Shown here piece after piece: positions 1-64,000 of a DNA stretch of 64,000 nt. Below the pieces are notes generated by a model that made no database searches, had not been told where the DNA came from, and saw nothing but the letters and a program-made list of their open reading frames with translations. The number at the start of each line of letters is the position of its first letter. The stretch's first letter is position 1. The stretch is taken from the NCBI GenBank assembly GCA_041650895.1, contig JBAZKF010000001.1, positions 573,181 to 637,180 of the forward strand. Reading direction: 5' to 3'. This DNA is from Patescibacteria group bacterium. Its GTDB lineage: Bacteria; Patescibacteriota; Patescibacteriia; 2-01-FULL-39-33. The position numbers were made by a program, and so were the translations under genes.

Positions 1-2115
1 GCTGATTCCATGCGGTTCGGGCTCAGCCTCGCTAGATAGATACTTAATGTCATCGCGTGTTTTTATTTTTATCCTTCTTTCACCGGACACTTCCGATATT
101 TCTCCGGTAACTTCCACCTGATCGCCGATTTTCAACTCAGGAAAATCTTTTTTATTGCAATACACTTGTATGCCGGAACCGGCCAAATAAAATATCTGCG
201 TGCCCAAGACACCCGGTTCCACCGACACAACCCCGATCACCCTAACCTTGTCACCGACAGCCAGATCCCTTAACTCTTCCAAAGTAACCGCATGAATTAC
301 ACCGGAACTATTAGTGGCCTTTTTAACTGCCGCCGCTTTAATCGTATTTAAAACTTCAACTGTCTGCTCTTGGCTTAAACCGCTATCAGGAAAAATATTC
401 TCCGCTCCCGGCGTCGGTTGAGCGGTCCAAAGCCATTCGCCCTTATCGGTTCTGGCATAAGCTAAACCCTCGCTTTGCTTAGCAGTATAACTTACTCTAT
501 CTAACAATTCCCCCAATGGTGAAAATAAGTTGGCTGTTTCAAAACCCGTATCATTCAAAGCGATGGACGTAGATGCGCGCTTAATGGCAATAAATCCTTG
601 AGGCAGAATCAGTAAGGCGGGAGGAGCGGCACGCAAATAATGTTTCTTATTGGTGTTATCAGTCAAGTAAAAACCGTTCAGGTCAACCGTAGTGGTGGAA
701 ATATTTTTTAATTCAATAAATTCATCATTGGCTCCCGTGGACGGATGAGGAAACAATTCATTAATAATCACCTTGCCGTAATAGCTTTCTAAGGCAATTC
801 CGGCGGTTGAGGTAGCCGAGCTGGTGGCCGCAGTATCATTCGACTGATAACTAATGTCAGATGATCCGCCACCGGATGAAGTGTTGGTGATCGGCTTGGG
901 TGTTATAATATTTGCCACTCCCTTAGTCGGTGTAATAGTTTCTTCAAAAACACCATTGCCATTGCGCGCCCAGGCCTCGCCTTTCTTATTGGAATAATCA
1001 CCGTAGACCGTCTGATCTAAAATCTGACCGGCCAAATGCAACGCAATCGTATCACCATCGTTATTCAAATTACCGGCAACATCATCAATCACTAAATATT
1101 GTCCGGGAGAAATACTGCCGCTTAAAGTGGTAGTAACAAATTTTCCGCCATCAATGTTAAGTAATATTAAGCCGGATAAATCCCAAGTAGAAGTAGTGGG
1201 ATTGAATAATTCTATCCATTCCTCCTCGCCCGTATTAGGAGCGGGATAAACCTCATTAATGACAAGATCGCCGATTTGCGGCCCTAGCGCGGGGGTAGTA
1301 GTTGGCGTAGAAGTGGGTGTAGAAGTGCTGACAGAGTCAGTAATGGATAAATTTAAAACCGCAGGGGAAGAAGTGGTGCCCTCACTATCCACCACATAAT
1401 AATTGACTGCGTAAGTACCGGACGCTGAAAAACTTTGACTGACATTAACACCATGTTTGATTAATTGCTGGCCAAAATCCCACAGCCAATCAACCAGGGC
1501 GTCGCCATCCGGATCAGATGAACCGTCATCGGAAAATTCTATTTCCTCTCCTGTCTCAGCTATAATTTTGGTGGAAGTGGCCAGGGCTGTCGGCGGATTA
1601 TTGCCGGCTGTTTCAGTAACAACTATCTCATCTAAACCAACACCTTTATTGCCGGTGGCTCCGGGCGTACTAAACATCAATTTAATTTGAGAACCGCAGT
1701 AGGGGCTCAAATCAATAGTCGGCTGTACCGCTAAGGCGTTAGTCGCCGGTTCATTCAAGCTGGTTTCCTGCCAGGAACCGGAACTAAAAACAGAAATAGC
1801 AATAACAGCACTGCTGGAGACCACACCGCCGTAAGTCCGCGCTTGATAAACCAATTGCGCCGCCTGACAACCGTTTAAATCAATTAACGGAGAAGACAAG
1901 GTTGACGACGCTTGTTTTAAAATTAAATATTCCGCAGAACTCTGTTCGACTCCCGTATAAATCCAATCGCTGTTTGAAGCTATCACGCCATTGTTCTGGA
2001 TGACGATCTGACTATTAGCCGCCCAAGACGCGGCACCGAAAGAAAGAATAAAAAATCCGGCGCTTACGACTATCGCCAAGATTAAAAAAGACGCGGCAAA
2101 TAAACCCCTCCTCAT
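1..2115 (-). CDS. Secreted multidomain protein, partial (C-terminus beyond window start): signal peptide/TM, PKD-like region, two lamin-tail-domain (LTD) repeats, C-terminal OB-fold (tRNA_anti-like) domain; ExeM/NucH-like architecture
   Basis: Open frame on minus strand from ATG at 2113-2115 (MRRGLFAASFLILAIVV...) running out of window; LTD motifs INEVYPAP..GEEEWIELFN and INELFPHP..ANDEFIELKN; OB-fold-like C-term VIGVVSVEPG...QIFYL.GSGIQVY; not listed in ORF track because no stop inside window. Confidence 0.55.
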   Translation of the reverse strand, partial: MRRGLFAASFLILAIVVSAGFFILSFGAASWAANSQIVIQNNGVIASNSDWIYTGVEQSSAEYLILKQASSTLSSPLIDLNGCQAAQLVYQARTYGGVVSSSAVIAISVFSSGSWQETSLNEPATNALAVQPTIDLSPYCGSQIKLMFSTPGATGNKGVGLDEIVVTETAGNNPPTALATSTKIIAETGEEIEFSDDGSSDPDGDALVDWLWDFGQQLIKHGVNVSQSFSASGTYAVNYYVVDSEGTTSSPAVLNLSITDSVSTSTPTSTPTTTPALGPQIGDLVINEVYPAPNTGEEEWIELFNPTTSTWDLSGLILLNIDGGKFVTTTLSGSISPGQYLVIDDVAGNLNNDGDTIALHLAGQILDQTVYGDYSNKKGEAWARNGNGVFEETITPTKGVANIITPKPITNTSSGGGSSDISYQSNDTAATSSATSTAGIALESYYGKVIINELFPHPSTGANDEFIELKNISTTTVDLNGFYLTDNTNKKHYLRAAPPALLILPQGFIAIKRASTSIALNDTGFETANLFSPLGELLDRVSYTAKQSEGLAYARTDKGEWLWTAQPTPGAENIFPDSGLSQEQTVEVLNTIKAAAVKKATNSSGVIHAVTLEELRDLAVGDKVRVIGVVSVEPGVLGTQIFYLAGSGIQVYCNKKDFPELKIGDQVEVTGEISEVSGERRIKIKTRDDIKYLSSEAEPEPHGIS

Positions 2116-2203
2116 TTTTCTAAAAATTAATTTTAATATTTTATATTATAACACGGTTATTGACTGGCCGACAATAATCAACTATACTTAATAGGTAGAA
2201 AAT

Positions 2204-2968
2204 ATGCCCAAAATTTCCATCATCATCCCAGCATTAAACGAAGAAAAAACTCTGCCCGATTTATTGGAGTCAATCAAGGATCAGGAGTTTACTGATTATG
2301 AAATCATTATCTCCGACGCCGGCTCAACCGATAAAACAATAGAAATCGCCCAAGACTACGGCTGTCGCATCGTCAAGGGTGGTATGCCGGCGGCTGGACG
2401 CAACCATGGCGCTGCAATCGCCGCCGGAGAATGGCTGCTGTTTTTGGACGCTGATGTTTTTTTGTCCGGAAAATTCCTAAAATTCCTGATTGAGGAAGCG
2501 GAAGAAAAAAAAGTTGATGTTGCTTCCTGTGCTGTCATTCCCTTGAGCGACAAAGTTATTGACGCTATTCTGCATGACATGGCTAACGCTTATATTCAGT
2601 TAACCCGGTATTTTTATCCTCATGCACCGGGGTTCTGCATCTTGATTAAGAAGGCGTTGCATGACCGTGTCGGCGGTTTTGACGAATCACTCAAATTAGC
2701 GGAGGATCATGAATACATCAAGCGCGTCAAAAAGCACGGCGTCTACAAGATACTCAAACGTCCCAAAATTTATGTCTCGGTCCGTCGATTGGAGACAGAC
2801 GGCAGATTCAATGTCGCGGCCAAGTATGTAGCCTGCGAAGTCTACCGAGCGCTGCTGGGAGAAATCAGGACTGATATCTTCAAATATAAATTCGGCCACC
2901 ACTATGCGCAACTGCCCAAGGGTAAAAAAATAAGGGAAAAAATTCTGGAATTCATCAATAAGCTGTAA
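2204..2968 (+). CDS. Family 2 glycosyltransferase
   Basis: SIIIPALNEE...ISDAGSTD...LFLDADV motifs typical of GT2 (DxD); RBS-like upstream. Confidence 0.8.
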   Translation: MPKISIIIPALNEEKTLPDLLESIKDQEFTDYEIIISDAGSTDKTIEIAQDYGCRIVKGGMPAAGRNHGAAIAAGEWLLFLDADVFLSGKFLKFLIEEAEEKKVDVASCAVIPLSDKVIDAILHDMANAYIQLTRYFYPHAPGFCILIKKALHDRVGGFDESLKLAEDHEYIKRVKKHGVYKILKRPKIYVSVRRLETDGRFNVAAKYVACEVYRALLGEIRTDIFKYKFGHHYAQLPKGKKIREKILEFINKL

Positions 2969-2975
2969 CCAAAAT

Positions 2976-3003
2976 CCCCGCCAAACAGCGGGGATTTTTA
3001 ATT
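2976..3003 (+). terminator. Rho-independent terminator after GT2 gene
   Basis: ccccgc-caaaca-gcgggg hairpin followed by T-run. Confidence 0.6.
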
Positions 3004-3108
3004 CTTGCGGCTATGGAGCAAGTAAAAAAACAGAGCAAAAGACCCGTCTCGTAACTCAAATTATTTTTAATTTCATCCAGGCCGGACAATGCTTTGATTT
3101 CATAAAAA

Positions 3109-3297
3109 TTACTTAAGGTAAAACATATAGACAACTAAAGTATCCAAAAGCGCTCCGGCAATCCCCATTAATAGAAGAATAAAAAATGCCCATCTTGGAA
3201 TACGCTTGCCGAATAAACCAAACAAAGCAAGGATGAGGATGTAAATAAATCCTATCGCCCCAAAAATGTCAAAAAAATGCGGTTCTAATAAAAACAT
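3109..3297 (-). CDS. Small membrane protein (62 aa)
   Basis: Two hydrophobic helices; ORF track. Confidence 0.35.
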   Translation of the reverse strand: MFLLEPHFFDIFGAIGFIYILILALFGLFGKRIPRWAFFILLLMGIAGALLDTLVVYMFYLK

Positions 3298-3299
3298 AT

Positions 3300-3376
3300 T
3301 GGTGGACCCGAGCGGAGTCGAACCGCTGACCTCCGCATTGCAAATGCGGCATTCTAACCAACTGAACTACGGGCCC
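3300..3376 (-). tRNA. tRNA-Ala (anticodon UGC), CCA encoded
   Basis: Cloverleaf read by eye: acceptor gggcccg/cgggtcc with G3:U70 Ala identity pair, anticodon loop tttgcaa, T-loop ttcgact, 3-prime CCA. Confidence 0.9.
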
Positions 3377-3381
3377 CTATA

Positions 3382-3681
3382 CTATTTTAAACCTTTAACC
3401 ACCGGCGAAAAAAACCAAGTGAGTAAACTGTAAATCAAATCCGTAGCGATTAAGGCGCCGACAAAAATCACCAGCACGCCGATAACCTTGTAAGCTAGCT
3501 CGTCTTCATGAATGCCAAAAATCTTTTCCGCCCACATTTGATGGCCCATGAAATCATAAAAAAATCTTGGCTTCCAAACCATGAAAAATCCTACGGCAAT
3601 GACGATTAAACCGATTAAAATTCTAACCAGCATAAAAATTTGATTAATTTGGACGGACGATCTATTGACTCCAATAAACAA
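3382..3681 (-). CDS. Membrane protein (99 aa)
   Basis: ORF track; multiple hydrophobic segments. Confidence 0.4.
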   Translation of the reverse strand: MFIGVNRSSVQINQIFMLVRILIGLIVIAVGFFMVWKPRFFYDFMGHQMWAEKIFGIHEDELAYKVIGVLVIFVGALIATDLIYSLLTWFFSPVVKGLK

Positions 3682-3695
3682 CTGAATTTATTCAA

Positions 3696-3769
3696 TGCAC
3701 GCCAAGGGACTCGAACCCCTAACCCTCTCGACGTAAACGAGATGCTCTAACCAATTGAGCTAGGCGTGC
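3696..3769 (-). tRNA. tRNA-Val (anticodon UAC)
   Basis: Acceptor gcacgcc/ggcgtgc, anticodon stem tctcg/cgaga, loop tttacgt, T-loop ttcgagt; no CCA encoded. Confidence 0.85.
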
Positions 3770-3788
3770 TGATTTTAATTAACGGCGA

Positions 3789-4406
3789 TCAATTATTCTC
3801 AATTAATTCTTTTACGGCCACTAGCGCCGACGGCAAGTCCGTAACGCCGGCATCATCGCTAAAATGCCCCTTTTCATGTTCCACGATCGTTTTGGCGTTT
3901 AAATTTTTCTCAAACAATTCCTTATCCCCTAAATCAACATCAGGATCATTATCGGAAAAAATAGCGATGATCTTTCCTGCCCGCTGTTTGATTCTATCAA
4001 AATCCATCAAAGTTTCCAGCCAAGGATGCGCAATCTCTTTTTCTTCATCAGTGCTAAGGTAGGGCAATCTGAACCAGCCAGCCACACAGACGATGCCGCC
4101 GATCGGCTTTGGCAATTGCTCAACGTAACGCAATATTGCCTGACAACCAATACTATGTCCGACAAAATACGTATCTTTATCCGGGTCAACGACAGCGTCA
4201 GCAAGCTGATTAACCCAATCGGCTATCGTAGGATTCTCGGGATGAGGCATGGATAGACTCTGAACAATAATCCCTTCTTCTTCCAGTTTGCTTTTTAGCC
4301 AGGGAAGCCAGCAATCTTGCGGTGAACCATCCCAACCATGGACGATAAAGACTTTAGGAGCCATAAATTTATTAATTAATGCGGACGAGAGGACTTGAAC
4401 CTCCAA
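3789..4406 (-). CDS. Alpha/beta serine hydrolase, YdeN/RBBP9 family
   Basis: IVHGWDGSP..WLPWL, nucleophile elbow GHSIGC; size 205 aa typical of family. Confidence 0.7.
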   Translation of the reverse strand: MEVQVLSSALINKFMAPKVFIVHGWDGSPQDCWLPWLKSKLEEEGIIVQSLSMPHPENPTIADWVNQLADAVVDPDKDTYFVGHSIGCQAILRYVEQLPKPIGGIVCVAGWFRLPYLSTDEEKEIAHPWLETLMDFDRIKQRAGKIIAIFSDNDPDVDLGDKELFEKNLNAKTIVEHEKGHFSDDAGVTDLPSALVAVKELIENN

Positions 4407-4464
4407 GGCCTTGCGACCACAGCCACCTCAAGGCTGCGCGTATACCAAATTCCGCCACGTCCGC
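4380..4464 (-). tRNA. tRNA-Leu (anticodon GAG), long variable arm
   Basis: Acceptor gcggacg/cgtccgc, anticodon stem cagcc/ggctg, loop ttgaggt, long variable arm, T-loop ttcaagt. Confidence 0.85.
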
Positions 4465-4494
4465 ACAAAAGCCCGATTGCTCGGGCTTAATGGT

Positions 4495-4851
4495 TTATTT
4501 GACCTGCTTTTCTGATAATTTCTTCTTATAACCTTTGATATAAGACAGCTTGGCGCGACGCACCTCGGCGATCTTAGTCGCCTCAATCTTAGAAATAGCC
4601 GGCGACCAGATAGGAAAAATTCTTTCCACGCCAATACCGCCAGAAGCGATTTTACGCACTGTAATAGTGGCACTTTTACCCTTGCCGCCGTGGCGACCCA
4701 AAATAATGCCTTCAAAAATCTGGATGCGTTGTTTTTCTTCGCCCTTAGTATTTTTCTCTTTGATGATCTGATGGACTTTGACGGTTACGCCCGCCTTAAG
4801 AAGCGGTAAAACCTTCTCATGCCAATCCTGCTTAACATTTAATTTTGCCAT
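4495..4851 (-). CDS. rplS: 50S ribosomal protein L19
   Basis: 118 aa, strongly conserved L19 sequence (FEGIILGRHGGKGKSATITVRKIASGGIGVERIFPIWSP). Confidence 0.9.
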   Translation of the reverse strand: MAKLNVKQDWHEKVLPLLKAGVTVKVHQIIKEKNTKGEEKQRIQIFEGIILGRHGGKGKSATITVRKIASGGIGVERIFPIWSPAISKIEATKIAEVRRAKLSYIKGYKKKLSEKQVK

Positions 4852-5008
4852 AGTTTTAAATATATGCTTGATAATTTACTCTAAAATCATAACTCATTTT
4901 CCATAAAAAGTCAAGATAACCGATAAAAACAAACAAAAAGACTCAGTCTTTGAGCTCAACTGGAATAAATGATATAATTAGTTAAGATTTTTCTTAATCA
5001 ATTAAGCT

Positions 5009-5849
5009 ATGCCATCAAAAGTCCTATCGGCCGCGATTGTCGGATTGGAGTGCGAGCCGGTGGAAGTGGAAGCGGATAACAGCCCCTACGGTAACCCGGG
5101 GGTTTTTATTGTTGGCCTGCCCGACAAGGCCGTGGATGAAAGCAAAAGCCGTGTCCGTAGCGCCATTAAAAATTCCGGCTTTGAATTCCCGCGTGGCAAT
5201 GTCACTTTCAATTTGGCGCCGGCCGATCTGCGCAAAGGCGGCACACATTATGATTTGCCACTGGCTGTAGCCGCCATGCTTCTAAACGAACAAACCAAAT
5301 TAACCGACTTTGCTTCCTCGCTTTTTGCCGGCGAGCTGGCTCTAAGCGGTGAAGTGCGTCCGGTATCCGGAATATTATCAATTGCCTTATTCGCCAAACA
5401 AGCCGGCATTAGCAGCCTGTTCGTACCGACAGCCAATGCCAAGGAAGCGTCGCTGATTAACGACTTAAACATTTATCCGGTCAAAAATCTGGCACAACTG
5501 GCCCAGCATTTAGCCGGAAAAGAATTAATTGAGCCCTGCGCCGAATGGCAACAAGAGATTGAGGAAATAAATTTTCCGGTAGACCTGCAACATATCCGCG
5601 GCCAGAATTCGGCTAAGCGCGCGCTGGAAATCGCCGCGGCCGGCAGTCATAATATTCTCATGTCCGGTCCTCCTGGTTCCGGCAAAACCATGCTGGCCAA
5701 AGCTTTACCCTCCATTTTACCACAAATGACTCAGGAAGAAAGTTTGGAAGTGACCAAGATTTATTCCGCCGCCGGACTCTTACCGGCTGATCAGCCACTG
5801 ATTACCCTGCGACCATTTCGCGCGCCCCATCATACCGCCTCTGGCGTGG
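5009..5849 (+). pseudogene. comM: comM/yifB (Mg-chelatase-like AAA+ competence protein) 5-prime fragment, interrupted after ...RPFRAPHHTAS by an integrated element (attL at 5842-5848)
   Basis: N-terminal Lon-protease-like and Walker A (GPPGSGKT) regions of YifB/ComM; C-terminal 15 aa of tracked ORF (5009..5890) are read-through into the element; remainder of gene found at 17596..18273. Confidence 0.85.
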
Positions 5850-7456
5850 CTAGTACAATACTGAGGCAATTGGCCACTGTCTCCTGCTGAAACTGGCAAA
5901 AACCCCCTTATTATAAGCTTTTTTTCAACTTCATTTTTAATAATAGATACCTCTTCTATGAAGTTATTAATGAAGCCAATTTTGCCAACTTTGTCTGATT
6001 TATCAATTTTCTTATAATTTCTGCGAGCCATTTTACAAAAATCACCAATACCAATACGAATATCTTTTATTTTTCCTAATAATGCTATTTTCTTGTTTAT
6101 CTCCTGTTTATCAAGTATAAGATCACTGCATTTAGCATCTATCTCATTAATCTTAGCAATATAGTCCTCCTTACTCACATGGCTTTCAGAATATAAGTCT
6201 AAAATTCTCTTTTTCTTTTCTTCCAAACTTACTATCTGCTTGCCAATGCCAACTAACTCACTATTAAGTCCCCTTAGATTCTCCCCCTTTGAATTATTTA
6301 GAATATCAATATACCTTTTGATGATTTTAGGTTGCAATACCTTCTCCAATACAACATTAGATACTACCTCATCTACTACTTCACTTTTTATTGATTGATT
6401 CTTGCATTTTACTAAATCCTCGGTATTATTGTGTTGGTATAACTTTTCCCTATGGTTGCATCTGTAATATTGAACGCCCTTGCTCATACACCCCGAATAA
6501 GTATGATTACAAACCCCGCACTTAACCAAACCGCCTAATAGATAGCGATAACTCGTATTTCTCAATAACTTGCCATTTCTTTTTAGCTTGTTCTGCACTA
6601 TATCAAACAGCTCCTGAGAGATAATTGGAGGGATAGGCACCAAAATCCATTCCGACTGGTCTTTAAACCGAGTAGAAGTCTTGACTGATTTAGCGTATTT
6701 GATTACTCCATTCTTAGATTCAAACTTCTCTGTTTGATTAAAATAATGATTCCCGAAATAGCTAGTATTAGTTAATATCCTTCTAATGACACTGCTCTTC
6801 CAATAAGTCTTACCAGTGGCCGTCTTAATCTTTTTATCTTCTAATATTTTAATTAATCCCGTAATACTTACGCTCGTATTAGCATAAGTTCCATAAATTA
6901 ATTTGATTACTTTGGCATGCTCTTCATTAATAGTGTAATAGCCTCTCTTATTATCAGTCTTCTTATGATGATCATAGCCAAACAATGTTCCAGAATCTAC
7001 TATGTGCCCTTGTCTTGCTTGTTCTCTCCTACCTCTAGTAAATCTCTCAGTTATCCTTGCTTTTTCATACTCATTAACAGCACCCATTACATTTAAATTA
7101 AACTTATTCTCTGGATTGTTAATGTAGTTCTTGCCCTTGATAATTATCTCCTTTTGATATTTCAGAAGCTCCGCAATGATAATATTCTGATAAGAAATAT
7201 CCCTAGCAATCCGATCTGAATCTAAAAAATAGACCACATCAAATTGGTCTGTTTTTAAATCTCCCCTTAATTCATCAAGTGCGGGACGATCTAATCTTCC
7301 GCCACTCCAGCCATTATCGATATACTCCTTAACAAGGATATTGCCATCTTTTTTGATTTGTCTTATCAGCTCGTTTTTTTGACTTTCAATAGTACCTTCA
7401 TTCTCTTGAAGGCTGGTACTAACTCGAGCGTAATAAACTGCTTTTTTCATATACAT
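5780..7456 (-). CDS. Large serine recombinase (resolvase catalytic domain + recombinase domain + zinc ribbon/coiled coil)
   Basis: N-term YARVSTSLQ catalytic serine motif, 558 aa; last ~23 codons (5780-5848) lie outside the element in antisense comM sequence, i.e. ORF reads through attL. Confidence 0.85.
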   Translation of the reverse strand: MYMKKAVYYARVSTSLQENEGTIESQKNELIRQIKKDGNILVKEYIDNGWSGGRLDRPALDELRGDLKTDQFDVVYFLDSDRIARDISYQNIIIAELLKYQKEIIIKGKNYINNPENKFNLNVMGAVNEYEKARITERFTRGRREQARQGHIVDSGTLFGYDHHKKTDNKRGYYTINEEHAKVIKLIYGTYANTSVSITGLIKILEDKKIKTATGKTYWKSSVIRRILTNTSYFGNHYFNQTEKFESKNGVIKYAKSVKTSTRFKDQSEWILVPIPPIISQELFDIVQNKLKRNGKLLRNTSYRYLLGGLVKCGVCNHTYSGCMSKGVQYYRCNHREKLYQHNNTEDLVKCKNQSIKSEVVDEVVSNVVLEKVLQPKIIKRYIDILNNSKGENLRGLNSELVGIGKQIVSLEEKKKRILDLYSESHVSKEDYIAKINEIDAKCSDLILDKQEINKKIALLGKIKDIRIGIGDFCKMARRNYKKIDKSDKVGKIGFINNFIEEVSIIKNEVEKKLIIRGFLPVSAGDSGQLPQYCTSHARGGMMGRAKWSQGNQWLISR

Positions 7457-7487
7457 TTTTTACTCCAGTATTAAAATACCGTGGCAA

Positions 7488-9074
7488 TTATTGATTTCTT
7501 AATATAGCATTAATATTTGATGGCATTATTTTAGAATTAATCATAATATTTGAAACACCAATATAAAGATCCCAATAAGAATACGGGTAACTAGTGGAAA
7601 AATCAGAATAAATATTGATAGTCTTACTGCCATTAGGTAAAATATCAATATTTAAATTATCAAATAATAGATTACAATCTCTTTGTTCACATTTTTCATA
7701 TGGGGTTATATACGTGCCCTCATCTTTTAAAGCAAAGTTTAGATTAGTGTAATCTGTTAAACCATTACCAAGAAGCCCCCTCATCGAAATACTATTAACA
7801 ACTATTTTATCTACTATTGATGAATCAGCAGAAATACGGAGGTCGCCAACCTTACTTGTGCCCACTGTTACTTGGTAGGGAGAACGTGTATATTGATAAC
7901 TTCCATCATAAGAAAAATAAACATTAATAAATTTAGTAGTTGAAGTTGTATTATTTTGACAGTTTAAACTAAGGGTTGAATAAGTCTTTAATGTGTCTGC
8001 TATGTCGTCAGCTGTATTTACAACAAACGAATAAGTACCAGATGTTTCCTTGGCTCCATACCACCCAGCCTTTCCAGAGCCAGTACAGCTACTAGCATTA
8101 GACGTGCTCCAAGTTAATGTCACTGTATCGCCTAATTTTACATATTGTTTATTAACTGCGAGATTAATAGTCACTGGACTCACGCAATTTTGTTCCAAGA
8201 TCGGTTGCTGTATCAATAATGAATTACCAGCTATGCAATTACTAGGGTATGATTGTAAAATTGTTCTGGTCTGTTTTCCATCTAATGAGCAAGTTGACCA
8301 ATCAGAATAAGTCCAAGATGTACAAACGGGTGCGTTAAAATTACAAGATTGGCTAATACTGGGAGAAGGAGTGTTTACACTTGGGCAATCTTGGGACATA
8401 TAGCATGTCCTTGTTTGTGAATTATTTGATTGACATAAACCCCAATTGCCACAAACCCAAGTGTCGCTATAACAAATGGCTTCATTGGTAGTGGTAGGCG
8501 TAAATATGTTATTCGTAATATTATTTACGACATTAAATATATTAGTAATGCCAATGTAATTAATAATTGAAATGGCGGGTAAATCAATTTTAGGTTTAGT
8601 TTTATCACAAGAGTCATCTCTCTTGTAATCATTTTCAAATGAGCTTTGGATGATAACAACGTCTTCATCTGGAACATCAACTGTTAATGGGCAGATTTTC
8701 TTATCCTGATCAACTCGATATTTGATATTACTATTATCAAATTTAATATATTTGGCTCCAGGCTTTGTAGTTATATTGTCACCGTAAGACAAACTATCAA
8801 ATTCTTCTTGGCTTAATATCTTTAATGCCTGATCTGCCCAGCTTCCAGTAAACCAAGTCCAAAAGGTTACTCCATTAACAAACAAATGCCTATTTAAGTC
8901 TTGACCGATAAAATAAACGGCTGGACTTGATGTGGTTTTTATTAAATCGCCAGGACTAGGGGAATAAGCGTTAGTAATTGTGGGTAAGAGAAACACAACG
9001 CCCATAATAATCATTAATAATCTTTTCATATACATATAAATTATTTTAAAATTATTTAGAAGATTTATCACCAC
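7488..9074 (-). CDS. Secreted Cys/Trp-rich protein (signal peptide; repeated W..W..C modules reminiscent of TSP1-like repeats)
   Basis: Probable true start at MKRLLMIIMGVVFLLPTITNA (9029); repeated WVCGNWGLCQ / CTSWTYSDWSTCS motifs. Confidence 0.5.
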   Translation of the reverse strand: MVINLLNNFKIIYMYMKRLLMIIMGVVFLLPTITNAYSPSPGDLIKTTSSPAVYFIGQDLNRHLFVNGVTFWTWFTGSWADQALKILSQEEFDSLSYGDNITTKPGAKYIKFDNSNIKYRVDQDKKICPLTVDVPDEDVVIIQSSFENDYKRDDSCDKTKPKIDLPAISIINYIGITNIFNVVNNITNNIFTPTTTNEAICYSDTWVCGNWGLCQSNNSQTRTCYMSQDCPSVNTPSPSISQSCNFNAPVCTSWTYSDWSTCSLDGKQTRTILQSYPSNCIAGNSLLIQQPILEQNCVSPVTINLAVNKQYVKLGDTVTLTWSTSNASSCTGSGKAGWYGAKETSGTYSFVVNTADDIADTLKTYSTLSLNCQNNTTSTTKFINVYFSYDGSYQYTRSPYQVTVGTSKVGDLRISADSSIVDKIVVNSISMRGLLGNGLTDYTNLNFALKDEGTYITPYEKCEQRDCNLLFDNLNIDILPNGSKTINIYSDFSTSYPYSYWDLYIGVSNIMINSKIMPSNINAILRNQ

Positions 9075-9246
9075 AAATACCTACGCAAGCCAATGGATTT
9101 TCACTTAAGACAGTATGCATACATTTACTATAACAGGCGTCAAACTCAGTTTGAGGAATTAATATTGTAGATAAGGTCATCACCGCAATACTCACCGTTA
9201 TAATAGTAATCCCTATAATTATCACATTCCTTAATATATCGTCCAT
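9052..9246 (-). CDS. Small membrane protein (64 aa)
   Basis: ORF track; hydrophobic core. Confidence 0.3.
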   Translation of the reverse strand: MDDILRNVIIIGITIITVSIAVMTLSTILIPQTEFDACYSKCMHTVLSENPLACVGICGDKSSK

Positions 9247-9389
9247 ATTATTTTTCTTTATTTTTTAAACGCTCATTAATGTTATATAAAACCTCAAAAA
9301 ATCCCACTAAATTATTTTTTGCTTCAGCGACTTCCTCTTCTTTTAGATCAAAACTTTCGGCAAATTTTTTATCTTTATCATCCATATAA

Positions 9390-9809
9390 TTAATCTATGT
9401 ATTTTTTTATATCAGAAAAAGATTGTTCAATTATAGCTATCATTTTTTTTCTCTCATAAGCTGTCGCCTCTAAATCAACCCCATCATTTTCTTCATTTGT
9501 AAAAATATTAGTAAATTTAATAGCTCCAGCATTTATTAGATTATTAATTTTATAGTCGAGATCTAATACTTTATCTATAACCTCACTAGCTAATATAATC
9601 TTACTAACAAGCTCTCCTCTTAATTTTTTGTTTCCATTTGTGTGAGATAAGATCCTAACTCCCATTTCTTCTGGGTTAAAATCCAACCACTTTTTATAAA
9701 GCTCTAAATCAGCAAAAGATGCTTGATTCTGAATTATTTTTCGCAATCTTGTTGTGGTATTATTAAGTTTTTTATCCATTTTTCTGATGGCCCAATTTTG
9801 AAAAAACAT
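9390..9809 (-). CDS. Hypothetical protein (139 aa)
   Basis: ORF track, element cargo. Confidence 0.4.
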   Translation of the reverse strand: MFFQNWAIRKMDKKLNNTTTRLRKIIQNQASFADLELYKKWLDFNPEEMGVRILSHTNGNKKLRGELVSKIILASEVIDKVLDLDYKINNLINAGAIKFTNIFTNEENDGVDLEATAYERKKMIAIIEQSFSDIKKYID

Positions 9810-9821
9810 ATTATTATATAT

Positions 9822-10187
9822 TTAGTATAACCATTGGGCCACACCTCCATGCCCCGAACAAGTCCCTTGTCTATGTTGGCTATAACTATAACTCCCATCT
9901 CTGCATTTAGCAGATGCTCCAGAAGGATTAGAACTAGGAACGTGAACACAATTACCATCTATATTCTTGTAATAACCAGAGCCACAAGCAACTGGTGCTG
10001 GAGTACTAACAGCTTCATTAACTACTGGACTTACCTCGACTGCAGTTGCCCGCTCAACTTCTTGTACTACTGGAGCTATTTGTCTTACTCCGTTGCTACT
10101 ATTTAAACTTGTATCGTAATCAGCAACACAACCCGATAGAGTGATTACAAATAAAATTAATGTTAATGCTTTAAATAATGTTTTCAT
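9822..10187 (-). CDS. Lipoprotein (121 aa)
   Basis: Signal peptide with lipobox LSGC. Confidence 0.5.
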   Translation of the reverse strand: MKTLFKALTLILFVITLSGCVADYDTSLNSSNGVRQIAPVVQEVERATAVEVSPVVNEAVSTPAPVACGSGYYKNIDGNCVHVPSSNPSGASAKCRDGSYSYSQHRQGTCSGHGGVAQWLY

Positions 10188-10192
10188 ATTAT

Positions 10193-10792
10193 TTAATTAC
10201 CATATTTTTTATAACAGTCATCTTTATCATTTTTATAATATTCGTTTACGCTGTCTGCACGGCCAGAATAAAGAGAGCAATCATTACTAGGATCAACAAT
10301 CCACATAGACCTACAAAAACTTTCACCAAGCACTCCATTAGCTAGGCAATCATTAAGGTTTAAACTAATTTGATTGGCCTGGTTCTTACATGCATTGGCC
10401 CAATTTTGAGAATAATTGTAACTAGCCACAGATAAACATAAACTTAACTTATTCTCCCTTTCTTGTTCAGCCTGTTGTTGAACAGCTGCCGCTGCCCTTG
10501 CTTCTGAAGCTGCTTTTGCTTTAGCCACTTCTGCTTCTGAAACTGCTTTTGCTTTAGCCACTTCTGCTTCTGAAACTGCTTTTGCTTTTAATGCTTCAGC
10601 CTCATTATTTTTTACTTCAAGTTCCACATCTTTTTGCTGAGTCTCAACAGCAGCCCTTGCGTCTTCTCTTTTTTGTGTTTCAGCCGCTGCATTAAGCTTA
10701 CTTACTTCCGTCATATAATAAAATCCACCCAGAATTGTACATGCTGATACAATACTAACCGGTAAAATTAATTTATGTAGATCTATTTTCAT
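10193..10792 (-). CDS. Membrane-anchored coiled-coil protein with KAKAVSEAEVA tandem repeats
   Basis: N-terminal TM, Ala/Glu/Lys-rich repeats, Cys-containing C-terminal domain. Confidence 0.5.
   Translation of the reverse strand: MKIDLHKLILPVSIVSACTILGGFYYMTEVSKLNAAAETQKREDARAAVETQQKDVELEVKNNEAEALKAKAVSEAEVAKAKAVSEAEVAKAKAASEARAAAAVQQQAEQERENKLSLCLSVASYNYSQNWANACKNQANQISLNLNDCLANGVLGESFCRSMWIVDPSNDCSLYSGRADSVNEYYKNDKDDCYKKYGN
10501..10599. repeat. 3 x 33-bp tandem repeat inside coiled-coil gene
   Basis: cttctgaaRctgcttttgctttagccacttctg repeated three times head-to-tail. Confidence 0.8.
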
Positions 10793-10796
10793 ATTA

Positions 10797-10967
10797 TCAT
10801 TTAATTAATTTATCCAAATCTTCTTTTTTAATTCTCCATTCACGGCCAAGTATCTTGGAGGCCTTGATCTTGCCACTTTTTATATATCTAAAAATTGTCC
10901 TTTGATGAACCTTTAAAATATCGGCTACTTCTTGAGTTGTATATAATATATGTTCTTGTTTTTTCAT
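10797..10967 (-). CDS. Helix-turn-helix excisionase-like DNA-binding protein (56 aa; below ORF-track size cutoff)
   Basis: MKKQEHILYTTQEVADILKVHQRTIFRYIKSGKIKASKILGREWRIKKEDLDKLIK; MerR/Xis-type HTH; found by manual translation. Confidence 0.55.
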   Translation of the reverse strand: MKKQEHILYTTQEVADILKVHQRTIFRYIKSGKIKASKILGREWRIKKEDLDKLIK

Positions 10968-10973
10968 AGTATA

Positions 10974-11210
10974 TTATTTTTCAATGCCGTTGTCTCTTAA
11001 GCATTTTTTATAATTATTATCATAATCTTGCTCTAGTTGTTTAAATTCTTCGAAAGCCTGATCTAGACCACCATTAGTATTAATTTGCATAACCTTAACA
11101 CTGCAATCTTTCCTAATTTGAGTAGGTCTCCACTGGAACCAATAAAATAATCCTCCACCTACAATAACCATTAATAAAATTATTATCCAATACTGTTTTA
11201 ATTTTTGCAT
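10974..11210 (-). CDS. Small membrane protein (78 aa)
   Basis: ORF track; N-terminal TM. Confidence 0.4.
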   Translation of the reverse strand: MQKLKQYWIIILLMVIVGGGLFYWFQWRPTQIRKDCSVKVMQINTNGGLDQAFEEFKQLEQDYDNNYKKCLRDNGIEK

Positions 11211-11219
11211 ATATTATTC

Positions 11220-11681
11220 TTATTCATATTGTGAAACTAAATCGGTATAAAAATCATCTTTAAAACTCAACCAATTATATTCTGAAGGGGTTACACTGGC
11301 TAATTCTAAAGATTCTCCAGTTAAATAATCAATTAACTCAAAAGATTTATAGAACTGAGAGTGATCATCTTTAAACGCTTCAAAAGAATACACATATAGA
11401 CATGAGTTTCTACTAGAGCTATAAAAAATTTTATCAAGTTTATATTCTGCATAAACACCAGAAGACATAGCTATATCTTCCGCTCTTACTTTATCTTCTT
11501 TGTCCTGAAGTTTTTTTTCTATTTCATTAATATATTTTTGACACTCTTGTTTTTGTAAGAGTAAATAATTTTTCTTTTGATAATCTGCGTTATTAATTGA
11601 TGTTAAATAATAATATCCAACACCCAAGATAATACACCCCAATACAATACTAACCAGCAAAATCAATTTGTGTTTATCCAT
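11220..11681 (-). CDS. Hypothetical membrane-anchored protein (153 aa)
   Basis: ORF track; N-terminal TM. Confidence 0.4.
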   Translation of the reverse strand: MDKHKLILLVSIVLGCIILGVGYYYLTSINNADYQKKNYLLLQKQECQKYINEIEKKLQDKEDKVRAEDIAMSSGVYAEYKLDKIFYSSSRNSCLYVYSFEAFKDDHSQFYKSFELIDYLTGESLELASVTPSEYNWLSFKDDFYTDLVSQYE

Positions 11682-11691
11682 ATAATTTAAA

Positions 11692-12219
11692 TTATTTCTT
11701 GATATAATAACTACTAACTAATAAATCACCACCATCCTGCTTACAAATCCCTACTCCCACTTCTTTAAAATCTCCCAGCATAATCTCCTTATGACTTTCA
11801 CTCTCCATCCATCTATTAACTATTTCTTTTGGCTCATTAATATCTCTGGCTATATTTTCTCCTACCCCACCACTGATTCCTAGCTCACTTACAAAATCCA
11901 CCATATTCCTACCTTCTCTGTCGTGGTCAAAATAATCGTATTTAATCATGTCCTCGCAGTGATCTTGCCCTGCTCTCGATAGTAATCGGTTGTACTTTAA
12001 TATCGGCAATCCTTGTTCTTTTCTTACTTGGTTTATTTGATTAAATATCTCAACTCCTATTACCTTAGTATCACTACTACGCTTCATCCTCTGGTAATCG
12101 TGCAAAGCCAACGTGCCTATAACGATTACAAATAAAGCAGTCCAGATTATTAAGAATATTTTAAATGATTTATTAGACTTCATTAATATTTCTATTTGTT
12201 TTTTTATTCTTAACCCCAT
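11692..12219 (-). CDS. CAP/SCP (cysteine-rich secretory protein) domain protein, membrane-anchored
   Basis: N-terminal TM; GENIARD..PKEIVNRWMESESHKEIMLGDFKEVGVG resembles CAP/YkwD domain signature. Confidence 0.55.
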   Translation of the reverse strand: MGLRIKKQIEILMKSNKSFKIFLIIWTALFVIVIGTLALHDYQRMKRSSDTKVIGVEIFNQINQVRKEQGLPILKYNRLLSRAGQDHCEDMIKYDYFDHDREGRNMVDFVSELGISGGVGENIARDINEPKEIVNRWMESESHKEIMLGDFKEVGVGICKQDGGDLLVSSYYIKK

Positions 12220-12469
12220 TAATCAACTTGTTTAAATCTTTTTTTGGTATTATTGGGCAAGACTCCCCCCATCTCCAAGTTCCCTTTGTCTTACCAATTT
12301 GACCAATTATATAATAGCCGATCCTGTATTCAATATCTCCTTCTTTCCAAGAATGGGGATATGCCAACTTACCTTCAAAAAATACTTTTCTAAATTTTTC
12401 AACAACAAATACTTTTTCTGGTAAATTTGTTTGTTGTAAAAAAGACCAACCATCTCTAATAAAAAACAT
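12173..12469 (-). CDS. Hypothetical protein (98 aa), overlaps upstream gene by 47 nt
   Basis: ORF track only. Confidence 0.25.
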   Translation of the reverse strand: MFFIRDGWSFLQQTNLPEKVFVVEKFRKVFFEGKLAYPHSWKEGDIEYRIGYYIIGQIGKTKGTWRWGESCPIIPKKDLNKLINGVKNKKTNRNINEV

Positions 12470-12705
12470 TTTTCCCTTTCGACCGATATCGTCAATTACA
12501 AAATATAGATAATTTGGAATTCGCTTTCCCGCTTTTATTTTTTCTACATAATCTATCCTGTTCTTCCTTGAATTGAGCTTCTTTTCTATATATAAACTGC
12601 CGAGCCGTCTCCATATTTATGTTATTTAATGTATATATCAATTGTATCATATTGTCATACTATGTCAAATAGAGTTTTCCCCTGTTTTTCCAAGGTTTTC
12701 CAAGA

Positions 12706-13041
12706 TTAAAATCTACCACTTTCCACCATTCCCTTATATCTTCTACACCTATATTCTAAGTTTAAGCACGTCCTACAGCCTAGAATCTGGCTTACAGGGT
12801 GCTTATAAAGCTTTCCTGCCCTATATCCGCATAATGGGCATTTGAACCAGAATCTAAGCCCTTTGTAGTTAGTTTGACTGGTTATTAGCCCGATCTGTAG
12901 GCCATCCGCCTCAATCTCCGAGCTGATCGCCATTTCCTTTAGCTGTTCTTTAACTCCTTTGAGATACTTGGATATATCAATACTTTGGCATTGTTCGACT
13001 AAATATTTTTTTCCTAAATTATTTGGGGTTGATTGTTTCAT
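12706..13041 (-). CDS. Zinc-ribbon containing hypothetical protein (111 aa)
   Basis: CPLCGYRAG...GCRTC. Confidence 0.4.
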   Translation of the reverse strand: MKQSTPNNLGKKYLVEQCQSIDISKYLKGVKEQLKEMAISSEIEADGLQIGLITSQTNYKGLRFWFKCPLCGYRAGKLYKHPVSQILGCRTCLNLEYRCRRYKGMVESGRF

Positions 13042-13045
13042 GGTG

Positions 13046-13075
13046 TTGACAAATTATTGGTTATGTGATAAATAT
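13046..13075 (+). promoter_or_regulatory. Putative promoter (TTGACA-17-TAAATA) for 13117 ORF in divergent control region of element
   Basis: ttgacaaattattggttatgtgataaata followed by RBS aggagga and ATG. Confidence 0.4.
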
Positions 13076-13116
13076 AAGATATCGTTCATTAGCCAAAACG
13101 TAGGAGGAGATAAGAC

Positions 13117-13356
13117 ATGCGTAGTGACATGGTTGTTGTGGTTTTTTCTAACAGTGAAGAATTTGAAGAGATTAGAACCGTTGGTCCATTTGATAATGTT
13201 CCACACTACGATCCCAAATCTGCTGATAGTTTTTTACAATCAAAGGGATTTAGAAAAGATGGAAAGCATTATTTTCGTTATGAATCTACTACCTGTGATT
13301 ATAAATATGCAATAATGTCTGCAGTTAGAGCTCCCAATCTTGATCAAATCATATAA
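13117..13356 (+). CDS. Hypothetical protein (79 aa)
   Basis: Strong RBS aggagga; only plus-strand gene of element. Confidence 0.4.
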   Translation: MRSDMVVVVFSNSEEFEEIRTVGPFDNVPHYDPKSADSFLQSKGFRKDGKHYFRYESTTCDYKYAIMSAVRAPNLDQII

Positions 13357-13386
13357 CCCCCCACCGACTGGGGGTTTTATTTTTGT

Positions 13387-14022
13387 CTATTTCTTATTAA
13401 ACTCTTGATTCTGGCTAATAAAAGCATTCTTAGTCTTTACGTTGATATTCATGCTCGGTTGCTTCAATTGCCTTAATGTTTCTAGGGCGGTTAAAAAATG
13501 CCTATTAGCCCGATCAATCTCCTTACTTGCTATTCCCATCATGCCATTTCCCTCAGAAGATATATACTCCGAATCCTTAAGACAAAGAAGCTTCTTGGAA
13601 TATGTTAGATTACGAGCATACGCCCCTATTATCATATCAACTAGGGCTTTTTCACTATAAGTACTACAATTATATTCTTTAATCAAACCTCGTCTTAAAT
13701 TCATTACTAACCCTCTATATCTTGCTTCTACTGCCTCAACCATCGATAAATCATTATCTAAGCCACAATCAATATTGAGCCGAGATATTAACTCTAATTC
13801 TTCCTCGCTAAGATCACTAATGTTTTTCCCCTCTATATGGATCTTTGGTATTATGCTTTTACTCGCCCTGTCTAGAGTATACCTTGGATCACAGTCATAA
13901 GTTCCATTTTTTAATATAAGATCTTTGGTTATTTTACGTGCCTCGCCACTCTTTACCTTGACTGCCCATTCTTCCAACTCTTTTTGCTGGCTAACAGTTA
14001 AAGCTTTAGTTGTTTTCTTCAT
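13387..14022 (-). CDS. Hypothetical protein (211 aa)
   Basis: ORF track; followed 4 nt later by primase gene. Confidence 0.4.
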   Translation of the reverse strand: MKKTTKALTVSQQKELEEWAVKVKSGEARKITKDLILKNGTYDCDPRYTLDRASKSIIPKIHIEGKNISDLSEEELELISRLNIDCGLDNDLSMVEAVEARYRGLVMNLRRGLIKEYNCSTYSEKALVDMIIGAYARNLTYSKKLLCLKDSEYISSEGNGMMGIASKEIDRANRHFLTALETLRQLKQPSMNINVKTKNAFISQNQEFNKK

Positions 14023-14026
14023 AAAT

Positions 14027-16282
14027 TTAGTTAAAATAAGCTAACGTATCTTGAATTACATTGGACTGATTATCTACTGCATTATTCACCCCCGGGTCGT
14101 CTCCACTATAGTTTTGATCGGTAATCTCCTCAATTATAATGGCATTATCAGCTGATTCTGTTTGATTTGAAACTATAGTGTAGTTGGCCGTAGGGTAAAT
14201 AAGCGACTTCCGTTTATCTTTGGGGTCATTGTGCTCTTGGACTATAAGCCCAGCCGATTCAAGGGCGGGCAAAACCTGTAATCTTAGGTTATTGTTATCA
14301 ATATTTCTCCCATAAACATCTAAATGCTTTCGGCATAACTCCTGCCTACTTAACCCTAAAGCACCATCTACGGCCTCTTGATAGCTAATATCGCCATTTA
14401 ACTCCTGCCAAAGCTTTAAAATCACATCATTATAGAAGTCATAAATATAGGGGGGCAAATTCAACTCCTGAACAACTGATACTTTCTCCCAAACATCAAA
14501 GGCCACATCAATATCCTCGCTATTGGCTATAATCATTGATCCTTCCTTTTTCCGCCACCACAGGTTAAGAAGAGCATGGGCTTTTATAAGAGAAATAAGT
14601 TTTTTAATATCTCTCTGATGTCGGGGCTTAAGAACCTTATTTTTGTCAAAAAAACGCTTTTTTATTGTGCCATCATCCTCAATCTTAATATCTACAATAT
14701 ATTCGCTTCGAATAGCTAAAATCCTCTCTTTTAACAGCTTCCTTTCGGGGTCATTATCAAGCCATTTTCTGAACTCATCCTTGTTGGTTTCTTTAATGAT
14801 AGTTTGACTAATACCCTCCCTGATTTTGTCTTGATTAATCTCTGGACTTAATAGGAAAAACCTTGAGGCCTCTTGCTCGTCAATCTTAAGTCCTGTCGTG
14901 CAAAAGATAACCGATGGATAACCAATTAGCTTAATGTTCTTAACCTTTAATCCACCCTTCTGACTCTTATCTGTAATCTTTAATTCAATAACCTTTTTAT
15001 CGTGGGAGAGAAACGGCCTTAACTTGCTCAACAGATCATTATGTGGCTGATCCAAGAAGGTGATAATCTTTCTGGAAAAATCTACTGTAATACAATTAGT
15101 TTCCTTATCATATTCGCCTGATTCGTGGAAAAAGGCGGTGGGTGAGCAATATGCTAATTCCCTGACATCCTCTTTGGGAAATAACTTGGCGATCTCCATT
15201 GGAATATAACTTTTGCCAGTTGAAGATGGGGCATTAAAACTGATATTGAATTGCGAATCTTCGGTATAAGCCGATAATAAACAAAGAAAAGTAATAATTT
15301 TATTGGTTTGGTCATATTTGATAGTTAAATTCAAAGTCTCCGCTAAATCCTTAACATTCAACGGCTTAAATTTATCCGTATTGATTCCCTCCTTAACTAT
15401 GCTCGCGTATTTGTCGAACAAGTCATCAATGCCATTGGTATATTTGATAAAGTAATCAGTAATATCTCCCTTGTCTCCCAAATCTGCTGGGAGATTGATT
15501 TGATAGACTTCTGTTTTAGTCAAAATCTCCGTCATTTCAATCACCCTTTGAGCACCACTCTTACCAGCTACATCATTATCAAAACAGACATATATTTTCT
15601 TAAACTTTCTCAATTTCTCAATCCATTCTGACTTAAATGTGCCCGCCCCGTGGGTTGATGTGATAGCAGGCACCCCCTTGGATAATAATACCAATCTATC
15701 CAACTCCCCCTCGCAAATCACTATTAAATCATCATCCTTTTGGAGCGAATCCCAATCATAGATCTGGGCTTTGCCATTTGGATATGTCATTTTATCACTT
15801 CCATCCTTTGGATCTTGTCTTAACTTAAAAAAAGCGTAATCACCTAACTCATCTTTGATGGGTATGGTGATCCAATTTTTGCTATAAAAAGTACCATAAC
15901 CAAGTTTGAAATTGTTTATGGTAAAATTATCAATACCTCGCTTATTAAGGTATTCTCTAATATTATCTGGTAATGCCAGATGGCATCTCTCAACTAATCC
16001 GGGGTTGAATTTTCTATTCTGAGTTGATTTGTTTTGACTAAAAACAGGTTTATCTAAGTCATCATTGAAGTGCTTGAATAAAGTAATTAAGTTGCCTTTT
16101 TCAAGGCATTTTTTACATTCGTATTGGCCAGTTTCCTTATTAAAGTATAAGTGTAATTCATTGGGCTGGCTATCTTTGTCGCAATCATTAAACAGGCACT
16201 TAGTAATTAGTTCGTTGCCCCTTTCAGTATAATTAACGCCTTTTTGGTTTAAGTATTCTTTAATAGTAATATCTTTATTCAT
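14027..16282 (-). CDS. DNA primase (CHC2 zinc finger + Toprim) fused to C-terminal P-loop/helicase-like domain
   Basis: N-term C..C...H....C..C zinc finger, Toprim VICEGELD...FDNDVAGKSG, later NAPSSTGKSY P-loop-like. Confidence 0.7.
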   Translation of the reverse strand: MNKDITIKEYLNQKGVNYTERGNELITKCLFNDCDKDSQPNELHLYFNKETGQYECKKCLEKGNLITLFKHFNDDLDKPVFSQNKSTQNRKFNPGLVERCHLALPDNIREYLNKRGIDNFTINNFKLGYGTFYSKNWITIPIKDELGDYAFFKLRQDPKDGSDKMTYPNGKAQIYDWDSLQKDDDLIVICEGELDRLVLLSKGVPAITSTHGAGTFKSEWIEKLRKFKKIYVCFDNDVAGKSGAQRVIEMTEILTKTEVYQINLPADLGDKGDITDYFIKYTNGIDDLFDKYASIVKEGINTDKFKPLNVKDLAETLNLTIKYDQTNKIITFLCLLSAYTEDSQFNISFNAPSSTGKSYIPMEIAKLFPKEDVRELAYCSPTAFFHESGEYDKETNCITVDFSRKIITFLDQPHNDLLSKLRPFLSHDKKVIELKITDKSQKGGLKVKNIKLIGYPSVIFCTTGLKIDEQEASRFFLLSPEINQDKIREGISQTIIKETNKDEFRKWLDNDPERKLLKERILAIRSEYIVDIKIEDDGTIKKRFFDKNKVLKPRHQRDIKKLISLIKAHALLNLWWRKKEGSMIIANSEDIDVAFDVWEKVSVVQELNLPPYIYDFYNDVILKLWQELNGDISYQEAVDGALGLSRQELCRKHLDVYGRNIDNNNLRLQVLPALESAGLIVQEHNDPKDKRKSLIYPTANYTIVSNQTESADNAIIIEEITDQNYSGDDPGVNNAVDNQSNVIQDTLAYFN

Positions 16283-16293
16283 ACATTTTAATT

Positions 16294-16539
16294 TTATTTT
16301 TTTAACATACCTTTAATTGTTCGCAAAGCATCTTCCAGATTCTTACTATTAATCCTTAATTCTCCATTAATGTGTTGGTTAATAATTCGTTTACACCTCT
16401 CCTCATCTTCAAAAATCCAGTGTAATACTCCTCTGTCATCCCATTCAGTATTTTCTAATTTTTGGCCCCTTCCATACAATAACGAGGCATAAAAAAAATC
16501 CTTTTCTTCATAATAAGGCACATACTTAATCTTGTTCAT
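16294..16539 (-). CDS. Hypothetical protein (81 aa)
   Basis: ORF track. Confidence 0.35.
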   Translation of the reverse strand: MNKIKYVPYYEEKDFFYASLLYGRGQKLENTEWDDRGVLHWIFEDEERCKRIINQHINGELRINSKNLEDALRTIKGMLKK

Positions 16540-16743
16540 AGTTTTGTTTATTAATTTTTAAATTTTGATATAAATCTTCAGGGGATACTAAAAAACTAAG
16601 AGCTCTATAGATTTTCCTATCTAATTCTTCTGGTGAAATTTCGATTTGTTCGTAACTAATTTCAATATTTCTGTACATAAAAAAAGCCACAATATATCTC
16701 AATTGTAGCTTCTATAACTATTTCAGTATAAGAAATTAAGTGA

Positions 16744-17514
16744 TTACACTTCTTTTTTTCTTTTATTGATTAAAGATATAATACTTGATATATCTTGATA
16801 GCCAAGATCTCTTTTAAATTTATCATTAACTAGTTTTGCAATCTCCTTCCTTGGTTTTTCTTGGATACTACTTATATAATCGTACATTTTAACAGTATTA
16901 GCGTCTTTATCTCTAAATTTACCAATTTTTATATTACTTCTCCTATGCCTTTTTTGTAGTTCCTTAATCTTCTCGTCATTTTTTTTAATAAAATCAACGA
17001 TCTCATTTTGACTAGCATAGGGGCTAATTCCAATAGATATTGGATATTCTAAGTCTTGTAGGTATTCTAACGCATCATTTTCTTCATATTCTTCTTTAGT
17101 AATTCTTTCTTTTATTCGTTCTTTATCCTTACATCTTCTCAGCCACATTTTATCTAATAGTATACATAGATCCCAACTCCTTATTGTGATTGGTTTGTTA
17201 TAAACAATAAAAAAGTATACCTCGGCATAAAGAGATGATCTACCCAATCCCTTTTTTATACAAAAATCTTGGACATTAACTAAAATAGTTTTATTGTCAT
17301 TTTCACTACCTATTCCTTTCAACCTCCACTCAACTGGCAAACTAAAGGGGGAATTATAATTATTAGGCGTAGTAAGGCCTGTTTGTGGTATTTGATATTT
17401 TTCTCTCAACTGCAATACCATTTGATTAAACTCGTCCGATTTTAACAATTCTATAGTGTAGTTATTAATATTCTTTATTCCTTTTGTAATTTTGTTGTCT
17501 TTTTCCATATACAT
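16744..17514 (-). CDS. Hypothetical protein (256 aa), first gene at right end of element
   Basis: ORF track. Confidence 0.4.
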   Translation of the reverse strand: MYMEKDNKITKGIKNINNYTIELLKSDEFNQMVLQLREKYQIPQTGLTTPNNYNSPFSLPVEWRLKGIGSENDNKTILVNVQDFCIKKGLGRSSLYAEVYFFIVYNKPITIRSWDLCILLDKMWLRRCKDKERIKERITKEEYEENDALEYLQDLEYPISIGISPYASQNEIVDFIKKNDEKIKELQKRHRRSNIKIGKFRDKDANTVKMYDYISSIQEKPRKEIAKLVNDKFKRDLGYQDISSIISLINKRKKEV

Positions 17515-17595
17515 TTACATATTATTGCCCTAATTCTACCCCAATCTCTCAATTATCTCAAATCTGACTACCTCACCATTGTACACGCCATTGGC

Positions 17596-18273
17596 GTGTC
17601 GCTGGTAGGCGGCGGTGCCTGGCCGCGTCCGGGGGAAATCTCCCTGGCGCATCGTGGTGTATTGTTTCTGGATGAATTCCTGGAGTTCCCTAAGACTGTT
17701 CTGGAGAATCTGCGCCAACCGCTGGAAGACGGATTAATCAATGTTTCCCGCGCCGCCGGCACCTTGCGCTTTCCCGCTAAATTTATCCTGACCGCTGCGC
17801 TTAATCCTTGTCCCTGCGGTTATCTGACTGACCCGGAAAAAGAATGCACTTGTTCGGCCGCAGAAATATTACGCTATACCAAACGCGCTTCCGGACCACT
17901 TATGGACAGAATTGACATGCATCTGGAAGTGCCGCGAATAAAATTTGAAGAACTCTCCGGCAATAGCAACAGCGAACCGTCAGCGACGGTGCGTGGACGA
18001 GTCCAAAACGCTCGTGATATTCAATTAATCAGATTTAAAACGGAAAGAATATTCGCCAACAGTGAAATGTCTTCCGAACAAGTTAATATTTATTGTAAAA
18101 TTGACGAACCAGCTAAGCAACTTATCCGCCAAGCCGTAGAAAAATTGCGTTTATCTCCGCGCGTTTATTTCCGTATTCTCAAACTTACCCGCACTATTGC
18201 CGACTTGGAAGTTAGTGAAGAGATAAAGTGCGAACATATAGCCGAAGCCTTGCAATACCGGCCAAAAGAATAA
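17596..18273 (+). pseudogene. comM: comM/yifB 3-prime fragment (C-terminal AAA+ lid and Mg-chelatase C-terminal domain)
   Basis: [27 protein letters not shown]... matches YifB downstream of HHSAS; frame open upstream into element arm with no start. Confidence 0.85.
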
Positions 18274-18291
18274 CAAGATATAAAAAATACA

Positions 18292-18330
18292 AAAGCCGCC
18301 CTAACTTAGAGCGGCTTGTTTGTTTAAAAG
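18292..18330. terminator. Bidirectional terminator hairpin
   Basis: aagccgcc-ctaacttaga-gcggctt flanked by A/T runs. Confidence 0.55.
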
Positions 18331-18365
18331 AATCTTCACCGGTCATTATGAATTAACCATGCCCA

Positions 18366-18755
18366 CTAAGATGCTTTCTCTTCTTGACTCTCTGAATCAT
18401 CCGGTGACGCACCAGTAGCAGAAGATGCCTTTCCTTTTTTCCCTGCCGTGACAGGTAATGGTGAGGATAACGGGTACTCCTGCTGAGACTTGCCCAACTC
18501 CGGTACCGCAGCGGAAGTAAATCGACCGGCAAAACTAAGCTCGCCGACATGCCTCCGCGTGATTCCGTCATGTTCCCGGTCATTCGGCTTGGGCACATAA
18601 AGCTCAGCGGAGTTATTCCGTTGGCAATGCGGACAAATAATTTCCAGCTTGACTGTTTCCATGTGCTTAGCGTCAGCAACGAAGGTCTGAAAGGCATTAG
18701 CCGGAGTCATTACAAACAACTTATTACAATCACCGCACAGAATCTGAATCGCCAT
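18366..18755 (-). CDS. Zinc-ribbon protein (129 aa)
   Basis: CGDC...CPHC pairs; alternative overlapping frame 18353..18697 judged spurious. Confidence 0.45.
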   Translation of the reverse strand: MAIQILCGDCNKLFVMTPANAFQTFVADAKHMETVKLEIICPHCQRNNSAELYVPKPNDREHDGITRRHVGELSFAGRFTSAAVPELGKSQQEYPLSSPLPVTAGKKGKASSATGASPDDSESQEEKAS

Positions 18756-18889
18756 GGTTTTCTCCTTCTTTTTTTCGGTTGAGTTGACTGTACTTTAAGG
18801 TTCTATATTGAATATCCAATTTTAGCAGATTAACTTTAAACTGTCAAGGGACTGCCTGTCATAACCTACAGCGCATAATAAACAATAAA

Positions 18890-20185
18890 CTAACGAATAT
18901 AACCCAAGGGATTGACTTGCGTGCCGTTAATACGCACTTCAAAATGTAAATGAGGTCCGGTAGAACGACCAGTGGAACCTTCAGCTCCGATTACCTCGCC
19001 CTTTTCCACACTTTGTCCAACAACCACGTCAATTCGACTCATATGGCCGTAAAGAGTGCTAATTCCGCCACCATGATTAATGATCACATTATAACCATAA
19101 CCAGTTCTGCCGTATTGGACGCGAGTAACTGTGCCTGAATCAGCGGCCCGAAGCGGTGTACCCCACGGACAGGCAATATCCAATCCGGTATGAAGCCAGC
19201 CCTTGTAATATTGAGAGATGCGATAACAACCGTTTGGCCAGCTCATACTGCCAGTACCCTGAACTACCACCTCATTATCGGCAGCGGTGCGAGCCGGTAC
19301 GGCGGCAGTAGTGGCCACGACGCGCGGCTTGGCTGTTTCAATAATCTTGGCACCGGGCACGATCACCAGTTTGCCAATAGTCAAATTGTCCTCACTTAAA
19401 GCGTTAGCTTCAACAATCTTAGCTTCGGGTATGCCATACTTCTTGGCAATTTTAGAAATTGTATCACCTTTGACCACCTTATAGACTACGCCACTCATTG
19501 ACGGCACAATCAACTTTTGCCCCGGTTTAACATAAGAGGAAAAAGACAGATTATTCGCCCATAAAATAGTATTAACTGAAACACCGAATCTGGCCGCAAT
19601 CTTACCGATAGAATCTCCTTGCACCACCTCATACTCCTGAATAACTCCGACTGTATTTTTGGCTTCATCAGTAGAAACCACCGGCTTGATCAAAGCTAAA
19701 TCACCTTGCACCGCCATTGACTGATCCGTATAAATATTATCTTGATCAACACCCTGGCTATCAGAATAAAAATTACCTTGCACATACAATCCCTGATCCT
19801 GATAATTATAAATTTTAGTATCATCAAAGATATTATTGGAGTCCTCAATAATCTCAATATCGCTTAAACCGGCTAATTTATAAACTAAAGCATTTTGTCC
19901 GTAATCTTCCTTATTCTCATAGGCTAATAAATTGGAAGTAACCACGCCGATACCTAACAACACTAAGAGAATATGATACAAATAGCGACTGGTTAAAAGC
20001 AATAAAAATTTATCAGTCCGCTGTGAAGATTTCTTGGTTAATTGTGACTTAAACCAAAGATACCTGCCGTATAATGGCAAGGTGACTGATTTAAAAAATA
20101 ACTGCCCGAGCGGCCGGAAGGCTACCACTGAACGACTTCCTGACCAGACTAAAACTTCACCTGACTTAAGCAAGCCTCTTAACAA
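18890..20185 (-). CDS. LysM-domain M23 family metallopeptidase (peptidoglycan hydrolase), membrane anchored
   Basis: Two LysM repeats (YKVVKGDTISKIAKKYG, YEVVQGDSIGKIAARFG) and M23 motifs HTGLDIA...HLHFEV. Confidence 0.8.
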   Translation of the reverse strand: MLRGLLKSGEVLVWSGSRSVVAFRPLGQLFFKSVTLPLYGRYLWFKSQLTKKSSQRTDKFLLLLTSRYLYHILLVLLGIGVVTSNLLAYENKEDYGQNALVYKLAGLSDIEIIEDSNNIFDDTKIYNYQDQGLYVQGNFYSDSQGVDQDNIYTDQSMAVQGDLALIKPVVSTDEAKNTVGVIQEYEVVQGDSIGKIAARFGVSVNTILWANNLSFSSYVKPGQKLIVPSMSGVVYKVVKGDTISKIAKKYGIPEAKIVEANALSEDNLTIGKLVIVPGAKIIETAKPRVVATTAAVPARTAADNEVVVQGTGSMSWPNGCYRISQYYKGWLHTGLDIACPWGTPLRAADSGTVTRVQYGRTGYGYNVIINHGGGISTLYGHMSRIDVVVGQSVEKGEVIGAEGSTGRSTGPHLHFEVRINGTQVNPLGYIR

Positions 20186-20439
20186 AAAAGCTAATAACCG
20201 CGTTATTAGTTTGTCCCATTGTCTCTTAATATGCTTAACAATTATTGTTATTTTACCTGTTTGATTATACCAAAAAACCAGCCTGAACGCAACTTAAAAA
20301 CCTCTTGACAACAGAGGGCTTATCTCCTACAATACCTTCAGTTAAGCGATTAGCACTCTTGCGTTATGAGTGCTAACTGATAAAAATCGGAAGTAAATTT
20401 CAGGCAATATTCAATAAAAATTATTAATAAAAAAACCAT

Positions 20440-20712
20440 ATGAACATTAAACCGCTGGGCGACCGCGTGCTGGTTGCCACCATTAAGGAAGAAGAAATGA
20501 CTAAATCGGGCATCATCCTGCCGGATACCGCAAAAGAAAAAAAAGCGGAGGGCGAAGTTGTTGCCGTCGGCGAGGGCGAAAAAGTATCCAAACTGAGACT
20601 TAAACCGGGTGATAAGATTATCTGCAGTAAGTATGCCGGGGACGAAATAAAAATTGACGATAAAGAATACAAAATATTGTCATCGGAAGACGTATTGGCG
20701 GTAATTGAATAA
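20440..20712 (+). CDS. groS: Co-chaperonin GroES
   Basis: IKPLGDRVLV...GIILPDTAKEK conserved. Confidence 0.95.
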   Translation: MNIKPLGDRVLVATIKEEEMTKSGIILPDTAKEKKAEGEVVAVGEGEKVSKLRLKPGDKIICSKYAGDEIKIDDKEYKILSSEDVLAVIE

Positions 20713-20823
20713 GCTAATCGTTAGTTAATTAATTATTGGTCAGCAATTGAATTAAACTGCCAACTAACAATTACAAACTAACAATTGAATAATAACCGCA
20801 ATCCAACAACTAAAAACTAATAA

Positions 20824-22485
<1,662 letters not shown>

Positions 22486-22518
22486 AAACATGGCAGATGG
22501 CAAATAGTTAAAATTAAT

Positions 22519-22552
22519 AAAGAAAGACCTCGGATAATTCCGGGGTCTTTTT
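22519..22552. terminator. Bidirectional terminator between groEL and small peptide gene
   Basis: agacctcgg-ataatt-ccggggtct hairpin with flanking T/A runs. Confidence 0.6.
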
Positions 22553-22567
22553 GTACTTTTATAATCT

Positions 22568-22693
22568 TTATGAATAGGACTTGCAGGCCGCCCTGCACGA
22601 ACACTTACCGCTGCCACCGCAATGCGGACATTTATACGTATGCTCTGGCCATTTTATAGTGCCACTTCCTCCGCAGTATTGATATGTAGCCAT
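22568..22693 (-). CDS. Small Cys-rich peptide (41 aa, 7 Cys; SCIFF-like/zinc-ribbon-like), candidate RiPP precursor
   Basis: MATYQYCGGSGTIKWPEHTYKCPHCGGSGKCSCRAACKSYS; strong RBS aaggaga 6 nt upstream; immediately downstream of rSAM/SPASM gene; manual translation (below ORF-track cutoff). Confidence 0.45.
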   Translation of the reverse strand: MATYQYCGGSGTIKWPEHTYKCPHCGGSGKCSCRAACKSYS

Positions 22694-22739
22694 ACGGATA
22701 TCTCCTTTTGTTGTTTTTTACAAACTACCCAAAAAATAA

Positions 22740-23897
22740 TTAAATCTCCCGCATGATTCTTTCTTTTATCTCTGAAAAAATTCTCTGATATTGCCGACAA
22801 TTATAATCCGGCTTATTTAATCCTCCATTCAAAATTCCCTGTAACGGACAACCGCCATTGCAAATCTTTTGATACTCGCATGATTGACATGTCTTGAGGT
22901 GCTTTCCTCTTGCCAATAGTGCTAATCTTGATGGATGATTTATAACCTGCTTCCATGAATCATTAACAAGATTGCCATATTTAAAACTACCGCTACCGCA
23001 GAAACGTCCGCAAGGATAGACATCGCCATTACAATCAACACCGATAAATGATAACTGGCAATTTTCAAAAAAAATACATTCGATCGGCCTTCCTGTCAAA
23101 ATGGGGACGATATATTTCCAAAGGGCAGCGCGATCGGTAAAGTGACCCTGATCAAGCCAATATCTAAATAACAGTATTTGGGAATCAGAATAATTATTCC
23201 CTTCAGTCATAATTAAATCATAGGCCTCGGCCGCGCGCCCGATCGGCGATACGGATACCAATTTATATCTTTTTTTCTCTTCGTGCATGAATTCAATAAT
23301 CTGTTCTATCCATTGAACGTTCAACCGACTAATAACCACCAAATAACCGTGTTGTACCTCATGTCGGGTAAGTATTTCCGAACCGCGTTTAATTGCTTCA
23401 AATGCCCCTTGGGAATTGGGGAATACTCGTGTTTTGTTAGTAATATCTCGAGGACCGTCAATACTTAAACCAACGCCGAAACCATGGTCTTTAAAAAACT
23501 TTGCCCATTCATCGCTAATCAAGGTGCCATTGGATTGCACCACATTGGCTATGTGATAACCGCCAGCTAATAATGGTTTTTGTATTTCCACCACTTGACG
23601 ATAAAAATTCAATCCGGCCAAAAGCGGTTCTCCGCCATGCCAAATGAATTTCGTGTAACTGTCAATCTGCCTTCCGACTATCTTCTCAATTATTGTCCCA
23701 ACTTCGGTAATGGTTAATGTCCTGGCTTTCGGATCTCCAGCTGAACAATAAACACATCTTAAGTTGCAGTTTCTGGTGGGTTTAATAACCACTGTCAGAT
23801 CTTTCATTGCTGTTTCCATTTTTTTTCTCCTAATCGCAATAATCGCCGTGACTAGGACCGCCAGAATCGTTATGGGCCTCATAATCGGTATGATCAC
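22740..23897 (-). CDS. Radical SAM/SPASM domain enzyme (anSME/peptide maturase-like); likely true start at METAMKD (about 23819)
   Basis: CNLRCVYC (CxxxCxxC) and C-terminal SPASM cysteines CQSCEYQKICNGGC. Confidence 0.75.
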   Translation of the reverse strand: MIIPIMRPITILAVLVTAIIAIRRKKMETAMKDLTVVIKPTRNCNLRCVYCSAGDPKARTLTITEVGTIIEKIVGRQIDSYTKFIWHGGEPLLAGLNFYRQVVEIQKPLLAGGYHIANVVQSNGTLISDEWAKFFKDHGFGVGLSIDGPRDITNKTRVFPNSQGAFEAIKRGSEILTRHEVQHGYLVVISRLNVQWIEQIIEFMHEEKKRYKLVSVSPIGRAAEAYDLIMTEGNNYSDSQILLFRYWLDQGHFTDRAALWKYIVPILTGRPIECIFFENCQLSFIGVDCNGDVYPCGRFCGSGSFKYGNLVNDSWKQVINHPSRLALLARGKHLKTCQSCEYQKICNGGCPLQGILNGGLNKPDYNCRQYQRIFSEIKERIMREI

Positions 23898-24054
23898 TAT
23901 GATGGTGCCACTTATCCTGAAACAATTGGGCGGTTCCGGGTGTGGCTATTAATGGATCAACTTCTAAAGCACCCATCTGTTTTAGATGTTTGATTAATTC
24001 TTTCAAATATGGATTTCTAACTCTTTCTTCTTTAATTTTATCAAGCAGCGGCAT
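23830..24054 (-). CDS. Small His/Asp-rich peptide (74 aa), candidate precursor/partner, translationally coupled to rSAM gene
   Basis: C-terminal WHHHSDHTDYEAHNDSGGPSHGDYCD; overlaps rSAM start region. Confidence 0.35.
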   Translation of the reverse strand: MPLLDKIKEERVRNPYLKELIKHLKQMGALEVDPLIATPGTAQLFQDKWHHHSDHTDYEAHNDSGGPSHGDYCD

Positions 24055-24202
24055 ACTATAACCTCCTATTAGTTGCTTTGTTTTTGGATTGTAAAAGAAC
24101 TCCCGTACACTTTAATATTATAAACAACCGGCTACCGATAATCCAATAAAAATTGATTAACTAACACTTTGCTCTAATTTTAAATAAAATACCTTATTAT
24201 TT

Positions 24203-25045
24203 TTGACAATATTCTTGTCATTTTATATGATGAAAGATATGAAACACAAAAATACCCCGTCTTTTCTGGAACTCCAGCCGGAAGAAACAAAAATCATTCA
24301 GGCGTTTAACGACGAGAAGAGTTTGACGCCGACTGCCCTGTCCCGCCAAGCCGGCGTCAAAAGAACGACGGTTAACTTCCTATTGAACAAATTATTAGAG
24401 CGGGGGATAATCAAAAAAACAAAAATCGGCGGGCACTTTGAATGGCGGCTGGCCGATGAAAACCATTTGGCGGAAAAAATAAATTCGCTGTACGGCTTTT
24501 TTAATCTGACTTTATCCAAGGCCTTAATCAATCTGCCGGATATCGGCGTGGAAGTTTTTAAAAGCCAGGCGGCGATTCTGGACGCTTACCGCCAGTCGCT
24601 GAAAACCAACAAAAACAGCCGCGTCTATGCCATCCAGGGCAACAAATCAATCAAAGCGCAAAAATCCCTAAGCTCTGATTATTTAAACGACATTCAAAAC
24701 CAATTCAAACAGAAAAAAATTATTATTGAAGGCATCGCCGGAGAAAGTTCGCTGGAATACTTCAACGACCTGCCGCTTTATTTGTTGAAAACTTATGAAA
24801 ACCGTCTGACCGTAATGTATTTGATCAGCGACGAACTGATTGACTTTGACCTGGATATTTTAATCCTGGATAAAGAAGTGATTTTAATAAACTTTGAGAA
24901 AAAAATCGTGGTTAAGATAAAAAACGACAGCATCAGATTGGCGCTTAAGGCGCTGTATGAAACCATGAAATTTTCCGCCCAAAAAATTGACTTGAATAAT
25001 TACCTGAAAAACCTAATCAAACAAAAAACGCCGCTAACCCAATGA
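24203..25045 (+). CDS. Winged-helix DNA-binding regulator with C-terminal domain of unknown function
   Basis: N-terminal wHTH (SLTPTALSRQAGVKRTTVNFLLNKLLERGIIKK); divergent from rSAM cluster. Confidence 0.45.
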   Translation: MTIFLSFYMMKDMKHKNTPSFLELQPEETKIIQAFNDEKSLTPTALSRQAGVKRTTVNFLLNKLLERGIIKKTKIGGHFEWRLADENHLAEKINSLYGFFNLTLSKALINLPDIGVEVFKSQAAILDAYRQSLKTNKNSRVYAIQGNKSIKAQKSLSSDYLNDIQNQFKQKKIIIEGIAGESSLEYFNDLPLYLLKTYENRLTVMYLISDELIDFDLDILILDKEVILINFEKKIVVKIKNDSIRLALKALYETMKFSAQKIDLNNYLKNLIKQKTPLTQ

Positions 25046-25126
25046 TTCCTGGCGTAGCGGCGTAGTTGGTTTTAGAATAAAACGAGGCGCCGACTGGATA
25101 GTCAGCGCCCCTAAAGGGACTAAAAA

Positions 25127-25561
25127 TTACAATGCTTCGATGGCTTGCCGCACAAAGAAACGGTCCTTCTCCTTCTCCGCCTCGCTCAACTCATCGTAGG
25201 GAACCTTCTGACTGTCCGGAGCCCAGGCGCCGTTCCGTTCCAGCCACTTCTTGTGCTGGATAGCGGACACGGCTTCAATGAAGTCATCATCCAAAGCGAC
25301 GTCCTGGTCAATCGCGGCCAGGACGCTGTCCACCGCGACTTCGGCGGCCGCCTTGTTTTCGGCCTGCCAGTCAGTCGGCAGTTCTTCGTAAAGCAACGAG
25401 GCGATGTCCACCTCCGCGATACCGCGTGCCAAGAAAGCCGGATCCTTGGTCTTCTTCATCCGCGGTTCGTTGCCCTTGGCGGCCCGATACTGTTTTCGCC
25501 AATCCTCATGCCTCGCGCTGGCCACTGCCAAAACCATCCGTTCAAACTTATCCATAACCAT
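25127..25561 (-). CDS. Hypothetical protein (144 aa), anomalously GC-rich
   Basis: ORF track; GC clearly above neighbours. Confidence 0.4.
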   Translation of the reverse strand: MVMDKFERMVLAVASARHEDWRKQYRAAKGNEPRMKKTKDPAFLARGIAEVDIASLLYEELPTDWQAENKAAAEVAVDSVLAAIDQDVALDDDFIEAVSAIQHKKWLERNGAWAPDSQKVPYDELSEAEKEKDRFFVRQAIEAL

Positions 25562-25799
25562 CTTTCTGACTCCGATCCCAAAGGATCTGCCGGGTTGGTA
25601 GAGTCATTTTACCGGCAAATGACAGTATAAAAAAACTGCTCCCAACTGACGTTAAACTGAATCAATAATAAACGCCACACCCTCTGTTGTCAATAGCCAA
25701 AAAAATACTTTTGAAAAATTTACCTTAAATTAGATAAATGAACAAAAATACCGCCTTAATCATGGCGGTATTCTACCGAGGGTCGGTCATTACCTAAAA

Positions 25800-26843
25800 T
25801 TATTCCAATTTTTTCAATATCTCTGCCAGTCCTTCCGGCAGATCGGATTGGTAAATCTTCTCTTCGTCTTGTTGATTTTTAAAACCCAGGCAGTAAGCAT
25901 GCAAAAACACCCGGCCCGGCCTGAGTTTTTCTTTCAGGCGGTTATTACGGTAAAGATTATCACCGACAATAGGATGACCTAAAGCCAAAAGGTGCACGCG
26001 AATCTGGTGGGTGCGGCCGGTTAAGATTTCCAACTCCAATAAAGTATAATTCTTGAATCTTTTTTTGACAGTAAACAAGGTTTTGGCTTCTTTGCCGGCT
26101 TCGGCGGCGACGGGGAAGGCGGCAAATTTGCCCTCTCCCGATTTGCCGCGGCCAATACGGAAATTAATCTCACCTACATCTTGGCCGACTCGGCCATAAA
26201 CCAAAGCCAAATATTTCTTGGTCAATTGTCTGGTCTTGAATAATCTTTTAAAATAATCAAAAGCGTCTTGGGTCTTCGGTATTACCATTAACCCCGATAC
26301 TTCGCGATCCAAACGATGCACGATGCCGGCGCGAGCCGGATCTTCGCCAATCTTTTTGATTTGCGAGTACTTGGCAATCGCCCAATCCATTAAAGTATGG
26401 GTTTCATTCTGATCAGTCGGATGCACCAAAAGTCCCGCCGGTTTTTCTATAATCAAATAATCATCATTATCATCAATGACCTTGATACTCGGCCAAAGCT
26501 GTTTATCATTCCAACCAAACCCAGATGAAACAAAAGAGCCCTTTTTGCCTTTCGTTGGCTTCTCTATTTGTTTGACGGGTTCCGCTGAAATAACAACGGA
26601 ATCGTTTTCTTTTAAAAACCGATGCACGGTGGGCTTATCATTATTTACTAAAACCGCTCCTGATTTGATCAGTTTCTGAATCTGCGACCGCGTTCGTCCC
26701 AGTTGTTCGACCAAAAACAAATCCAGACGTCGGCCTTGACTTTCTTTGCTAATTGTAATAATATTATTTGACATAAAGATTGTTCTGTTAAAAACAGAGG
26801 AGGAATTAATTGTGCCTAAACAAACACTGAATCCCGACATCAA
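25800..26843 (-). CDS. RluA-family pseudouridine synthase with S4 domain (RluD-like); true start probably MSNNIITIS (about 26774)
   Basis: HRLDREVSGLMV catalytic motif, N-terminal S4 RNA-binding region. Confidence 0.8.
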   Translation of the reverse strand: MMSGFSVCLGTINSSSVFNRTIFMSNNIITISKESQGRRLDLFLVEQLGRTRSQIQKLIKSGAVLVNNDKPTVHRFLKENDSVVISAEPVKQIEKPTKGKKGSFVSSGFGWNDKQLWPSIKVIDDNDDYLIIEKPAGLLVHPTDQNETHTLMDWAIAKYSQIKKIGEDPARAGIVHRLDREVSGLMVIPKTQDAFDYFKRLFKTRQLTKKYLALVYGRVGQDVGEINFRIGRGKSGEGKFAAFPVAAEAGKEAKTLFTVKKRFKNYTLLELEILTGRTHQIRVHLLALGHPIVGDNLYRNNRLKEKLRPGRVFLHAYCLGFKNQQDEEKIYQSDLPEGLAEILKKLE

Positions 26844-27111
26844 AATCGGTTGTTACTATTTCCAAATCACCTCTAACGCCAGAACCGGCAATATCCTTTG
26901 GGTCACTGCCATTGATCAGCTTAGAGGACTCTATATCTGCGATATTCTTAATGTGCACGACTACAAAGTCTACGCTGATAAGATGGTTCCCTTAGAAAAC
27001 ATTGACCCCACCTGTACCGTACCAAAAGAGACCAAGCAAATAATCGAAGAAAAAATCCGGCAGTCTCTGGAGCGGCGTCTCGCCGACATAAAAAAATTCT
27101 TCAAGCGATAA
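26812..27111 (+). CDS. Hypothetical protein (~100 aa, GTG start after RBS ggagga)
   Basis: ORF track 26746..27111 trimmed to RBS-supported start. Confidence 0.3.
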   Translation: MPKQTLNPDIKIGCYYFQITSNARTGNILWVTAIDQLRGLYICDILNVHDYKVYADKMVPLENIDPTCTVPKETKQIIEEKIRQSLERRLADIKKFFKR

Positions 27112-27153
27112 ACAGCACTTTCATAACTCGGTTCCGGCCGAGTTTTTTAATCT

Positions 27154-28692
27154 CTAAGCATCATCACCGGGACTGACGCGGTGTAAATTTCTTTTTCTTT
27201 CTTCGTCATAAAACTTCACATCCGGATTAAGTTGCTTTAATTCTTCATCAGACAATCCCTGCAGTTTCTTGGCCCGTTTAATCAAATACTCATGATCATT
27301 GTTCTTGGGTTCTTCCAATACTTCTCCTAACAAAGCATTCAAGATTAAGCCGACGCGCGGTCCAGGATCAATACCCAAAGTTTCCATTAACTCATCGCCC
27401 TTAAGTTTTAACATTTTAGGCGTAATCGGATCCAACTGCACTTCTTTAAACCGGCGCTCCAATTGAATCAGTTTCCAGGGTTTGGCCTTGGGTCGGCCCA
27501 TGCCCAGGCGGTCGCAAATACGCACGGCGATAAAATCATCAATATGTTCTTTGCCCAGCCGTGCCAATAATCGACGTACACCGGCATCAGAGACAGTATC
27601 CAAAGCATAATAAAACATATGATAACGAACCAGATGAGTGGCATAATCCACAATCTCATTAGAATAATTCAGACGGCGCAGAATTTTTTTAGCAATTTTA
27701 GAGCCGACAATGTCGTGATTGTAAAAAGTTGCTTTAGGGCCATCACCTTCCTTGGTTTGCGGTTTACCGATGTCATGAAAAAGCGCGGCCAAGCGGACTT
27801 CCAGTTTGAAACCGCGGTCAGCTCCGGCCTGAACTGCTCGGACGCTATGTTCAAAAACATCATAGATATGATGCAAATTTTGCGTCACGCCATAGGCGGC
27901 GGATAATTCCGGAATCAAAACCTGGAGTAAGCCGATATCTTGCATCATCCTGATACCTTTTTCCGGACTGTCGGACATGACAATCTTAGTGAATTCTTCA
28001 TTAATTCGCTCCGGCGCGATGGTTTTGATTTTTTGCGCTTTAGCTTTTATAGTTTCATAAGTAGCTGACTCCAAGACAAGATCAAGCTGGCAAACAAAAC
28101 GGATACCGCGCAACATGCGGGTATAATCCTCCTGAAATCTTTGCGCCGGATCACCAATGGCTCGAAGTATTTTGTTTTTTAAATCCTGCAAGCCGCCGAA
28201 CTCGTCAATTATCTTACCGAGCGTCAAATCCCAAGCCAAAGCATTGACGGTAAAATCGCGACGTGATAAGTCAGCCTCGATCGGCAGACTCGGATCACTC
28301 TGCACTGTGAAATCCTTATAGCCGCCACTCATGCCCGCCACCTCAGTACGTGGCAAAGCAATATCAATTGCTTCGAAATTATTCTCGCCGACATGGAATC
28401 CTTCTGGTACGAATTTGAATACGCCGAAACTTTTACCCACCAAATCAACTTCACCTAACGAGCTGAAAAATTCTTCTACTATCTTAGCGGACGCGCCGGC
28501 AATGACGAAATCATAGTCCTTAGTAATACGCTCCAACAAAATATCGCGCACCGCGCCACCCACCAAGTAAATCCTTGCCTCCGGATACTGCTTAATAAAT
28601 TTTTTAATGAATGCAAACTCAGGCAAGCTCAGAGCCGCCTTCTGCCAATTCTTCAATTTTGTCATCGCTTTATCCATAACTACATTATACAA
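27154..28692 (-). CDS. cca: CCA-adding tRNA nucleotidyltransferase with HD domain
   Basis: LVGGAVRD, RRDFTVNA, DPAQRFQED head-domain motifs; HD region LFHDIGK. Confidence 0.75.
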   Translation of the reverse strand: MYNVVMDKAMTKLKNWQKAALSLPEFAFIKKFIKQYPEARIYLVGGAVRDILLERITKDYDFVIAGASAKIVEEFFSSLGEVDLVGKSFGVFKFVPEGFHVGENNFEAIDIALPRTEVAGMSGGYKDFTVQSDPSLPIEADLSRRDFTVNALAWDLTLGKIIDEFGGLQDLKNKILRAIGDPAQRFQEDYTRMLRGIRFVCQLDLVLESATYETIKAKAQKIKTIAPERINEEFTKIVMSDSPEKGIRMMQDIGLLQVLIPELSAAYGVTQNLHHIYDVFEHSVRAVQAGADRGFKLEVRLAALFHDIGKPQTKEGDGPKATFYNHDIVGSKIAKKILRRLNYSNEIVDYATHLVRYHMFYYALDTVSDAGVRRLLARLGKEHIDDFIAVRICDRLGMGRPKAKPWKLIQLERRFKEVQLDPITPKMLKLKGDELMETLGIDPGPRVGLILNALLGEVLEEPKNNDHEYLIKRAKKLQGLSDEELKQLNPDVKFYDEERKRNLHRVSPGDDA

Positions 28693-28841
28693 TACATTAG
28701 ATAGAAGATAAATTTTAGCTTAATTTTGACAAAAAGTCAACCTTGGTACTTGAATAATAAACCTTTTTTTGTTAGTATTCCTTTTAGTTGCATTTGTCTT
28801 GACTTTTGACTTTGCGGACTTTCAGCTTTATAAACTGTTTC

Positions 28842-28914
28842 GGGCCTGTAGCTCAGGGGTTAGAGCGCTACCCTTATAAGGTAGATGTCGATGGTTCAAA
28901 TCCATCCAGGCCTA
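28842..28914 (+). tRNA. tRNA-Ile (anticodon UAU, AUA-decoding)
   Basis: Backbone nearly identical to canonical tRNA-Ile(GAU) but anticodon loop cttataa; acceptor gggcctg/caggcct; no CCA encoded. Confidence 0.7.
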
Positions 28915-29115
28915 CTAAGAGAACCTTTTCAAACCACAGACAGAAAAAGAAAGGTTAATCTTATTTGCTTGTCTATATATTACTCTGATTGTTGCCAGCC
29001 ACCGAGGGAGTTTTTAGAGTAACCAACCGTCCTTCTTGAAGAGAGTTAATGAATTAGTAGATTATATAGAAAACGAGGTAAAAATAAGTGGATCATAAAA
29101 ATTTTTTGAGATAAA

Positions 29116-29147
29116 AAAACGAAGTTCAAAAACTCCGTTTTTATTTT
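29116..29147. terminator. Terminator hairpin upstream of tRNA-Val
   Basis: aaaaacgaag-ttcaaaaa-cttcgtttttatttt. Confidence 0.5.
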
Positions 29148-29150
29148 ATG

Positions 29151-29224
29151 TGGGCAATAGTGGATTCGAACCACTGACCTTCTCGACGTCAACGAGACGC
29201 TCTAACCAACTGAGCTAATTGCCC
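29151..29224 (-). tRNA. tRNA-Val (anticodon GAC)
   Basis: Acceptor gggcaat/attgccc, anticodon loop ttgacgt, T-loop ttcgaat. Confidence 0.85.
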
Positions 29225-29324
29225 TCAAAAACAATAGTATACTATCATATTAATCAAAATCTGTAAAGCATTGACAAGGAATCGCAAATTAACTAAAATA
29301 TAATCAAAATAACAACAATAATCT

Positions 29325-30260
29325 ATGAAATGCTTAGTAACTGGCGGCGCCGGATTTATTGGTTCCAACCTGGTTGATGAATTAATCAGCCAAGGACACG
29401 AAGTGACCATCTTGGACAATCTTTCTACTGGACTGAAAGAAAACATCAACCCGGCCGCCAGATTGATTGAAGCGGATATTAGAGATCTGGAGGCCATCCG
29501 TTCCGCCTTCATCGGCCAGGACTGGGTGTTTCATTTGGCCGCTCTGCCCCGCGTTCAGTTGTCTATCGAAAATCCGATCACTGCGCATGATATCAACATT
29601 AATGGTACGCTTAATGTTTTGGTGGCGGCGCGCGATGCCAAGGTCAAAAAATTAATCTATTCCGCTTCCTCTTCGGCTTACGGCAATCAAGACACTATGC
29701 CCTTGCAAGAGACCATGTTGCCCTCGCCCATCAGCCCCTATGCTGTCCAAAAATACGTCGGTGAACATTACGCCAGAAATTTTTCTTTGCTTTACGGCTT
29801 GCCCACCGTCTCTTTAAGATATTTCAATGCCTACGGTCCGCGCCTGGCCATGTCCGGAGGTTATGTGACCGTTATTGCCGTCTTCTTACAGCAGAAACGC
29901 GACGGCAAAACTATGACCATCACCGGTGATGGCACGCAGACACGCGATTTCACTTATGTCGGTGATATTGTCCGCGCCAATGTCCTGGCGGCACAAAGCG
30001 ACAAAGTCGGCCAAGGCGAGGTAATCAATATCGGCGGTGGCCAAAACTATTCCGTCAACGCTATCGCGCAAAAAATCGGCGGGATCGCTGACTACCTGCC
30101 ACCGCGCATTGAACCGCATGACACTTTGGCGGATATTTCCCGCGCCAGAGAATTGATCAGCTGGGAACCGCAAATCGGCATTGACGACGGCCTAAAAAAT
30201 ACGATTGTCTGGTTCGTAGATGACGCCAGAAAAAAGTTAGCAGAGAGATTCGGCTTATGA
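29325..30260 (+). CDS. NAD-dependent epimerase/dehydratase (UDP-sugar 4-epimerase/decarboxylase family)
   Basis: VTGGAGFIGSNLV Rossmann motif, YxxxK (YAVQKYVGE). Confidence 0.85.
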   Translation: MKCLVTGGAGFIGSNLVDELISQGHEVTILDNLSTGLKENINPAARLIEADIRDLEAIRSAFIGQDWVFHLAALPRVQLSIENPITAHDININGTLNVLVAARDAKVKKLIYSASSSAYGNQDTMPLQETMLPSPISPYAVQKYVGEHYARNFSLLYGLPTVSLRYFNAYGPRLAMSGGYVTVIAVFLQQKRDGKTMTITGDGTQTRDFTYVGDIVRANVLAAQSDKVGQGEVINIGGGQNYSVNAIAQKIGGIADYLPPRIEPHDTLADISRARELISWEPQIGIDDGLKNTIVWFVDDARKKLAERFGL

Positions 30261-30405
30261 AAATACAATAACTACTAAAAACATCCGCTCAGGCGGATGT
30301 TTTCTATTGACAAAAAAGAAATAACATGATAAGCTGTCTTTTCAAGCTCTTTATATTACGACTGAATCATAAAATCAACCTCCCAACTGAAAAAAGGAGA
30401 TAGTC

Positions 30406-31023
30406 ATGACAAAAACGCAAAAATTCCTTGCAGTGTTCGGCATGATTTCGCTGATTCTGCTGGCAATGACCTCCTTATGTTTTAATAATTACTATCGGCG
30501 ACAATTTCTTAACTTTCAAAAGCAAATCAACGCCAGTAGCCCCAGTCAGTTTAACGGCGGGAATGATTGTTATAACTTCAGTCCCGCTTTCGGGGCAGAA
30601 ATGCGACGGTTACGGGGTAATTTTAACCGAACTGACGGCCCAGCAAGAGACCAGATTGCCGATCAGGCTATCCATACGGCTTTCGGTTATCACTGCCAAA
30701 AAGAACGCCTACCCCAATACCACCAATATCTCTGCGATGCCATGGCTAGTGATCTGATCCAATGGCCGGCGCTCTGTCGAGTTGATCCGGCAACGGCTCA
30801 GGCGGTGAAAGAGAGAATGCTTGATCTCCATCAACAGACTATCAAAAAATTCAACCAAGAACCGCCTATTGACCCGCGAGCCGGCTGCGCCATTCTTGAA
30901 CAAGTCATAACTCTGCAGGCCAAGGGAGTTTTCACTTGGGAAGAACTGGGAACGAATCAAGACAAATTACGACAATTAATGCAACTCAAGCGCCGAGGAA
31001 CCGACAATAGGATGAAGAAATGA
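30406..31023 (+). CDS. Membrane-anchored hypothetical protein (205 aa)
   Basis: N-terminal TM; RBS aaaaaggaga. Confidence 0.4.
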   Translation: MTKTQKFLAVFGMISLILLAMTSLCFNNYYRRQFLNFQKQINASSPSQFNGGNDCYNFSPAFGAEMRRLRGNFNRTDGPARDQIADQAIHTAFGYHCQKERLPQYHQYLCDAMASDLIQWPALCRVDPATAQAVKERMLDLHQQTIKKFNQEPPIDPRAGCAILEQVITLQAKGVFTWEELGTNQDKLRQLMQLKRRGTDNRMKK

Positions 31024-31238
31024 AAAAACGCCGGCATCACAATAACGATGGTCGACGGCAGATAAAACGAGGCCGAACAGAAAAACAAGTTAAATGCATG
31101 GCGCGCCGGCTGAAAATACCCTATGGCACGCCAAAGAAATAGTACAAAAAAACTCGATTCCGTGCCGGTCTCGAGTTTTATATTTATTTGTTTCTTCAGT
31201 ATTCTGCCAAAATTAATCCAACACCCCGCTTAATGGTT

Positions 31239-31946
31239 TTAGATCTTATAAACCACATCTTTTCTCTCTACCACGATTTCCCAGCCCCGGCGTCTGGCCT
31301 CCTGATATAATTTACTATTAGGATTAAAGGCAATCGGCCTATCCACTGATCGAAGCAACGTAATGTCTCCCTCGGAATCACCCACACCGACTGAACCGCG
31401 CAAAGCCAGGCCTTCCTTGGCCACGGCCCGTTTAAGAATCTTAGCTTTATCAGAAATCAACTCTTCATGTTCCACCCGACCCGTAAACTTGCCGTGTCCG
31501 TCCGATAAAAGAACTCGGCCGTACACCTTGTCAAACCCCAATCCTTGAGCGAACAGTTCTACCAACTCTCGCGGCGAATGGGAGATGGCTAAAAGAAAAT
31601 ATCCGCGTTTTTGCAAATCTTTCACTAAATCACGCGTAAAACGATAAACCCGATTCTGATGGAAAGCGATAACCTTTCTGCCTACGCGCATATAATCGCT
31701 TCGTCGGACCTGCTTGATATTTTTTTCAAACGCCTTAATAACATCATAAATATACTTATCGTAAGAATCTTGGCGATTAAGCCAGGCAGTGAATGACTTG
31801 GCGTAAACCTTTTTGGCTGAAGCCGGAAACAAACCCTCGGAAATCAACGCCTCAGTTACCTCAATCAATAAGCTGGAACGGAAAATGGTTCCGTCAATAT
31901 CAAATACGGCGACTTTTTTATTTTTCACTGACTTAATCTTTTTCAT
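31239..31946 (-). CDS. HAD-superfamily hydrolase
   Basis: VFDIDGTIF motif I. Confidence 0.7.
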   Translation of the reverse strand: MKKIKSVKNKKVAVFDIDGTIFRSSLLIEVTEALISEGLFPASAKKVYAKSFTAWLNRQDSYDKYIYDVIKAFEKNIKQVRRSDYMRVGRKVIAFHQNRVYRFTRDLVKDLQKRGYFLLAISHSPRELVELFAQGLGFDKVYGRVLLSDGHGKFTGRVEHEELISDKAKILKRAVAKEGLALRGSVGVGDSEGDITLLRSVDRPIAFNPNSKLYQEARRRGWEIVVERKDVVYKI

Positions 31947-32105
31947 AAATTAGCATTAAAAAGTAACCTTATCTTACCATAAAAAAACCGAGTTGAATAT
32001 GGCAACATAAACCGTTGACATACTATGCATAATATGATAAAAAGAGATGTGTAAGTGTTTTTTATTTGAACATTAAAATAGAACAACAAAGGAAGGAAAA
32101 CTACC

Positions 32106-33161
32106 ATGTCAAAAAGCAAAAAAATCATGGTCACCGGAATTCCCGGCAGTGGCAGTACTGAATTTTGCAAAAAATATATTGAGGCCGACCCTAGCCGCTT
32201 AGAAGTTAATAGTTATCACTTGGGCGATAGACTGCTGGCGCTAGCTCAAGAAACCCCCCAAAAGCCTCCGGTAACCGCCAAAAATCTGCTTAATCTCAAC
32301 CCGGAATTATTGAGCGCCTTGGGTGGTAGGGCTTTTGATTCAGTATTGGCTCTAACCACTCACGATCAAGAAAAATATGACCGGCTGATCATTGACCTGC
32401 ACGCTCAATTTTTCTGGAATGACATTTTTACCAATGCCCATGATTGGCATCACTTGTCTCAGCTTATGCCTGATTTATTTATAACATTGATCGAAAAACC
32501 ATCTACGATCCAACAACGGCAAATGGCTACGCCACAAGGCCGGACACAAAGTCACGGCCTGCGCGATATTTTGCTTTGGCAAAATATAGAAGTCAATACG
32601 GTTGCGGGTTTAGCTGCCAACCTCGGCAAACCGCATTATATTCTACCCGGTAGGCAAGACCCCTTAACCATTGAGAGCCTATTAGCCAGCGCTTTTCTGA
32701 TTTATTTTCAAATGCCCATGACTGATGCCAGCTCGCAAGCCGATCAAATGATCACGGCATTCAAAGAGAAACTCCTTACTCTGGGGCGCCGCCTAACCGG
32801 CCTGCCGACACCGCTAATTGATCCCAGAACGATTGACATGGAATCGGGGGCCGGGCTTTCTGCCCAAGAAGAGCTGATTATTCGCCGACACACAGTCCAT
32901 CGGGATTTGAACTGGTATATTCCTGAAGCATCAGACCAAGTCGCCTATTATCCCCCGGGAACAACTTTATCCAAGGGTGTCGCCGATGAATGTACCAGAG
33001 GCTTTGAGACCGGCAAAAACGTCTTTGTGATCTGGCCCAACCAACACACTAGTCCGTTTATGGATATCGCCACTAAAGTCTTTACCTCTGAAGAAGCTTT
33101 CTTTGAATTTTTCTCCGACTATCTACCGGAAAGAATTAAAGAATTAAAACGTGCCAATTAA
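32106..33161 (+). CDS. P-loop containing hypothetical protein (351 aa)
   Basis: Walker A-like GIPGSGST. Confidence 0.4.
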   Translation: MSKSKKIMVTGIPGSGSTEFCKKYIEADPSRLEVNSYHLGDRLLALAQETPQKPPVTAKNLLNLNPELLSALGGRAFDSVLALTTHDQEKYDRLIIDLHAQFFWNDIFTNAHDWHHLSQLMPDLFITLIEKPSTIQQRQMATPQGRTQSHGLRDILLWQNIEVNTVAGLAANLGKPHYILPGRQDPLTIESLLASAFLIYFQMPMTDASSQADQMITAFKEKLLTLGRRLTGLPTPLIDPRTIDMESGAGLSAQEELIIRRHTVHRDLNWYIPEASDQVAYYPPGTTLSKGVADECTRGFETGKNVFVIWPNQHTSPFMDIATKVFTSEEAFFEFFSDYLPERIKELKRAN

Positions 33162-33186
33162 AATTGGCTGAAAGGAAGATAAAGAA

Positions 33187-33840
33187 ATGGGCCGGAACAG
33201 CAAGGAAACTATTAAGAAATTACAAGTCGTCAGCTTTCACTCCAGAAGCGGAGGAGTCGGCAAAAGCACTGAGGCCTTACGATTGGCTAAAAGGCTAAGT
33301 GCTCAAGGCAAGCGGGTTTGTGTTATTGACCTGGATGTCATAGGCGCCGGCTTAATGCCTTTGCTGGCAAACAATGCCATGAAAAAATATCTGAGACAAA
33401 ACACCGTAGCGTTTTTGGAACAATATCTACTGGCCACCGATACCAATGATTTTGATATCGGTAAATTGATTATCCCTTGCCAGGCTTTTGGTGTTATTCT
33501 GCAACTCCGCGGTATTGATTTAGAAAGAATACAAATCAATATTTGGCGAGATCACCGTAGTGATGAAAAATCACTAACCAAGTTAGCTAAAATCCTTGAT
33601 GACAACGTTGACATGCTATTCAGGAATGAGTTACATTTCAAAGAGATAGCAATTAGACTTAACATTCTGTTTAAAAAGTTAATTGAAAAAGGCTTTGACT
33701 CGGTGATACTTGATTGCCATACCGGTGTCAAATTTGTCGCGGAAAGTCTGATAGAGATGGCCACTAAAAAACGATATGACTGGAAACTGGTTTGGATCAG
33801 TCCAAAACCACCACAAAATACCCGCCGAAACGTAGTCTGA
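33187..33840 (+). CDS. P-loop ATPase, ParA/MinD/Mrp-like deviant Walker A
   Basis: SRSGGVGKST. Confidence 0.4.
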   Translation: MGRNSKETIKKLQVVSFHSRSGGVGKSTEALRLAKRLSAQGKRVCVIDLDVIGAGLMPLLANNAMKKYLRQNTVAFLEQYLLATDTNDFDIGKLIIPCQAFGVILQLRGIDLERIQINIWRDHRSDEKSLTKLAKILDDNVDMLFRNELHFKEIAIRLNILFKKLIEKGFDSVILDCHTGVKFVAESLIEMATKKRYDWKLVWISPKPPQNTRRNVV

Positions 33841-33983
33841 ATCACATTATTTATTTTGTTCATTCATTATCCGTTGCCTCAGACAACGGATTTTTTAATA
33901 CGATTGACACAATAACCAATCAATGCTAATCTGCCTTAAAGTTCTTTTCAATTGAATGAAGGACGATTTATAAGGAGGCTTAT

Positions 33984-34310
33984 ATGTTCCCTATCGCCAT
34001 AACCTACCTGATTTGGATACCTGTGGAAATCGCTTTTTATGCTGTCATCGCCTACTTTTCCAAAAAGAATAATGAGGTCAAAAGCAAAAAATTATTAGCA
34101 ATAATGATCGGCTTAAACTTGATACCGCTTTGGGCGTTTATTGCTCCCGATTCCACTAGTTTAGCTTTTGATATGTTGCTTTACGATACGCTGATGACTA
34201 TGACATTGACCTTGGCCTTGGTAACGCTAGGCGTTGCCATAGAGTTCAAACGTCACAATTGGTTAGGAGTAATGATTGTAATTATTGGTTTTATCCTAAT
34301 GAAACTCTAA
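33984..34310 (+). CDS. Small multi-pass membrane protein (108 aa), paralog of next gene
   Basis: Similar topology and motifs (LIPLWAFIAPDS vs IAPLWPFISKYS). Confidence 0.45.
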   Translation: MFPIAITYLIWIPVEIAFYAVIAYFSKKNNEVKSKKLLAIMIGLNLIPLWAFIAPDSTSLAFDMLLYDTLMTMTLTLALVTLGVAIEFKRHNWLGVMIVIIGFILMKL

Positions 34311-34320
34311 GGAGGAAGAC

Positions 34321-34665
34321 ATGGTTGTCTATTGGTTGCTAATACCGCTAACCATACTTGACGGCATGGCCATGAGCTACTTTTCCTGGCAAAGCAGTTT
34401 GACGCAGAATTGGTGGTCGTTTATCTGTTTAATATTGATTAATATCGCACCGCTCTGGCCTTTCATCAGTAAGTATTCAAAAAATCTTATCTTTGACGGA
34501 TTGCTTTTCGTCGTTTCTTTGACTGCCGCCGAACTGATCACTGTTTCTTTTCTGGATAGAACCCAAAGTCCTTTGCTAATAAACTGGCTGGGTCTCTTTA
34601 TCGCTTTTATCGGTTTTGTCCTGATAAAACTGCCCTGGCCATTAAAAAAATCAACAACTTTGTAA
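34321..34665 (+). CDS. Small multi-pass membrane protein (114 aa), paralog of previous gene
   Basis: Tandem duplicate; RBS ggagga. Confidence 0.45.
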   Translation: MVVYWLLIPLTILDGMAMSYFSWQSSLTQNWWSFICLILINIAPLWPFISKYSKNLIFDGLLFVVSLTAAELITVSFLDRTQSPLLINWLGLFIAFIGFVLIKLPWPLKKSTTL

Positions 34666-34815
34666 GACATCTTATCTGATGATCGACAGAAACCCTTGAC
34701 TTTGCGTGATTACTATGGTATACTGGATTATTAACAGTTCTTTAGGTTGGCAAGCTTGTAATCAGTGTCTTGTGATGCTGATAGGAAGTAAGCCAAAAAA
34801 AGAAAGGAAAACGAG

Positions 34816-35343
34816 ATGAGTAAGAGTGATTTAATTAACGCCTGCGGTCTTGGGTCGGAAATATTAAGAATAATGACCGACCTGATTCATCAAGTGAAAA
34901 ATGCAGGGGGCGACGAAAGAGACATCCGACTGCTAAAAGATGAAAGAATTTTAAAACGCGTCGCGACCATCCTGGCAAGGGCCGGAAGATTACATAAGCC
35001 TTTCCGGGTAAACAGTCGCTCTTATCCCGATGGCCATGTTGATGTTTTCTTCGTCGGGTTAAAAGTCAAGTACCTTTCTGATATAAGCTCCGCTCTACCG
35101 GAACATTGCCGCTTAGCCACTTGCCAAGAATTACGTGACCTCTGGTTAGAATACAGCAAAGAATTAAGTGGCGAGAGTGATCTCAAAATCATCGGTGATT
35201 ATTGTTCTGAAAATGGAAAACAGGAATACGGGATGCTCGAATTAGATAGCCCCGATTTCAGTTATCATCATCTGTTACGCGTTTTCAACGAGGATATCAG
35301 CAAGAATATCAGCGACTGCTTATTCGCCGTAGTCATTAACTAA
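34816..35343 (+). CDS. Hypothetical protein (175 aa)
   Basis: ORF track. Confidence 0.4.
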   Translation: MSKSDLINACGLGSEILRIMTDLIHQVKNAGGDERDIRLLKDERILKRVATILARAGRLHKPFRVNSRSYPDGHVDVFFVGLKVKYLSDISSALPEHCRLATCQELRDLWLEYSKELSGESDLKIIGDYCSENGKQEYGMLELDSPDFSYHHLLRVFNEDISKNISDCLFAVVIN

Positions 35344-35437
35344 AACGATCTAAGAACATTATCAAAACCGCCCAGTCATCTGACTGGGCGGTTCTTATTT
35401 TTTCTAACTTAATTTGTAGGTGATTTGATATGGCTCG

Positions 35438-35758
35438 TTATTTTTTACGAAAAAGATAATAGAAAATAAAAAACCCGACTAGTCCGATAATCAAATCCCA
35501 AATCCTGTCCACTGCTGTCTCTGCAACAAATAAAATACCGGTCAAAAGAATCTCAATAATCTCATAAATAATCAAAATAACGAGAGTAAATAACCAAGAA
35601 TACTTCTTAGGATAATAAATGGCAAATAACAACCCCAAGATCGCGCCGGAACAAAAATGAAGCGCTGACCAATAATCAATATAAACATAGGGTCGACTGA
35701 TAATGATCCGCCCCAAAAATTCTTGTATGGGATTGTTGTTTATGAATGACTTGTCCAT
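35438..35758 (-). CDS. Membrane protein (106 aa)
   Basis: ORF track. Confidence 0.4.
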   Translation of the reverse strand: MDKSFINNNPIQEFLGRIIISRPYVYIDYWSALHFCSGAILGLLFAIYYPKKYSWLFTLVILIIYEIIEILLTGILFVAETAVDRIWDLIIGLVGFFIFYYLFRKK

Positions 35759-35883
35759 TACCTTAATAATACCAAAAAAGCTTGTTTTGAGCCATTACTT
35801 GTTAGATATTGACAAAATAACTATAATCTGATAAGATATCTAATTGATAAGGCAGAACCTTAACAAAACACAAGGAGAGACAA

Positions 35884-36945
35884 ATGGATCAATCATTAAT
35901 GACGGTTGAAACGACTGGCATTATACCAGGCAAAGAGTATGCTATTGACGAAAGTAATCCAATAAGAATGATGGCTAGAGAAATTTTAGCTGGCAGGACA
36001 GAGCCATTTTCAGAAGAGGAAGTGACTGAGTTGATTGACCGACGCTATTTCTCTTTTGAGTCAATCGTTCCCATAACCGATAACGAGGAAGAATTATTAA
36101 AAACAACGTTATTGGAGGATTTAATGTACTATCTCAATAACGGCCCGACCAGAAAATTCCTATTGGCAGAATGTTTTCTGGTTGGAAATGCGGGCAGACG
36201 GAACGACCAAGAAATAGTCTCGGTCAATTCTCGTACTCCGATTCCCAAGAGCCTCAACCCGATGACTCCGGAAGAAAAAATAATTTTTTTAAGCGACCCT
36301 AAAAATTTAAAGGTTTTCTGGGAATACGAGTATGGCTCTTCAACATTAGCATTGATGGGTTACCGCCCGATCAGCGATTATGGTATGTTCGGCTCCACTG
36401 AGAGGTTCACTCAAACCATAAGAAGAATCCAAAAAGCCACAGGAAAAAGTCAATTAAACATTCTGGATCTCGGCGGAGGGGTCGGACTGGCTCTATATGA
36501 TGCAAAAAGGCTTCATCCGGAATTAGTTACTTACAACACCACCAGAGATGAAGAATACGGATCATACGGAGTTGATTTTCAAATAGTATGTTTTCTAGAG
36601 AGAATGCCTCGGCAATTGCGGGGAAAAATCGATTACATTTTCTCCAATATGGCCACCAGGTATATTGCTTTCTGCGATTTAACTCTTCAAGGATGTATTG
36701 AGGCTCTCGCTATCGGCGGAACCATGGAAGTGCTTTTTTCCTCGGAAAAATCATGCAACCGTAACTTAGAAGACGTGAAAAATAGAACAAAGACCGCTTA
36801 CGAATATCTTAAGGATTTGGAAACGGCGAAACTCATTCAACTTCAAATTAATGGTAGAATTGGCAATAATATCAGTAGAAGTACCTTCATGGCTAATGAG
36901 CGTAGTCTTTATCCCGCTTCAAAGGTCATTGTTACAAGATTATAA
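35884..36945 (+). CDS. Hypothetical protein, possible class I SAM-dependent methyltransferase fold
   Basis: ILDLGGGVGLALYD resembles MTase motif I; otherwise unrecognised. Confidence 0.35.
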   Translation: MDQSLMTVETTGIIPGKEYAIDESNPIRMMAREILAGRTEPFSEEEVTELIDRRYFSFESIVPITDNEEELLKTTLLEDLMYYLNNGPTRKFLLAECFLVGNAGRRNDQEIVSVNSRTPIPKSLNPMTPEEKIIFLSDPKNLKVFWEYEYGSSTLALMGYRPISDYGMFGSTERFTQTIRRIQKATGKSQLNILDLGGGVGLALYDAKRLHPELVTYNTTRDEEYGSYGVDFQIVCFLERMPRQLRGKIDYIFSNMATRYIAFCDLTLQGCIEALAIGGTMEVLFSSEKSCNRNLEDVKNRTKTAYEYLKDLETAKLIQLQINGRIGNNISRSTFMANERSLYPASKVIVTRL

Positions 36946-37071
36946 TCAAGCAAAAAGACCCGCATCCAACTATTTGGATGCGGTTTTAATTTTACCTATG
37001 CTTATCGATTAACAAAACAAAATAACCGGCCACCGGGCCGGTTATTTTATTAAAATCACAACAAAAACAAA

Positions 37072-37527
37072 CTAAAACCTTATTAAACTGGAAAATATTA
37101 GCACTATGCCGGCACCCAACAGGCAACCGGCCATTTTGCCGACGGCCGACTTAAGGACCGTTCTTTCTTCATTCACTTTTTTGGTTCGTAAATTCTCAGC
37201 CGAATATCCCTCAAACACGCCGGCGATGGCATCGGTGATGGAATTGCCGACAACCCCGCCGATTATAGCGCCCGCCACACCGGCAAAGTAGCCGCCGACT
37301 ATTGCCATGATTGCCAGGATACCGTTGTCAATAACACCGAATATAATATCGGGCTGGATAGATTTTACACTAATACTGAATGGAATAAGAGAAACAATAC
37401 AGAGAATAGACAACCCAATCAAGACAAAGCCTATCAACTGCGAGTTGTTAATAAAAAAGATGCTGACAGTAAAAACAATAACGCATAAAATGGCAATATT
37501 AAGTAGAGAAAGGATCTTTAATTTCAT
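37072..37527 (-). CDS. Multi-pass membrane protein (151 aa)
   Basis: Gly-rich TM helices. Confidence 0.4.
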   Translation of the reverse strand: MKLKILSLLNIAILCVIVFTVSIFFINNSQLIGFVLIGLSILCIVSLIPFSISVKSIQPDIIFGVIDNGILAIMAIVGGYFAGVAGAIIGGVVGNSITDAIAGVFEGYSAENLRTKKVNEERTVLKSAVGKMAGCLLGAGIVLIFSSLIRF

Positions 37528-37610
37528 AAGTGATTTATTATTTATATATATTATAACAAAAAATTACTATTTTTGCAGACTCAACTTTTCCAATACCACC
37601 TTCCAAGCCC

Positions 37611-40600
37611 TTAATCACCGATTAATCTGGCGCTCCTGATGGTAAAGCGTCCGTTAGGCAGCTTACCTCCGCCAGCATCACTATAGACATATGTGCTACG
37701 GCTATTATTATTATGCAAATCGGCGGTGACCAATTCTTGATTAAAATCAACAGGAACAACGTCTACATATAAATCGACACCCATCCTTTTTGCTTTAAGC
37801 TTAGCAAAATTAACAATAGCTTCATTGATTTTGGGATGCGGATTGACTGAATAAACTCTCTCAATAAATAATTGCGGTTTGTTGTTATCGTCTTCAACTA
37901 AACGCATGACACTACGCGCAACAATATCTCCGCTCTCATTATACATTTGGATAATCTTAATATTGGGATCAGACAAATAAGACATTAAACCGGCATTCAT
38001 ACCACTTCTACTGTCATAGCTTTGACAAGAAGCAACCGGTCTTTCTCCAATAAAAGCGTAAACCTCCAGATCAATCTTGTCAGTCAGATAAAGTTTTTCC
38101 TTTGAAACTTTTTTACCGCCATACATTTGCTCAAAACCGCCGGCGAGCAATTGACGAATGCGATTGATATCCCCTATGAAATCAGGGAATTCTTCTCCAA
38201 AGTGTCTTTCTATCAGACTAAGCGCTTTTTTCAACGGCAACTGGTTTTTATTGCCAAGAGTAAGTACTTGACTCTCTAATTCATGAGCGGTTAAATTTTT
38301 CAAGCTATTTAAATATTTAAGAGCTAAAATATAGGTCATTTCATCATTATGCTCCCGGCGGTAATCGGCTATTTGGCGCGCCAATTCCTTATACTCCGCT
38401 TGCTGTTCTTCGGTCAATCCCACTGTTTTTGATAATTCACGTAACTCCTTCTGGCGGGTGGTAAAAATATTTAATGGTTCAATTAGAACATCATACTTTT
38501 CTTCAATATTAGACAAATCTATAGACTCCTCGGTAATATGGCCGTCAGCCACGGCATCGCCGATTATATCCCTGATGCCGGCTTTCATGTCAGAGATACG
38601 GTAACTAAGAGTTTCTTCAAAATCATTTTTTTCTCCATTAAGCCATTCCTGATATTGCTCCAGAGATAAGCTTTTAGGTATTAATTTTTCCTCTTGTAAT
38701 TTATTGAGCTGCAAAAGCTTATCTTTCGGTTCAGTACTACTACCCCAATTGCGCCAGAAATCATATGTGCCGCGCAAAACATGAGTAATGAATTCCTTAA
38801 AAACCAGCTCTTGGCGATAGTTTTTTTTGCAAGACCCGTAATAATAAGTCATCAATGCGCGAGATAGATCAACTGATAAACCTTCAAAGGACAGCCCCGA
38901 CAACTCCTCCAGACCAAAAACATACAAGAGGAACCCCTCAACACCCTCTTGCAAATCTTTTTTTATTTCAGCGAAATCTTCCGATCGCAATATCTGACCC
39001 AAGAAACCTAAGTTATTAAGAAGCGAAAACTCCAACAAGCCTACAAGTTCCGTTCGTTGATTCTCCGGCAGAGACATTAGCCAGACGGCATGTTCCCTAA
39101 TCGCCGAATGGCTATTAAGCAAAAAAATTGTTCTTACCATCCGTTCAAAACCTTCGTCAGGATTGAAAGATCCAGCGATGATCACTGACTCGCCCTCTTC
39201 CTTCTTGTTGTTAATTATTTTCTCCAATTCTTTTTGATATAATCCAACAAATGGCGTTTGTTTTACTTGACTTAAAATTGCGGAATAATGATCTATTTCC
39301 TTCTGGCTTTGGCCAAACGAATCAATTAAAGGATTCATTTCCTTGATCTGTTCTAATATTTCTGGTTGGACATCATCATTATCAAAAACAAACCCGCCAT
39401 ATTTACTTTTCCTGAAAGCCAAAAGTCGCGCATTCTCTCGCATGAGCAAATAATACTCTTTACCACCCAAAATATTCTCGCATAATGTTGGTGATTCGCC
39501 CTTATCTGGACGGTTATCCATTTTAAATAGTATTTCGGGATAGATAGCTATATACCCGGACAAATCTCTAGTGATATATTTGGCAGTATCCAACCCCTTA
39601 GTCCTTAAAATATTTTCATCAAAAACCAGGAATCTGTTTAACTCACAGGCCCGGTCCAAAATTTCTATGATTCTCTTTGCTAATAACTCTAAATTACGAT
39701 TATTTGCTTCATACCCATTGTCAATCAGTTCCGTTAACTCTTGATTGAGCTGTCTCTTCTTCTCCTGCCTCTTCGGCGAATGTTCTAATTGTTGGAAAGA
39801 TTGCAATTCCTTTTGCAGTCTCTGATCTTCTTTGCCGTACAGGTTGATTTCCCTATTCAACTGAGCCAGCGCTGAGAAATTACTTAACTTCGTTAAACGG
39901 TCCACCAAAGCCGCCGCCCTGGCCGGCTTCTTTCCTAACTCGGCTACCAAATAAAAATCATCAAATAATGATGAAAAATCTATATATTCTGCGTGGCGGA
40001 TCACCAAATCAATCAAATCTTTTGTTTCAATGAGTTCTTTAGCTTCTTTCCATTGATAAGAATACTCCGTTACAGCGGCGAATAGATGACCATTCTCAAC
40101 TAAAAGCTTTTTGCAAGTGTCCGCATGTTGGCCAATATATTTAGATGACAGCAGGGCTGAAAAAAAATTAGAATTAACATTGCCAGTCAGCTGTTCCGCA
40201 ATGAATTGTTGCTGTTCCGCCCGGGAATAAATGTTCTCCACTATCTTGACGGATTCCTTTCCGAGAAATAGACTAGGATTGGCGGAGAAAAGCAATTTGG
40301 CTTTATCGGCTAATGATTCTACTGAGGTTTCTAACGGCTTGCCCTCTCGCCGTAATTGATGCAAGTGATACAATAACTTATTGTAATTTTTAATGAAGCT
40401 TTGACTATCAGTAGAACAAGTCCTGACTAATTCATCAAAGGCCATAACCTGATGTTTAAGGACATAACTTATATTATTAAGCCAGATATCGGGAGCGAGT
40501 TTAGTTACAGCCTCCTGAATTTTCTGTCGATCATCAGCGTTAAAGGCTAAAAAGAATCCTTCGGAGTTTAAATTTGTTATTCGTCCTACAAAGCCATAAC

Positions 40601-41834
40601 CGCTATTCTCTTGCAAATCTTGAATCAAATAGCGGACTAATAATTGCTCCAAATCAATTCCAGAGCCAGACTCTTGTTGACGATTAAATTCTACGAATTT
40701 CTTAAGGTCGCTTAAATCAGTCAATAAACCGAAGGGGGAAGAACCCTCTTCAACACAACGACTAAATAGAGTCGCAATCTCCTTTTTTGACAAGCCCAGA
40801 TTATTAATCTGAGCAAATATCGGGATACCATTGTCTTCAACCAATTTGAATAAATAATCCAACTTATCCTGACCTAACTCGTTTTGACGGCACTCCCGAA
40901 ACGTACTCAATAACGTCTGAGCTCCTCTCAAAAGAGTACGGTTATTTATTCTAGCCAGTTTCATGCCTAATTTTAGCGGAGTAACATCTGTCGGATGATA
41001 ATAATTCAAATTTGCTCTCTCATCTTCATTGGGATAATACGCCCCTAATTCTTTCATCAGTGTCCTTTTTTCCTCAATGTCTTTAGTTGTCAGAAAAATG
41101 CCAACCGGCAAGAACCTTTCCGGGGCTACAGCGATTCTTTTTATTTGTTGCTGGCTTAAAATATTCAGGGCCCTTATCCGATCCAAATAGGGGATCAACA
41201 AAATCGGATTTATATTGGACAAATTATCCTCGACCGCAGCGCTATTTTCATCCGGATGGCTTTCCATATATCGCAACAATCCTTCTATTAATTCAGAATT
41301 CTTATCATAAGTGGAAAATTTGTCACGTTGTAAACTATCGGTGGCAGCAACTTCACCAAACTGAGTATATTTACCGTTTTGAGACCAACGGTTTAGTTTC
41401 ACGAAAGGAACGATCATCAATAAAAGATCGGGATGTTCTCTGATAATAGACAGGACCATCTCACTTCTTTTACCATAGTCAATAGCCGACCAACAAGCCT
41501 GGAAAGTTTGAGTGAACTTTAATCCGTCAAGCACACGATAAATAAAAATACCAATCTCAGCTCTTGAGCCAAAATCGATTCTATTAGCAAACTCCAGACT
41601 TTCCTTATCATCAAACTCTTTCACTGACATTAATTGCTCTAAAAACTCTACCCTATCATTATTACTTAAAGACTCAAAATCACTCCTATACCAACGCGCC
41701 ACTTGCGCCAGTTGGTCAGGAGATAAAGAACGCAAATCCACATGGCCGGATTCCTTGACTGTCTCAATCAGTCCGGCAATGTCTGCTTCGGGAGTGGTTT
41801 CAGTAATTTGTTCGTATCGCTGTTTTTCTCTCAT
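37611..41834 (-). CDS. Giant hypothetical protein (1407 aa), no recognisable domains by eye
   Basis: Single uninterrupted ORF; terminators on both sides. Confidence 0.6.
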   Translation of the reverse strand: MREKQRYEQITETTPEADIAGLIETVKESGHVDLRSLSPDQLAQVARWYRSDFESLSNNDRVEFLEQLMSVKEFDDKESLEFANRIDFGSRAEIGIFIYRVLDGLKFTQTFQACWSAIDYGKRSEMVLSIIREHPDLLLMIVPFVKLNRWSQNGKYTQFGEVAATDSLQRDKFSTYDKNSELIEGLLRYMESHPDENSAAVEDNLSNINPILLIPYLDRIRALNILSQQQIKRIAVAPERFLPVGIFLTTKDIEEKRTLMKELGAYYPNEDERANLNYYHPTDVTPLKLGMKLARINNRTLLRGAQTLLSTFRECRQNELGQDKLDYLFKLVEDNGIPIFAQINNLGLSKKEIATLFSRCVEEGSSPFGLLTDLSDLKKFVEFNRQQESGSGIDLEQLLVRYLIQDLQENSGYGFVGRITNLNSEGFFLAFNADDRQKIQEAVTKLAPDIWLNNISYVLKHQVMAFDELVRTCSTDSQSFIKNYNKLLYHLHQLRREGKPLETSVESLADKAKLLFSANPSLFLGKESVKIVENIYSRAEQQQFIAEQLTGNVNSNFFSALLSSKYIGQHADTCKKLLVENGHLFAAVTEYSYQWKEAKELIETKDLIDLVIRHAEYIDFSSLFDDFYLVAELGKKPARAAALVDRLTKLSNFSALAQLNREINLYGKEDQRLQKELQSFQQLEHSPKRQEKKRQLNQELTELIDNGYEANNRNLELLAKRIIEILDRACELNRFLVFDENILRTKGLDTAKYITRDLSGYIAIYPEILFKMDNRPDKGESPTLCENILGGKEYYLLMRENARLLAFRKSKYGGFVFDNDDVQPEILEQIKEMNPLIDSFGQSQKEIDHYSAILSQVKQTPFVGLYQKELEKIINNKKEEGESVIIAGSFNPDEGFERMVRTIFLLNSHSAIREHAVWLMSLPENQRTELVGLLEFSLLNNLGFLGQILRSEDFAEIKKDLQEGVEGFLLYVFGLEELSGLSFEGLSVDLSRALMTYYYGSCKKNYRQELVFKEFITHVLRGTYDFWRNWGSSTEPKDKLLQLNKLQEEKLIPKSLSLEQYQEWLNGEKNDFEETLSYRISDMKAGIRDIIGDAVADGHITEESIDLSNIEEKYDVLIEPLNIFTTRQKELRELSKTVGLTEEQQAEYKELARQIADYRREHNDEMTYILALKYLNSLKNLTAHELESQVLTLGNKNQLPLKKALSLIERHFGEEFPDFIGDINRIRQLLAGGFEQMYGGKKVSKEKLYLTDKIDLEVYAFIGERPVASCQSYDSRSGMNAGLMSYLSDPNIKIIQMYNESGDIVARSVMRLVEDDNNKPQLFIERVYSVNPHPKINEAIVNFAKLKAKRMGVDLYVDVVPVDFNQELVTADLHNNNSRSTYVYSDAGGGKLPNGRFTIRSARLIGD

Positions 41835-41949
41835 AATGACCTAATTTTACCATAAAACATAACCGATTAAAAATTAAATGCAAAAGAGGACGGCCGGCAA
41901 CAACTGTCCTCTTTTAAAAATTGAATATATTATCTTAATTGTTAATTAC

Positions 41950-43665
41950 TTACTTTTTCACTTCATTGGCAAAATAGATGGGATTGAGTTTCTCGCCGGT
42001 TGACCTCTTAATAAAATCATTCCAAATATAACGCGATCCCGGAGCAAAAACTTTCTTAACCAAATATTCTCCGACCTCTTTCATTCCGGTGTAACTTGGG
42101 AATTTCTCAATGGTTTTGATTACTTTTGTGTTAATATAATGCCTCAGCTGAGCCGCATAAAGATAACCGAGCATATAATTATGGTAATAAATCGGAGTCT
42201 GAATGATATGAATTTTCGAGGCCCAATCAGCGGAATTTCTGCCTGCCGGCTTTTTAATCAACTGGTACTTTTCCACTAAATCCCACCATAACTGATTCAA
42301 ATCCTGATCAGGATTTTCATACATTGATTTTTCAAAGCGATACATAACCTGCGTCCAACGACTAAAAATCAAAGCATTCAATCGATTGTATTCCAACGCA
42401 TTCGAACTTACGGCGGCCACATTAATATCACTCATATTTAAATCTTGGCGCATCCACTCTGGCGAATATACCATGTCCTGGAATAGAACCGCGACTGCTT
42501 CCGTGGTAAAGGTATGCGCTGGAAGACGCAACTCCCAAGGAAGCTCCGGATCAATCTTTTGAAAATACAATGCATGCCCAAATTCATGGAGCATAGTATT
42601 CATCCAATAATTGTCATTTTGGATATTAGTAATCACTCGGATATCCTGCCCTCGATCCATATCAAAAGCGACTGCGTGCTGATATTTTCCCGGTTTGGTG
42701 TAAAGATCGCTATTTTTGACCAGGTCGTCTATCGGAAGCCCCAATTTCTCATAGTAATCTTTGGTAAGGACTAAGACGTCTTTATTAACATACAGACTAT
42801 CCAAATTAACATCAAAAATTCCCGGTACTTCCTGAAAATACCTGTTTTGATAATGCCAAGGTTGAAGCTCGGAGACCTTTATGCCGTACTGTTTGGCCAG
42901 GGCAGAGTCAATTTCACCCTTGGCGTCACGATAAATGTCTTTAGTGGCCACATCCAAATCATCAAAAATCTTTTCGATTTCCGCAGGATCATACTCGTCT
43001 AAGGTCAAAGCCATTTGCTGATAATTACTGAATCCCAAATCGCGTGCATATTCATTTCGGAGTTTTACTAATTGTAAAACGTCACTACTCATCAAATTAC
43101 CAATTTTCTTGCTTCCTTCCCAGACTGCCTTAAGTTCGACTGAGTTTTTTGAGGTTCTTAGAATATTCTCCACTTCATTATCGGTAATGCTTTTACCCTT
43201 GTAAGTGACTCTGTAAGTATTAAATTTCTCTTCAGATTGATTTTGTAATGCTGTGATTTCATCCACTTTTGCTTTATCCGACATGCTGGTCATAAACTTG
43301 ATATATTGCAATTCCAACTGACGCTTATAAAGCGGATTTTGAATATAGCCGGAGTCCTTGAAAGCTTTAATTTTTTCAAAAGTTGCTTTATCCAAATAAA
43401 TATTATTAAGTTTAATGTTCAGCTCAGTTGATTTTTCATAAGCTTCGTTACGACCAGAAATATAGGCGTCAAAATACGCCTGGCTGACTTCTTTTGAGAG
43501 CGACACCACCTGGCTTTCATAACTCGTCAAGAACTTCTTATATTCGGCCTCAGTTTGCATAATTTTTACCTGCCTATATCCCAAGACCATAATAGTAACT
43601 GCTACCGCGACCAGCAGCAAGTATGTGACCGCCGTATTTGAAAATTTCTTTTTGTTTTTTTTCAT
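41950..43665 (-). CDS. Membrane-anchored zinc metallopeptidase, M3 (oligoendopeptidase F)-like
   Basis: N-terminal TM; HEFGHALY HExxH motif. Confidence 0.6.
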   Translation of the reverse strand: MKKNKKKFSNTAVTYLLLVAVAVTIMVLGYRQVKIMQTEAEYKKFLTSYESQVVSLSKEVSQAYFDAYISGRNEAYEKSTELNIKLNNIYLDKATFEKIKAFKDSGYIQNPLYKRQLELQYIKFMTSMSDKAKVDEITALQNQSEEKFNTYRVTYKGKSITDNEVENILRTSKNSVELKAVWEGSKKIGNLMSSDVLQLVKLRNEYARDLGFSNYQQMALTLDEYDPAEIEKIFDDLDVATKDIYRDAKGEIDSALAKQYGIKVSELQPWHYQNRYFQEVPGIFDVNLDSLYVNKDVLVLTKDYYEKLGLPIDDLVKNSDLYTKPGKYQHAVAFDMDRGQDIRVITNIQNDNYWMNTMLHEFGHALYFQKIDPELPWELRLPAHTFTTEAVAVLFQDMVYSPEWMRQDLNMSDINVAAVSSNALEYNRLNALIFSRWTQVMYRFEKSMYENPDQDLNQLWWDLVEKYQLIKKPAGRNSADWASKIHIIQTPIYYHNYMLGYLYAAQLRHYINTKVIKTIEKFPSYTGMKEVGEYLVKKVFAPGSRYIWNDFIKRSTGEKLNPIYFANEVKK

Positions 43666-43703
43666 ACGATTTTTATTTTATTACAGTTTTACTCATTTAA
43701 GTA

Positions 43704-43736
43704 TAACAAAAAATCGCCATTTGGGCGACTCTTTGA
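43704..43736. repeat. T0 hairpin repeat copy 1 (aaaaatcgccattt-gggcgact)
   Basis: Near-identical copies at 45402-45436 and 58995-59024. Confidence 0.6.
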
Positions 43737-43768
43737 AAAAATAACTACTGCTATATAACAAATTTGAA

Positions 43769-44506
43769 TTATAGCTTAACAGCCTCAATCGCTAAGCTTT
43801 CCAAAGGCAATCCCTGGTACTGTTGCTTGCTAATATTTTTATTTTCGCCCAAAATATTAACTTCGAGCCCTGACTCTTTTATAATTGCGATATAATCATC
43901 TTTCAATAAAGCTCCACCGACGCAACCAGCAATTAGTGTTTCGTCGTTTTTTTGTTCTTCCGTTAAATTATCTAATAGCACTATGTCAGAAATATACATT
44001 CTACCGCCAGTTTTCAAAACTCTGTAAGCTTCCTTAAACACTTTTAGCTTATTGGGAGCTAAATTTATAACACAATTACTGATAATAATATCGATAGAAT
44101 TATCATCGATCGGTAAAGCTTCAATATCTCCCAACCTAAACTCCACATTTACGTAATTATATTTATCGGCACTTTCCTTGGCCTTAGTGATCATTTCTTC
44201 AGTCATATCAACGCCAATAACCTTGCCGCTATCGCCCACCCGTTTAGTCGCAAGAAAAGCATCAAAACCAGCGCCACTGCCCAAATCCAAAACAATATCA
44301 CCCTCTTTAATTTTCCCCAAAGCAATGGGGTTGCCACATCCTAACCCTAAATTAGCTTCTGGAACGGCGTCCATATCTTCATCGGAATAACCGATACTTT
44401 TTGATATGGCCTGAGCCGACTTACAACCGCAACCACACCCTGATTGGGCTGTGGCTATATTAGCGTAACTTTTCTTAACAATATCCTTAACCTTATTCTG
44501 TTCCAT
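43769..44506 (-). CDS. arsM: Arsenite S-adenosylmethionine methyltransferase (ArsM)
   Basis: [30 protein letters not shown] conserved ArsM motifs. Confidence 0.75.
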
Positions 44507-44571
44507 ATAATTATTGTTAGTTAATCAGTCATAAAATTCTATCACTATTATAAGTTAATAACAATCATTGA

Positions 44572-44672
44572 TTCCATTGCCCCGTCCTCCATATAAAAAA
44601 ACACCCCGTCCGCGTCATCCTCCGCCAATTAACGGAGGCGGATGGCCGGAATGAGGCGCTTTTCGTAAGTGA
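44572..44672. repeat. Degenerate R4-type repeat module (with insertion) at proximal end of cassette array
   Basis: ttccattgccccgtcctccatataaaaaaacacccc ... gcgcttttcgtaagtgag resembles R4 consensus. Confidence 0.45.
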
Positions 44673-44767
44673 GACCAACACCATACCCAATGCAGTTGCC
44701 CTGATACCTCAACCGCTTGGCGACGAAATCAACTCTATTTAGGGGTTAGTTTTTTTGTCTTACTAGT

Positions 44768-44989
44768 TTATGATGATGTTATTTTTATTTGTTTGATTCC
44801 TGCGCGCAAAAGAATAGATAAAACAATAATTAGGGCAATAGTGATTATGATTAAGGGAGTGATCATTAGAAATGATCCACCGGAACTGATACCAAGAATA
44901 GAAAATATAACAGCATACCCAATTACTATGATCATGAGAATGCTGGCCGAAGAAATCATTAAAATTCCTGACATTTTTGATTTTTGCAT
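44768..44989 (-). CDS. Small membrane protein (73 aa)
   Basis: ORF track. Confidence 0.35.
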   Translation of the reverse strand: MQKSKMSGILMISSASILMIIVIGYAVIFSILGISSGGSFLMITPLIIITIALIIVLSILLRAGIKQIKITSS

Positions 44990-45006
44990 AAATACAATTT
45001 ATTTGA

Positions 45007-45378
45007 TTACTTTAGGCAAGACTGGGCTTGATATAAATCTATTGCGGTAATAATACTACCCTGCTTAATTTCATTAGTTCTTGTTGCTCCTAGTTTTGCA
45101 GTGAGACAAGCCTCCATTGTTGAACTGATCGACGTCGGTATTTTTGAAGTATCAATGCCAAGTTTCTTTAATCCTGCAATCTGCTCTTGAGTAAGCAATG
45201 GATTACTGCTGGGAGTTTTGTTCACGGCGTTATCCGCCGTGATTTGAGAAGGAAATATCAATGGTTTGATATTAAGTGGGTCTGCAATCCAGAAATATAT
45301 TCCGGCCAACAATAAAATAAAGAAGATAACCCCCAAAACGGTAAAGAAAACATTAATGATTTTAAGCAGTATTTTCAT
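45007..45378 (-). CDS. Membrane-anchored/secreted hypothetical protein (123 aa)
   Basis: N-terminal TM. Confidence 0.4.
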   Translation of the reverse strand: MKILLKIINVFFTVLGVIFFILLLAGIYFWIADPLNIKPLIFPSQITADNAVNKTPSSNPLLTQEQIAGLKKLGIDTSKIPTSISSTMEACLTAKLGATRTNEIKQGSIITAIDLYQAQSCLK

Positions 45379-45401
45379 AGTATGATATTATATTCTTTAT
45401 T

Positions 45402-45436
45402 ATAACAAAAAATCTCCATTTAAGCGACTTTTTTAT
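45402..45436. repeat. T0 hairpin repeat copy 2
   Basis: aaaaatctccatttaagcgactttttt. Confidence 0.55.
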
Positions 45437-45450
45437 AATCAGTTCCATTC

Positions 45451-45492
45451 TACGAGGATTACGAGTCGATTTTGGAAAAATTGATTGGGTGG
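45451..45492. repeat. R1 repeat (degenerate copy)
   Basis: tacgaggattacgagtcgattttggaaaaattgattgggtgg. Confidence 0.6.
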
Positions 45493-45536
45493 GGTTGAGT
45501 GGTTTAATAGATGTTTCTATGTGCAATTTTAGATAC

Positions 45537-45567
45537 TTGACAAAATAATACCTACATGATATACAAT
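45537..45567 (+). promoter_or_regulatory. Cassette promoter (TTGACA-17-TATACA, extended -10 TG)
   Basis: Part of conserved promoter family preceding cassette genes. Confidence 0.5.
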
Positions 45568-45618
45568 CATAAATTGTAAAGGTTAAATTGTTCTTTAAAA
45601 AACGGAGGAAAAATTCAG

Positions 45619-46584
45619 ATGAGTCTACGCTTAAGTAAAATTTTACCAATTGGCTGTGGCCAAACATATTTGGTTAAAACTCATGATGGTCATTATCTTG
45701 AGATGGGTGATGTGTTTATGGCTCGCGAGCTAAGTTTGGGAAGCAGGCCATATGCCTACGCTGATTTTGTTGACCCATCGGACACCAACAAGCGAGTGAT
45801 GACTATCTGTACAATGGCGGGCTGTTCGATGCATTGTCGATTTTGCTCCATGCACGATAGTTTCAAGAGAAATTTATCGGCAGAGGAAATAGTTGAACAG
45901 GTTGGGTTCATGGCTGAACAGGGTATTGCGCTAGGTCGAAATCCCGACCTAAACGCAGCTAAAGAGTTTCGAGTACTGTATACCCGTATGGGTGAACCAA
46001 TGGTTAACATTAATGCCGTTATCGACTCAATCCAAAGACTCATTGAACTGTATCCGCATGTGATTATCGGCATGAGTACGTCTGGGGTTATATCTGGATT
46101 AGAAAAACTTTTAGAATGCCCCGATATCCTACCTCACATCGATATGCAAATCAGCCTACACTCAACTGATGCGGATGAACGGCGCGAATTATTCGGTCGC
46201 AATGCCATGCCACTTGAACTAATTGCTGAATATGCAAAACGGTGGCACCACATTACAGGAAAACAATTATCATTAAATGTGATCCTGTTTGAGGGATACA
46301 GTTATGACTTCAAATCAATGGTGGAAAATTTTGAGTTTGATCCCAAAAGTATTTGGTTTAGACTTTCCCCCTGGAATGTTGTTGCCGGAGCAGACTTTGA
46401 CAGCCTACTCAAGGTCCAGGATATCATTGCGAAGCAGCCACTTTCCGGTGATGTCATAGCTATGATTATCCACGATATTAAAGATCTCGGCATTGCCTTT
46501 GCTTATGCACCGGCAATCGACAAGGAGATAGAGAATCAAGTGGCTTGCGGCCAAGCACTTGAGGCCTTCAAGAATATGATTTAG
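45619..46584 (+). CDS. Radical SAM RNA methyltransferase of the RlmN/Cfr family, N-terminally short (321 aa)
   Basis: GCSMHCRFCS..FKRNLSAEEIVEQV, MGEPMVNINAV, STSGV, ISLHSTDADERRELFGRN and C-terminal ACGQ match RlmN/Cfr landmarks. Confidence 0.7.
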   Translation: MSLRLSKILPIGCGQTYLVKTHDGHYLEMGDVFMARELSLGSRPYAYADFVDPSDTNKRVMTICTMAGCSMHCRFCSMHDSFKRNLSAEEIVEQVGFMAEQGIALGRNPDLNAAKEFRVLYTRMGEPMVNINAVIDSIQRLIELYPHVIIGMSTSGVISGLEKLLECPDILPHIDMQISLHSTDADERRELFGRNAMPLELIAEYAKRWHHITGKQLSLNVILFEGYSYDFKSMVENFEFDPKSIWFRLSPWNVVAGADFDSLLKVQDIIAKQPLSGDVIAMIIHDIKDLGIAFAYAPAIDKEIENQVACGQALEAFKNMI

Positions 46585-46649
46585 CTCATTAACTACGCAC
46601 TTACCCCGCGCAATTTCTTTCGGAGCTTCCGAAGAATCGCGTGGGGTTT

Positions 46650-46790
46650 TTCTTTTTCTCAAAATCACCTTCATCCTACCTGCCTGCCAGTAGGCAGACC
46701 CACCCTAGTAGCAAACCAACATAAAAAGACCTACAATTATAGGCCCTTTTATATCGTTCCATAAAGCGGGAGAAAGTGGACGAAGTTATA
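46650..46790. repeat. R2/R3-type repeat module (divergent copy) incl. terminator
   Basis: ...aaaaagacctacaattataggccctttt atatcgttccataaagcgggagaaagtggacgaagttataac. Confidence 0.55.
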
Positions 46791-46853
46791 ACTTTTTTTA
46801 TTAAAAATGAGGCGTTTGTGGTATAATGTATGTGTTATAAATAATAAATAAAT

Positions 46854-47519
46854 ATGAATAAAAAAATAATAGCGATTGTAATTATTTTGGTTATGGTTGT
46901 TGGTGTATTGTTTTTGACTTTTCAAGATAATATAAAAGATATATTATTTAAATCAAATATATCATTGGATAATGTAAGTATTGAAATAATTCAACCTCAT
47001 GCTAACCACAAATTGTCTCCAACACAGTTGGCTAAAGCAAAAGAACTTTTTGGCAAGAATAATATTAGTGAAGATTTTAATGAAGATTTATGGATTTATA
47101 ATTTAATAGAAGGAAATAATGGTGATTATATAATTAAAGCTCTCCAGTTATATAATGGACTCACCATTTTTTCTAGTGATTTGTATTATCATTTTAGAGA
47201 AAACGGCAATATTAGGTATTTGGTTGGAGATGTAGCTCATGTCGATATAAACTCTCTTGAACCAAAAATTTCACCAGAAGAAGCTATTTTAAAAATTAAA
47301 CGTAAACATAAATTAAAGTTGAATGATTTTAATATTGAATTAGGTCTTAGGGATAGGTATATTTCTATGGGTGAAAACAAACAAGAATACCTTTTAGTTT
47401 GGAAAATTACTAGGAATAATAAGGATAATAGTATTGGATTATCTGGCATGTTTAGTGAAGCAATAGTTGATGCAGTCACTGGAGACATTCTATATTATTT
47501 TGATGGCGTGTTTAATTAA
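46854..47519 (+). CDS. Secreted/membrane-anchored hypothetical protein (221 aa), very AT-rich
   Basis: N-terminal TM/signal. Confidence 0.45.
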   Translation: MNKKIIAIVIILVMVVGVLFLTFQDNIKDILFKSNISLDNVSIEIIQPHANHKLSPTQLAKAKELFGKNNISEDFNEDLWIYNLIEGNNGDYIIKALQLYNGLTIFSSDLYYHFRENGNIRYLVGDVAHVDINSLEPKISPEEAILKIKRKHKLKLNDFNIELGLRDRYISMGENKQEYLLVWKITRNNKDNSIGLSGMFSEAIVDAVTGDILYYFDGVFN

Positions 47520-47599
47520 AAAGTTTAGATCCCGCCCAGCCTCATAAAAAAGTATCAAAAAAACACCTAATATAATAGGTGTTTTTTTATCCAGATTTT

Positions 47600-47640
47600 G
47601 CGGGGCTTACGGGGTGATTTTGGAAAAATTGATTGGGTGG
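47600..47640. repeat. R1 repeat
   Basis: gcggggcttacggggtgattttggaaaaattgattgggtgg. Confidence 0.8.
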
Positions 47641-47706
47641 AGGTGGCGGGTAGTTTACCTAATTATCTAAAATTAGACAAACATTTTGGTTGAGGATAAA
47701 TTGATA

Positions 47707-47735
47707 TTGACATAATTATGACCATATGATATAAT
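47707..47735 (+). promoter_or_regulatory. Cassette promoter TTGACA-17-TATAAT
   Basis: Consensus sigma70 elements with TG extended -10. Confidence 0.6.
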
Positions 47736-47809
47736 TATATATTATCAAATGGTATAATTCAGCCATGGGATTAATCGTGGAAACGGCACTTAACATAAAG
47801 GAGACAAAA

Positions 47810-48184
47810 ATGAGGATTGGAATGTTTAATAAAAATAGCAATGGCTGTACACCATTGCTTCACCATCTTGCTTCTACTCTTGACATCAAAATTCAGTATG
47901 TAGATAAACTCTCTTATCTGACCGGCGAGGACTGTGAATTCAAACTTGATGTTTTGTTGGTGCACCCCAATCTGAGCCCGATTATGTGGGCTGCTCTGCG
48001 AGAATGTGTGCAAAAAAATCCGCACATCAAATTCGTAATTTTACTGGACTCCGAAAGCGTTAGTTGCTTTAATGCTAGCGGACTATCCGGCACCGCCAAT
48101 ATTGAAACGATCCATTGGACCAATGAGAGAGAGTTTCAAAAAATTATCCAACTCATGGAGAATGCGAGGCACTCTGCGGATTGA
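47810..48184 (+). CDS. Hypothetical protein (124 aa; RBS-supported start, track ORF 47765)
   Basis: aaggaga RBS then ATG MRIGMFNK. Confidence 0.45.
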   Translation: MRIGMFNKNSNGCTPLLHHLASTLDIKIQYVDKLSYLTGEDCEFKLDVLLVHPNLSPIMWAALRECVQKNPHIKFVILLDSESVSCFNASGLSGTANIETIHWTNEREFQKIIQLMENARHSAD

Positions 48185-48212
48185 GATTATTCTATTACAT
48201 TTTAGTTCATTA

Positions 48213-48247
48213 CGCCGGGAACAAGGAAGTTCTCGGCATTTTCATTT
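48213..48247 (+). terminator. Cassette terminator (gccgggaac-aagg-aagttctcggc + T-run)
   Basis: Hairpin family shared by several cassettes. Confidence 0.6.
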
Positions 48248-48362
48248 TCCTAAAATCCACTCCATCCCATCCGCCCTAGCCACAAATCAACAAAAAAAGA
48301 CCTACAAAAATAAGCCTTTTTAATCGTCTTATTATGCGAAGAGTAATAGACGATGTTAGAAC
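48241..48362. repeat. R2+R3 repeat module
   Basis: ttttcctaaaatccactcc..ccgccctagccacaaatcaacaaaaaaagacctacaaaaataagcc..cgtcttattatgcgaagagtaatagacgatgttagaacc. Confidence 0.8.
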
Positions 48363-48420
48363 CTATATTAGGCTTCACGATGGTGGTTTTGATATGCCAA
48401 TAATAAGATTGATATTAAGC

Positions 48421-48449
48421 TTGACAACATAATATTTATATGATATGTA
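48421..48449 (+). promoter_or_regulatory. Cassette promoter TTGACA-17-TATGTA
   Basis: Conserved tatgatat extended -10 region. Confidence 0.5.
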
Positions 48450-48502
48450 TAGTGTATTGAACATTAACAGAAAACAATAGGCAACTCAAAGGAGATACTA
48501 TT

Positions 48503-48901
48503 ATGGCAACACAAGAGTATATGTTAGTAACTTATTGGTGTTGGGATCATTTTCATAATGAATATTCAACAATTGCTATTGAAATGGATAGTGAAACAGA
48601 TGAGAGTATTGAATCTGTTTTTGACTCTAATGCACCACATTACCTAAAAAACTATCTTATTGGGATATTAAAGAGTATATTTGATACCCGAGAACGCAGC
48701 TCAAATATTTCAATGGGAAAAGGTAAAATGATTCGTCTTTTCAAAATTGTTGGTTCTAATGGATGTCCATTTGGTATTTCTCCGATTCCAAATCATGATT
48801 GCAAGGAATGGAAAATAGGCTTTACTTTGAAGCCAATATGCGACTTTGATAGGGATGGAAATCCAATTCCCCTAGGCTCTTTATATGAATTAAAGCGATA
48901 A
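48503..48901 (+). CDS. Hypothetical protein (132 aa), AT-rich
   Basis: RBS aaggaga. Confidence 0.45.
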   Translation: MATQEYMLVTYWCWDHFHNEYSTIAIEMDSETDESIESVFDSNAPHYLKNYLIGILKSIFDTRERSSNISMGKGKMIRLFKIVGSNGCPFGISPIPNHDCKEWKIGFTLKPICDFDRDGNPIPLGSLYELKR

Positions 48902-48970
48902 GTAAATAAAAAACTTCCACCTCGGACCGTCATCCTTGGGATGGGAGTTTTCTTTTTTTATTCTAATTTT

Positions 48971-49011
48971 GCGGGGCTTACGGGGTGATTTTGGAAAAAT
49001 CGATTGGGTGG
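48971..49011. repeat. R1 repeat
   Basis: gcggggcttacggggtgattttggaaaaatcgattgggtgg. Confidence 0.8.
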
Positions 49012-49232
49012 ATATTTCAGTAAAATTTAGTCAAAATTGTCTAAATTTAGGTAATTTAACATAATTATTTAATTTTAAATAAGACATAGATGAATAAAAT
49101 ACTTTACAAAAATGTATTTTTTGCTATAATACATTGTTAATTCCTAATGGAATTTTCAGTCGATCCGGACTGGTATAATACTAAAGGATAAAAATTGATC
49201 ATTAAAAAACAACAAAAAGGAGAGACAGCACC

Positions 49233-50315
49233 ATGAATAAGAGCTTGAGTTACGCCGTTAGGGCGACGGATCGTTGCAATCTGAATTGCCGTTATTGCTA
49301 TGCCAAGACCGAGAAACCACAGGATATGTCATTGGCGACATTAGTCAGAATTCTTGAGCAAATGGCTGATTATAATGCGGGGGAAACAGTAATTAGTTGG
49401 ACTGGTGGCGAACCATTGTTGATGGGTCGCGCTTTCTTTGAGCTCGTCTTGGCAACACAACGCCGACTCGGCAAAAAGTTTACTAATATTCTCCAAACCA
49501 ACGCCATCCTACTGGATAAAAATTGGATTGAGTTTCTGTTGGCTAATAACTTTCAGGTACGCACTAGCCTGGACTTTCCGCCCGAGTTGCATGATGAAAT
49601 GCGACAAGCCGGCAACTTTTCCGCTACTTTAGAAAAAATCAAATTAATGGTTGCCACCGGTTTGCCGGTTAACGTCAATACGGTCATCACCAATCGCAAT
49701 ATCGACAAGGTCGAAGAGATTTACGCTTTCCTTAAACAATTGGCGATTAGCAGTTTTTCTGTTTCTCGCATGGTGCTACAAGGCAATGCGTTGATCAATC
49801 ACGATCTGGCGATCCGCGAGAACAGTGAATTCGGATTATTCCTAGTCAAGCTCTTTGACTTGTGGATCAATGACCGAAACGAACCGCGGATTGCCCGGAT
49901 TACTCCGCTCGACAAACTACTCAATGCTTGCCAAAGCTATCTGCGGCATGACGACAAGGATCCTTGCTTCCATTGCCAAGATCAGCTTCTGGCCATCGGG
50001 CCGGGCGGGGAAGTTTATCCTTCCTGCAATAAATTCTTCGGCGTGCCAGAATCCTGCCTGGGCAATATTACTGACCGCAACTTAGCGGAAGTGCTAAAGT
50101 CTCCGGAACGAGGTAAGTTTCTCAGCGAAGTCAGCGCAGTAACCGAGCGACTCTGCAGCGAATGCGAATTCATGCCGATCTGCGAAGGCGGTTGTTTCTA
50201 TATCGCCTATAATATTCGCCACGAAGCCGAGCAAATTACCGGCCGCGAGCAATTCTGCAAAGGTTATTATCTTATCTTAGCCCGAATCATGGATTACCTG
50301 AGGGAGGGCAAATGA
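49233..50315 (+). CDS. Radical SAM/SPASM domain enzyme (360 aa)
   Basis: CNLNCRYC cluster; C-terminal CSECEFMPICEGGC. Confidence 0.7.
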   Translation: MNKSLSYAVRATDRCNLNCRYCYAKTEKPQDMSLATLVRILEQMADYNAGETVISWTGGEPLLMGRAFFELVLATQRRLGKKFTNILQTNAILLDKNWIEFLLANNFQVRTSLDFPPELHDEMRQAGNFSATLEKIKLMVATGLPVNVNTVITNRNIDKVEEIYAFLKQLAISSFSVSRMVLQGNALINHDLAIRENSEFGLFLVKLFDLWINDRNEPRIARITPLDKLLNACQSYLRHDDKDPCFHCQDQLLAIGPGGEVYPSCNKFFGVPESCLGNITDRNLAEVLKSPERGKFLSEVSAVTERLCSECEFMPICEGGCFYIAYNIRHEAEQITGREQFCKGYYLILARIMDYLREGK

Positions 50316-51313
50316 TGATCCAGATACCGACACTACACCAACTCAAATTCGCTGTCGGTTATGATTGTAATCGACGTTGCGGCTTTTGCCTGCAACAGAA
50401 TAGTGACCACCAGCCGATTCTTGACTTTGCCATCGTCGAGAAGATTTTTCAAGAGGAAATGGTGGCGCGAGATGTTAATCTTGTTACCTTAACTGGCGGT
50501 GAGCCGACCTTCGGCCGTTATTTACCCTTGACTCTACGCATCATCAGTCATATATCTCAGCTTGGCAAGCAATCTTGCATTTTCACTAACGGTGATTTTC
50601 TTGATGAGAATGCGCTCAGTGTCTTCCGCCAGGCTGGTGCAACGCGTTTTCGAGTCAGTTTGTATGACCCGATTGATTGGGATAGTACCGGTCGATTGAT
50701 TAAGACTCTTAAGTCTTTCGGTTATCCGGCGATGTTCAAATATACGGTAACCAAAGAGAGTTATGATAATTTACTACAAATCTTGATACGTTTTGGCGAG
50801 TCGGAAATCGAATGGTTCCAAATCAAGCCTTATAACAGGACTGAAATCCCAGCTCAAGACAAGCTTTATGAGATGTCACCTTATCAGGTTCTATCCATGG
50901 CTCGAATGCTGCTAGACTTTCGCAAACAATACCCGCGTATTAAAGTTGATCTACTACCTCTATGTTACGAATTTTTAGTTGATGAAACTCTGGATATTGG
51001 CGATCTCAGTCTGTGTCATTGTGGCAAGGGTTCACGCGGCTATCTGGTAATTGGCCCGACTGGCGACATACGCATCTGCGGCGCTTATCCCGATCCGATC
51101 GGTAATGCCCAAACCGATTCGATTACTGAGCTATGGCAGAATCACCCTTTGCTACAGCAAGTACGCGGTTTGGCGAGCCGTCCCAAACCCCAGGAATGCG
51201 CGGGGTGCGCGCACTGGAAAAAATGCGCGGCTACTGATTGTCATAGTGCAACTTTCGCTAGATACGGTAATTTCGCACATGGCAACCCGCAATGTCCGCT
51301 ACTGGCTCAATAA
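50312..51313 (+). CDS. Radical SAM/SPASM-like enzyme (333 aa), start overlaps previous stop (ATGATGA)
   Basis: CNRRCGFC cluster; C-terminal Cys motifs CAGCAHWKKC. Confidence 0.65.
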   Translation: MMIQIPTLHQLKFAVGYDCNRRCGFCLQQNSDHQPILDFAIVEKIFQEEMVARDVNLVTLTGGEPTFGRYLPLTLRIISHISQLGKQSCIFTNGDFLDENALSVFRQAGATRFRVSLYDPIDWDSTGRLIKTLKSFGYPAMFKYTVTKESYDNLLQILIRFGESEIEWFQIKPYNRTEIPAQDKLYEMSPYQVLSMARMLLDFRKQYPRIKVDLLPLCYEFLVDETLDIGDLSLCHCGKGSRGYLVIGPTGDIRICGAYPDPIGNAQTDSITELWQNHPLLQQVRGLASRPKPQECAGCAHWKKCAATDCHSATFARYGNFAHGNPQCPLLAQ

Positions 51314-51330
51314 TCTGCTCATTACTACAC

Positions 51331-51365
51331 GCCGAGAACAAGGAAGTTCTCGGCGTTTTCTTTTT
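51331..51365 (+). terminator. Cassette terminator (gccgagaac-aagg-aagttctcggc perfect hairpin + T-run)
   Basis: Perfect 9-bp stem. Confidence 0.65.
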
Positions 51366-51380
51366 GTAAAAATCTGCAAT

Positions 51381-51467
51381 CGATTCCATCGTCCCGTTCT
51401 TAGTATAAAAAACACCCCAATTATGGGGCGTTTTTCGTAGGCGGGCTCGAGTGGGACTGATTATAAC
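51381..51467. repeat. R4 repeat + tRNA-Asp-3-prime-like segment
   Basis: ttccatcgtcccgttcttagtataaaaaacaccccaattatggggcgtttttcgtaggcgg gctcgagtgggactgattataac. Confidence 0.75.
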
Positions 51468-51553
51468 TTATTTTAAGGAGCATAAAGGGGTTTATTATGT
51501 ACCGAATTTAGCTAAAATTAGATGAAATTGAGAATATGTGGATAAATCGCTAT

Positions 51554-51581
51554 TGACAAAATAATTGCTATATGCTATAAT
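51554..51581 (+). promoter_or_regulatory. Cassette promoter TTGACA-16-TATAAT
   Basis: Consensus elements. Confidence 0.55.
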
Positions 51582-51699
51582 TGAATATTAAAACTGATTC
51601 CTATTTTTGCGAGATAATAACTCAGAAAACATCGATTTTCTTGGCTGTAGTGTCTCAAAAATCACGAAACTAAAAACTTAGGCAAAAAAGGAGTTTACC

Positions 51700-52179
51700 A
51701 TGAATCAGTCCGCACTTTCCCAATATGAACAAGGTTCCGCTGAACGAGTTATCGCTCATGCCGCTTGGAAACATTCGCGGGGTCGCCAACCCTCGATGAC
51801 TTTCATACTGGAGCACAATCCCCGCAAAGCTCTGGCGCTCGCAAAGTCTGTTATCCGTTGCAATCAACAAACCAAGCTGCTCGATCGAATCGGGGCAAAG
51901 ATTGTCGAGTCCAAAACATACGACAACATGACCGACGCCGAGATCAAAATCGCAGTAAGAAGTATCATCTCCTCATCATCATCTGAAGAAGAAGTGAAAC
52001 AGAGGGTCCGCGATGAACTCGGCTGTCCCTACGGTATCTGTCTTAGCACCGATGTTCCTACCGACGTAGTCGGGAGAGAAGCAAGAGAACTGGTGCGTGG
52101 CCTCGGTGGTCTTGTAATGAAGAACGGCGCCATGGCGATGGCTACGATACACGGCCATAATGGAGTCATTTTGATTTGA
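51700..52179 (+). CDS. Hypothetical protein (159 aa)
   Basis: RBS aaggag. Confidence 0.45.
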   Translation: MNQSALSQYEQGSAERVIAHAAWKHSRGRQPSMTFILEHNPRKALALAKSVIRCNQQTKLLDRIGAKIVESKTYDNMTDAEIKIAVRSIISSSSSEEEVKQRVRDELGCPYGICLSTDVPTDVVGREARELVRGLGGLVMKNGAMAMATIHGHNGVILI

Positions 52180-52212
52180 CCACCAAATAACGAAGCACAT
52201 TCCCCCGCACGA

Positions 52213-52257
52213 TTTTGGGAAGCCCCAAACATTGTGCGGGGCTTTTCATTTTGTTAA
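52213..52257 (+). terminator. Cassette terminator (ccccgcac...gtgcgggg hairpin type 2)
   Basis: Same hairpin at 54027-54065. Confidence 0.6.
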
Positions 52258-52294
52258 AATTTCACTAAGTTATAATGTCCCATTACCCCTATCA

Positions 52295-52355
52295 AAAAAC
52301 ACCCCGATTATGGGGCGTTTTTCGTAGGCGGAGGGTAATAAACGATGTTAGAACC
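52295..52355. repeat. Partial R4 + R3 module
   Basis: aacaccccgattatggggcgtttttcgtaggcggagggtaataaacgatgttagaacc. Confidence 0.7.
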
Positions 52356-52404
52356 CGTCTTAAGGAAAACGACAAATTTAGTTTACCCAGTTCGGCAATT
52401 ATAA

Positions 52405-53178
52405 CTAGAATGATTTAGATAAAAAAATTGGAAACTCAAATTTAAGACGATAGCCATTCTTTGTCACTGAAGCAGCCTTCCTGTCCTTAGATAAAATGGT
52501 TTGCATTCGCTTTATATCGCTATTATCTAGCTTATATCTATCAATATGGTCCTTATCTGAAAGCAACATTTGTTTTCCTCTACCTATTAATTGTGGAGCC
52601 GTAAAACCGGCTCTTTTATAAATATCAACCATATCTAATGATTGAAAAAAACGGTTGCCAATTTTATTAGATGAATTATAGGCGAGACTTAAAGTGTCGC
52701 GGTCATCTAAGTTAGGAATGTAGGCTGGCTGATTTACAAAGAGTCCATCTTTTTTTAGATGCTTTTTAATAATTTTAAGAACCTTTATTTGCAATTTTTT
52801 AGAAGGAAAATAATCAAGGGAACTCCTCATTATTACAAGGTCGAATTTTTTGTGAAGATTCATTTTAAGCAAATCAACGCACACCTTAGTTGTTTTGGGA
52901 TTTTTGTTTTCGCTCAAGTGTTTTGACGAAGCGTCAACAATAGTTAATCGTCCTCGTCCTAAGCTATTTATAAGTTTCTCTCCCAAAAGTCCGGAAGCCG
53001 AAGCAACATATAAGATATCTAAATTCCTCTTTGGTAAATAAGGTTTTACTGCTTTAATAAAGAGCTTGAAATTTTGTTCATCAGAAAAATAACCGCCATA
53101 GGTTAATAGCCAATCTTTTCCCAGAACATTTTTATCTTTATCTAAATTATACTTAACTATTTTGGAAGGAGTGGTCAC
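52405..53178 (-). CDS. Probable class I SAM-dependent methyltransferase (257 aa), inverted orientation in array
   Basis: LDILYVASASGLLGEKL motif I-like; DLVIMRSSLDYF. Confidence 0.45.
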   Translation of the reverse strand: MTTPSKIVKYNLDKDKNVLGKDWLLTYGGYFSDEQNFKLFIKAVKPYLPKRNLDILYVASASGLLGEKLINSLGRGRLTIVDASSKHLSENKNPKTTKVCVDLLKMNLHKKFDLVIMRSSLDYFPSKKLQIKVLKIIKKHLKKDGLFVNQPAYIPNLDDRDTLSLAYNSSNKIGNRFFQSLDMVDIYKRAGFTAPQLIGRGKQMLLSDKDHIDRYKLDNSDIKRMQTILSKDRKAASVTKNGYRLKFEFPIFLSKSF

Positions 53179-53244
53179 AAGATTAAAAAAATAATTATTT
53201 ATTTACTAAATTTTATCATTTTTGGGCACCAAAAACAATCAAAA

Positions 53245-53343
53245 GTTCTATCGTCCCGTTCTTAGTACAAAAAACACCCCGATTATGGGGCGTTTTTCGT
53301 AGGCGGGGCTTACGGGGTGATTTTGGAAAAATTGATTGGGTGG
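53245..53343. repeat. R4 + R1 composite repeat
   Basis: ctatcgtcccgttcttagtacaaaaaacaccccgattatggggcgtttttcgtaggcggggcttacggggtgattttggaaaaattgattgggtgg. Confidence 0.8.
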
Positions 53344-53445
53344 ATTTTTCATCAAAATTTAGTCAAAACTGTTTAAATTTAGGTAATTTATGATAATTAT
53401 TTAGCTAATTTTAGAGAAAATACAGTGAATATGTGGATAAAATAC

Positions 53446-53474
53446 TTGACAAAATTTAATTCATATGATAAAAT
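53446..53474 (+). promoter_or_regulatory. Cassette promoter TTGACA-17-TAAAAT
   Basis: Conserved. Confidence 0.55.
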
Positions 53475-53541
53475 AATATAATGACAATTTTATCAGAGGG
53501 TAATTTAGTACAATAACAACAACCAACAGGAGACAAAAGAC

Positions 53542-53844
53542 ATGGGAGACTCGGTGAACATTCACGGGTTGGACAAGGCTGCGGTTTTGGCGGCGTTATA
53601 TAACGCTTCGAGGCCGCAAGGGCTTGGCATTTTACAATTCGATGCGAAGCCAATGACGCGCGATGAGGCGGCCAAAATCCTCGAGCAGCAAACCCACTTC
53701 GACTATCTCAAAGGCCGGGTCATGAAAATCGACCTGTCCAAGGACGAAGTTGGTATTTGGGGTTACGACCGTGACAACGGTGCCGGTGCCGCCGCAAAGG
53801 CGATTGAAGCGCTGCATATCAGTGGCAACGCCAACAATGAATGA
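53542..53844 (+). CDS. Hypothetical protein (100 aa), GC-rich
   Basis: RBS caggaga. Confidence 0.45.
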   Translation: MGDSVNIHGLDKAAVLAALYNASRPQGLGILQFDAKPMTRDEAAKILEQQTHFDYLKGRVMKIDLSKDEVGIWGYDRDNGAGAAAKAIEALHISGNANNE

Positions 53845-54019
53845 TACCATCCAAGCCACTCACGCACAAGGCGCGCACGATGCCGCGAAGGCTGCCCGTG
53901 AGATGATGGGACAGGAAACGGCCTTCCGTCAGGAAAACGGGATAGCCGTCATGAATCTTGGCCTCGCCGATATGTGCGATGTTCTCGATCCAGCTATCGA
54001 CCGCGGCCTCAAGCAGTAG
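53839..54019 (+). CDS. Small hypothetical protein (59 aa), translationally coupled (ATGA overlap) to previous ORF
   Basis: MNDTIQATHAQGAHDAAKAAREMMGQ...; track ORF 53750..54019 trimmed to coupled ATG. Confidence 0.35.
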
Positions 54020-54026
54020 CACAACG

Positions 54027-54071
54027 CCCCGCACGATTTTGGGAAGCCCCAAACATTGTGCGGGGCTTTTC
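54027..54071 (+). terminator. Cassette terminator (hairpin type 2)
   Basis: ccccgcacgattttgggaagccccaaacattgtgcgggg + T-run. Confidence 0.6.
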
Positions 54072-54191
54072 ATTTTCCTAAAATCCACTCCGTCCCGTCC
54101 GCCCTACCCATTAAATCAACAAAAAAAGACCTACAAAAATAAGCTTTTTTAATCGTCTTATTATGCGAAGAGTAATAGACGATGTTAGAAC
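54071..54191. repeat. R2+R3 module
   Basis: Near-identical to 48241-48362. Confidence 0.8.
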
Positions 54192-54249
54192 TTATCTAAG
54201 TGGATGCAAGAAGTGTTTTGAAATAACTAGAATCAACCAGAATTGATGC

Positions 54250-54278
54250 TTGACAAAATTATTCTTATATGATACAAT
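54250..54278 (+). promoter_or_regulatory. Cassette promoter TTGACA-17-TACAAT
   Basis: Conserved. Confidence 0.55.
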
Positions 54279-54348
54279 CATATGTTAATAGTTCATTAGC
54301 TTGATAGGATTATTATTACCCAAACAAACACAAAGGAGGTCACTAATA

Positions 54349-54687
54349 ATGACGACTCAAAACTATCTCCAAATCGCAAGGGACAATGAAGCGATATTCA
54401 GAAATGTGCTGAGAGACCTAAGGGATAATAGAACAATCAGACCTATGGGACTCTATGTTCCTGAAGACCTGGAAACGGAAGCGGAGCTTGAAAAGATTTT
54501 TGAAGAATACTCTTCTGGAAATAGATACGGAATATTCACGATTACCGATTTCACGGTCGGCGAAGGGTTTGCAACTATTGCGTTTCAAGACATTGCTTGC
54601 TTATCCGGAGGCGGGGCAAGATTAAAGTATTCTGTCAGTGACGACGACGTGCAATACCTTGAGCCAGAATTCACAATGATGAGTTAA
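54349..54687 (+). CDS. Hypothetical protein (112 aa; RBS-supported start)
   Basis: aaggagg RBS then ATG MTTQNYLQ. Confidence 0.45.
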   Translation: MTTQNYLQIARDNEAIFRNVLRDLRDNRTIRPMGLYVPEDLETEAELEKIFEEYSSGNRYGIFTITDFTVGEGFATIAFQDIACLSGGGARLKYSVSDDDVQYLEPEFTMMS

Positions 54688-54756
54688 ATACCGCCAGCCA
54701 CAAACAAAGTACAACTACGCAATTAACGCCGAGGACAAGGAAATCCCCGGCGTTTT

Positions 54757-54892
54757 CTTTTTTCCTAAAATCCCCTCCGTCCCGTCCGCCCTAGCCATAA
54801 ATCAACAAAAAAAGACCTACAAAAGTAGGCCTTTTTATATCGTTCCATAAAGCGGGGCTTACGGGGCGATTTTGGAAAAATCGATTGGGTGG
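54757..54892. repeat. R2 + R1 composite repeat
   Basis: ttttcctaaaatcccctccgtcccgtccgccctagccataaatcaac...tatatcgttccataaagcggggcttacggggcgattttggaaaaatcgattgggtgg. Confidence 0.8.
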
Positions 54893-54969
54893 GATTAGTA
54901 TTATATTTGCCAAATTATCTAAATTTAAACAATTATTTAGGTTAATTCATTAATTTTGTTAAACATCAA

Positions 54970-54998
54970 TTGACAAATTACCAAACTTGTATTAAGAT
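54970..54998 (+). promoter_or_regulatory. Cassette promoter TTGACA-17-TAAGAT
   Basis: Conserved. Confidence 0.5.
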
Positions 54999-55077
54999 AC
55001 TCTATTGTACTCCTCATTTATTTCAAGTGGGGGTAAATAGTACAATGCACATTAACAGGAAAAAAGGAGAAGACTTC

Positions 55078-56421
55078 ATGAACCTAACTATAATCGTAAC
55101 ACTGGGCGCTATTGGATTAGTGGTACTAATCGGATTGGCATCCGCACTGTTATTTCGACATGTGGTGAGCACCAATATGGTGCACATTGTACAAAGTCGA
55201 GCAAAAACAACTCCATATGGCACTGGGCAAAAATCCGGTAACGTCTACTACAAATGGCCATCTTGGATTCCAATTTTAGGCGTGACAGTAATTGAATTGC
55301 CGGTAAGCAACTTTGATTTGTCGCTGAACGGCTATGAAGCCTATGATAAAGACAGGGTACCCTTTATGATTGATGTTACTGCCTTCTTTCGCATCAATAA
55401 TACGGCTGAAGCCGCTCAACGCGTCGCCAGTATTCAAGAGATGCGTGAACAATTGGAACTCATTGTAAAGGGTGCTGTAAGAAAAGTCTTGGCATCAGAC
55501 GTTATTGATGCTATTATGGTAGAACGCTCAAAATTTGGAGACCAGTTCACCCATGAAGTTAAAGATCAGCTGATCCAATGGGGCGTCGAATCTGTCAAAG
55601 CTATGGAATTGATGGATATTCGCGACACCAAGGGGTTCGAGGTTATTGCCAATATAATGGCGAAAAAGACATCTTTTATCGCCATGGAAAGCCGCTTAGA
55701 GGTGGCAAGCAATCATCGGAAAGCTGAGAATGCGGAAATTGAGGCGGAACAAGCCATCAGCGTTCGCCAACAAGAATCCCAACAGGTGGTTGGTGAACGG
55801 ACTGCTCAAAAAGATAAGTTGGTGGGAATCGCCCAACAACAGGCACAACAAGAAGTTCTCGAACAAGAAAAAGAAACCCGCGAACGACAAATGGCTGTGC
55901 AACGGGTTCAGCAGGTTCGCGCGGCGGAAATCAGTAAGGACGAAAAAGTCGTTGCTGCTGAGCAAGACAAGGCTACTCGCGTCATTATGGCCGATGGCTC
56001 TCTGTTAGCCCAAATTAAGGAAGCTGAGGGTATCGAAAAACTCGGTGAAGCCAGAGCCGCAGCCGAAAAAGCGATGCAATTGGCACCGGTTCAAGCCAAT
56101 ATTACGTTGGCGAAAGAAATCGGACAAAATGCTGGCTATCAACAATACCTGGCGATGATTGAAGCCATCAAGGCATACATTACTGTTGGAGGTGAACAAG
56201 CAAAGGCTCTGCAAAAAGCTGATGTTAAGGTAATTGCCAATGCTGGACAGCCGACAGAAGGCGTCAAAAATGTCATGGATATGTTCACTTCCAAAGGTGG
56301 AACGAACATGGCGGCAATGATTGAAGCACTCGCTCAGACGCCAATGGGTGCCAAACTTTTGGCAACATTCATCGGCAATAATAGCGATAATGCCGAGGCT
56401 ACTATCGATACTGAGGCATAA
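55078..56421 (+). CDS. SPFH/band-7 (flotillin-like) protein with N-terminal TM and Ala/Glu/Gln-rich coiled coil
   Basis: TM then SPFH-like region, long EAQ-rich coiled coil; start at RBS-supported MNLTII (track 54970). Confidence 0.6.
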   Translation: MNLTIIVTLGAIGLVVLIGLASALLFRHVVSTNMVHIVQSRAKTTPYGTGQKSGNVYYKWPSWIPILGVTVIELPVSNFDLSLNGYEAYDKDRVPFMIDVTAFFRINNTAEAAQRVASIQEMREQLELIVKGAVRKVLASDVIDAIMVERSKFGDQFTHEVKDQLIQWGVESVKAMELMDIRDTKGFEVIANIMAKKTSFIAMESRLEVASNHRKAENAEIEAEQAISVRQQESQQVVGERTAQKDKLVGIAQQQAQQEVLEQEKETRERQMAVQRVQQVRAAEISKDEKVVAAEQDKATRVIMADGSLLAQIKEAEGIEKLGEARAAAEKAMQLAPVQANITLAKEIGQNAGYQQYLAMIEAIKAYITVGGEQAKALQKADVKVIANAGQPTEGVKNVMDMFTSKGGTNMAAMIEALAQTPMGAKLLATFIGNNSDNAEATIDTEA

Positions 56422-56442
56422 GTATAATTTTTTTTCAACAAC

Positions 56443-56472
56443 GCTGAAGACATTCGTCTTCAGCTTTTTTAT
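56443..56472 (+). terminator. Cassette terminator (gctgaagac-attc-gtcttcagc + T-run)
   Basis: Perfect 9-bp stem. Confidence 0.65.
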
Positions 56473-56590
56473 TTTTCTAAAATCATCGTTACCCCATCCG
56501 CCCTAGCCACGAATCAACAAAAAAAGACCTACAAAAATAGGCCTTTTTATATCGTTCCATCTAGCGGAGAGTAATAGACGATGTTAGAAC
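56465..56590. repeat. R2+R3 module
   Basis: ...ccgccctagccacgaatcaacaaaaaaagacctacaaaaataggcctttttatatcgttccatctagcggagagtaatagacgatgttagaac. Confidence 0.8.
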
Positions 56591-56638
56591 TTATATAGGT
56601 GGATGCGAGAGGAATTATGAGATACCAAGAATATGAGC

Positions 56639-56667
56639 TTGACAAAATTAACTGTAATTGCTAAGGT
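56639..56667 (+). promoter_or_regulatory. Cassette promoter TTGACA-17-TAAGGT
   Basis: Weaker -10. Confidence 0.4.
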
Positions 56668-56708
56668 CTAATATCGAACATTCGACTACAACCAAGGGGA
56701 GATACATA

Positions 56709-57089
56709 ATGACTAAACGAGAATACATACCAAAAGCAAGTGTAAAGAAAAGTGATATAAAAAGAGAAATTTTAGTGGCAATGATTGATTGCGCAGAAAA
56801 TATACGTGGTTATTATGAAGCTGCTGCTGGTTTAATATTTGAGGATGGTTATATACCTCCAGAAGAATTTAGACCCGGGGTAGCTGACAGATTTTTGTTT
56901 TCAAAAATTATTGACGATGATTGGGAAAGAGTGTTAGATATCTACTGTTGCGCACCACTACACCCCAGAATGATTGGGTTTGGACTAATGATAGAAAAAT
57001 ACTATCCCCAGTATGGCACTTTCAGAAAAATGAGCGAGGAAGAAAAAAGAGAGAGAATGAAGCTTAAAAAAACTTGTAGACGAGGATGA
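56709..57089 (+). CDS. Hypothetical protein (126 aa; RBS-supported start), AT-rich
   Basis: aagggga RBS then ATG MTKREY. Confidence 0.45.
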   Translation: MTKREYIPKASVKKSDIKREILVAMIDCAENIRGYYEAAAGLIFEDGYIPPEEFRPGVADRFLFSKIIDDDWERVLDIYCCAPLHPRMIGFGLMIEKYYPQYGTFRKMSEEEKRERMKLKKTCRRG

Positions 57090-57141
57090 AATCAGCCAAT
57101 AAAAAACTCCCAAATTGGGAGTTTATTTTTATTTGGAAAAT

Positions 57142-57182
57142 GCGGGGCTTACGGGGTGATTTTGGAAAAATTGATTGGTTGG
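57142..57182. repeat. R1 repeat
   Basis: gcggggcttacggggtgattttggaaaaattgattggttgg. Confidence 0.8.
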
Positions 57183-57249
57183 AATTAATATCTGGTTTAC
57201 CTAGTTATCTAAAATTAGATAAATACTTAATCTATTAATAATCCTAGTA

Positions 57250-57278
57250 TTGACAAAAAAATACTACTATGATATACT
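57250..57278 (+). promoter_or_regulatory. Cassette promoter TTGACA-17-TATACT
   Basis: Conserved. Confidence 0.55.
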
Positions 57279-57372
57279 AATTTGATATTCCATTATTGGA
57301 ATCTCATCCCAGTCCGGGATGGCAGTCGCCAAAAGGACAAAGAACCTTACAGTTAGAAAGGAAAAACCGACC

Positions 57373-58065
57373 ATGGATGACATGCTTGGTGATGCTCTGA
57401 AGACCATCTTCGGACCATTGAAAAACCTCATGGAGCAATTACAGGGAAACAAACGTGAACTGTGGTTGCAAGTATTACAGCAATTATCGAGAATGAAACC
57501 GGAAACGGTTTTACTTAAACTCAGCCGACCACTTTCTCCTCCCCTTTGGATTAAAATCGAGGTTGGCGGACTTAAACTCAAACCGTTGCAAATTATTGAA
57601 AAATTTACTGCGGCAGGAGTCGGTCCAAACCATAAATTCCCATTGATGTTTAGTTTGATTGAGTATCAGCGAGGAATCAACGCTGAAACTAAAGATGTTG
57701 AGTTCGTTAAGGGCAATCTTTATGAACTATTTGGAATCACAAAAGAGAAGATTTCCGTCGACTATTTTCTAAACAATGAATTTCTGGCGCAATATGGACT
57801 AGAGCTATGTGAACCTGCCGATGCAATCTCTATTCGTCTCGCTTGGAAAGATCAAAGAAAGGGCGAAAGGGCTTTTGTGGGGACAAAGCCTTACTACTAT
57901 ACAAGAAAAGAACAGCCAGATGGATACCTCTACCCAACAGTTCCTTCGCTGATGGGAGCGGCTGGAAAGGTATGGTTTGGAGAGGATTGGGCCACGGCCG
58001 ACATGGGACCTTGTAGTTACACTCGTAATGTTTGGATATTCAGACGTAAGTGCATCCAATCGTAA
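57373..58065 (+). CDS. Hypothetical protein (230 aa; track ORF starts 57319)
   Basis: RBS-like aaggaaaaa before ATG 57373. Confidence 0.4.
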   Translation: MDDMLGDALKTIFGPLKNLMEQLQGNKRELWLQVLQQLSRMKPETVLLKLSRPLSPPLWIKIEVGGLKLKPLQIIEKFTAAGVGPNHKFPLMFSLIEYQRGINAETKDVEFVKGNLYELFGITKEKISVDYFLNNEFLAQYGLELCEPADAISIRLAWKDQRKGERAFVGTKPYYYTRKEQPDGYLYPTVPSLMGAAGKVWFGEDWATADMGPCSYTRNVWIFRRKCIQS

Positions 58066-58085
58066 GCACATTCGATAAATTTCAA

Positions 58086-58117
58086 CACCGAGGACAAGAA
58101 AGTTCTCGGTGTTTTCA
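58086..58117 (+). terminator. Cassette terminator (caccgagga-caagaaa-gttctcggtg)
   Basis: Same hairpin at 61685-61710. Confidence 0.6.
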
Positions 58118-58236
58118 TTTTCCTAAAATCCACTCCGTCCCGTCCGCCCTAACCACAAATCAACTAAAAAAGACCTACAAAAGTAGGCCTTTTTATATCG
58201 TTTCATCTAGCGGGAGAAAGTGGACGAAGTTATAAC
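58112..58236. repeat. R2 + R3-variant module
   Basis: ...ccgccctaaccacaaatcaactaaaaaagacctacaaaagtaggcctttttatatcgtttcatctagcgggagaaagtggacgaagttataacc. Confidence 0.8.
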
Positions 58237-58300
58237 CTTTTTTAATACATACGAAGGTTATTATTACATACCAAACTTAAGTTCAATAAAATAACTACTT

Positions 58301-58957
58301 TTATTTCACTCCTTTCCATTCATTAAAAAATTCTTGCAAAAACCCCTCCATATACCTATGCCTTTTGTTAGCCATCTTTTTGCCAGTAGCCGTGTTCATA
58401 TTATCTTTTAATTTCAATAACTTACTATAAAAGTGGTGAACCGTGGAAACGTCTTCTTTATTTTCATTAAAATATTTGCGTTTAAATGCTTTTTCTGGAA
58501 CCCACATATTTAAAGAGTGGGCGCCTCCATATGCAAAAGTTCGACCAATTCCAATAGCTCCAATAGCGTCCAAATTATCAGCATCTTGGATAATTAGAGT
58601 TTCAATATCTGAAACGGTTTTGCCTTTCTTGGAAAAGTTGTATTCTTCGTGATATTCAATGCAATGCAATATCTTCTTTTTTTGTTCTGAAGTTAATTTT
58701 GTTTTATCAATAATCTCTTTAATTTTAGGCAATGAATCTTTTGGTGAACAAAATTTGTTTGTTTCTTTTCCAATGATTCTATGCATATCGTGCAAAAATG
58801 CTCCAACAGCAATAACCACTCTGTCCCCACCTTCTTTTTTTTGTAAATAATTAGCAATATTTAAAACTCTCTTTAAATGATAAATATCGTGGCCGCTGCC
58901 TTCGTTAGAGAATAATGATTTAATTTCTTTTTCGATTTTGCCAATAATCTTTTCCAT
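58301..58957 (-). CDS. HD-domain metal-dependent phosphohydrolase (218 aa)
   Basis: FLHDMHR and QDADNLDAIGAIG HD motifs. Confidence 0.6.
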   Translation of the reverse strand: MEKIIGKIEKEIKSLFSNEGSGHDIYHLKRVLNIANYLQKKEGGDRVVIAVGAFLHDMHRIIGKETNKFCSPKDSLPKIKEIIDKTKLTSEQKKKILHCIEYHEEYNFSKKGKTVSDIETLIIQDADNLDAIGAIGIGRTFAYGGAHSLNMWVPEKAFKRKYFNENKEDVSTVHHFYSKLLKLKDNMNTATGKKMANKRHRYMEGFLQEFFNEWKGVK

Positions 58958-58994
58958 AGTTTTTAATTGTTTTCATTTATACGTTTAGTATACT

Positions 58995-59024
58995 AAAAAA
59001 TCGCCATTTAGGCGACTTTTTATA
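58995..59024. repeat. T0 hairpin repeat copy 3
   Basis: aaaaatcgccatttaggcgacttttt then ataatctgttccgtttgcggac (degenerate junction motif). Confidence 0.55.
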
Positions 59025-59135
59025 ATCTGTTCCGTTTGCGGACTGGTGAGGTCAAGTACCAAAATATAGAGGTCTTTCAAAGCTTTTTTGGACTATTTAT
59101 TTTAGAAAATTTGAGGTGTTAGGGTCATGATATAT

Positions 59136-60125
59136 TTAAAATGGCTTATTTTTTTCAAGCCAATTTAACGAATAAAAATCACCAAGATGCATTTCTAAAG
59201 ATAAAAATTGATCCTCTAGGAAAAAAGCATACTGTTTTAAGTCCTCTTCAGATCCATAATTTTTATATACCTCATTTATCAAATGAGTTACTCTTTTTCC
59301 TAGTCTTTTACCGTCTATTGGGTCTAATCGTTTGCCATCATGGACAATATCATTTCTAATCTTGTATGCTTCCCAAATTACATTTGCAGCATTTTCACCA
59401 TTCATAGGACACACGATATTCATATGAGTCTGTAATGTGTTTTTAAAATCAATCTTTCCATTTGATTTATAAACTTGGATTCCATGATACTTGATAAATG
59501 TTTCAATTGATGTTATGGATTTTCTAATACAATCTTCATAATTGCCGCTAAAATATGCATGCATTGAATCAACCAAATCTCGTATATATGTCCGATTAAA
59601 TTTTGATTGCAAATCAACTAATGGAGGAAATGAACCAATGGCCATGGGCCACATCACTAAAATCCTTTCACACGTTTCGCTTATAATAATACAGAGATCA
59701 GAGATATCCATTACTGAATACGTCCGTATCAAAAAATGTCCCTTTAAATATCTTTGATTGAGAATCTCATGATTCACATACGGCATTATTTCAGCAATAT
59801 ATGCAACTATAAAATTATCGCCTCTATGCTTTTGCTGAATGTCTTCAATCAATTTTTTAGAAAGTTTCTCTCTAATAGTAATACTAATAATAGAGCCTCG
59901 CTGATTTAGCCAAACCGTTTTTTCATCAAAATTTATGACGGCATCACTAATCTCTCCTGGAGAAAATAGCTGGGCATGAATTTCTACTGGAATTTTTACA
60001 TTGTCCTCTACATATTCTTGCCCTATGTAATATCTTAAATGTTTTGGTTTATATGCTGTATTTTTCAATTTTTTAAATATTTTCGAAAAACTCATAAAAA
60101 TGTAATTAAAAAAAATCGAGCACAA
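59136..60125 (-). CDS. Hypothetical protein (329 aa)
   Basis: ORF track. Confidence 0.45.
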   Translation of the reverse strand: MCSIFFNYIFMSFSKIFKKLKNTAYKPKHLRYYIGQEYVEDNVKIPVEIHAQLFSPGEISDAVINFDEKTVWLNQRGSIISITIREKLSKKLIEDIQQKHRGDNFIVAYIAEIMPYVNHEILNQRYLKGHFLIRTYSVMDISDLCIIISETCERILVMWPMAIGSFPPLVDLQSKFNRTYIRDLVDSMHAYFSGNYEDCIRKSITSIETFIKYHGIQVYKSNGKIDFKNTLQTHMNIVCPMNGENAANVIWEAYKIRNDIVHDGKRLDPIDGKRLGKRVTHLINEVYKNYGSEEDLKQYAFFLEDQFLSLEMHLGDFYSLNWLEKNKPF

Positions 60126-60185
60126 AGCTCGATCTTTTTATGCACATTTGAAGTGCTCGGGTCGCTCGATAAAACGAGCTTAGTG

Positions 60186-60226
60186 GCGGGGCTTACGGGG
60201 CAATTTTGGAAAAATTGATTGGATGG
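60186..60226. repeat. R1 repeat
   Basis: gcggggcttacggggcaattttggaaaaattgattggatgg. Confidence 0.75.
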
Positions 60227-60293
60227 AGGTGGTGATAGATTGGCCAAATTGTCTAAAATTTAACAAGCGCTTTATTTGTTGATAATTTTCTCC

Positions 60294-60322
60294 TTGACGG
60301 GGCAATAATAATATGGTAATAT
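60294..60322 (+). promoter_or_regulatory. Cassette promoter TTGACG-17-TAATAT
   Basis: Conserved. Confidence 0.5.
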
Positions 60323-60418
60323 TAGCTATTACTCAATGTGCGAGTAATGTAGTTGGAATTGGGCGGAAGGCCTAATTTCAAGGTTCCTTACAACGGCGGA
60401 ATGCCGAAGGAGAACATA

Positions 60419-61666
60419 ATGGGAACGAAACATAAACAAAAAAGACAGCCGCAGGACAAATTGGGATACTGGCTACGAAAACTCCCAATTTGTCGAGAAA
60501 TTGTGGTCTCGCAAATGCAAGAGTGTCCGCCGATAGTCCCCGAGTTAGATGTCAAATATCAAATCGCGGATACGGCAACAATGCATTTACAGGCAAACAA
60601 CATTCATCTTTATAGTGGTCGGTATCTCATCGGCGACAATAATGAGCGTGGCACACGTTTTGAATATGCCTTGGCCGTGGATGCTAAGGGAAAAGTCATT
60701 AGCCGATTAGAATGGCGACGAGGTACTCTCGGACCAAATAATACCGAACTCTATCTTAAATATATTTTTGGTTTTGGTAAAAAACCTGAGGTTATCACAC
60801 AAATCAAGGAAATCTATTGGGTGACTATCTATCATTGGTATACCGCTCCGACACCCACTGATACTAATCCAGTAGAACCGAACTTCGGTAATACCATGAA
60901 GAAGATTGAAACTCACATCATCGTCTTCCGTAAGCCAAGAAATAAATCGTTTGCTGAGCTGATTGAACAAGCAGAACGCGAGAAGGAGGAATGCGAAACC
61001 GCATACCTGAGATTCCCAAAAAAGATGCCAAAATATCACGGCATTGAGGCGGCCTTACGCGCCGGATGCAAAATGCACGCCTTTTCTTCCGGTGGTGGCC
61101 TGCGAGTGGTACGTCTGGAAAGAGCTGCAAAAGACGGAAAGCGAAACATCAATTATCCAAAATTAATGGGCTATGGCGAACATCCACATATTGAGGAAGC
61201 TCTCAAACAACTTAATGAAGATTATTTAGCCGGCGGACGACCTTATAAAAAGGTTTACGGCAAACTCTATCCCCACTATCTTACTGGCGACACAGTTTCT
61301 ACCAGCAACATTGATTGGTGGATTCGTAAAGGCAGTACCTTTGATTGCTGGTTTGAAAATGGTGAGGTAATATTCCAATTGGCCGGTCTAATTCAAACAG
61401 AGACGCCACCATTAGTACTGGCTGCAGTCGAAACTGAAGGAAAAACAGTTCGTTGTAGTAATCGAGGATACACCTATGAGGCCTCGCCATATCTTTTTGC
61501 TAATGGAGAAATAGGCAGCTCATCGACTGTAATTGAAGGACCGGCTGACCAACCCAATAGCGATGCATGGATGTATCACATCAATAAAACTGGACACGGC
61601 CAGAGTTTCTGGGAGGCAATGAAAGCCGCTTTTGAAGCGCCAGAAATTGAGGTCACGAGTAACTAA
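60419..61666 (+). CDS. Hypothetical protein (415 aa; RBS-supported start)
   Basis: aaggaga RBS then ATG MGTKHKQ. Confidence 0.45.
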   Translation: MGTKHKQKRQPQDKLGYWLRKLPICREIVVSQMQECPPIVPELDVKYQIADTATMHLQANNIHLYSGRYLIGDNNERGTRFEYALAVDAKGKVISRLEWRRGTLGPNNTELYLKYIFGFGKKPEVITQIKEIYWVTIYHWYTAPTPTDTNPVEPNFGNTMKKIETHIIVFRKPRNKSFAELIEQAEREKEECETAYLRFPKKMPKYHGIEAALRAGCKMHAFSSGGGLRVVRLERAAKDGKRNINYPKLMGYGEHPHIEEALKQLNEDYLAGGRPYKKVYGKLYPHYLTGDTVSTSNIDWWIRKGSTFDCWFENGEVIFQLAGLIQTETPPLVLAAVETEGKTVRCSNRGYTYEASPYLFANGEIGSSSTVIEGPADQPNSDAWMYHINKTGHGQSFWEAMKAAFEAPEIEVTSN

Positions 61667-61684
61667 GCACACCAACACCGAGGA

Positions 61685-61721
61685 CAAGAAAGTTCTCGGT
61701 GTTTTCTTTTTTCTAAAATCA
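61685..61721 (+). terminator. Cassette terminator
   Basis: caccgaggacaagaaagttctcggtg + T-run. Confidence 0.6.
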
Positions 61722-61824
61722 CCTCTGTCCCGTCCGCCCTAACCGCAAATCAACAAAAAAAGATCTACTTTTATAGGCCTTTTTATGTTGTTCCATTAAG
61801 CGGAGGGTAATAGACGATGTTAGA
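61704..61824. repeat. R2+R3 module
   Basis: ...ccgccctaaccgcaaatcaacaaaaaaagatctacttttataggcctttttatgttgttccattaagcggagggtaatagacgatgttagaac. Confidence 0.75.
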
Positions 61825-61874
61825 ACTTATCTTGATGGGTGTAAGGAGAGTTTTGAGATGCCTAAAATTGGCGT

Positions 61875-61903
61875 TTGACATAATAATAAGATTATGATAA
61901 GTT
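61875..61903 (+). promoter_or_regulatory. Cassette promoter TTGACA-17-TAAGTT
   Basis: Weaker -10. Confidence 0.4.
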
Positions 61904-61982
61904 ATTACATTAGTTGTAATAATTTTGGTCTTTAACAAAACAGGCTATCCTAATCGGGAGGCCATAACAAGGAGAATATCAG

Positions 61983-62807
61983 ATGCACAAGAAAGAGCTG
62001 ATTGGCCGATTAGAGCAGTTTGTTGTCACTTTTGAACAACGTAGGCCGGCGTGGAAGGGTCAGCGGTCATTCGCCAACTTCCTAATTTACTATCTCGGCA
62101 AGCTCAATATACCCAACGACGAAAAGTATGACTTCTGGGATATTGACCACTACCTGCCAGAACTGATGGTGGATGCTTTTGAGCAGCTGCGAACCGGCAC
62201 CGATGAGGAGACCGCTCGTTTTCGTAGCGAGTATGAAAAGGATGCAGAACACGAAGTGCCTAATATCACTGACCTTGGCGTGACTGATACTTTACATCAA
62301 TGTTTTGCCGTTCAGACCACGCTAGGATTTCTGCTCAAAGATGTTATGGAAAATGATTGGATTGAACACCACATTGAGACCTACTGCAATGCCCAATTAC
62401 ACGTTCTTCAACAGACCTTTGATAAATTCACCCGACTTGTCTATCGACGAGGATTGGGTGAAATTATTGAAAAATGTCCCAAAAGCGGGATGAGCGGTAA
62501 GTTTGGTGATGTTGAACTCCGTACCTTCATAACAGCCGGTCGCATTATGTTCACTTTTGCCAAACCAATAGACAAGAGTAAGAAAAGCTACTATAAGGAC
62601 GGTGATAAAACGTATTGCAACGAATGGAGTGTTTCATTTATTGGCGAAGATGGCGACCCGCTCTTATTGAGTGCCGGCATGCAATCAATTGGAGCAGACT
62701 TCCGCACCGCTCTTAATTTGATTGAAGAGGTTATTAAGAACTGGCCATCAGCCCCGAAACAACAAAAGAGGATTTACAAAGCAAGCCCCAATGTCAGTTT
62801 AGTATAA
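61983..62807 (+). CDS. Hypothetical protein (274 aa)
   Basis: RBS aaggaga. Confidence 0.45.
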   Translation: MHKKELIGRLEQFVVTFEQRRPAWKGQRSFANFLIYYLGKLNIPNDEKYDFWDIDHYLPELMVDAFEQLRTGTDEETARFRSEYEKDAEHEVPNITDLGVTDTLHQCFAVQTTLGFLLKDVMENDWIEHHIETYCNAQLHVLQQTFDKFTRLVYRRGLGEIIEKCPKSGMSGKFGDVELRTFITAGRIMFTFAKPIDKSKKSYYKDGDKTYCNEWSVSFIGEDGDPLLLSAGMQSIGADFRTALNLIEEVIKNWPSAPKQQKRIYKASPNVSLV

Positions 62808-62884
62808 CGATTAACAATGTTAGATGCTCATTGCGTCCCGTGGTATTTTTTACACGGGGCGCTTTTTATTTCCCGAATGCCGTC

Positions 62885-62971
62885 GGTTCCATCGTCCCGT
62901 TCTCAGTATAAAAAAACACCCCGATTATGGGGCGTTTTTCGTAGGCGGAGGGTAATAGACGATGTTAGAAC
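62885..62971. repeat. R4 + R3 module
   Basis: ggttccatcgtcccgttctcagtataaaaaaacaccccgattatggggcgtttttcgtaggcggagggtaatagacgatgttagaacc. Confidence 0.8.
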
Positions 62972-63078
62972 CTATATTGGTGGGTGTGGAAGGAGCTTTG
63001 AGATACCCCAAATAATCCCCTGACAAAAAAACGCTCCAGGTTATACCTGAAGCGGATGATGATATGCGACTTTAATCA

Positions 63079-63747
63079 TTAGCCCTTAAGTGATGCGGAA
63101 ATTCGTTTGCAAGAATCTTCAAGTAGGTCATGGTTCCACGACCAACGTGCTGGACAATCCCTACAAAGACAAATTACGCTTCTGCGGCCATTCGGATTTT
63201 TCATAATATCACCAAAGAAGTAAACGCATTCTACTCCCTTACTGTCATATAATTTCTCCAACACACAATCTTTGCCGTAAGCTATGTAGTTCCGCCAAAG
63301 AATGAGAAAGGCCTTGACCCCAAGTTGGATATTACCACTCTCTTCGGCGCGTCTCAATTTTTCCTCGCCGGTGATTTTTAACTCACCCTTATTGAGATGC
63401 GTCTCAAAAAGCACATTCTCCCAATTGATAAACACTAATCTTTCAGCGCGTAAGTCACGCTTGTCCCAATCATAAATTTCAAGACACTCACCAAAAAAAT
63501 CCCGTATACTGCATCTATCGAAAGATTGGACATTGATTGTCACACAAGACAGCCCCAGTAAATCCAGAAATCTATGGAATTTTCGCTTAAGGAATTGAGT
63601 AGCCACTGTCGGGTTTTGAAGTTTATAACCACTGGGAATTTTACTTGTAACGGGCAATGATGAATCAAGAGCCGAAAGCATAAAGCCACCAGGAACATCC
63701 TGGTCATTCAATACGGCTGATTCATTGACTTTTTGAACTCTTGCCAT
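63079..63747 (-). CDS. Hypothetical protein (222 aa)
   Basis: ORF track. Confidence 0.45.
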   Translation of the reverse strand: MARVQKVNESAVLNDQDVPGGFMLSALDSSLPVTSKIPSGYKLQNPTVATQFLKRKFHRFLDLLGLSCVTINVQSFDRCSIRDFFGECLEIYDWDKRDLRAERLVFINWENVLFETHLNKGELKITGEEKLRRAEESGNIQLGVKAFLILWRNYIAYGKDCVLEKLYDSKGVECVYFFGDIMKNPNGRRSVICLCRDCPARWSWNHDLLEDSCKRISASLKG

Positions 63748-63835
63748 TGTTCATTTTCTCCTCTCGAGTTTGTTTTTATGAAAGAACACTCCATATTCGG
63801 ATAAGTTATAATATCAAAACAATCAATACTTGTCA

Positions 63836-63899
63836 ATCGGTTCCATCGTCCCGTTCTCGGTATAAAAAAACACCCCAATTATGGGGCGTTTTTTGTAGG
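63836..63899. repeat. R4 repeat abutting tRNA-Asp 3-prime end (native tRNA terminator)
   Basis: ggttccatcgtcccgttctcggtataaaaaaacaccccaattatggggcgttttttgtaggcgg directly followed by tRNA. Confidence 0.8.
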
Positions 63900-63973
63900 C
63901 GGACCGGACGGGACTCGAACCCGCGACCTCTGCCGTGACAGGGCAGCGCTCTAACCAACTGAGCTACCGATCC
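63900..63973 (-). tRNA. tRNA-Asp (anticodon GUC)
   Basis: Acceptor ggatcgg/ccggtcc, anticodon loop ctgtcac, T-loop ttcgagt; no CCA encoded. Confidence 0.85.
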
Positions 63974-64000
63974 AAAACTCTCTCTAATATTATAGAGAGA

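Follow-up and report, generated by a model that had tools for sequence, protein, structure and literature searches.

A putative RiPP locus of a Patescibacteria group bacterium pairs a compact radical SAM/SPASM maturase with a precursor-like peptide of in-register aromatic-x-Asp triplets

We read the open reading frames of a 64-kb window (the whole stretch of DNA that was analysed, in which position 1 is the first letter) and found at the locus under study three ORFs on the minus strand and a divergent regulator gene. Together with the signals around them, these are:

22521 to 22552, both strands: G+C-rich hairpin, likely a bidirectional terminator (terminator scan for the plus strand, sequence for the minus strand)
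22557 to 24167, no strand: cassette without counterpart in the syntenic sibling locus L088 (blastn against L088)
22568 to 22693, minus strand: gene of a 41-aa Cys-rich small protein, unannotated (ORF, AAGGAG ribosome binding site, two homologues)
22740 to 23819, minus strand: radical SAM/SPASM maturase, 359 aa (Pfam Radical_SAM and SPASM, both above threshold)
23830 to 24054, minus strand: 74-aa precursor gene, NCBI MFA5124764.1 "hypothetical" (ORF, AGGAGG ribosome binding site, 22 homologues)
24117 to 24146, minus strand: candidate promoter of the peptide operon, TTGGAT, 18-nt spacer, TATAAT (read from the sequence)
24204 to 24220, no strand: perfect palindrome TGACAAgaataTTGTCA, candidate operator (sequence)
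24239 to 25045, plus strand: TrmB-like winged-helix regulator, 268 aa, MKHKNTPSF... (Pfam HTH_24; longest ORF from 24203)

All three minus-strand ORFs are contained in the cassette. They are not chance ORFs, since each has homologues (with E-values down to 1e-161 for the enzyme, 22 sequences for the 74-aa peptide and two for the 41-aa peptide); the NCBI annotation has the 74-aa ORF and the enzyme, not the 41-aa ORF. The 74-aa ORF was found with the C-terminus that the first-pass annotation had given it, the radical SAM/SPASM gene lies downstream of it as described there, and the hairpin is the likely counterpart of the terminator said to close the operon. The overall proposal of a RiPP-like locus centred on this maturase, with a precursor gene directly upstream and a divergent winged-helix regulator, is supported. 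Only one radical SAM gene occurs in the window, no protease, exporter/transporter or tailoring enzyme is encoded in the cassette or locus, and an Rfam search of the window yielded six tRNAs only.

The cassette was delimited by a blastn comparison with L088, whose flanks are 80-85% identical to those of the window: homology ends at 22556 and restarts at 24168, and in between L088 holds a different cargo of 782 bp (a likeness of the small cargo proteins of L088 and L089 to DUF397 was not significant, E = 0.036). The G+C content of the cassette (0.39-0.42) is the same as that of its surroundings, so that there is no compositional evidence of recent transfer. The hairpin lies between the convergent groEL gene and the peptide operon and is kept in L088 and L092, and on the minus strand its stem is followed by TTTCTTTATT.

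On the other side of the cassette, the regulator matched Pfam HTH_24 above its cutoff (26.1 bits) and TrmB just under it (22.9 bits for a cutoff of 25.6). An ORF does run from 24203, the position previously taken as its start, but the gene probably starts at ATG 24239, because the orthologues begin there and because a TTGACA-17-TATGAT promoter lies at 24203-24231. Orthologues were found at L088 (89% identity), L092 (83%), L089 (52%) and L098 (38%); the cargo beside them varies, and the RiPP pair is present in the window and L098 only. The palindrome overlaps the -35 of the regulator's own promoter (TTGACA, 24203-24208, plus strand) and is kept in L088 and L092. The candidate promoter of the peptide operon was not listed by the promoter scan because its -35, TTGGAT, fits the consensus at just three of six positions; its equivalent in L088 reads TTAGAT-18-TATACT, and the region aligns across sibling loci.

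ATG 23819, 10 nt past the TAG of the 74-aa ORF (23830-23832), is the most likely start of the enzyme. The alignment of homologues, the JGI gene call (359 aa) and a GGAG located 8 nt upstream all favour this start and disfavour the GTG at 23897 that would give the longest ORF. With ATG 23819 the enzyme gene does not overlap the stop of the 74-aa ORF, and the overlap that had been reported arises solely from the choice of GTG 23897. All three cluster-binding sets of Cys are intact: the CX3CX2C motif corresponds to C18/C22/C25, and each of the eight auxiliary-cluster Cys (C248, C254, C270, C311, C314, C320, C324 and C341) is kept in the alignment to anSME 4K37. The AF2 model of the enzyme (pLDDT 89.9) matches anSME with a TM-score of 0.86 and the triceptide synthase ChlB with one of 0.82, in both cases over the full length, and is without the N-terminal RRE that CteB and SuiB possess. 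Radical_SAM and SPASM domains, two auxiliary clusters and no RRE are the build by which triceptide (3-CyFE) enzymes are recognised.

To place the enzyme in a family, we compared it with NCBIfam models. The best match was DynA (NF041298), over the full length and with 275 bits for a cutoff of 450; the 18 clade members match this model without exception, and no other gives a better E-value in the clade. The score was likewise below the cutoff for the anSME model TIGR03942 (218.7 bits, cutoff 349), for the cyclophane models GrrM/OscB (121/310), AmcB (120/425), YhhB (94/445) and FxsB (78/370), and for HxsB (84/370), while the PapB model gave 116 bits. TIGR03974, the SCIFF maturase model with which it had been proposed to classify the enzyme, gave 81.9 of the 425 bits required, and the enzyme is without the RRE by which SCIFF-type enzymes are extended at their N-terminus. 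As the enzyme scores almost as well on anSME as on DynA, DynA is to be read as its nearest family, and the maturase clade sits between the two curated families. We also tried to assign the X3 specificity through the positions D214 of HtkB and H204 of HaaB (PMC11499958), and rejected this because the mapping is unreliable: locus L050 (Pandoraea terrae) has Arg214 together with an upstream peptide of another type.

Searches for related loci yielded about 17 relatives of the enzyme at 45-65% identity, from Patescibacteria and DPANN archaea. In all 12 related loci that were read, the enzyme has a homologue of the 74-aa peptide beside it, directly upstream in 11 of them, and L086 has two precursor copies, both downstream of the enzyme. 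The side-by-side arrangement of enzyme and small peptide holds for each of the loci, in two domains of life and with three types of regulator in the flanks. An intrinsic terminator directly follows the enzyme in L093, L094 and L098, and neither the window cassette nor the related loci contain a sulfatase gene. A scan of genome contigs with the enzyme alignment gave, among the matches listed, relatives of at most 36% identity and no member of the close clade, and yielded the true dynobactin locus L017 as well as some distant DPANN/CPR loci.

The 74-aa peptide, which had been named as one of two peptides flanking the maturase, is the one that is co-conserved with the enzyme; the aromatic-x-Asp periodicity described here had not been recognised. 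Its leader comprises residues 1-48 (23911-24054) and its core residues 49-74. The family counts 23 members (the window peptide and 22 homologues), all of which have the leader and the C-terminal core in common; the conserved leader (NPHLKxLIxxLK...TPETAQ) has no match in Pfam or NCBIfam, and the family is without a database model. In the window, the core W49-D74 (23833-23910, minus strand) can be divided into WHH, HSD, HTD, YEA and HND, then SGGPS, then HGD and YCD, that is, seven aromatic-X-X triplets in register, five of which are aromatic-x-Asp; these triplets are the predicted crosslink sites. An adjacent precursor with such motifs in a C-terminal core is, like the build of the enzyme, a property by which triceptide systems are defined. 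The His/Asp-rich tail might also be a plain metal-binding sequence.

To assess the periodicity, we counted motifs in all 23 cores: [HYWF]-x-D occurs 134 times against a mean of 38.9 and a maximum of 58 in 2000 composition-preserving shuffles, and aromatic residues lie three apart 109 times for 44.4 +/- 5.3 expected, with spacings of 1, 2, 4 and 5 being rarer than expected, although the 23 precursors are mutually related and the shuffle statistics overstate their independence. A metagenome scan for precursor loci used a nine-sequence subset of the 23. Among the homologues, His, Tyr, Trp and Phe interchange at the first triplet position and the number of triplets differs (P0136, P0144, P0148, P0149). 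The best conserved stretch of the core is the C-terminal D-Y-C-D; the sole Cys of the precursor occupies a middle triplet position, where L086 has Ser (YSD, NSD). As a sequence pattern, aromatic-x-Asp triplets in a three-residue register are the signature of three-residue cyclophane RiPPs, whether triceptide or dynobactin-like, and it is from this pattern that we infer the chemistry.

Taken together, we give a probability of roughly 60% to the reading that the 74-aa precursor and the maturase form a two-gene RiPP module making aromatic-x-Asp three-residue rings, the 41-aa gene being independent of it. The functional unit would consist of the precursor gene followed by that of a maturase of the compact anSME/DynA/3-CyFE type without RRE, which would bind the conserved leader. 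The 5'-deoxyadenosyl radical would take a hydrogen, with the beta-carbon of the third triplet residue (usually Asp) as its most likely source, and the carbon radical would be captured by the side chain of the His, Tyr or Trp located two residues upstream. The expected product is a chain of three-residue rings, with at most seven of them in the 74-aa peptide at -2 Da each; motif and homology suggest the sites, and the bond may be of the C-C type known from triceptides or of the C-N/C-O type of dynobactin and darobactin. The module occupies a variable slot downstream of the conserved TrmB-like regulator and promoter, and its expression is probably controlled by this regulator.

The 41-aa ORF is another resident of this slot, presumably co-transcribed with the module here and functionally independent of the maturase. 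Its sequence and strong ribosome binding site (AAGGAG) were as first reported, with two corrections: it lies 46 nt past the enzyme stop codon (22694-22739) instead of 43 nt, and its peptide has six Cys (positions 7, 22, 25, 31, 33 and 37) where seven had been counted, seven being the number in its relatives. A word-indexed homologue search returned nothing for this peptide; an exhaustive phmmer search of 1.84 billion representatives retrieved two homologues, P0150 and P0151, with 72-78% identity. The codon differences among the three copies (12-22 synonymous and 9-13 amino-acid-changing) indicate a real gene with homologues under purifying selection. The first-pass annotation had called the peptide SCIFF-like, and one can imagine it as the substrate, alone or with the 74-aa peptide, of an enzyme installing thioethers: it is dense in Cys, follows the enzyme closely in the same operon behind a strong ribosome binding site, and belongs to the cassette missing from L088. 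The comparative data largely refute this reading, which we regard as very improbable. Of the related enzyme loci, 11 extend past the enzyme gene, and none of these carries the ORF; three of them have a terminator straight after the enzyme. On the retrieved contigs, P0150 and P0151 adjoin orthologues of the window regulator with neither a radical SAM gene nor a 74-aa peptide. The peptide matched no SCIFF model (E <= 1), and the enzyme falls far short of TIGR03974 and is without RRE. Furthermore, the Cys are arranged as CxxCxGxG-type metal knuckles (YxxCGGSG...CPHCGGSG-KCSCxxxC): P0150 and P0151 have two complete CxxCxGxG motifs about 14 residues apart, and in the window copy Tyr replaces the first Cys of a CxxC found in these relatives, leaving YxxCGGSG and CPHCGGSG. 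The Pfam models Anti-TRAP and DnaJ_CXXCXGXG gave weak, non-significant matches (E = 0.5-0.6). Judged from these patterns, the product looks like a small CxxCxGxG metal-binding protein and not like a SCIFF-like substrate, and its gene appears as the last of the operon, outside the conserved RiPP module.

Two further alternatives concern the 74-aa peptide and the enzyme themselves. The enzyme could carry out another SPASM chemistry on the peptide, namely a Cys73-Asp thioether (ranthipeptide/PapB-like), an anSME-like oxidation of the penultimate Cys/Ser or just one crosslink at the C-terminus, with the His/Asp triplets merely binding metal. Such a chemistry would fit the strong conservation of D-Y-C-D, whose Cys position is filled by Cys or Ser, the residues that anSMEs oxidise, but Y-C-D and Y-S-D belong to the aromatic-x-Asp series too and keep its register, and the Cys is not invariant, as L086 shows. 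The models point in the same two directions: anSME comes second among the models (219 bits) and first among the structures, and PapB, which joins Cys to Asp, reaches 116 bits, whereas DynA outscores both on the window enzyme and leads by E-value in the clade. A single C-terminal site would moreover leave unexplained the three-residue periodicity, the variable number of triplets and the swaps between His, Tyr, Trp and Phe, the last of which cannot bind metal. We consider another chemistry unlikely. We give hardly any credence to the idea that the enzyme is no peptide maturase but an anSME or some other SPASM enzyme that modifies a protein or cofactor, the 74-aa peptide being an unrelated His-rich metal-binding protein. 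The enzyme does lie under the cutoff of every peptide-maturase model, and anSME is its closest solved structure and scores 219 bits, but these 219 bits fall short of the 349 that the anSME model itself requires; neither the cassette nor any related locus has a sulfatase gene, and peptide and enzyme stay adjacent everywhere, in two domains of life and next to three types of regulator.

A more far-reaching version of the ring-forming reading would be an undescribed product with up to seven to nine consecutive His/Tyr-to-Asp rings and new His-Asp chemistry, whose free imidazole nitrogens and carboxylates present a metal-binding or host-directed effector surface, encoded by a cassette exchanged between Patescibacteria and DPANN into different regulator slots; we regard this combination as speculative and quite improbable. 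Returning to the two-gene module with aromatic-x-Asp rings, we view it as an uncharacterised representative of a known peptide class, whose enzyme probably ties the triplets into small rings. If the His/Tyr-x-Asp rings form, they would widen the substrate range of cyclophane synthases to His-Asp and yield a peptide with very dense crosslinking. Precursor and maturase make up a compact two-gene system of about 1.3 kb that is directly testable in E. coli. To our knowledge, there is hardly any documentation of RiPP biosynthesis in Patescibacteria and DPANN archaea. For organisms with such tiny genomes and a host-attached life, a secreted or metal-binding peptide is a candidate lifestyle tool. The lesson for annotation is a negative one, in that the conspicuous Cys-rich 41-aa ORF appears not to be the substrate.

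Among known systems, SCIFF with ScfB/CteB shares with the window an operon that combines a radical SAM/SPASM gene with a short Cys-rich ORF, but the enzyme here has no RRE and the Cys peptide is not co-conserved and occurs elsewhere without the enzyme. The two-motif pattern of the 41-aa relatives recalls DnaJ-type CxxCxGxG knuckles and anti-TRAP-like mini-proteins, with the difference that the window copy has lost its first Cys and has an extra KCSCxxxC tail. The His-Xaa-Ser system (HxsB/HxsC) differs by a second radical SAM enzyme and by His-x-Ser repeats where the window has aromatic-x-Asp. The best match among solved structures is anSME (PDB 4K36-4K39; 134 bits, or 206 with the clade profile; TM 0.86), which has the same length as the window enzyme and all eight auxiliary-cluster Cys conserved; the window enzyme differs in having no sulfatase partner and in always being paired with a leader-plus-core peptide.

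DynA is the nearest curated family, and the dynobactin maturase joins aromatic side chains to beta-carbons, among others in a three-residue His-x-Tyr ring that connects His N-tau with Tyr C-beta at i, i+2 (PMC11002830). The window enzyme has about 30% identity to the genuine Photorhabdus enzyme (L017), the precursor of which lies downstream of the enzyme and has another leader and a single 10-residue core ending in ...WNSNVHSYRF. The window precursor has no WxxN..HxY-type decapeptide core and its core is unrelated in sequence to that of L017; there is no reason to expect a BamA-targeting activity for its product. The W-x-H at the start of the window core resembles the aromatic-X-aromatic motif of daropeptides (DarE, DarW) (PMC12912966).

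The last comparison is with triceptides, which the window resembles in its compact SPASM maturase without RRE beside a precursor with one or more aromatic-X-X core motifs. Triceptides are three-residue cyclophane RiPPs made by the 3-CyFE radical SAM/SPASM enzymes XncB, OscB, MscB, YxdB, HaaB, YhhB, HtkB, ChlB and MicB. The window system departs from them in an enzyme that scores far under the 3-CyFE cutoffs and is remote from ChlB in sequence (53 bits), in a new leader family, in up to seven to nine contiguous triplets, in its hosts (Patescibacteria and DPANN archaea) and in having no tailoring enzyme, protease or transporter. A His-x-Asp cyclophane, which would correspond to the dominant motif here, was not reported in the literature that we searched, mainly reviews and later papers. 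Among the established crosslinks, HaaB, YhhB and HtkB join His C2 to the C-beta of Ala, Arg and Lys, respectively, OscB joins Trp C7 to the C-beta of Asn/Asp, and YxdB, a Tyr-x-Asp enzyme compared with the window enzyme by its published description, joins Tyr C3 to Asp C-beta (PMC11002830, PMC11499958). For minviopeptin, a triceptide was correctly predicted from aromatic-X-X motifs (PMC12912966).

From its sequence, we assign the locus to the cyclophane-type RiPPs (triceptide or dynobactin-like), as an uncharacterised member. The first-pass annotation had named the right kind of system, a radical SAM RiPP locus, and had picked the wrong peptide, the one that matters being the 74-aa and not the 41-aa product. 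Its arrangement of three minus-strand ORFs with a divergent winged-helix regulator was recovered and is essentially right:

20839..22485, groEL, convergent with the peptide operon
22521-22552, G+C-rich hairpin beyond the three minus-strand ORFs, common to them and convergent groEL
22568..22693, minus strand, 41-aa Cys-rich ORF, RBS AAGGAG
23819 (likely ATG start), minus strand, radical SAM/SPASM ORF, 359 aa
23830..24054, minus strand, 74-aa ORF, RBS AGGAGG
24239 (likely ATG start), winged-helix regulator, divergent from the three minus-strand ORFs
25127-25561, minus strand, 144-aa ORF beyond the regulator, kept in the sibling locus L088 (147 aa)

The NCBI annotation of the source contig (957,791 bp, from a Patescibacteria MAG) contains GroEL, a “radical SAM protein” (the enzyme) and a “hypothetical” product for the 74-aa ORF; the 41-aa ORF is absent from it. 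For the enzyme, the most likely start is ATG 23819 (METAMKDLTVVIKPT...), 10 nt past the TAG of the 74-aa ORF and with GGAG 8 nt upstream. Homologues and the JGI gene call back this 359-aa form, and the overlap with the 74-aa stop described previously arises only from choosing the longest ORF (GTG 23897). The regulator had been placed at 24203; its most likely start is ATG 24239, the equivalent of which is used by its orthologues, past an upstream TTGACA-17-TATGAT promoter (24203-24231).

A protein search yielded a close clade of about 17 enzymes at 45-65% identity, outside which identity falls to 37% or less (DynA-like and other SPASM proteins). We read twelve related loci (L081, L083, L085, L086, L087, L093, L094, L096, L097, L098 and two JGI contigs, the latter as gene tables only). 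A peptide of the same family, 59-101 aa long, is encoded in all 12, directly upstream of the enzyme in 11 and as two downstream copies in L086, and an intrinsic terminator lies directly 3' of the enzyme in L093, L094 and L098; the minimal conserved module is therefore the precursor plus the enzyme. Neighbours include S16, TrmD and RecG in bacterial loci and Alba, S17e and tRNA-intron endonuclease in the archaeal L087, while L096 is a Pacearchaeota contig. The L085 enzyme is 58% identical to that of the window and bacterial members 57-65%. The enzymes of L096 (P0130, Pacearchaeota) and L085 (P0128) stand no further from the window enzyme than bacterial members do, which suggests that the module has moved between CPR bacteria and DPANN archaea. 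L085 also has a nearly identical precursor and a regulator of the double-HTH type found in archaeal loci.

Some arrangements are more elaborate. On the 523-kb metagenomic contig L086 (2555-3710 and 5040-5608), the clade enzyme comes after another radical SAM gene and a Cys-rich ORF of 45 aa (...HDSCGKCECSGTCCG), and the two aromatic-x-Asp precursors behind it both lack Cys, ending in YSD and NSD. L087 (4001-6179) has a single 64-aa precursor and, after it, a tandem pair of radical SAM/SPASM genes (366 and 361 aa). Small ORFs ending in similar aromatic-x-Asp/Asn tails, e.g. ...NNYSDEDDYEAYPDFDYTEDI, also lie upstream of more distant DynA-like enzymes (30-33% identity) of Woesearchaeota, Nanoarchaeia and Roizmanbacteria (L074 98-286, L012 3692-3910, L042 387-530, L007 3771-3938), and a Chlamydiales locus has a dynobactin-like tail, ...ELYSYKF.

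The precursor family, previously unmodelled and common to Patescibacteria and DPANN archaea, comprised 23 peptides in a profile search. Common to them are a leader, L(I/L)DxI...NPHLKxL(I/V)xxLK...DPLxxTPETAQ, and a C-terminal core with the consensus W-H-H-H-T-D-H-T-D-Y-x-x-H-x-D-(spacer)-P-(P/S)-H-G-D-Y-C-D. Read by threes, the window core (WHH, HSD, HTD, YEA, HND, then SGGPS, then HGD, YCD) has seven aromatic-X-X triplets, with Asp as the last residue in five. Pooled over the family cores, [HYWF]-x-D occurs 134 times vs 38.9 in composition-preserving shuffles (maximum 58 in 2000), aromatic residues are spaced by exactly 3 in 109 cases (44.4 +/- 5.3 expected) and by 6 in 74 (40 expected), and spacings of 1, 2, 4 and 5 are fewer than expected, figures that are descriptive and not independent tests because the sequences are related. 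For individual cores, the shuffle p was at most 0.002 in 21 of 23, the exceptions being P0145 (0.004) and P0147 (0.28).

His, Tyr, Trp and occasionally Phe interchange at the first triplet position, triplet number differs among homologues (P0136, P0144, P0148, P0149), and the lone conserved Cys, in the middle of the last triplet, is Ser in L086. All three features are explained if position 1 must be an aromatic ring and position 3 must be Asp; neither a simple metal-binding tail nor a Cys-centred modification accounts for them.

The 41-aa ORF is a genuine gene. Two true homologues emerged when 1.84 billion representatives were searched exhaustively with phmmer, P0150 (45 aa, 78% identity, MAVCQSCGGSGTVKWPTHTYNCEHCGGSGKCSCKACKSYADSDDD) and P0151 (43 aa, 72% identity), and codon differences among the three are 12-22 synonymous vs 9-13 amino-acid-changing. 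The homologues carry two complete CxxCxGxG motifs (DnaJ/anti-TRAP type) and KCSCxACxSY; in the window copy Tyr replaces the first Cys of the first motif, and the Cys count is six (7, 22, 25, 31, 33, 37), not seven as first reported. In L089, L090 and L091 the Cys-peptide gene comes after a divergent regulator and then a 62-aa ORF (L091 is truncated right before the gene), and in L092 it stands first behind the regulator; none of these loci holds a radical SAM gene or a 74-aa peptide. The adjacent regulators are orthologous to that of the window (83% identity in L092, 52% in L089), and neither the 41-aa ORF nor a CxxCxGxG pair was found in the related enzyme loci with downstream sequence (0/11). 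Its distribution thus follows the regulator slot and not the enzyme; lack of conservation in homologous enzyme loci is the outcome that the first-pass annotation had itself named as refuting its reading of this small ORF.

The window and two sibling genomes (L088, L092) share the order M23 peptidase, groES, groEL, cargo, regulator, 144-aa ORF, rluD, CCA-adding enzyme, with the following cargos from groEL to regulator:

Window, 22557-24167: 74-aa peptide, enzyme, 41-aa Cys peptide
L088, 6734-7515: 58-aa and 127-aa ORFs
L092, 3810-4650: 43-aa Cys peptide and 76-aa ORF

Flanks of the window and L088 are 80-85% identical, homology ending at 22556 and restarting at 24168. With entirely different cargos in closely related genomes, the gap is a variable slot for small proteins, probably under the regulator's control. 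Next to the regulator, the intergenic region is kept among the siblings and holds TTGGAT-18-TATAAT, a candidate promoter for the cargo, as well as a perfect palindrome, TGACAAgaataTTGTCA (24204-24220, kept in L088 and L092), over the regulator's -35 (TTGACA, 24203-24208), which is a candidate autoregulatory operator. In the simplest history, the precursor-enzyme pair would have entered between the cargo promoter and a Cys-peptide gene already present there. At other loci the pair lies beside a second TrmB family (L081, L083, L094), double-HTH AsnC-type proteins (archaeal L085, L087, L096, L097) or, in L098, a relative with 38% identity to the window regulator. Divergent wHTH regulators thus recur beside the module but are not inherited with it.

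The 144-aa ORF has a G+C of 0.54-0.58 vs 0.35-0.50 in the surrounding 7 kb, and its sole Pfam match is a weak RyR domain (E = 0.0025). In L097 (4306-4593), a 95-aa ORF right behind the enzyme has two ARCxxGxCPSIY motifs resembling CVMGACPEF and CIIASCPEV in the cargo proteins of 58 aa (L088 7257-7433) and 62 aa (L089 2461-2649); similarity of these cargo proteins to Pfam DUF397 was not significant (E = 0.036).

The enzyme matches Radical_SAM and SPASM in Pfam, and its best NCBIfam match, over the full length, is the dynobactin maturase DynA, a model matched by 18/18 clade members with the best E-value of any family among them (1.1e-91).

Bit scores of the enzyme against NCBIfam models (model cutoff in parentheses)
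DynA: 275 (450)
Anaerobic sulfatase maturase: 219 (349)
DarE: 154 (650)
DarW: 150 (650)
GrrM/OscB: 121 (310)
AmcB: 120 (425)
PapB: 116 (340)
YhhB: 94 (445)
HxsB: 84 (370)
SCIFF maturase TIGR03974, the model first put forward for classifying the enzyme: 82 (425)

Being under every cutoff listed, the enzyme is a member of no curated equivalog. It has a CX3CX2C motif (C18/C22/C25) and keeps all eight auxiliary-cluster Cys of the anaerobic sulfatase-maturating enzyme anSME (C248, C254, C270, C311, C314, C320, C324, C341). An AlphaFold model built from the clade alignment (pLDDT 89.9) gave a TM of 0.86 against anSME, 0.82 against the triceptide synthase ChlB, 0.73-0.77 against CteB and 0.62-0.67 against SuiB; the latter two have an N-terminal RRE, whereas the 359-aa window enzyme has none.

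Triceptides are characterised by aromatic1-X2-X3 motifs in which an RRE-free radical SAM/SPASM enzyme has linked the ring to C-beta of X3; known links include Tyr C3-Asp C-beta (YxdB), Trp C7-Asn/Asp C-beta (OscB), His C2-Ala (HaaB), His or Tyr-Arg (YhhB) and His C2-Lys (HtkB) (PMC11002830, PMC11499958). The best reading of the window module is a predicted multi-ring peptide with aromatic-to-Asp-C-beta crosslinks, in which the bond could be C-C, C-N or C-O. The literature searched contained no description of a His-x-Asp ring, nor any of the 74-aa precursor family; as the comparison did not extend to the YxdB sequence or the 2022 triceptide survey, the module may be identical with an already catalogued cluster. 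It is a compact, testable two-gene system whose His-Asp crosslinks are possibly new, and no surprise for the field. A common origin has been reported for three-residue cyclophane-forming enzymes and daropeptide maturases, and the triceptide minviopeptin was correctly predicted from aromatic-X-X motifs (PMC12912966). The dynobactin maturase makes Trp C6-Asn C-beta and, at i, i+2, His N-tau-Tyr C-beta bonds (PMC11002830). In the true dynobactin locus (L017, Photorhabdus tasmaniensis), the precursor (...WNSNVHSYRF) lies downstream of the enzyme, which is about 30% identical to that of the window.

Follow-up and report, generated by a model that had tools for sequence, protein, structure and literature searches.

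We identified a hypervariable island of accessory genes, accreted from small cassettes without an integrase, on the 3' side of the tRNA-Asp gene in the tiny chromosome of an uncultured Patescibacteria (Candidatus Buchananbacteria-type) member. The island has a regular anatomy, confinement of its repeat blocks to a single locus, conservation of these blocks across species, turnover of cargo, association with tRNA-Asp, and pairing between the cognate arms of a cassette. Features of the array are described below and listed in Table 1.

Architecture of the array

The array spans approximately 20 kb, from 43.7 kb to the tRNA-Asp gene, of the window, by which we mean the whole 64,000-nucleotide stretch analysed (source genome 958 kb). 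Its 19 intergenic junctions delimit about 18 cassettes with 22 ORFs, the cassette number estimated in an earlier sequence-only reading. That reading also proposed aligning the intergenic regions, and 17 of the 19 junctions proved to share an exact alignment point, GCGG or GCGA. The layout common to all 17 is a terminator-like hairpin, 5–23 nucleotides, GCGG, and a right arm, the last position being held by R1, an R3-family block or the tRNA-Asp 3' end, except for the unique arm of J15. On the plus strand a cassette reads GCGG, right arm (R1 or R3-family), sigma70 promoter with 5' UTR, cargo, gene terminator, left arm (R2L or T0L), and conserved terminator-like hairpin. The left arms R2L and T0L repeat, in inverted form, the sequence of the right arm / tRNA-Asp 3' end. 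At J19 the tRNA-Asp 3' end (GGCGGA on the plus strand) replaces the right arm as the right-hand anchor; here the left arm is the inverted tRNA-Asp 3' end, the hairpin is the tRNA terminator, and GGCGG is the tRNA 3' end itself. The leftmost Hc-type hairpin carries neither GCGG nor a right arm, and is provisionally taken as the left edge.

A repeat search of the window gave 15 direct-repeat families that occur exclusively within 43.7–63.9 kb. When 12 block consensi were compared with the whole window by BLAST, matches fell only within 45.4–63.97 kb, and the remaining 43 kb yielded no block matches by BLAST or exact search. The repeats are thus present where the sequence-only reading had placed them, far above chance, and absent elsewhere in the window, as it had held.

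The R1 20-mer (ATTTTGGAAAAATYGATTGG) occurs in the seven copies previously claimed. Seven copies had also been given for R2/R3, which agrees with the R2 hairpin block (seven to eight) and not with the R3 family (nine: six R3, two R3' and one R3''). R4, now counted at seven rather than six, is the conserved gene terminator T1 (family D10), and the T0 hairpin is found in five intact copies and one decayed copy rather than three. The J1 hairpin is broken by a GC-rich insert of ~47 nucleotides, J11 folds into a long imperfect palindrome, and the variant left arm of J8 is the inverted partner of the R3'' arm of J7 (score 27; -14.6 kcal/mol). Positions 62894–62972 of J18 are a direct repeat with 91% identity to the D8 reference copy of T0 (52277–52355); the T0 block before the tRNA (63848–63926) is 66% identical to the same reference, diverging only from the start of the tRNA body.

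Between species R1 and the R3 core are 95–100% identical, whereas shared cargo DNA is only 72–84% identical. Conservation so far above that of coding DNA suggests that the blocks serve a function tied to their sequence. For R1 this function is more than that of a promoter element: it is present at array ends that have no gene behind them, and at distances of 44–102 nucleotides from the promoter.

Table 1. Coordinates of the features of the array (positions in the window)
Feature	Position	Strand	Composition or evidence
Leftmost Hc-type hairpin AAAAAATCGCCATTTGGGCGAC	43697..43739		family D14
SAM-dependent methyltransferase, 245 aa	43769..44506	-	Pfam Methyltransf_31, E = 3e-39
J1	44567..44680		decayed T0-like block; family D13
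Two small membrane or secreted proteins, 73 and 123 aa	44768..45378	-	
J2	45396..45492		Hc hairpin, decayed R1 ACGAGGATTACGAGTCGATTTTGGAAAAATTGATTGGGTGG
Radical-SAM-like protein, 321 aa	45619..46584	+	Pfam Radical_SAM, E = 5e-6, below family cut-off
J3	46603..46792		gene terminator, R2 left arm with palindromic insert, R2 hairpin, GCGG, R3'
221-aa protein	46854..47519	+	no confident family match; GC3 0.19
J4	47547..47640		short terminator hairpin, GCGG, R1
139-aa protein	47765..48184	+	no family match
J5	48212..48366		T1 terminator, R2 left arm, R2 hairpin, GCGA, R3
132-aa protein	48503..48901	+	no family match
J6	48908..49011		short terminator hairpin, GCGG, R1
Radical SAM/SPASM enzyme pair, 360 and 333 aa	49233..51313	+	Pfam Radical_SAM plus SPASM
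J7	51329..51468		T1, T0 left arm, T0 hairpin, GGCGG, R3''
159-aa protein	51700..52179	+	no family match
J8	52203..52356		T1', variant T0 left arm, T0 hairpin, GGCGG, R3
Methyltransferase, 257 aa	52405..53178	-	inverted relative to its arms, own promoter
J9	53245..53343		T0 left arm, T0 hairpin, GGCGG, R1
GC-rich protein pair, 100 and 60 aa	53542..54019	+	no family match; GC3 0.64
J10	54027..54191		T1', R2 left arm, R2 hairpin, GCGA, R3; families D11, D17
112-aa protein	54349..54687	+	no family match
J11	54726..54892		T1, R2 left arm, R2 hairpin, GCGG, R1
SPFH/Band 7 protein	55078..56421	+	Pfam Band_7, E = 3.6e-14
J12	56439..56590		T1'', variant R2 left arm, R2 hairpin, GCGG, R3
126-aa protein	56709..57089	+	no family match
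J13	57098..57182		short terminator hairpin, GGAAAAT-GCGG, R1
248-aa protein	57319..58065	+	no family match
J14	58085..58240		T1, R2 left arm, R2 hairpin, GCGG, R3'
HD-domain hydrolase, 218 aa	58301..58957	-	Pfam HD, E = 3.6e-10
J15	58984..59060		Hc hairpin, GCGG, unique right arm R5; family D14
329-aa protein	59136..60125	-	no family match
J16	60107..60226		two hairpins (L6 block), GCGG, R1
415-aa protein	60419..61666	+	no family match
J17	61675..61826		T1, R2 left arm, R2 hairpin, GCGG, R3
274-aa protein	61983..62807	+	no family match
J18	62828..62975		gene terminator, T0 left arm, T0 hairpin, GGCGG, R3; family D8
222-aa protein	63079..63747	-	no family match
J19	63836..63903		T0 left arm, T0 hairpin, GGCGG
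tRNA-Asp(GTC)	63898..63973	-	ARAGORN; Rfam tRNA, 71.3 bits; junction alignment

Cargo genes and their signals

Each cassette carries one or two genes in either orientation. The contents are unrelated to each other, and most are without a family match. GC content ranges from 0.27 to 0.57 per gene and from 0.19 to 0.64 at third positions (GC3), in line with the heterogeneity described previously. This spread, together with the changed neighbours of shared cargo, indicates that the cargo is foreign and subject to turnover.

Terminator-like hairpins are enriched in the array (42 versus 17.3 +/- 3.8 in shuffled sequences), in line with the hairpin terminator that the sequence-only reading had given each unit. 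Seven near-perfect extended sigma70 promoters (11–12 of 12 matches, with the TG extension) immediately precede cargo genes, and the inverted cassette nearest the tRNA, encoding the 222-aa protein, has its own TTGACA-17-TATTAT promoter at 63836–63808. The cassettes are self-expressed, as had been proposed. However, the promoter consensus TTGACA-17-TATGATA (family D20) has further copies at 30305 and 35807, beyond the array; it is therefore the ordinary promoter of the genome rather than one peculiar to the cassettes.

Arrays in related genomes

Other Candidatus Buchananbacteria genomes contain single arrays of the same blocks, in which the cargo differs or has been reshuffled. Two further samples of the source species proved collinear with the window, with no direct sign of cassette movement. 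Cargo common to several arrays has changed neighbours in L029, L047, L050, and L031. The L058 array includes a homologue of the 221-aa protein (63% identity), and a homologue of the 123-aa protein adjoins tRNA-Asp in L058 (BLASTP, 37% identity, E = 4e-16). The L6 block of J16 is also present in L047, and in L031 R3 follows immediately on the left block of J13.

In three genomes (the window, L058 and L065) tRNA-Asp has the array on its 3' side. This anchoring is not universal, since the three-cassette array of L050/L062 terminates at the 3' end of a ferredoxin gene. Complete arrays begin as x|GCGG-R1, with no preceding left arm or hairpin (L058 at 5850; L050), and end as left arm, hairpin, GCGG|chromosome, where the chromosome side is tRNA-Asp (window, L058, L065) or the ferredoxin gene 3' end (L050). 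Such edges fit one-sided insertion. In addition, relatives carry a related noncoding mini-element of ~200 nucleotides with the same end structure as the cassettes. Tandem copies of it occur at tRNA-Asp and also at another tRNA, and its ends match whichever tRNA adjoins, which shows insertion directed by tRNA 3' ends without an integrase in this lineage.

Pairing of cassette arms

The two cognate inverted arms flank a cassette, one at each end. Complementarity between R2 left arms and R1 arms is seen in local-alignment scores of 19–27, versus a shuffled 99th percentile of 18, and in R1/R2L duplex energies of -14 to -19 kcal/mol, versus -7.5 +/- 2.2 for shuffled sequences. An R2-type left arm ends six of seven R1 cassettes but only one of ten others (Fisher p = 0.0037). 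Pairing within cassettes is better than with randomly assigned left arms (permutation p = 0.047), whereas pairing across junctions is not (p = 0.67); these statistics are modest, with p about 0.05 and most of the signal from the R1/R2 family. Matching inverted arms at opposite ends are consistent with a cassette that was circular and whose palindromic site recombined at GCGG.

Possible routes of cassette movement

The best overall explanation, to which we give an even chance, is accretion of cassettes by recombination at GCGG with secondary homologous reshuffling. In a circular cassette the left arm, hairpin, GCGG and right arm would form an imperfect palindrome of 100–130 base pairs. A crossover at or beside GCGG would insert the cassette and leave one arm at each end of it; the partner site would be the tRNA-Asp 3' end (...GGCGG) or any junction already in place. 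The putative recombinase would have to be supplied in trans, since no such gene lies within the arrays or next to them. Later, conserved blocks of 40–130 base pairs, including the consensus promoter and T1, also permit ordinary homologous recombination that swaps, deletes and reshuffles cargo.

Homologous recombination of the kind seen in phage PeSLs, in place of any site-specific event, is a serious alternative, because some breakpoints fall at the promoter or immediately behind the gene terminator. For example, in three genomes one cargo gene (314/311/309 aa) has retained both its 5' UTR and its T1 terminator, while upstream it follows R3, R1 or a truncated R1 and downstream it meets three different left-arm/hairpin blocks. 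Such shuffling also contributes to the array. However, R1 cassettes adjoin T0, short-hairpin, L6, R2, and Hc blocks with GCGG as the sole shared sequence, and homology alone cannot make such insertions. Both flanks of GCGG are unconserved across all junctions, which sits uneasily with one sequence-specific enzyme in the preferred scheme of recombination at GCGG.

Family searches of the window ORFs revealed no recombinase or integrase inside the array, as the sequence-only reading had noted, or in the rest of the window. None was found within 6–10 kb of the relatives' arrays. The sole exception in these searches is a serine recombinase of a separate element inserted in comM. A search for an integrase beyond tRNA-Asp had been proposed; in two relatives that gene is followed by rpsP and no integrase.

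On the evidence of the window and the species representatives scanned, an ordinary genome-wide REP or MITE family is rejected. The blocks occupy a single locus in the window, and a scan of species representatives, which required exact matches and would miss diverged copies, found R1 in two Buchananbacteria genomes, in each case within one 8-kb stretch. Dispersal, which the earlier reading had named as counting against its proposal, is thus seen in neither. Chance is dismissed by the R1 20-mer, with 0.01 copies expected.

Comparison with known systems

Integrons combine an integrase with an attC core motif. The array has neither, the repeats being, as anticipated, not attC-like, and it bears a promoter in each cassette; we therefore do not regard it as an integron. 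Phage PeSLs are shuffled through homology, and the array likewise has breakpoints at promoters and terminators. We did not find this arrangement in the literature searched, in keeping with its earlier description as apparently undescribed, although close analogues are known. The array is of interest as an apparently undescribed integrase-less cassette platform of unproven mechanism. It looks like a form of tRNA-anchored cassette accretion, and its close analogues are CIMEs, tycheposon islands, PeSLs, and elements accreted in tandem at tRNA or tmRNA genes.

Conserved junction blocks confined to one array

In a repeat search of the whole window, 15 families of direct repeats are confined to 43.7–63.9 kb. 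The 20-mer of the right arm R1 alone occurs seven times, against 0.01 copies expected in the window, and BLAST searches of the whole window with 12 block consensi returned matches solely at 45.4–63.97 kb, with no copy found in the remaining 43 kb. The repeats described in the sequence-only reading are therefore real and, within the window, restricted to the array.

Reading of the sequence and a curated alignment of 17 junctions reveal a common layout on the plus strand. A gene terminator, where present, comes first and is often the conserved T1 hairpin (ACGCCGAGNAC...GTTCTCGGCGTTTTC); an optional left arm (R2L or T0L) follows, and then a conserved hairpin, of type R2H, T0H or Hc or else short and unique, lying between an A-run and a T-run. 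A spacer of 5–23 nucleotides separates the hairpin from GCGG, which is replaced by GCGA at two junctions, and the right arm follows. This arm may be R1 (GCGGGGCTTACGGGGTGATTTTGGAAAAATTGATTGGGTGG), a member of the R3 family (GCGGAGGGTAATAGACGATGTTAGAAC, with variants R3' and R3'' that end in TTATAAC), one unique sequence or, where the final junction adjoins tRNA-Asp, the 3' end of that tRNA. Combinations of left block and right arm are free, and the point at which one family switches to another is exactly GCGG, beside the central hairpin. T0 blocks meet R1, R3, R3'' and the tRNA at this point, R2 blocks meet R1, R3 and R3', and short hairpins meet R1 in the window and R3 in the related locus L031. 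The L6 and Hc blocks likewise meet right arms exactly at GCGG. No target-site duplications are visible in the junction alignment. Some R2 left arms carry, always at the same place, an optional GC-rich palindrome resembling CCTGCCTGCCAGTAGGCAGG as a mini-insertion (see table).

The sequence strictly shared with the tRNA is 5–6 nucleotides long, junctions showing GCGG or GGCGG(A), and beyond it the window's R1 and R3 arms bear only a weak resemblance to the tRNA. We considered R1 and R3 as pseudo-tRNAs; however, neither ARAGORN nor the Rfam tRNA model detects them, and by eye the similarity beyond GGCGG is weak. Rfam searches at gathering thresholds and at E <= 10 returned tRNA only, the remaining matches being sub-threshold hairpin noise. 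Nothing convincing in the way of dif/Xer-like or attC-like motifs was seen in the arms, either by eye or in a core-motif search. Searches of phage and plasmid collections and three viral-contig scans with the blocks gave no match apart from a single viral one, located inside a coding region and attributable to chance.

Self-expressed cargo of mixed composition

The window is part of a bacterial chromosome and not of a phage, as it includes genes for GroEL, a CCA-adding enzyme, a DipM-like peptidase and six tRNAs. It also contains a tRNA-Ile with the anticodon TAT (UAU), with a tRNA-Val(GAC) beside it on the other strand; the TAT anticodon is seldom seen among bacteria, and its presence implies decoding of AUA without lysidine. 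Array units are 0.7–2.5 kb in size, hold one or two genes each, and number about 18 in a row. Pfam recognizes two methyltransferases, one SPFH protein and one HD hydrolase among the 22 array proteins, as well as radical SAM cargo (one weak match and two clear ones, the clear pair also carrying SPASM domains), and leaves 15 ORFs with no confident match. Known defence systems were considered as cargo; PADLOC and PHROGs yielded only generic matches to methyltransferase and radical SAM domains. Another radical SAM/SPASM protein is encoded outside the array, beside a winged-helix regulator. Third-position GC of the cargo ranges from 0.19 to 0.64, even between neighbouring genes, which bears out the compositional heterogeneity between units proposed earlier.

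Terminator-like hairpins number 42 in the array, compared with 17.3 +/- 3.8 in shuffled sequences (2.4-fold), and seven near-perfect extended sigma70 promoters lie directly upstream of cargo genes. Near-consensus promoters and terminators flank individual cassettes, in agreement with the view that cassettes are self-expressed. The sequence-only reading had further treated a conserved promoter and a terminator as part of each unit. Both elements are indeed present, but the same promoter consensus also occurs at two places outside the array (see table) and is thus the normal promoter of the genome rather than a cassette-specific element. Cargo may lie in either orientation between the arms, and five minus-strand cassettes rely on a promoter of their own at the far end. 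It follows that the arms are more than promoter elements.

Positions of individual features in the window and in related loci
Feature	Sequence	Position	Strand	Remark
comM, N-terminal part	window	5009-5890
comM, C-terminal part	window	17596-18273
Low-GC element splitting comM	window	5860-17600
Large serine recombinase	window	5780-7456	-	in comM element
ORF with three tandem 33-nt repeats	window	10193-10792		in comM element; repeats at 10499-10597
Toprim/primase-like protein	window	14027-16282		in comM element
Radical SAM/SPASM protein	window	22740-23897		outside array
Winged-helix regulator	window	24203-25045
tRNA-Ile, anticodon TAT (UAU)	window	28842-28915
Consensus promoter outside array	window	30305; 35807
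Optional GC-rich palindrome in R2 left arm	window	46679-46698
Optional GC-rich palindrome in R2 left arm	L058	~8300; ~12040
Optional GC-rich palindrome in R2 left arm	L050 (rc)	~1310-1335
Gene shared with L029	window	46854-47519		72% DNA identity
TTRTCTAAAWTTAGA-type palindrome	window	47663-47680; 49037-49055; 53368-53386; 54915-54932; 57203-57220; 60247-60262
Inverted cargo preceded by R3 arm	window	52405-53178	-	own promoter at other end
Inverted cargo preceded by R3 arm	window	63079-63747	-	own promoter at other end
Stretch corresponding to contig L001	window	62928-63928
~200-nt element	L058	9560-9803; 14441-14673
~200-nt element	L065	10975-11206; 12092-12479; 14537-15255
Single Hc + R1 junction, then IS3-family insertion sequence	L048	12263-13140
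Homologue of 314-aa cargo protein	L066	10001-10936		33% identity to L058 protein

Arrays of the same blocks in related genomes

We scanned species-representative genomes once for exact matches to the R1 20-mer. The scan returned about 33 single chance matches in unrelated phyla and two true loci, both in Candidatus Buchananbacteria (L029, with three matches within 8 kb, and L031, with one); in each of these two incomplete metagenome-assembled genomes the exact matches are confined to one 8-kb stretch. With no copies in the 43 kb of the window outside the array and one such stretch per relative, the repeats do not behave like a dispersed family. A scan of metagenomes added 11 further loci. All true loci are arrays of the same blocks, and the closest arrays elsewhere belong to genomes labelled Candidatus Buchananbacteria.

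Cargo differs among the arrays and, where it is shared, its neighbours differ. A membrane protein gene is common to L029 and L047 (82% DNA identity), a Fic gene to L031 and L047 (84%), and a gene for a 314-amino-acid protein to L029 and L050 (77%). A macro-domain gene common to L047 and L050 (81%) has its own promoter in L050 and is the second gene of an operon in L047. One gene of the window has a counterpart in L029 (see table), and a homologue of the small secreted protein from the leftmost part of the window's array is encoded beside tRNA-Asp in L058 (37% identity, E = 4e-16). The finding of the same blocks around differing cargo indicates that the interpretation of the region as a cassette array was largely right. 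Across these genomes the 20–40-nucleotide cores of R1 and R3 are 95–100% identical. Noncoding cores that are far better conserved than coding DNA imply a sequence-specific function. R1 is also found at array ends with no gene downstream.

The cargo encoding proteins of 314, 311 and 309 amino acids in three genomes retains its 5' UTR, coding region and T1 terminator, yet its surroundings vary: R3, R1 or a truncated R1 lies before it, and the left-arm/hairpin block after it is a different one in each genome. Exchange points thus also fall at the consensus promoter and just after the terminator. A distant homologue of the 314-amino-acid protein of L058 is encoded in L066 (JGI Ga0212088_10000006, 373,808 bp), within a phage-like run of dozens of small same-strand genes with no family match, beside an IS605 OrfB/TnpB gene. 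No array blocks are present in this phage-like stretch. Synteny judged from the M2 peptidase of the left flank was uninformative, as homologues with 70–72% identity occur in other neighbourhoods that have no arrays.

Two further observations concern the loci retrieved. L048 contains a single Hc + R1 junction directly before an insertion sequence of the IS3 family, which has genes for an HTH OrfA and an rve integrase core, and this arrangement is identical in four samples (L048, L051, L055 and L056). Short-read contigs from the same organism as the window (L001, L040 and L060; Logan assembly of SRR8542065), fragments of 1–3.4 kb, break exactly at junction repeats. In metagenome-assembled genomes built from short reads, such arrays are hence probably fragmented or too rarely represented.

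Array boundaries and the tRNA-Asp anchor

An intact tRNA-Asp(GTC) stands at the end of the array in the window and in the related loci L058 and L065. L058 holds a complete array with 10-kb flanks. It starts on the left with x|GCGG-R1, with no preceding hairpin or left arm, and ends on the right with tRNA-Asp(GTC), oriented as in the window, and then rpsP; the right end of L065 is likewise tRNA-Asp followed by rpsP. Clear partial tRNA-Asp 3' ends are present in both of these loci. A complete three-cassette array, represented by L050 and L062, starts with x|GCAG-R1 and ends with R2L-R2H-GCGG and the 3' end of a ferredoxin gene, with no tRNA nearby. The anchoring at tRNA-Asp that had been proposed for the window thus recurs in L058 and L065 but does not extend to the L050/L062 array, and tRNA-Asp is the usual target, not the sole one. 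All boundaries fit what would be expected from insertion of units of the form 'right arm ... left arm-hairpin' at GCGG.

A noncoding element of about 200 nucleotides lies in the stretch from the last Hc hairpin to tRNA-Asp in both L058 and L065. Its first part is a decayed copy of the 3' end of tRNA-Asp, and it closes with an inverted sequence resembling the T arm, a hairpin and GCGG, and thus carries the direct and inverted target copies that make up the end structure of the gene cassettes. Its two internal hairpins show compensatory changes, and second copies occur within the arrays. Searches with nhmmer found two tandem copies at tRNA-Asp and three to four in tandem 3' of a second tRNA in L065, where the ends of the element match the 3' end of that tRNA instead. 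No Rfam family corresponds to the element, and nhmmer found no copy in the window. A candidate homologue at 44.56–44.77 kb of the window was set aside, as its alignment is unconvincing and it has no nhmmer match. As the element shows, integrase-less units that insert at tRNA 3' ends exist in this lineage.

Predicted pairing of inverted arms within cassettes

Several junctions fold as long imperfect hairpins around the central hairpin, with z-scores of -2 to -3.4. When all left arms were compared with all reverse-complemented right arms, R2L–R1 pairs scored 19–27, the 99th percentile of shuffled sequences being 18. A match to the tRNA-Asp 3' end (score 20–21) was also obtained for several R2 left arms, and the variant T0 left arm at junction J8 matches the R3'' arm at J7 (score 27). 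By duplex energies calculated with DNA parameters, arms of the same cassette pair better than do randomly assigned left arms (permutation p = 0.047); for the two arms that flank a single junction, pairing is no better than random (p = 0.67). An R2-type left arm ends six of seven R1 cassettes and one of ten other cassettes (Fisher p = 0.0037). Cognate arms at opposite ends of a cassette are as expected if a circular cassette with a palindromic site had recombined at GCGG. The statistical support for pairing is modest, most of it coming from the R1/R2 family.

Search for a recombinase

The array had been described as having no integrase inside it, and this holds: none of the 22 array proteins matched Phage_integrase or any other recombinase family in Pfam, and phmmer with XerD found nothing in any array locus. 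Nor was a tyrosine or serine recombinase detected in the array loci of relatives (Pfam on 56 ORFs; phmmer), or any recombinase within 6 kb on either side of the L058 array. No trace of an integrase remnant was found in the units. Among the ORFs tested in the rest of the window, the sole recombinase is a large serine recombinase. Its candidacy as the array enzyme is unsupported, and it belongs to a separate element in comM with GGCGTG-type junctions. This element, about 11.7 kb long and low in GC (30–37%), splits comM, shares GGCGTG between its two junctions and also carries a Toprim/primase-like protein, a CAP-domain protein and an ORF with tandem repeats (see table). It looks like an ordinary integrative element or prophage remnant unrelated to the array.

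Possible mechanism and alternative explanations

We tentatively propose that Candidatus Buchananbacteria, members of the CPR, carry a previously undescribed platform for site-specific cassette capture that would work in the manner of an integron, a reading that we regard as possible rather than probable. Because the enzyme and any mobile intermediate are missing, we infer the mechanism. The tRNA-Asp 3' end would play the part of attI, and each cassette would bear a tRNA-derived, attC-like imperfect palindrome (left arm, hairpin, GCGG and right arm) that would be split upon integration. A putative trans-acting recombinase would carry out the exchange, with folded single-stranded DNA as a possible substrate. 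In contrast to the cassettes of integrons, every cassette here would supply its own promoter and terminator. The label 'integron-like' in the sequence-only reading hence describes a possible way of working but not an identity, given the lack of intI and of attC core pairs and the self-expressed cassettes. Homologous recombination between blocks must contribute to exchange. However, judging from the aligned junctions, it cannot on its own account for the many precise GCGG joins between non-homologous blocks.

This limit bears directly on the rather doubtful, though defensible, alternative that the arrays arise by homology-driven modular shuffling similar to that of PeSLs in T4-type phages. RecA-type recombination between blocks would then require no site-specific enzyme, the blocks would serve as portable homology and transcriptional insulators, exchange, deletion or circularization could follow, for example, DNA uptake, and the tRNA-like pieces would be historical remnants. 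No recombinase lies near any array, and blocks of 40–130 bp with 90–100% identity suffice for homologous recombination. Left-arm/hairpin blocks do form direct repeats around single cassettes (T0 around cassettes C7, C8 and C18; R2 around C10 and C11), and the breakpoints of the 314-amino-acid cargo lie at the consensus promoter and right after T1. PeSLs flank genes without known homologs in phage hyperplastic regions and yield mini-circles (PMC2839356), and one cargo homologue resides in a 374-kb phage-like contig. However, homologous recombination cannot bring left blocks and right arms together in new pairings, whereas the T0, R2, short-hairpin, L6 and Hc blocks all abut R1, R3, R3' or the tRNA exactly at GCGG. 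Shuffling of this type also leaves unexplained why left and right arms repeat each other and the tRNA-Asp 3' end in inverted form, why arrays lie at tRNA-Asp in three genomes, and why the cores are so strongly conserved when terminators and promoters would tolerate change.

It is unlikely that the repeats serve a co-regulated island as cis-regulatory or insulator modules, in an arrangement that reflects regulation and not mobility. R1, R3 and the downstream palindrome TCTAAAATTAGA would in that case be operator or UP-type sites for a shared transcription factor, and double terminators would insulate adjacent units. R1 and R3 do lie upstream of strong promoters, and terminators are enriched. 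Most R1 units have a palindromic motif, TTRTCTAAAWTTAGA, between R1 and the -35 box, which could be the operator of a shared regulator, and R3 units carry a conserved TTTTGAGATGCC 12–25 nucleotides upstream of the -35 box. However, R1 lies anywhere between 44 and 102 nucleotides from the -35 box, R1 occurs at gene-less array ends, and R3 arms precede inverted genes with their own promoter at the other end. Regulation would further leave cargo turnover, heterogeneous third-position GC and tRNA-derived inverted arms unexplained.

Even less credence can be given to colonization of the intergenic regions of a pre-existing gene cluster by ordinary selfish palindromes of the REP/BIME or MITE kind. 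The junctions are BIME-like mosaics of a few palindromic units, several fold as imperfect hairpins, and some blocks contain optional palindromic inserts. Such elements would nevertheless have to explain the single location of the blocks in the window and in the two Buchananbacteria genomes, and the lack of visible target-site duplications. The genes between the repeats are, moreover, compositionally foreign and differ between relatives, so the repeats travel with the cargo and are not invaders of a stable cluster.

A true integron or an integrase-less attC cluster (CALIN), which would share the mostly single-gene cassettes of no confident function, the 100–130-bp imperfect palindromes and the integrase-free array, is highly improbable, as core pairs of the type RYYYAAC...GTTRRRY number 0 versus 4.2 +/- 2.8 in shuffled sequences (47–140-nucleotide spacing, 43.7–63.97 kb), in line with the earlier statement that the repeats are not attC-like, each cassette has its own promoter and terminator, no tyrosine recombinase was found, and the switch occurs at GCGG by the central hairpin instead of the outer R' box.

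Implications for gene exchange in CPR bacteria

CPR bacteria, or Patescibacteria, have tiny genomes, and their acquisition and exchange of genes are little understood. A self-expressed, integrase-less array that keeps its structure while its cargo turns over would constitute a dedicated gene-sampling locus in this group. Literature searches for such arrays in CPR bacteria found nothing, which agrees with the suggestion that they are apparently undescribed. If a site-specific enzyme stands behind the array, it would represent a second, independently evolved system that works like an integron, with sites derived from a tRNA, and its modular promoter-gene-terminator units could serve as parts. 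If homologous recombination alone is responsible, the principle of PeSLs extends from phage to bacterial chromosomes. Either way, the approximately 15 cargo proteins with no confident family match are prime candidates for functions in host or phage interaction.

Comparison with known systems

Tandem accretion at tRNA and tmRNA genes is closest in kind to the array. In tRNA accretion islands, as here, the 3' end of a tRNA gene forms the anchor, older units come to lie farther from it, the repeats separating the units include or mimic the tRNA 3' end, in the R1 and R3 arms of the array only weakly, and the cargo is mixed and mostly of unassigned function. CIMEs, units that lack an integrase of their own yet retain both att-like ends (PMC5704250), share this feature with the array units. 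Partial tRNAs are scattered throughout the tycheposon-shaped islands of Prochlorococcus (bioRxiv 10.1101/2020.12.28.424599), and the ssrA islands of Dehalococcoides are reported as tandem accretion at the tmRNA gene (PMC3146451). However, the array units are small and uniform by comparison and contain no integrase or remnant. Their junctions are conserved mosaic modules of inverted arm, hairpin, GCGG and direct arm and not simple partial tRNAs, the strict identity with the tRNA is a few nucleotides long, and one array (L050/L062) is not at a tRNA. The very small uniform units, the missing integrase trace and the palindromic, apparently tRNA-derived and strongly conserved junction modules are together unusual.

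The regulatory modularity of PeSLs is the second resemblance. PeSLs combine a promoter with a terminator stem-loop, and recombination between them shuffles genes and can release mini-circles (PMC2839356; PMC4122927). Both systems place composite promoter and stem-loop modules around small genes without known homologs, with breakpoints at promoter and terminator, as seen in the 314-amino-acid cargo unit of three genomes. The array differs in lying on a bacterial chromosome instead of the hyperplastic region of a T4-type phage, in adding strongly conserved non-regulatory blocks (R1, R3 and the left arms), and in the precise joining of its non-homologous blocks at GCGG.

With integrons and CALINs the array shares an ordered series of small, mostly single-gene cassettes of unrelated function, separators that are imperfect palindromes with bulges, one fixed insertion point at the array end and the lack of a recombinase inside. 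In contrast to integrons, it has neither intI nor attC core motifs, its anchor is a tRNA 3' end and not attI, and in place of promoterless cassettes driven by Pc it has cassettes that promote and terminate their own transcription in either orientation. The apparent exchange point lies beside the central hairpin, each palindrome being split between two cassettes. Intergenic palindromic units in mosaic combination, often terminator-like, are shared with REP/BIME elements and MITEs. Unlike those dispersed elements, the blocks of the array occupy one locus and are tied to cargo that turns over between genomes.

Follow-up and report, generated by a model that had tools for sequence, protein, structure and literature searches.

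We have identified, on the forward strand of a 64-kb stretch of Patescibacteria DNA (hereafter the window), a real and intact gene for a distant relative of RlmN and Cfr that is neither RlmN nor Cfr. The gene (45619..46584, +) encodes a 321-amino-acid radical SAM protein of the RlmN/Cfr superfamily without the N-terminal domain (NTD). It is not a housekeeping RlmN of the CPR nor a determinant of the Cfr type, and nothing in our results points to antibiotic resistance. With moderate confidence, we consider that it encodes an intact, separately transcribed and horizontally transferred "mini" class-A-like enzyme, linked to phages and mobile elements, which would use methyl-cysteine chemistry on a substrate that is probably not A2503.

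The open reading frame begins at the earliest possible start codon past an in-frame stop, so that it cannot extend further upstream. Its product is identical to the NCBI entry "hypothetical protein WC473_03110" from a Patescibacteria group bacterium, and the window itself is part of a 958-kb Patescibacteria contig. In front of the gene, an alignment of seven upstream regions defines a shared element (45426..45492, +) with the core GATTTTGGAAAAATTGATTGGGTGG at 45468-45492. This is followed by a promoter-like site (45537..45567, +) composed of TTGACA (45537-45542), a 17-nt spacer and TATACA/TACAAT, in which the -10 was assigned by eye and which a simple promoter scan did not list; the site is part of a repeat family, D5, found upstream of several array units. 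A Shine-Dalgarno-like GGAGGA (45604..45609, +) was read 9 nt 5' of the ATG. Behind the gene, an intrinsic-terminator-like feature (46603..46660, +) consists of a hairpin (46603-46647; -25.9 kcal/mol, z=-4.87) and a U-rich run, and none of 200 shuffled sequences folded equally well. Read from the sequence, these signals describe a self-contained unit with an upstream element, a putative promoter, a ribosome-binding site (RBS) and a terminator.

The 25-nt core of the upstream element occurs in seven copies on the + strand between 45.4 and 60.3 kb (45468, 47616, 48987, 53319, 54868, 57158 and 60202), compared with none expected in shuffled sequences, and the first of them lies upstream of the radical SAM gene. 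The array comprises seven units with this common element and is mosaic in composition, with GC3 swinging from 0.19 to 0.64 between adjacent genes of the region. Considering the gene's own promoter-like site, RBS and terminator, the sevenfold element and the GC3 jumps, its description in the first-pass annotation as an isolated unit within an array is largely correct. On the other hand, the term cassette-borne, also used at first pass, is not supported in the integron sense. No attC-like sites were seen, the repeats being same-strand promoter-proximal elements and terminator hairpins, and no IntI appeared among the top 25 of the 49 Pfam families of the window; an integron cassette array was rejected on this basis. 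The sole recombinase seen is a serine recombinase, located 38 kb from the gene. We also rejected a tRNA-Asp-flanked island with att repeats, because no further copy of the 3' end of the tRNA was found. DnaA-box matches were not enriched (23 vs 18 expected), which gave no indication of an origin of replication at the strand switch. The array includes an SPFH gene, an SPFH gene adjoins the homologue in Kehishuvirus, and a match in Xanthomonas phage JGB6 is annotated "prohibitin"; these observations had raised the idea of a functional link to SPFH/Band7 proteins. This idea was rejected, since of about 100 loci only 2 have SPFH in the vicinity of the gene. The "prohibitin family protein" of phage JGB6 is a misannotated RlmN-like protein.

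Both sequence and structure confirmed the proposed membership of the RlmN/Cfr (class A radical SAM methylase) superfamily. The RlmN profile TIGR00048 matched the window protein with E=1.6e-21, and E. coli RlmN chains in PDB matched it at about 1e-11. The AlphaFold2 model of the protein has a pLDDT of 95.2, and a Foldseek search with this model matched 6fz6, RlmN and Cfr with E values from 2.8e-17 to 1.5e-9. The best structural match is 6FZ6, a radical SAM methyltransferase from Sphaerobacter thermophilus (E 2.8e-17, TM 0.73, 21% identity), which differs in being a full-length RlmN-type protein of 366 amino acids annotated as probable RlmN. E. coli RlmN (PDB 3RF9, 4PL1, 5HR6/5HR7; TIGR00048; K06941) shares the radical SAM core fold (Foldseek E 4e-15, TM about 0.68), but the structure-based identity is only 17-19%.

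Each of the radical SAM landmarks named at first pass was found in the 321-residue sequence. They are the [4Fe-4S] motif C69-x3-C73-x2-C76-S77 (C69 to C76 codons, 45823..45846, +), F82KRNLSAEEIVEQV95, M124GEP127, S153TSG156, I178SLH181 with R188.E190, and A309-C310-G311-Q312 (codons 46543..46554, +). The last of these corresponds to the loop of the methyl-carrying Cys355 of E. coli RlmN (C338 in Cfr) and, like C69, C73 and C76, is invariant in the family alignment. F75, GEP, E28, S153, S179 and H181 are invariant as well and align with residues conserved in RlmN and Cfr, including E105, F131, S211, S233 and H235 of RlmN; following work on Cfr (PMC2836569), a putative SAM-binding role can be assigned to them. 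In total, 56 of 56 family-invariant residues are kept in the window protein, including the cluster ligands and C310. This argues against the view that the gene is a functionless phage remnant, either inactive or in decay. Such a remnant would fit the mosaic accessory region and the rarity of the family, but the open reading frame is of full length, the structure model is very confident, and the promoter-like site, RBS and terminator are intact. Accordingly, we regard a remnant as very unlikely.

The differences from RlmN begin at the N-terminus. The TIGR00048 match starts at profile position 84 of 355, aligned to residue 17, about 70 residues of the N-terminal helical accessory domain are missing in alignments, and the AlphaFold2 model opens directly with beta strands (4-10, 14-20 and 26-34); the lack of this domain had been correctly recognized in the first-pass annotation. 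The scores are far below the RlmN cut-offs, with 76.7 bits against 290 for TIGR00048 and 56.4 against 633 for NF008396. Two insertions (residues about 37-55 and about 258-276) are specific to the family of the window protein, and the protein is acidic, with a pI of 5.3 compared with 9.0-9.6 for canonical relatives.

The cysteines of the window protein are also arranged differently. The position of the resolving cysteine, seven residues ahead of the cluster (C118 in E. coli), is occupied by an invariant threonine, T62, and a conserved cysteine follows two residues later, at -5. This near-invariant residue, C64 (codon 45808..45810, +), is by its place in the alignment a candidate substitute for the resolving cysteine. 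The other near-invariant non-cluster cysteine, C13 (codon 45655..45657, +), belongs to a near-invariant family-specific N-terminal C-G-Q-T-Y motif, in which C13, G14, Q15 and Y17 each reach a conservation of 90% or more among family sequences. Neither C13 nor C64 is at the canonical resolving position, and C310 is present.

On the side facing the target adenine, for which residues of RlmN and Cfr have been listed (PMC12458371), no RlmN residue is identical in the window protein. I109, E111, R114, T116, T171, N172 and V174 correspond to M34, R36, K58, V60, F117, R118 and L120, the change of R114 to K58 being the only conservative one, and the RNA contact R344-K345-T346-R347 is replaced by A297-P298-A299-I300. 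Also, M176 is replaced by T122 and I309 by S250. Judging from the sequence, 23S rRNA A2503 bound in the manner of RlmN and Cfr is probably not the substrate.

The same comparison was made for Cfr. The first-pass annotation had considered the gene a candidate determinant of Cfr-like resistance or ribosome modification, and this proposal was not supported. The window protein shares with Cfr (S. aureus; PDB 9P0P; TIGR04432, NF000424) the superfamily and the catalytic cysteine loop, in which C338 aligns with C310. It differs in lacking the NTD and a cysteine at the position of C105, and none of the seven Cfr-signature residues (listed in PMC12458371) is identical, with Y97, W101, S103, S151, S153, Q329 and F330 replaced by R36, K58, V60, R118, L120, A299 and I300. 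The scores for the Cfr models are 50.3 against a cut-off of 550 (TIGR04432), 50.1 against 530 (NF000424) and 49.2 against 468 (NF011024). No close relative was found on 72,556 plasmids, and the protein has no plasmid- or transposon-borne close relatives. The general precedent of mobile cfr genes, superfamily membership and horizontal mobility are the only points in favor of a ribosome-protecting enzyme forming m8A2503. Considering in addition that the protein is acidic, that it is not sister to Cfr in the neighbor-joining (NJ) tree, that the host is an uncultured Patescibacteria bacterium and that the relatives are phages, we consider a Cfr-like resistance determinant extremely unlikely.

The family was found in 6 of 185,579 GTDB species from four distant lineages, and in addition on phage-like contigs. 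The GTDB carriers are a Patescibacteria SAG, a Bacilli MAG, a Myxococcales MAG, two Peregrinibacteria and one Altimarinota. Identity is discordant with taxonomy, the window protein being 54-56% identical to the Bacilli and Myxococcales copies and 46-47% identical to the other CPR copies. The family is small and tight, with 72 clusters at 90% identity, and only 23 representatives were found at E<=1e-30 among 1.84 billion. Relatives in the wider sense, at E<=1e-10, number roughly 2,200. Together with the mosaic array, the patchy occurrence of the family and its presence on phage-like contigs support the horizontal or mobile origin claimed at first pass. In an NJ tree (271 columns, no outgroup, 100 bootstraps), the family of the window protein was monophyletic in 98% of replicates and was sister to RlmN/Cfr in 0 of 100. 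The first-pass annotation had set its reading against a clustering within housekeeping RlmN accompanied by conserved synteny; the protein is instead placed in a supergroup without the -7 cysteine, which stood apart from the group containing RlmN and Cfr in 91 of 100 bootstraps.

From its rarity (6 of 185,579 species, 23 representatives) and its phage-like contexts, we rejected a conserved housekeeping RlmN of the CPR. The gene might nevertheless serve this organism as a functional, streamlined RlmN, which forms m2A2503 in 23S rRNA and/or m2A37 in tRNA and replaces the canonical gene that most CPR lack. Such a replacement is conceivable because K06941 rlmN was detected in only 30.9% of CPR genomes compared with 93.3% of other bacteria (PMC12641178, supplement). 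The catalytic core and the methyl-carrying cysteine are conserved, no other RlmN-like ORF exists within the 64-kb window, and the JGI pipeline labels several family members RlmN. On the other hand, the protein has neither the NTD nor C118 nor the R-K-T-R RNA contact, and its pI is 5.3; the gene belongs to a mosaic accessory array and does not adjoin translation genes. Also, only 4 CPR genomes among the GTDB species carry the family, and members are found on phage-like contigs as well as in Bacilli, Myxococcales and a spore-former-like chromosome, whose lineages are hardly ever without canonical RlmN. We therefore judge a functional RlmN to be unlikely, and we prefer an enzyme that acts on another substrate.

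In terms of relatives, this preferred reading leads to phages. Close homologues (54-55% identity) lie on phage-like contigs of 135-168 kb, which are rich in HNH and homing endonucleases, endonuclease VII and tRNA nucleotidyltransferase, and another close homologue adjoins MazG and NrdD/NrdG. Distant relatives at about 31% identity number in the hundreds in crAss-like and other phages, with 234 in IMG/VR and 38 GenBank phage records. The window protein matched PHROG 24834 (E=3.5e-14), and structural matches in BFVD included proteins of uncultured Caudovirales (COG0820) and Pseudomonas phage 201phi2-1. The uncharacterised NTD-less RlmN-like proteins of phages include PHROG 24834, UniProt A0A6J5RTK8 (uncultured Caudovirales, "COG0820"), B3FJU2 (Pseudomonas phage 201phi2-1), Moorella phage MTATph1 CDS0097+0096, Kehishuvirus tikkala WEU69814+WEU69813 and Pectobacterium phage Arno18 orf59. 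They resemble the window protein in having neither the NTD nor a cysteine at the C118 position, in their place in the same tree supergroup, and in the common motifs Y-T-R-M-G-E-P and S-P-(W/I)-N (YTRMGEP / LSPxN). By these sequence features, we assign the window protein to this phage group. Our literature search found no paper on phage or NTD-less RlmN-like enzymes.

Many phage copies are split, with a core ORF of about 260 amino acids. In 39 of the 77 split cores that we fetched, the core is followed by a mini-ORF of 39-44 amino acids with the AACGQ cysteine, and the others have no mini-ORF nearby. The window protein differs in being a fused form with two extra near-invariant cysteines, C13 and C64, whereas many phage relatives have no second conserved cysteine at all.

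The neighborhoods of the relatives contain genes of NAD and nucleotide metabolism and phage replication modules, together with macro domain, ATP-grasp, ThyA and DHFR genes and a recurrent operon with a B12-rSAM enzyme. These neighborhoods would point to a nucleotide-type or other non-ribosomal substrate in phage-host biology. This operon, in which the B12-rSAM enzyme is joined by a partner protein, X, was found in the loci L005, L090, L091, L099, L106 and L107. Neither X nor a further partner, Y, had NCBIfam or PDB sequence matches, and our impression from motifs is that X may be a Rossmann methyltransferase and Y SelO-like. None of the partner genes of the other genomes is found around the window gene, to which their functional hint therefore applies only weakly.

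An enzyme of a RiPP-like or protein-modification pathway that methylates an sp2 carbon, for example of the imidazole type, in a peptide or small protein also has to be considered. In several genomes, the operon of the gene also encodes a B12-binding radical SAM methylase-type protein and an ATP-grasp ligase, together with small ORFs. Located 2.6 kb downstream in the window are two rSAM/SPASM maturase-like genes, which are preceded by small ORFs and share the upstream element, and the acidic surface and lost RNA contacts fit a substrate other than nucleic acid. However, no precursor peptide family was identified, the partner genes occur at only some of the loci and are missing beside the window gene, and we know of no class A enzyme that acts on peptides. 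Accordingly, we consider peptide modification improbable, and regard methyl-cysteine chemistry on a substrate other than A2503 as the most likely activity.

To our knowledge, a methyl-cysteine radical mechanism has been characterised only in RlmN and Cfr, which both act on a single RNA adenine. If the window protein follows RlmN, C310 would be methylated by one SAM, and the reductive cleavage of a second SAM would yield a 5'-deoxyadenosyl radical. This radical would take a hydrogen from methyl-Cys310, and the resulting methylene radical would join an sp2 (amidine-type) carbon of the substrate. A second thiol would then resolve the covalent adduct, for which C64, two residues past the canonical position, or C13 are candidates. 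An RNA substrate is possible, because the nearest characterised relatives all act on RNA and, in the wider family, many phage hosts have tRNA gene clusters. In the phage copies, about half of those fetched in split form have the reactive cysteine on a separate peptide of 39-44 amino acids; considering that a conserved resolving cysteine is missing as well, this peptide might stay covalently bound to its target. We suggest, only tentatively, that the family and its phage relatives represent a new, non-ribosomal functional class of methyl-cysteine radical SAM enzymes. They might C-methylate, or become methylene-linked to, a nucleotide-type target (adenine nucleotide, NAD/ADP-ribose or nucleic acid) or a protein in phage-host conflict.

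In summary, the gene belongs to a large, unstudied sister group, encoded mostly by phages, in which the RNA-binding domain, the canonical resolving cysteine and the RNA-contact residues have been lost and the reactive cysteine often resides on a mini-peptide. Because automatic pipelines label its members RlmN, the group can distort surveys of ribosome modification in the CPR and cause false calls of Cfr-like resistance. Once the substrate of these enzymes is identified, it could bring to light a new modification of nucleotides, nucleic acids or proteins in phage-host biology.

The window gene (45619-46584, + strand) is an intact ORF of 321 aa that carries all the RlmN/Cfr radical SAM landmarks listed in the first-pass annotation, namely C69-x3-C73-x2-C76-S, FKRNLSAEEIVEQV, MGEP, STSG, ISLH...R.E, and A309-C310-G311-Q312. 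Its homology to RlmN/Cfr is far above chance, with E=1.6e-21 against the RlmN profile TIGR00048 and E ~1e-11 against E. coli RlmN chains. The AlphaFold2 model, obtained from 66 family sequences, was very confident (pLDDT 95.2, pTM 0.92), and its top structural match in the PDB was the Sphaerobacter radical SAM methyltransferase 6FZ6 (E 2.8e-17, TM 0.73), along with E. coli RlmN (4e-15) and Cfr (1.5e-9). The proposed absence of the N-terminal accessory domain (NTD) was borne out: the RlmN profile match begins at profile position 84, about 70 N-terminal residues are missing in alignments with RlmN/Cfr, and the model opens directly with three beta strands. Because the ORF starts at the first start codon past an in-frame stop, an N-terminal extension is impossible. 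NCBI lists the identical protein as 'hypothetical protein WC473_03110', encoded on a 957,791-bp contig of a Patescibacteria group MAG.

On the one hand, these matches and the fold support membership of the RlmN/Cfr superfamily. On the other hand, the protein is, judged by its scores and residues, neither RlmN nor Cfr proper. It scored 76.7 with the RlmN model, against a curated cut-off of 290, and about 50 with the Cfr models, against cut-offs of 530-550. When the residues within 5 Å of A2503 in the 2025 Cfr structure (PMC12458371) were transferred onto an alignment of 75 sequences, the catalytic core of the query family was invariant (E28, equivalent to RlmN E105, the three cluster Cys, F75, S153, S179, H181, and A309-C310-G311), yet the substrate side was wholly unlike RlmN/Cfr while also being invariant inside the family. 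The resolving Cys (RlmN C118, Cfr C105) is replaced by T62, RlmN R344-K345-T346-R347 (Cfr R327-S328-Q329-F330) by A297-P298-A299-I300, RlmN M176 by T122, and RlmN I309 by S250; the query keeps none of the seven Cfr-signature residues. Two additional Cys are near-invariant, C64 at -5 from the cluster motif rather than at -7, and C13 within an N-terminal C-G-Q-T-Y motif. The query is also acidic (pI 5.3; K+R 30 versus D+E 42), whereas the pI is 9.0-9.6 for canonical relatives from the same search and 8.5 for E. coli RlmN stripped of its NTD. Sub-threshold scores, the lost Cfr signature, T62, the A-P-A-I stretch, and the low pI all speak against the resistance or ribosome-modification role suggested earlier.

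The phylogeny agreed in placing the query outside housekeeping RlmN, and it placed the query outside Cfr as well. The NTD is missing in 114 of the 149 top representatives. A neighbour-joining tree of 136 sequences showed two supergroups, separated in 91 of 100 bootstrap replicates on 50 taxa. The first contains every protein with a Cys at -7, with canonical NTD-bearing RlmN/Cfr nested within a large set of NTD-less proteins. The second lacks this Cys and comprises split phage cores, an NTD-less CGQ group, and the query family, which was monophyletic in 98/100 replicates and sister to RlmN/Cfr in 0/100.

In a scan of one genome per species across 185,579 GTDB species, the query family was found in only six genomes: a Patescibacteria SAG, a Bacilli MAG, a Myxococcales MAG, two Peregrinibacteria, and one Altimarinota. 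Identity to the query is out of step with taxonomy, being 54-56% for the Bacilli and Myxococcales copies and 46-47% for the other CPR copies. An additional copy has SpoIIGA and sigma-E-type genes as neighbours on its chromosome. When 1.84 billion representatives were searched with a profile, only 23 proteins reached E<=1e-30, and just two of these are full-length 50%-identity representatives. A first reading, in which the protein is a divergent RlmN spread across the CPR, was rejected on these four results and on a published survey, in which K06941 rlmN was present in 93.3% of non-CPR versus 30.9% of CPR genomes (PMC12641178). From the survey we infer that the Bacilli and Myxococcales copies are almost certainly extra paralogues. 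The JGI pipeline labels NTD-less family members (homologue-table rows P0022, P0028, P0033, P0046, P0048, and others) as '23S rRNA (adenine2503-C2)-methyltransferase' or 'RlmN'; automatic naming of this kind could lead surveys of CPR bacteria and metagenomes to overcount rlmN.

Within the window, the gene appears from its flanking sequence to be a self-contained unit, with an upstream element core (45468-45492), a TTGACA promoter-like site (45537), GGAGGA (45604), the CDS, and a terminator hairpin (46603-46647; -25.9 kcal/mol, z=-4.9), all on the + strand. The window has seven copies of the 25-nt core GATTTTGGAAAAATTGATTGGGTGG at 45.4-60.3 kb, always on the + strand, where 0 would be expected by chance. 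The full element of about 45 nt (seven copies within 45426-60226) is GCGGGGCTTACGGGG[TC]GATTTTGGAAAAAT[TC]GATTGGGTGG; downstream of each copy come a TTGACA promoter-like site after about 65 nt and a + strand gene after about 130-150 nt, and most copies have a TTATCTAAAATTAGATAA-like palindrome behind them. Conserved terminator modules set the units apart, and GC3 values in adjacent genes span 0.19-0.64. Outside the window, the element was found on one other JGI metagenome contig only (L104), where it flanks on both sides a homologue of the next window gene (46854-47519), and no RlmN-like gene is present. Since the repeats are same-strand upstream elements with terminator modules, 'cassette-borne' in the integron sense does not hold; the array looks co-regulated and compositionally mosaic. 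Together with the GC3 swings and L104, they make an array of independently acquired units a fair description, as the first-pass annotation had proposed. The array could also hold a peptide-maturation cluster (47765-51313), in which small ORFs (47765-48184; 48503-48901) precede tandem radical SAM/SPASM maturase-like genes (49233-50315; 50312-51313).

The window's left part has genes of an ordinary chromosomal kind (GroEL, ribosomal protein L19, pseudouridine synthase, CCA-adding enzyme, tRNAs). Gene orientation switches from mostly - to + strand near 45 kb (about 44500-45600), where cumulative GC skew also switches and has its minimum; this switch may therefore mark where replication starts or ends. 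DnaA boxes showed no enrichment in the window (23 matches versus 18 expected); two perfect ones (51537, 53432) are found a short way upstream of the -35 sites of array units. Elsewhere in the window, at 5780-17500, the gene for a large serine recombinase (5780-7456) borders a stretch of markedly low G+C (0.28-0.37 versus 0.40-0.49 around it) that may be an integrated element. A tRNA-Ile with anticodon TAT (UAU) was predicted at 28842-28915; this tRNA is uncommon in bacteria, in which AUA is usually decoded by a lysidine-modified CAU tRNA.

The family is linked to phages. Two homologues (54-55% identity) lie on 168-kb and 135-kb contigs built of small co-directional ORFs, with many HNH/homing endonucleases, endonuclease VII, tRNA nucleotidyltransferase, guanylate kinase, and integrase-like genes; another adjoins MazG, helicase, and NrdD/NrdG. 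Along with the patchy distribution and the mosaic array, these contigs support the horizontal origin put forward in the first-pass annotation. Relatives at about 31% identity number 234 in IMG/VR, for the most part from crAss-like gut phages, and 38 phage records in GenBank, including Moorella phage MTATph1, Kehishuvirus 'tikkala', Pectobacterium phages Arno18 and Wc4, and phages of Vibrio, Salmonella, Aeromonas, Xanthomonas, and Stenotrophomonas. The sole PHROG match of the query was family 24834, which has no assigned function, and structural matches in BFVD included a 'COG0820' protein of an uncultured Caudovirales and one from Pseudomonas phage 201phi2-1. PADLOC gave no match to the query, and a search of 72,556 plasmids gave no close relative. 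The 'prohibitin family protein' of Xanthomonas phage JGB6 (WEU67363.1, L101 3896-4960, VICCSTQSGCPIGCRFC...) and that of Stenotrophomonas phage BUCTxx99 are NTD-less RlmN-like radical SAM proteins, and their public annotation is wrong.

Unlike the fused query, the phage enzyme is often split. A core ORF of about 260 aa, without a conserved Cys at -7 or -5, stops ahead of the last strand, and in 39 of 77 fetched split cores a 39-44-aa mini-ORF beginning 10-59 nt beyond the core encodes this strand and the AACGQ catalytic cysteine (consensus M.EIK.QLE.MGYDYAVAIATKSEIENGAACGQL.II.E). Examples are L010 10789-10909, L088 8838-8960 (MTATph1 CDS0096), and L096 6759-6890, with further split-form loci in L008, L043, L017, and L072. 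The remaining 38 belong to a crAss-like lineage (L025 type) with no mini-ORF nearby; downstream are a second radical-SAM-like gene of 255 aa and a small class I methyltransferase-like gene.

No synteny was conserved over all family loci. A B12-binding radical SAM protein (TIGR04190-like) and a protein X of about 250-360 aa form an operon in six loci of the fused family (L005 9044-12550, L090 5661-9664, L091 4317-12092, L099 2220-4480, L106 2653-6658, and L107 4200-6432); X is fused to an extra domain of about 550 aa in Bacilli-type loci, and the operon proteins had no curated-family matches. Three loci have an ATP-grasp ligase, which often accompanies this operon; two have PnuC with a NadR-like protein, and one has a Macro-domain protein. 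In L098 (1-16981), the homologue lies inside a co-directional NAD/nucleotide cluster of NAD synthase (NadE), PRPP synthetase, NMN adenylyltransferase-like, PnuC, NadR-like, Nudix/NrtR, and NAD kinase genes, two nucleoside deoxyribosyltransferase-like genes, and two further radical SAM proteins (HemN-like; viperin/MoaA-like). ThyA/DHFR or NrdD/NrdG are close by in other loci.

As none of these recurrent partners adjoins the window gene and no synteny is common to all loci, we commit only to a class of chemistry. This is most likely an RlmN-type methyl-Cys radical methylation, in which C310 would be the methyl carrier and C64 or C13 may be the resolving thiol. The enzyme probably does not act on A2503 bound as in RlmN/Cfr. 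Its likeliest substrate is a nucleotide-type or another non-ribosomal one; an RNA substrate is possible, and a peptide is a further candidate. If it is true that the target is neither rRNA nor tRNA, this phage-wide family would be of high interest.
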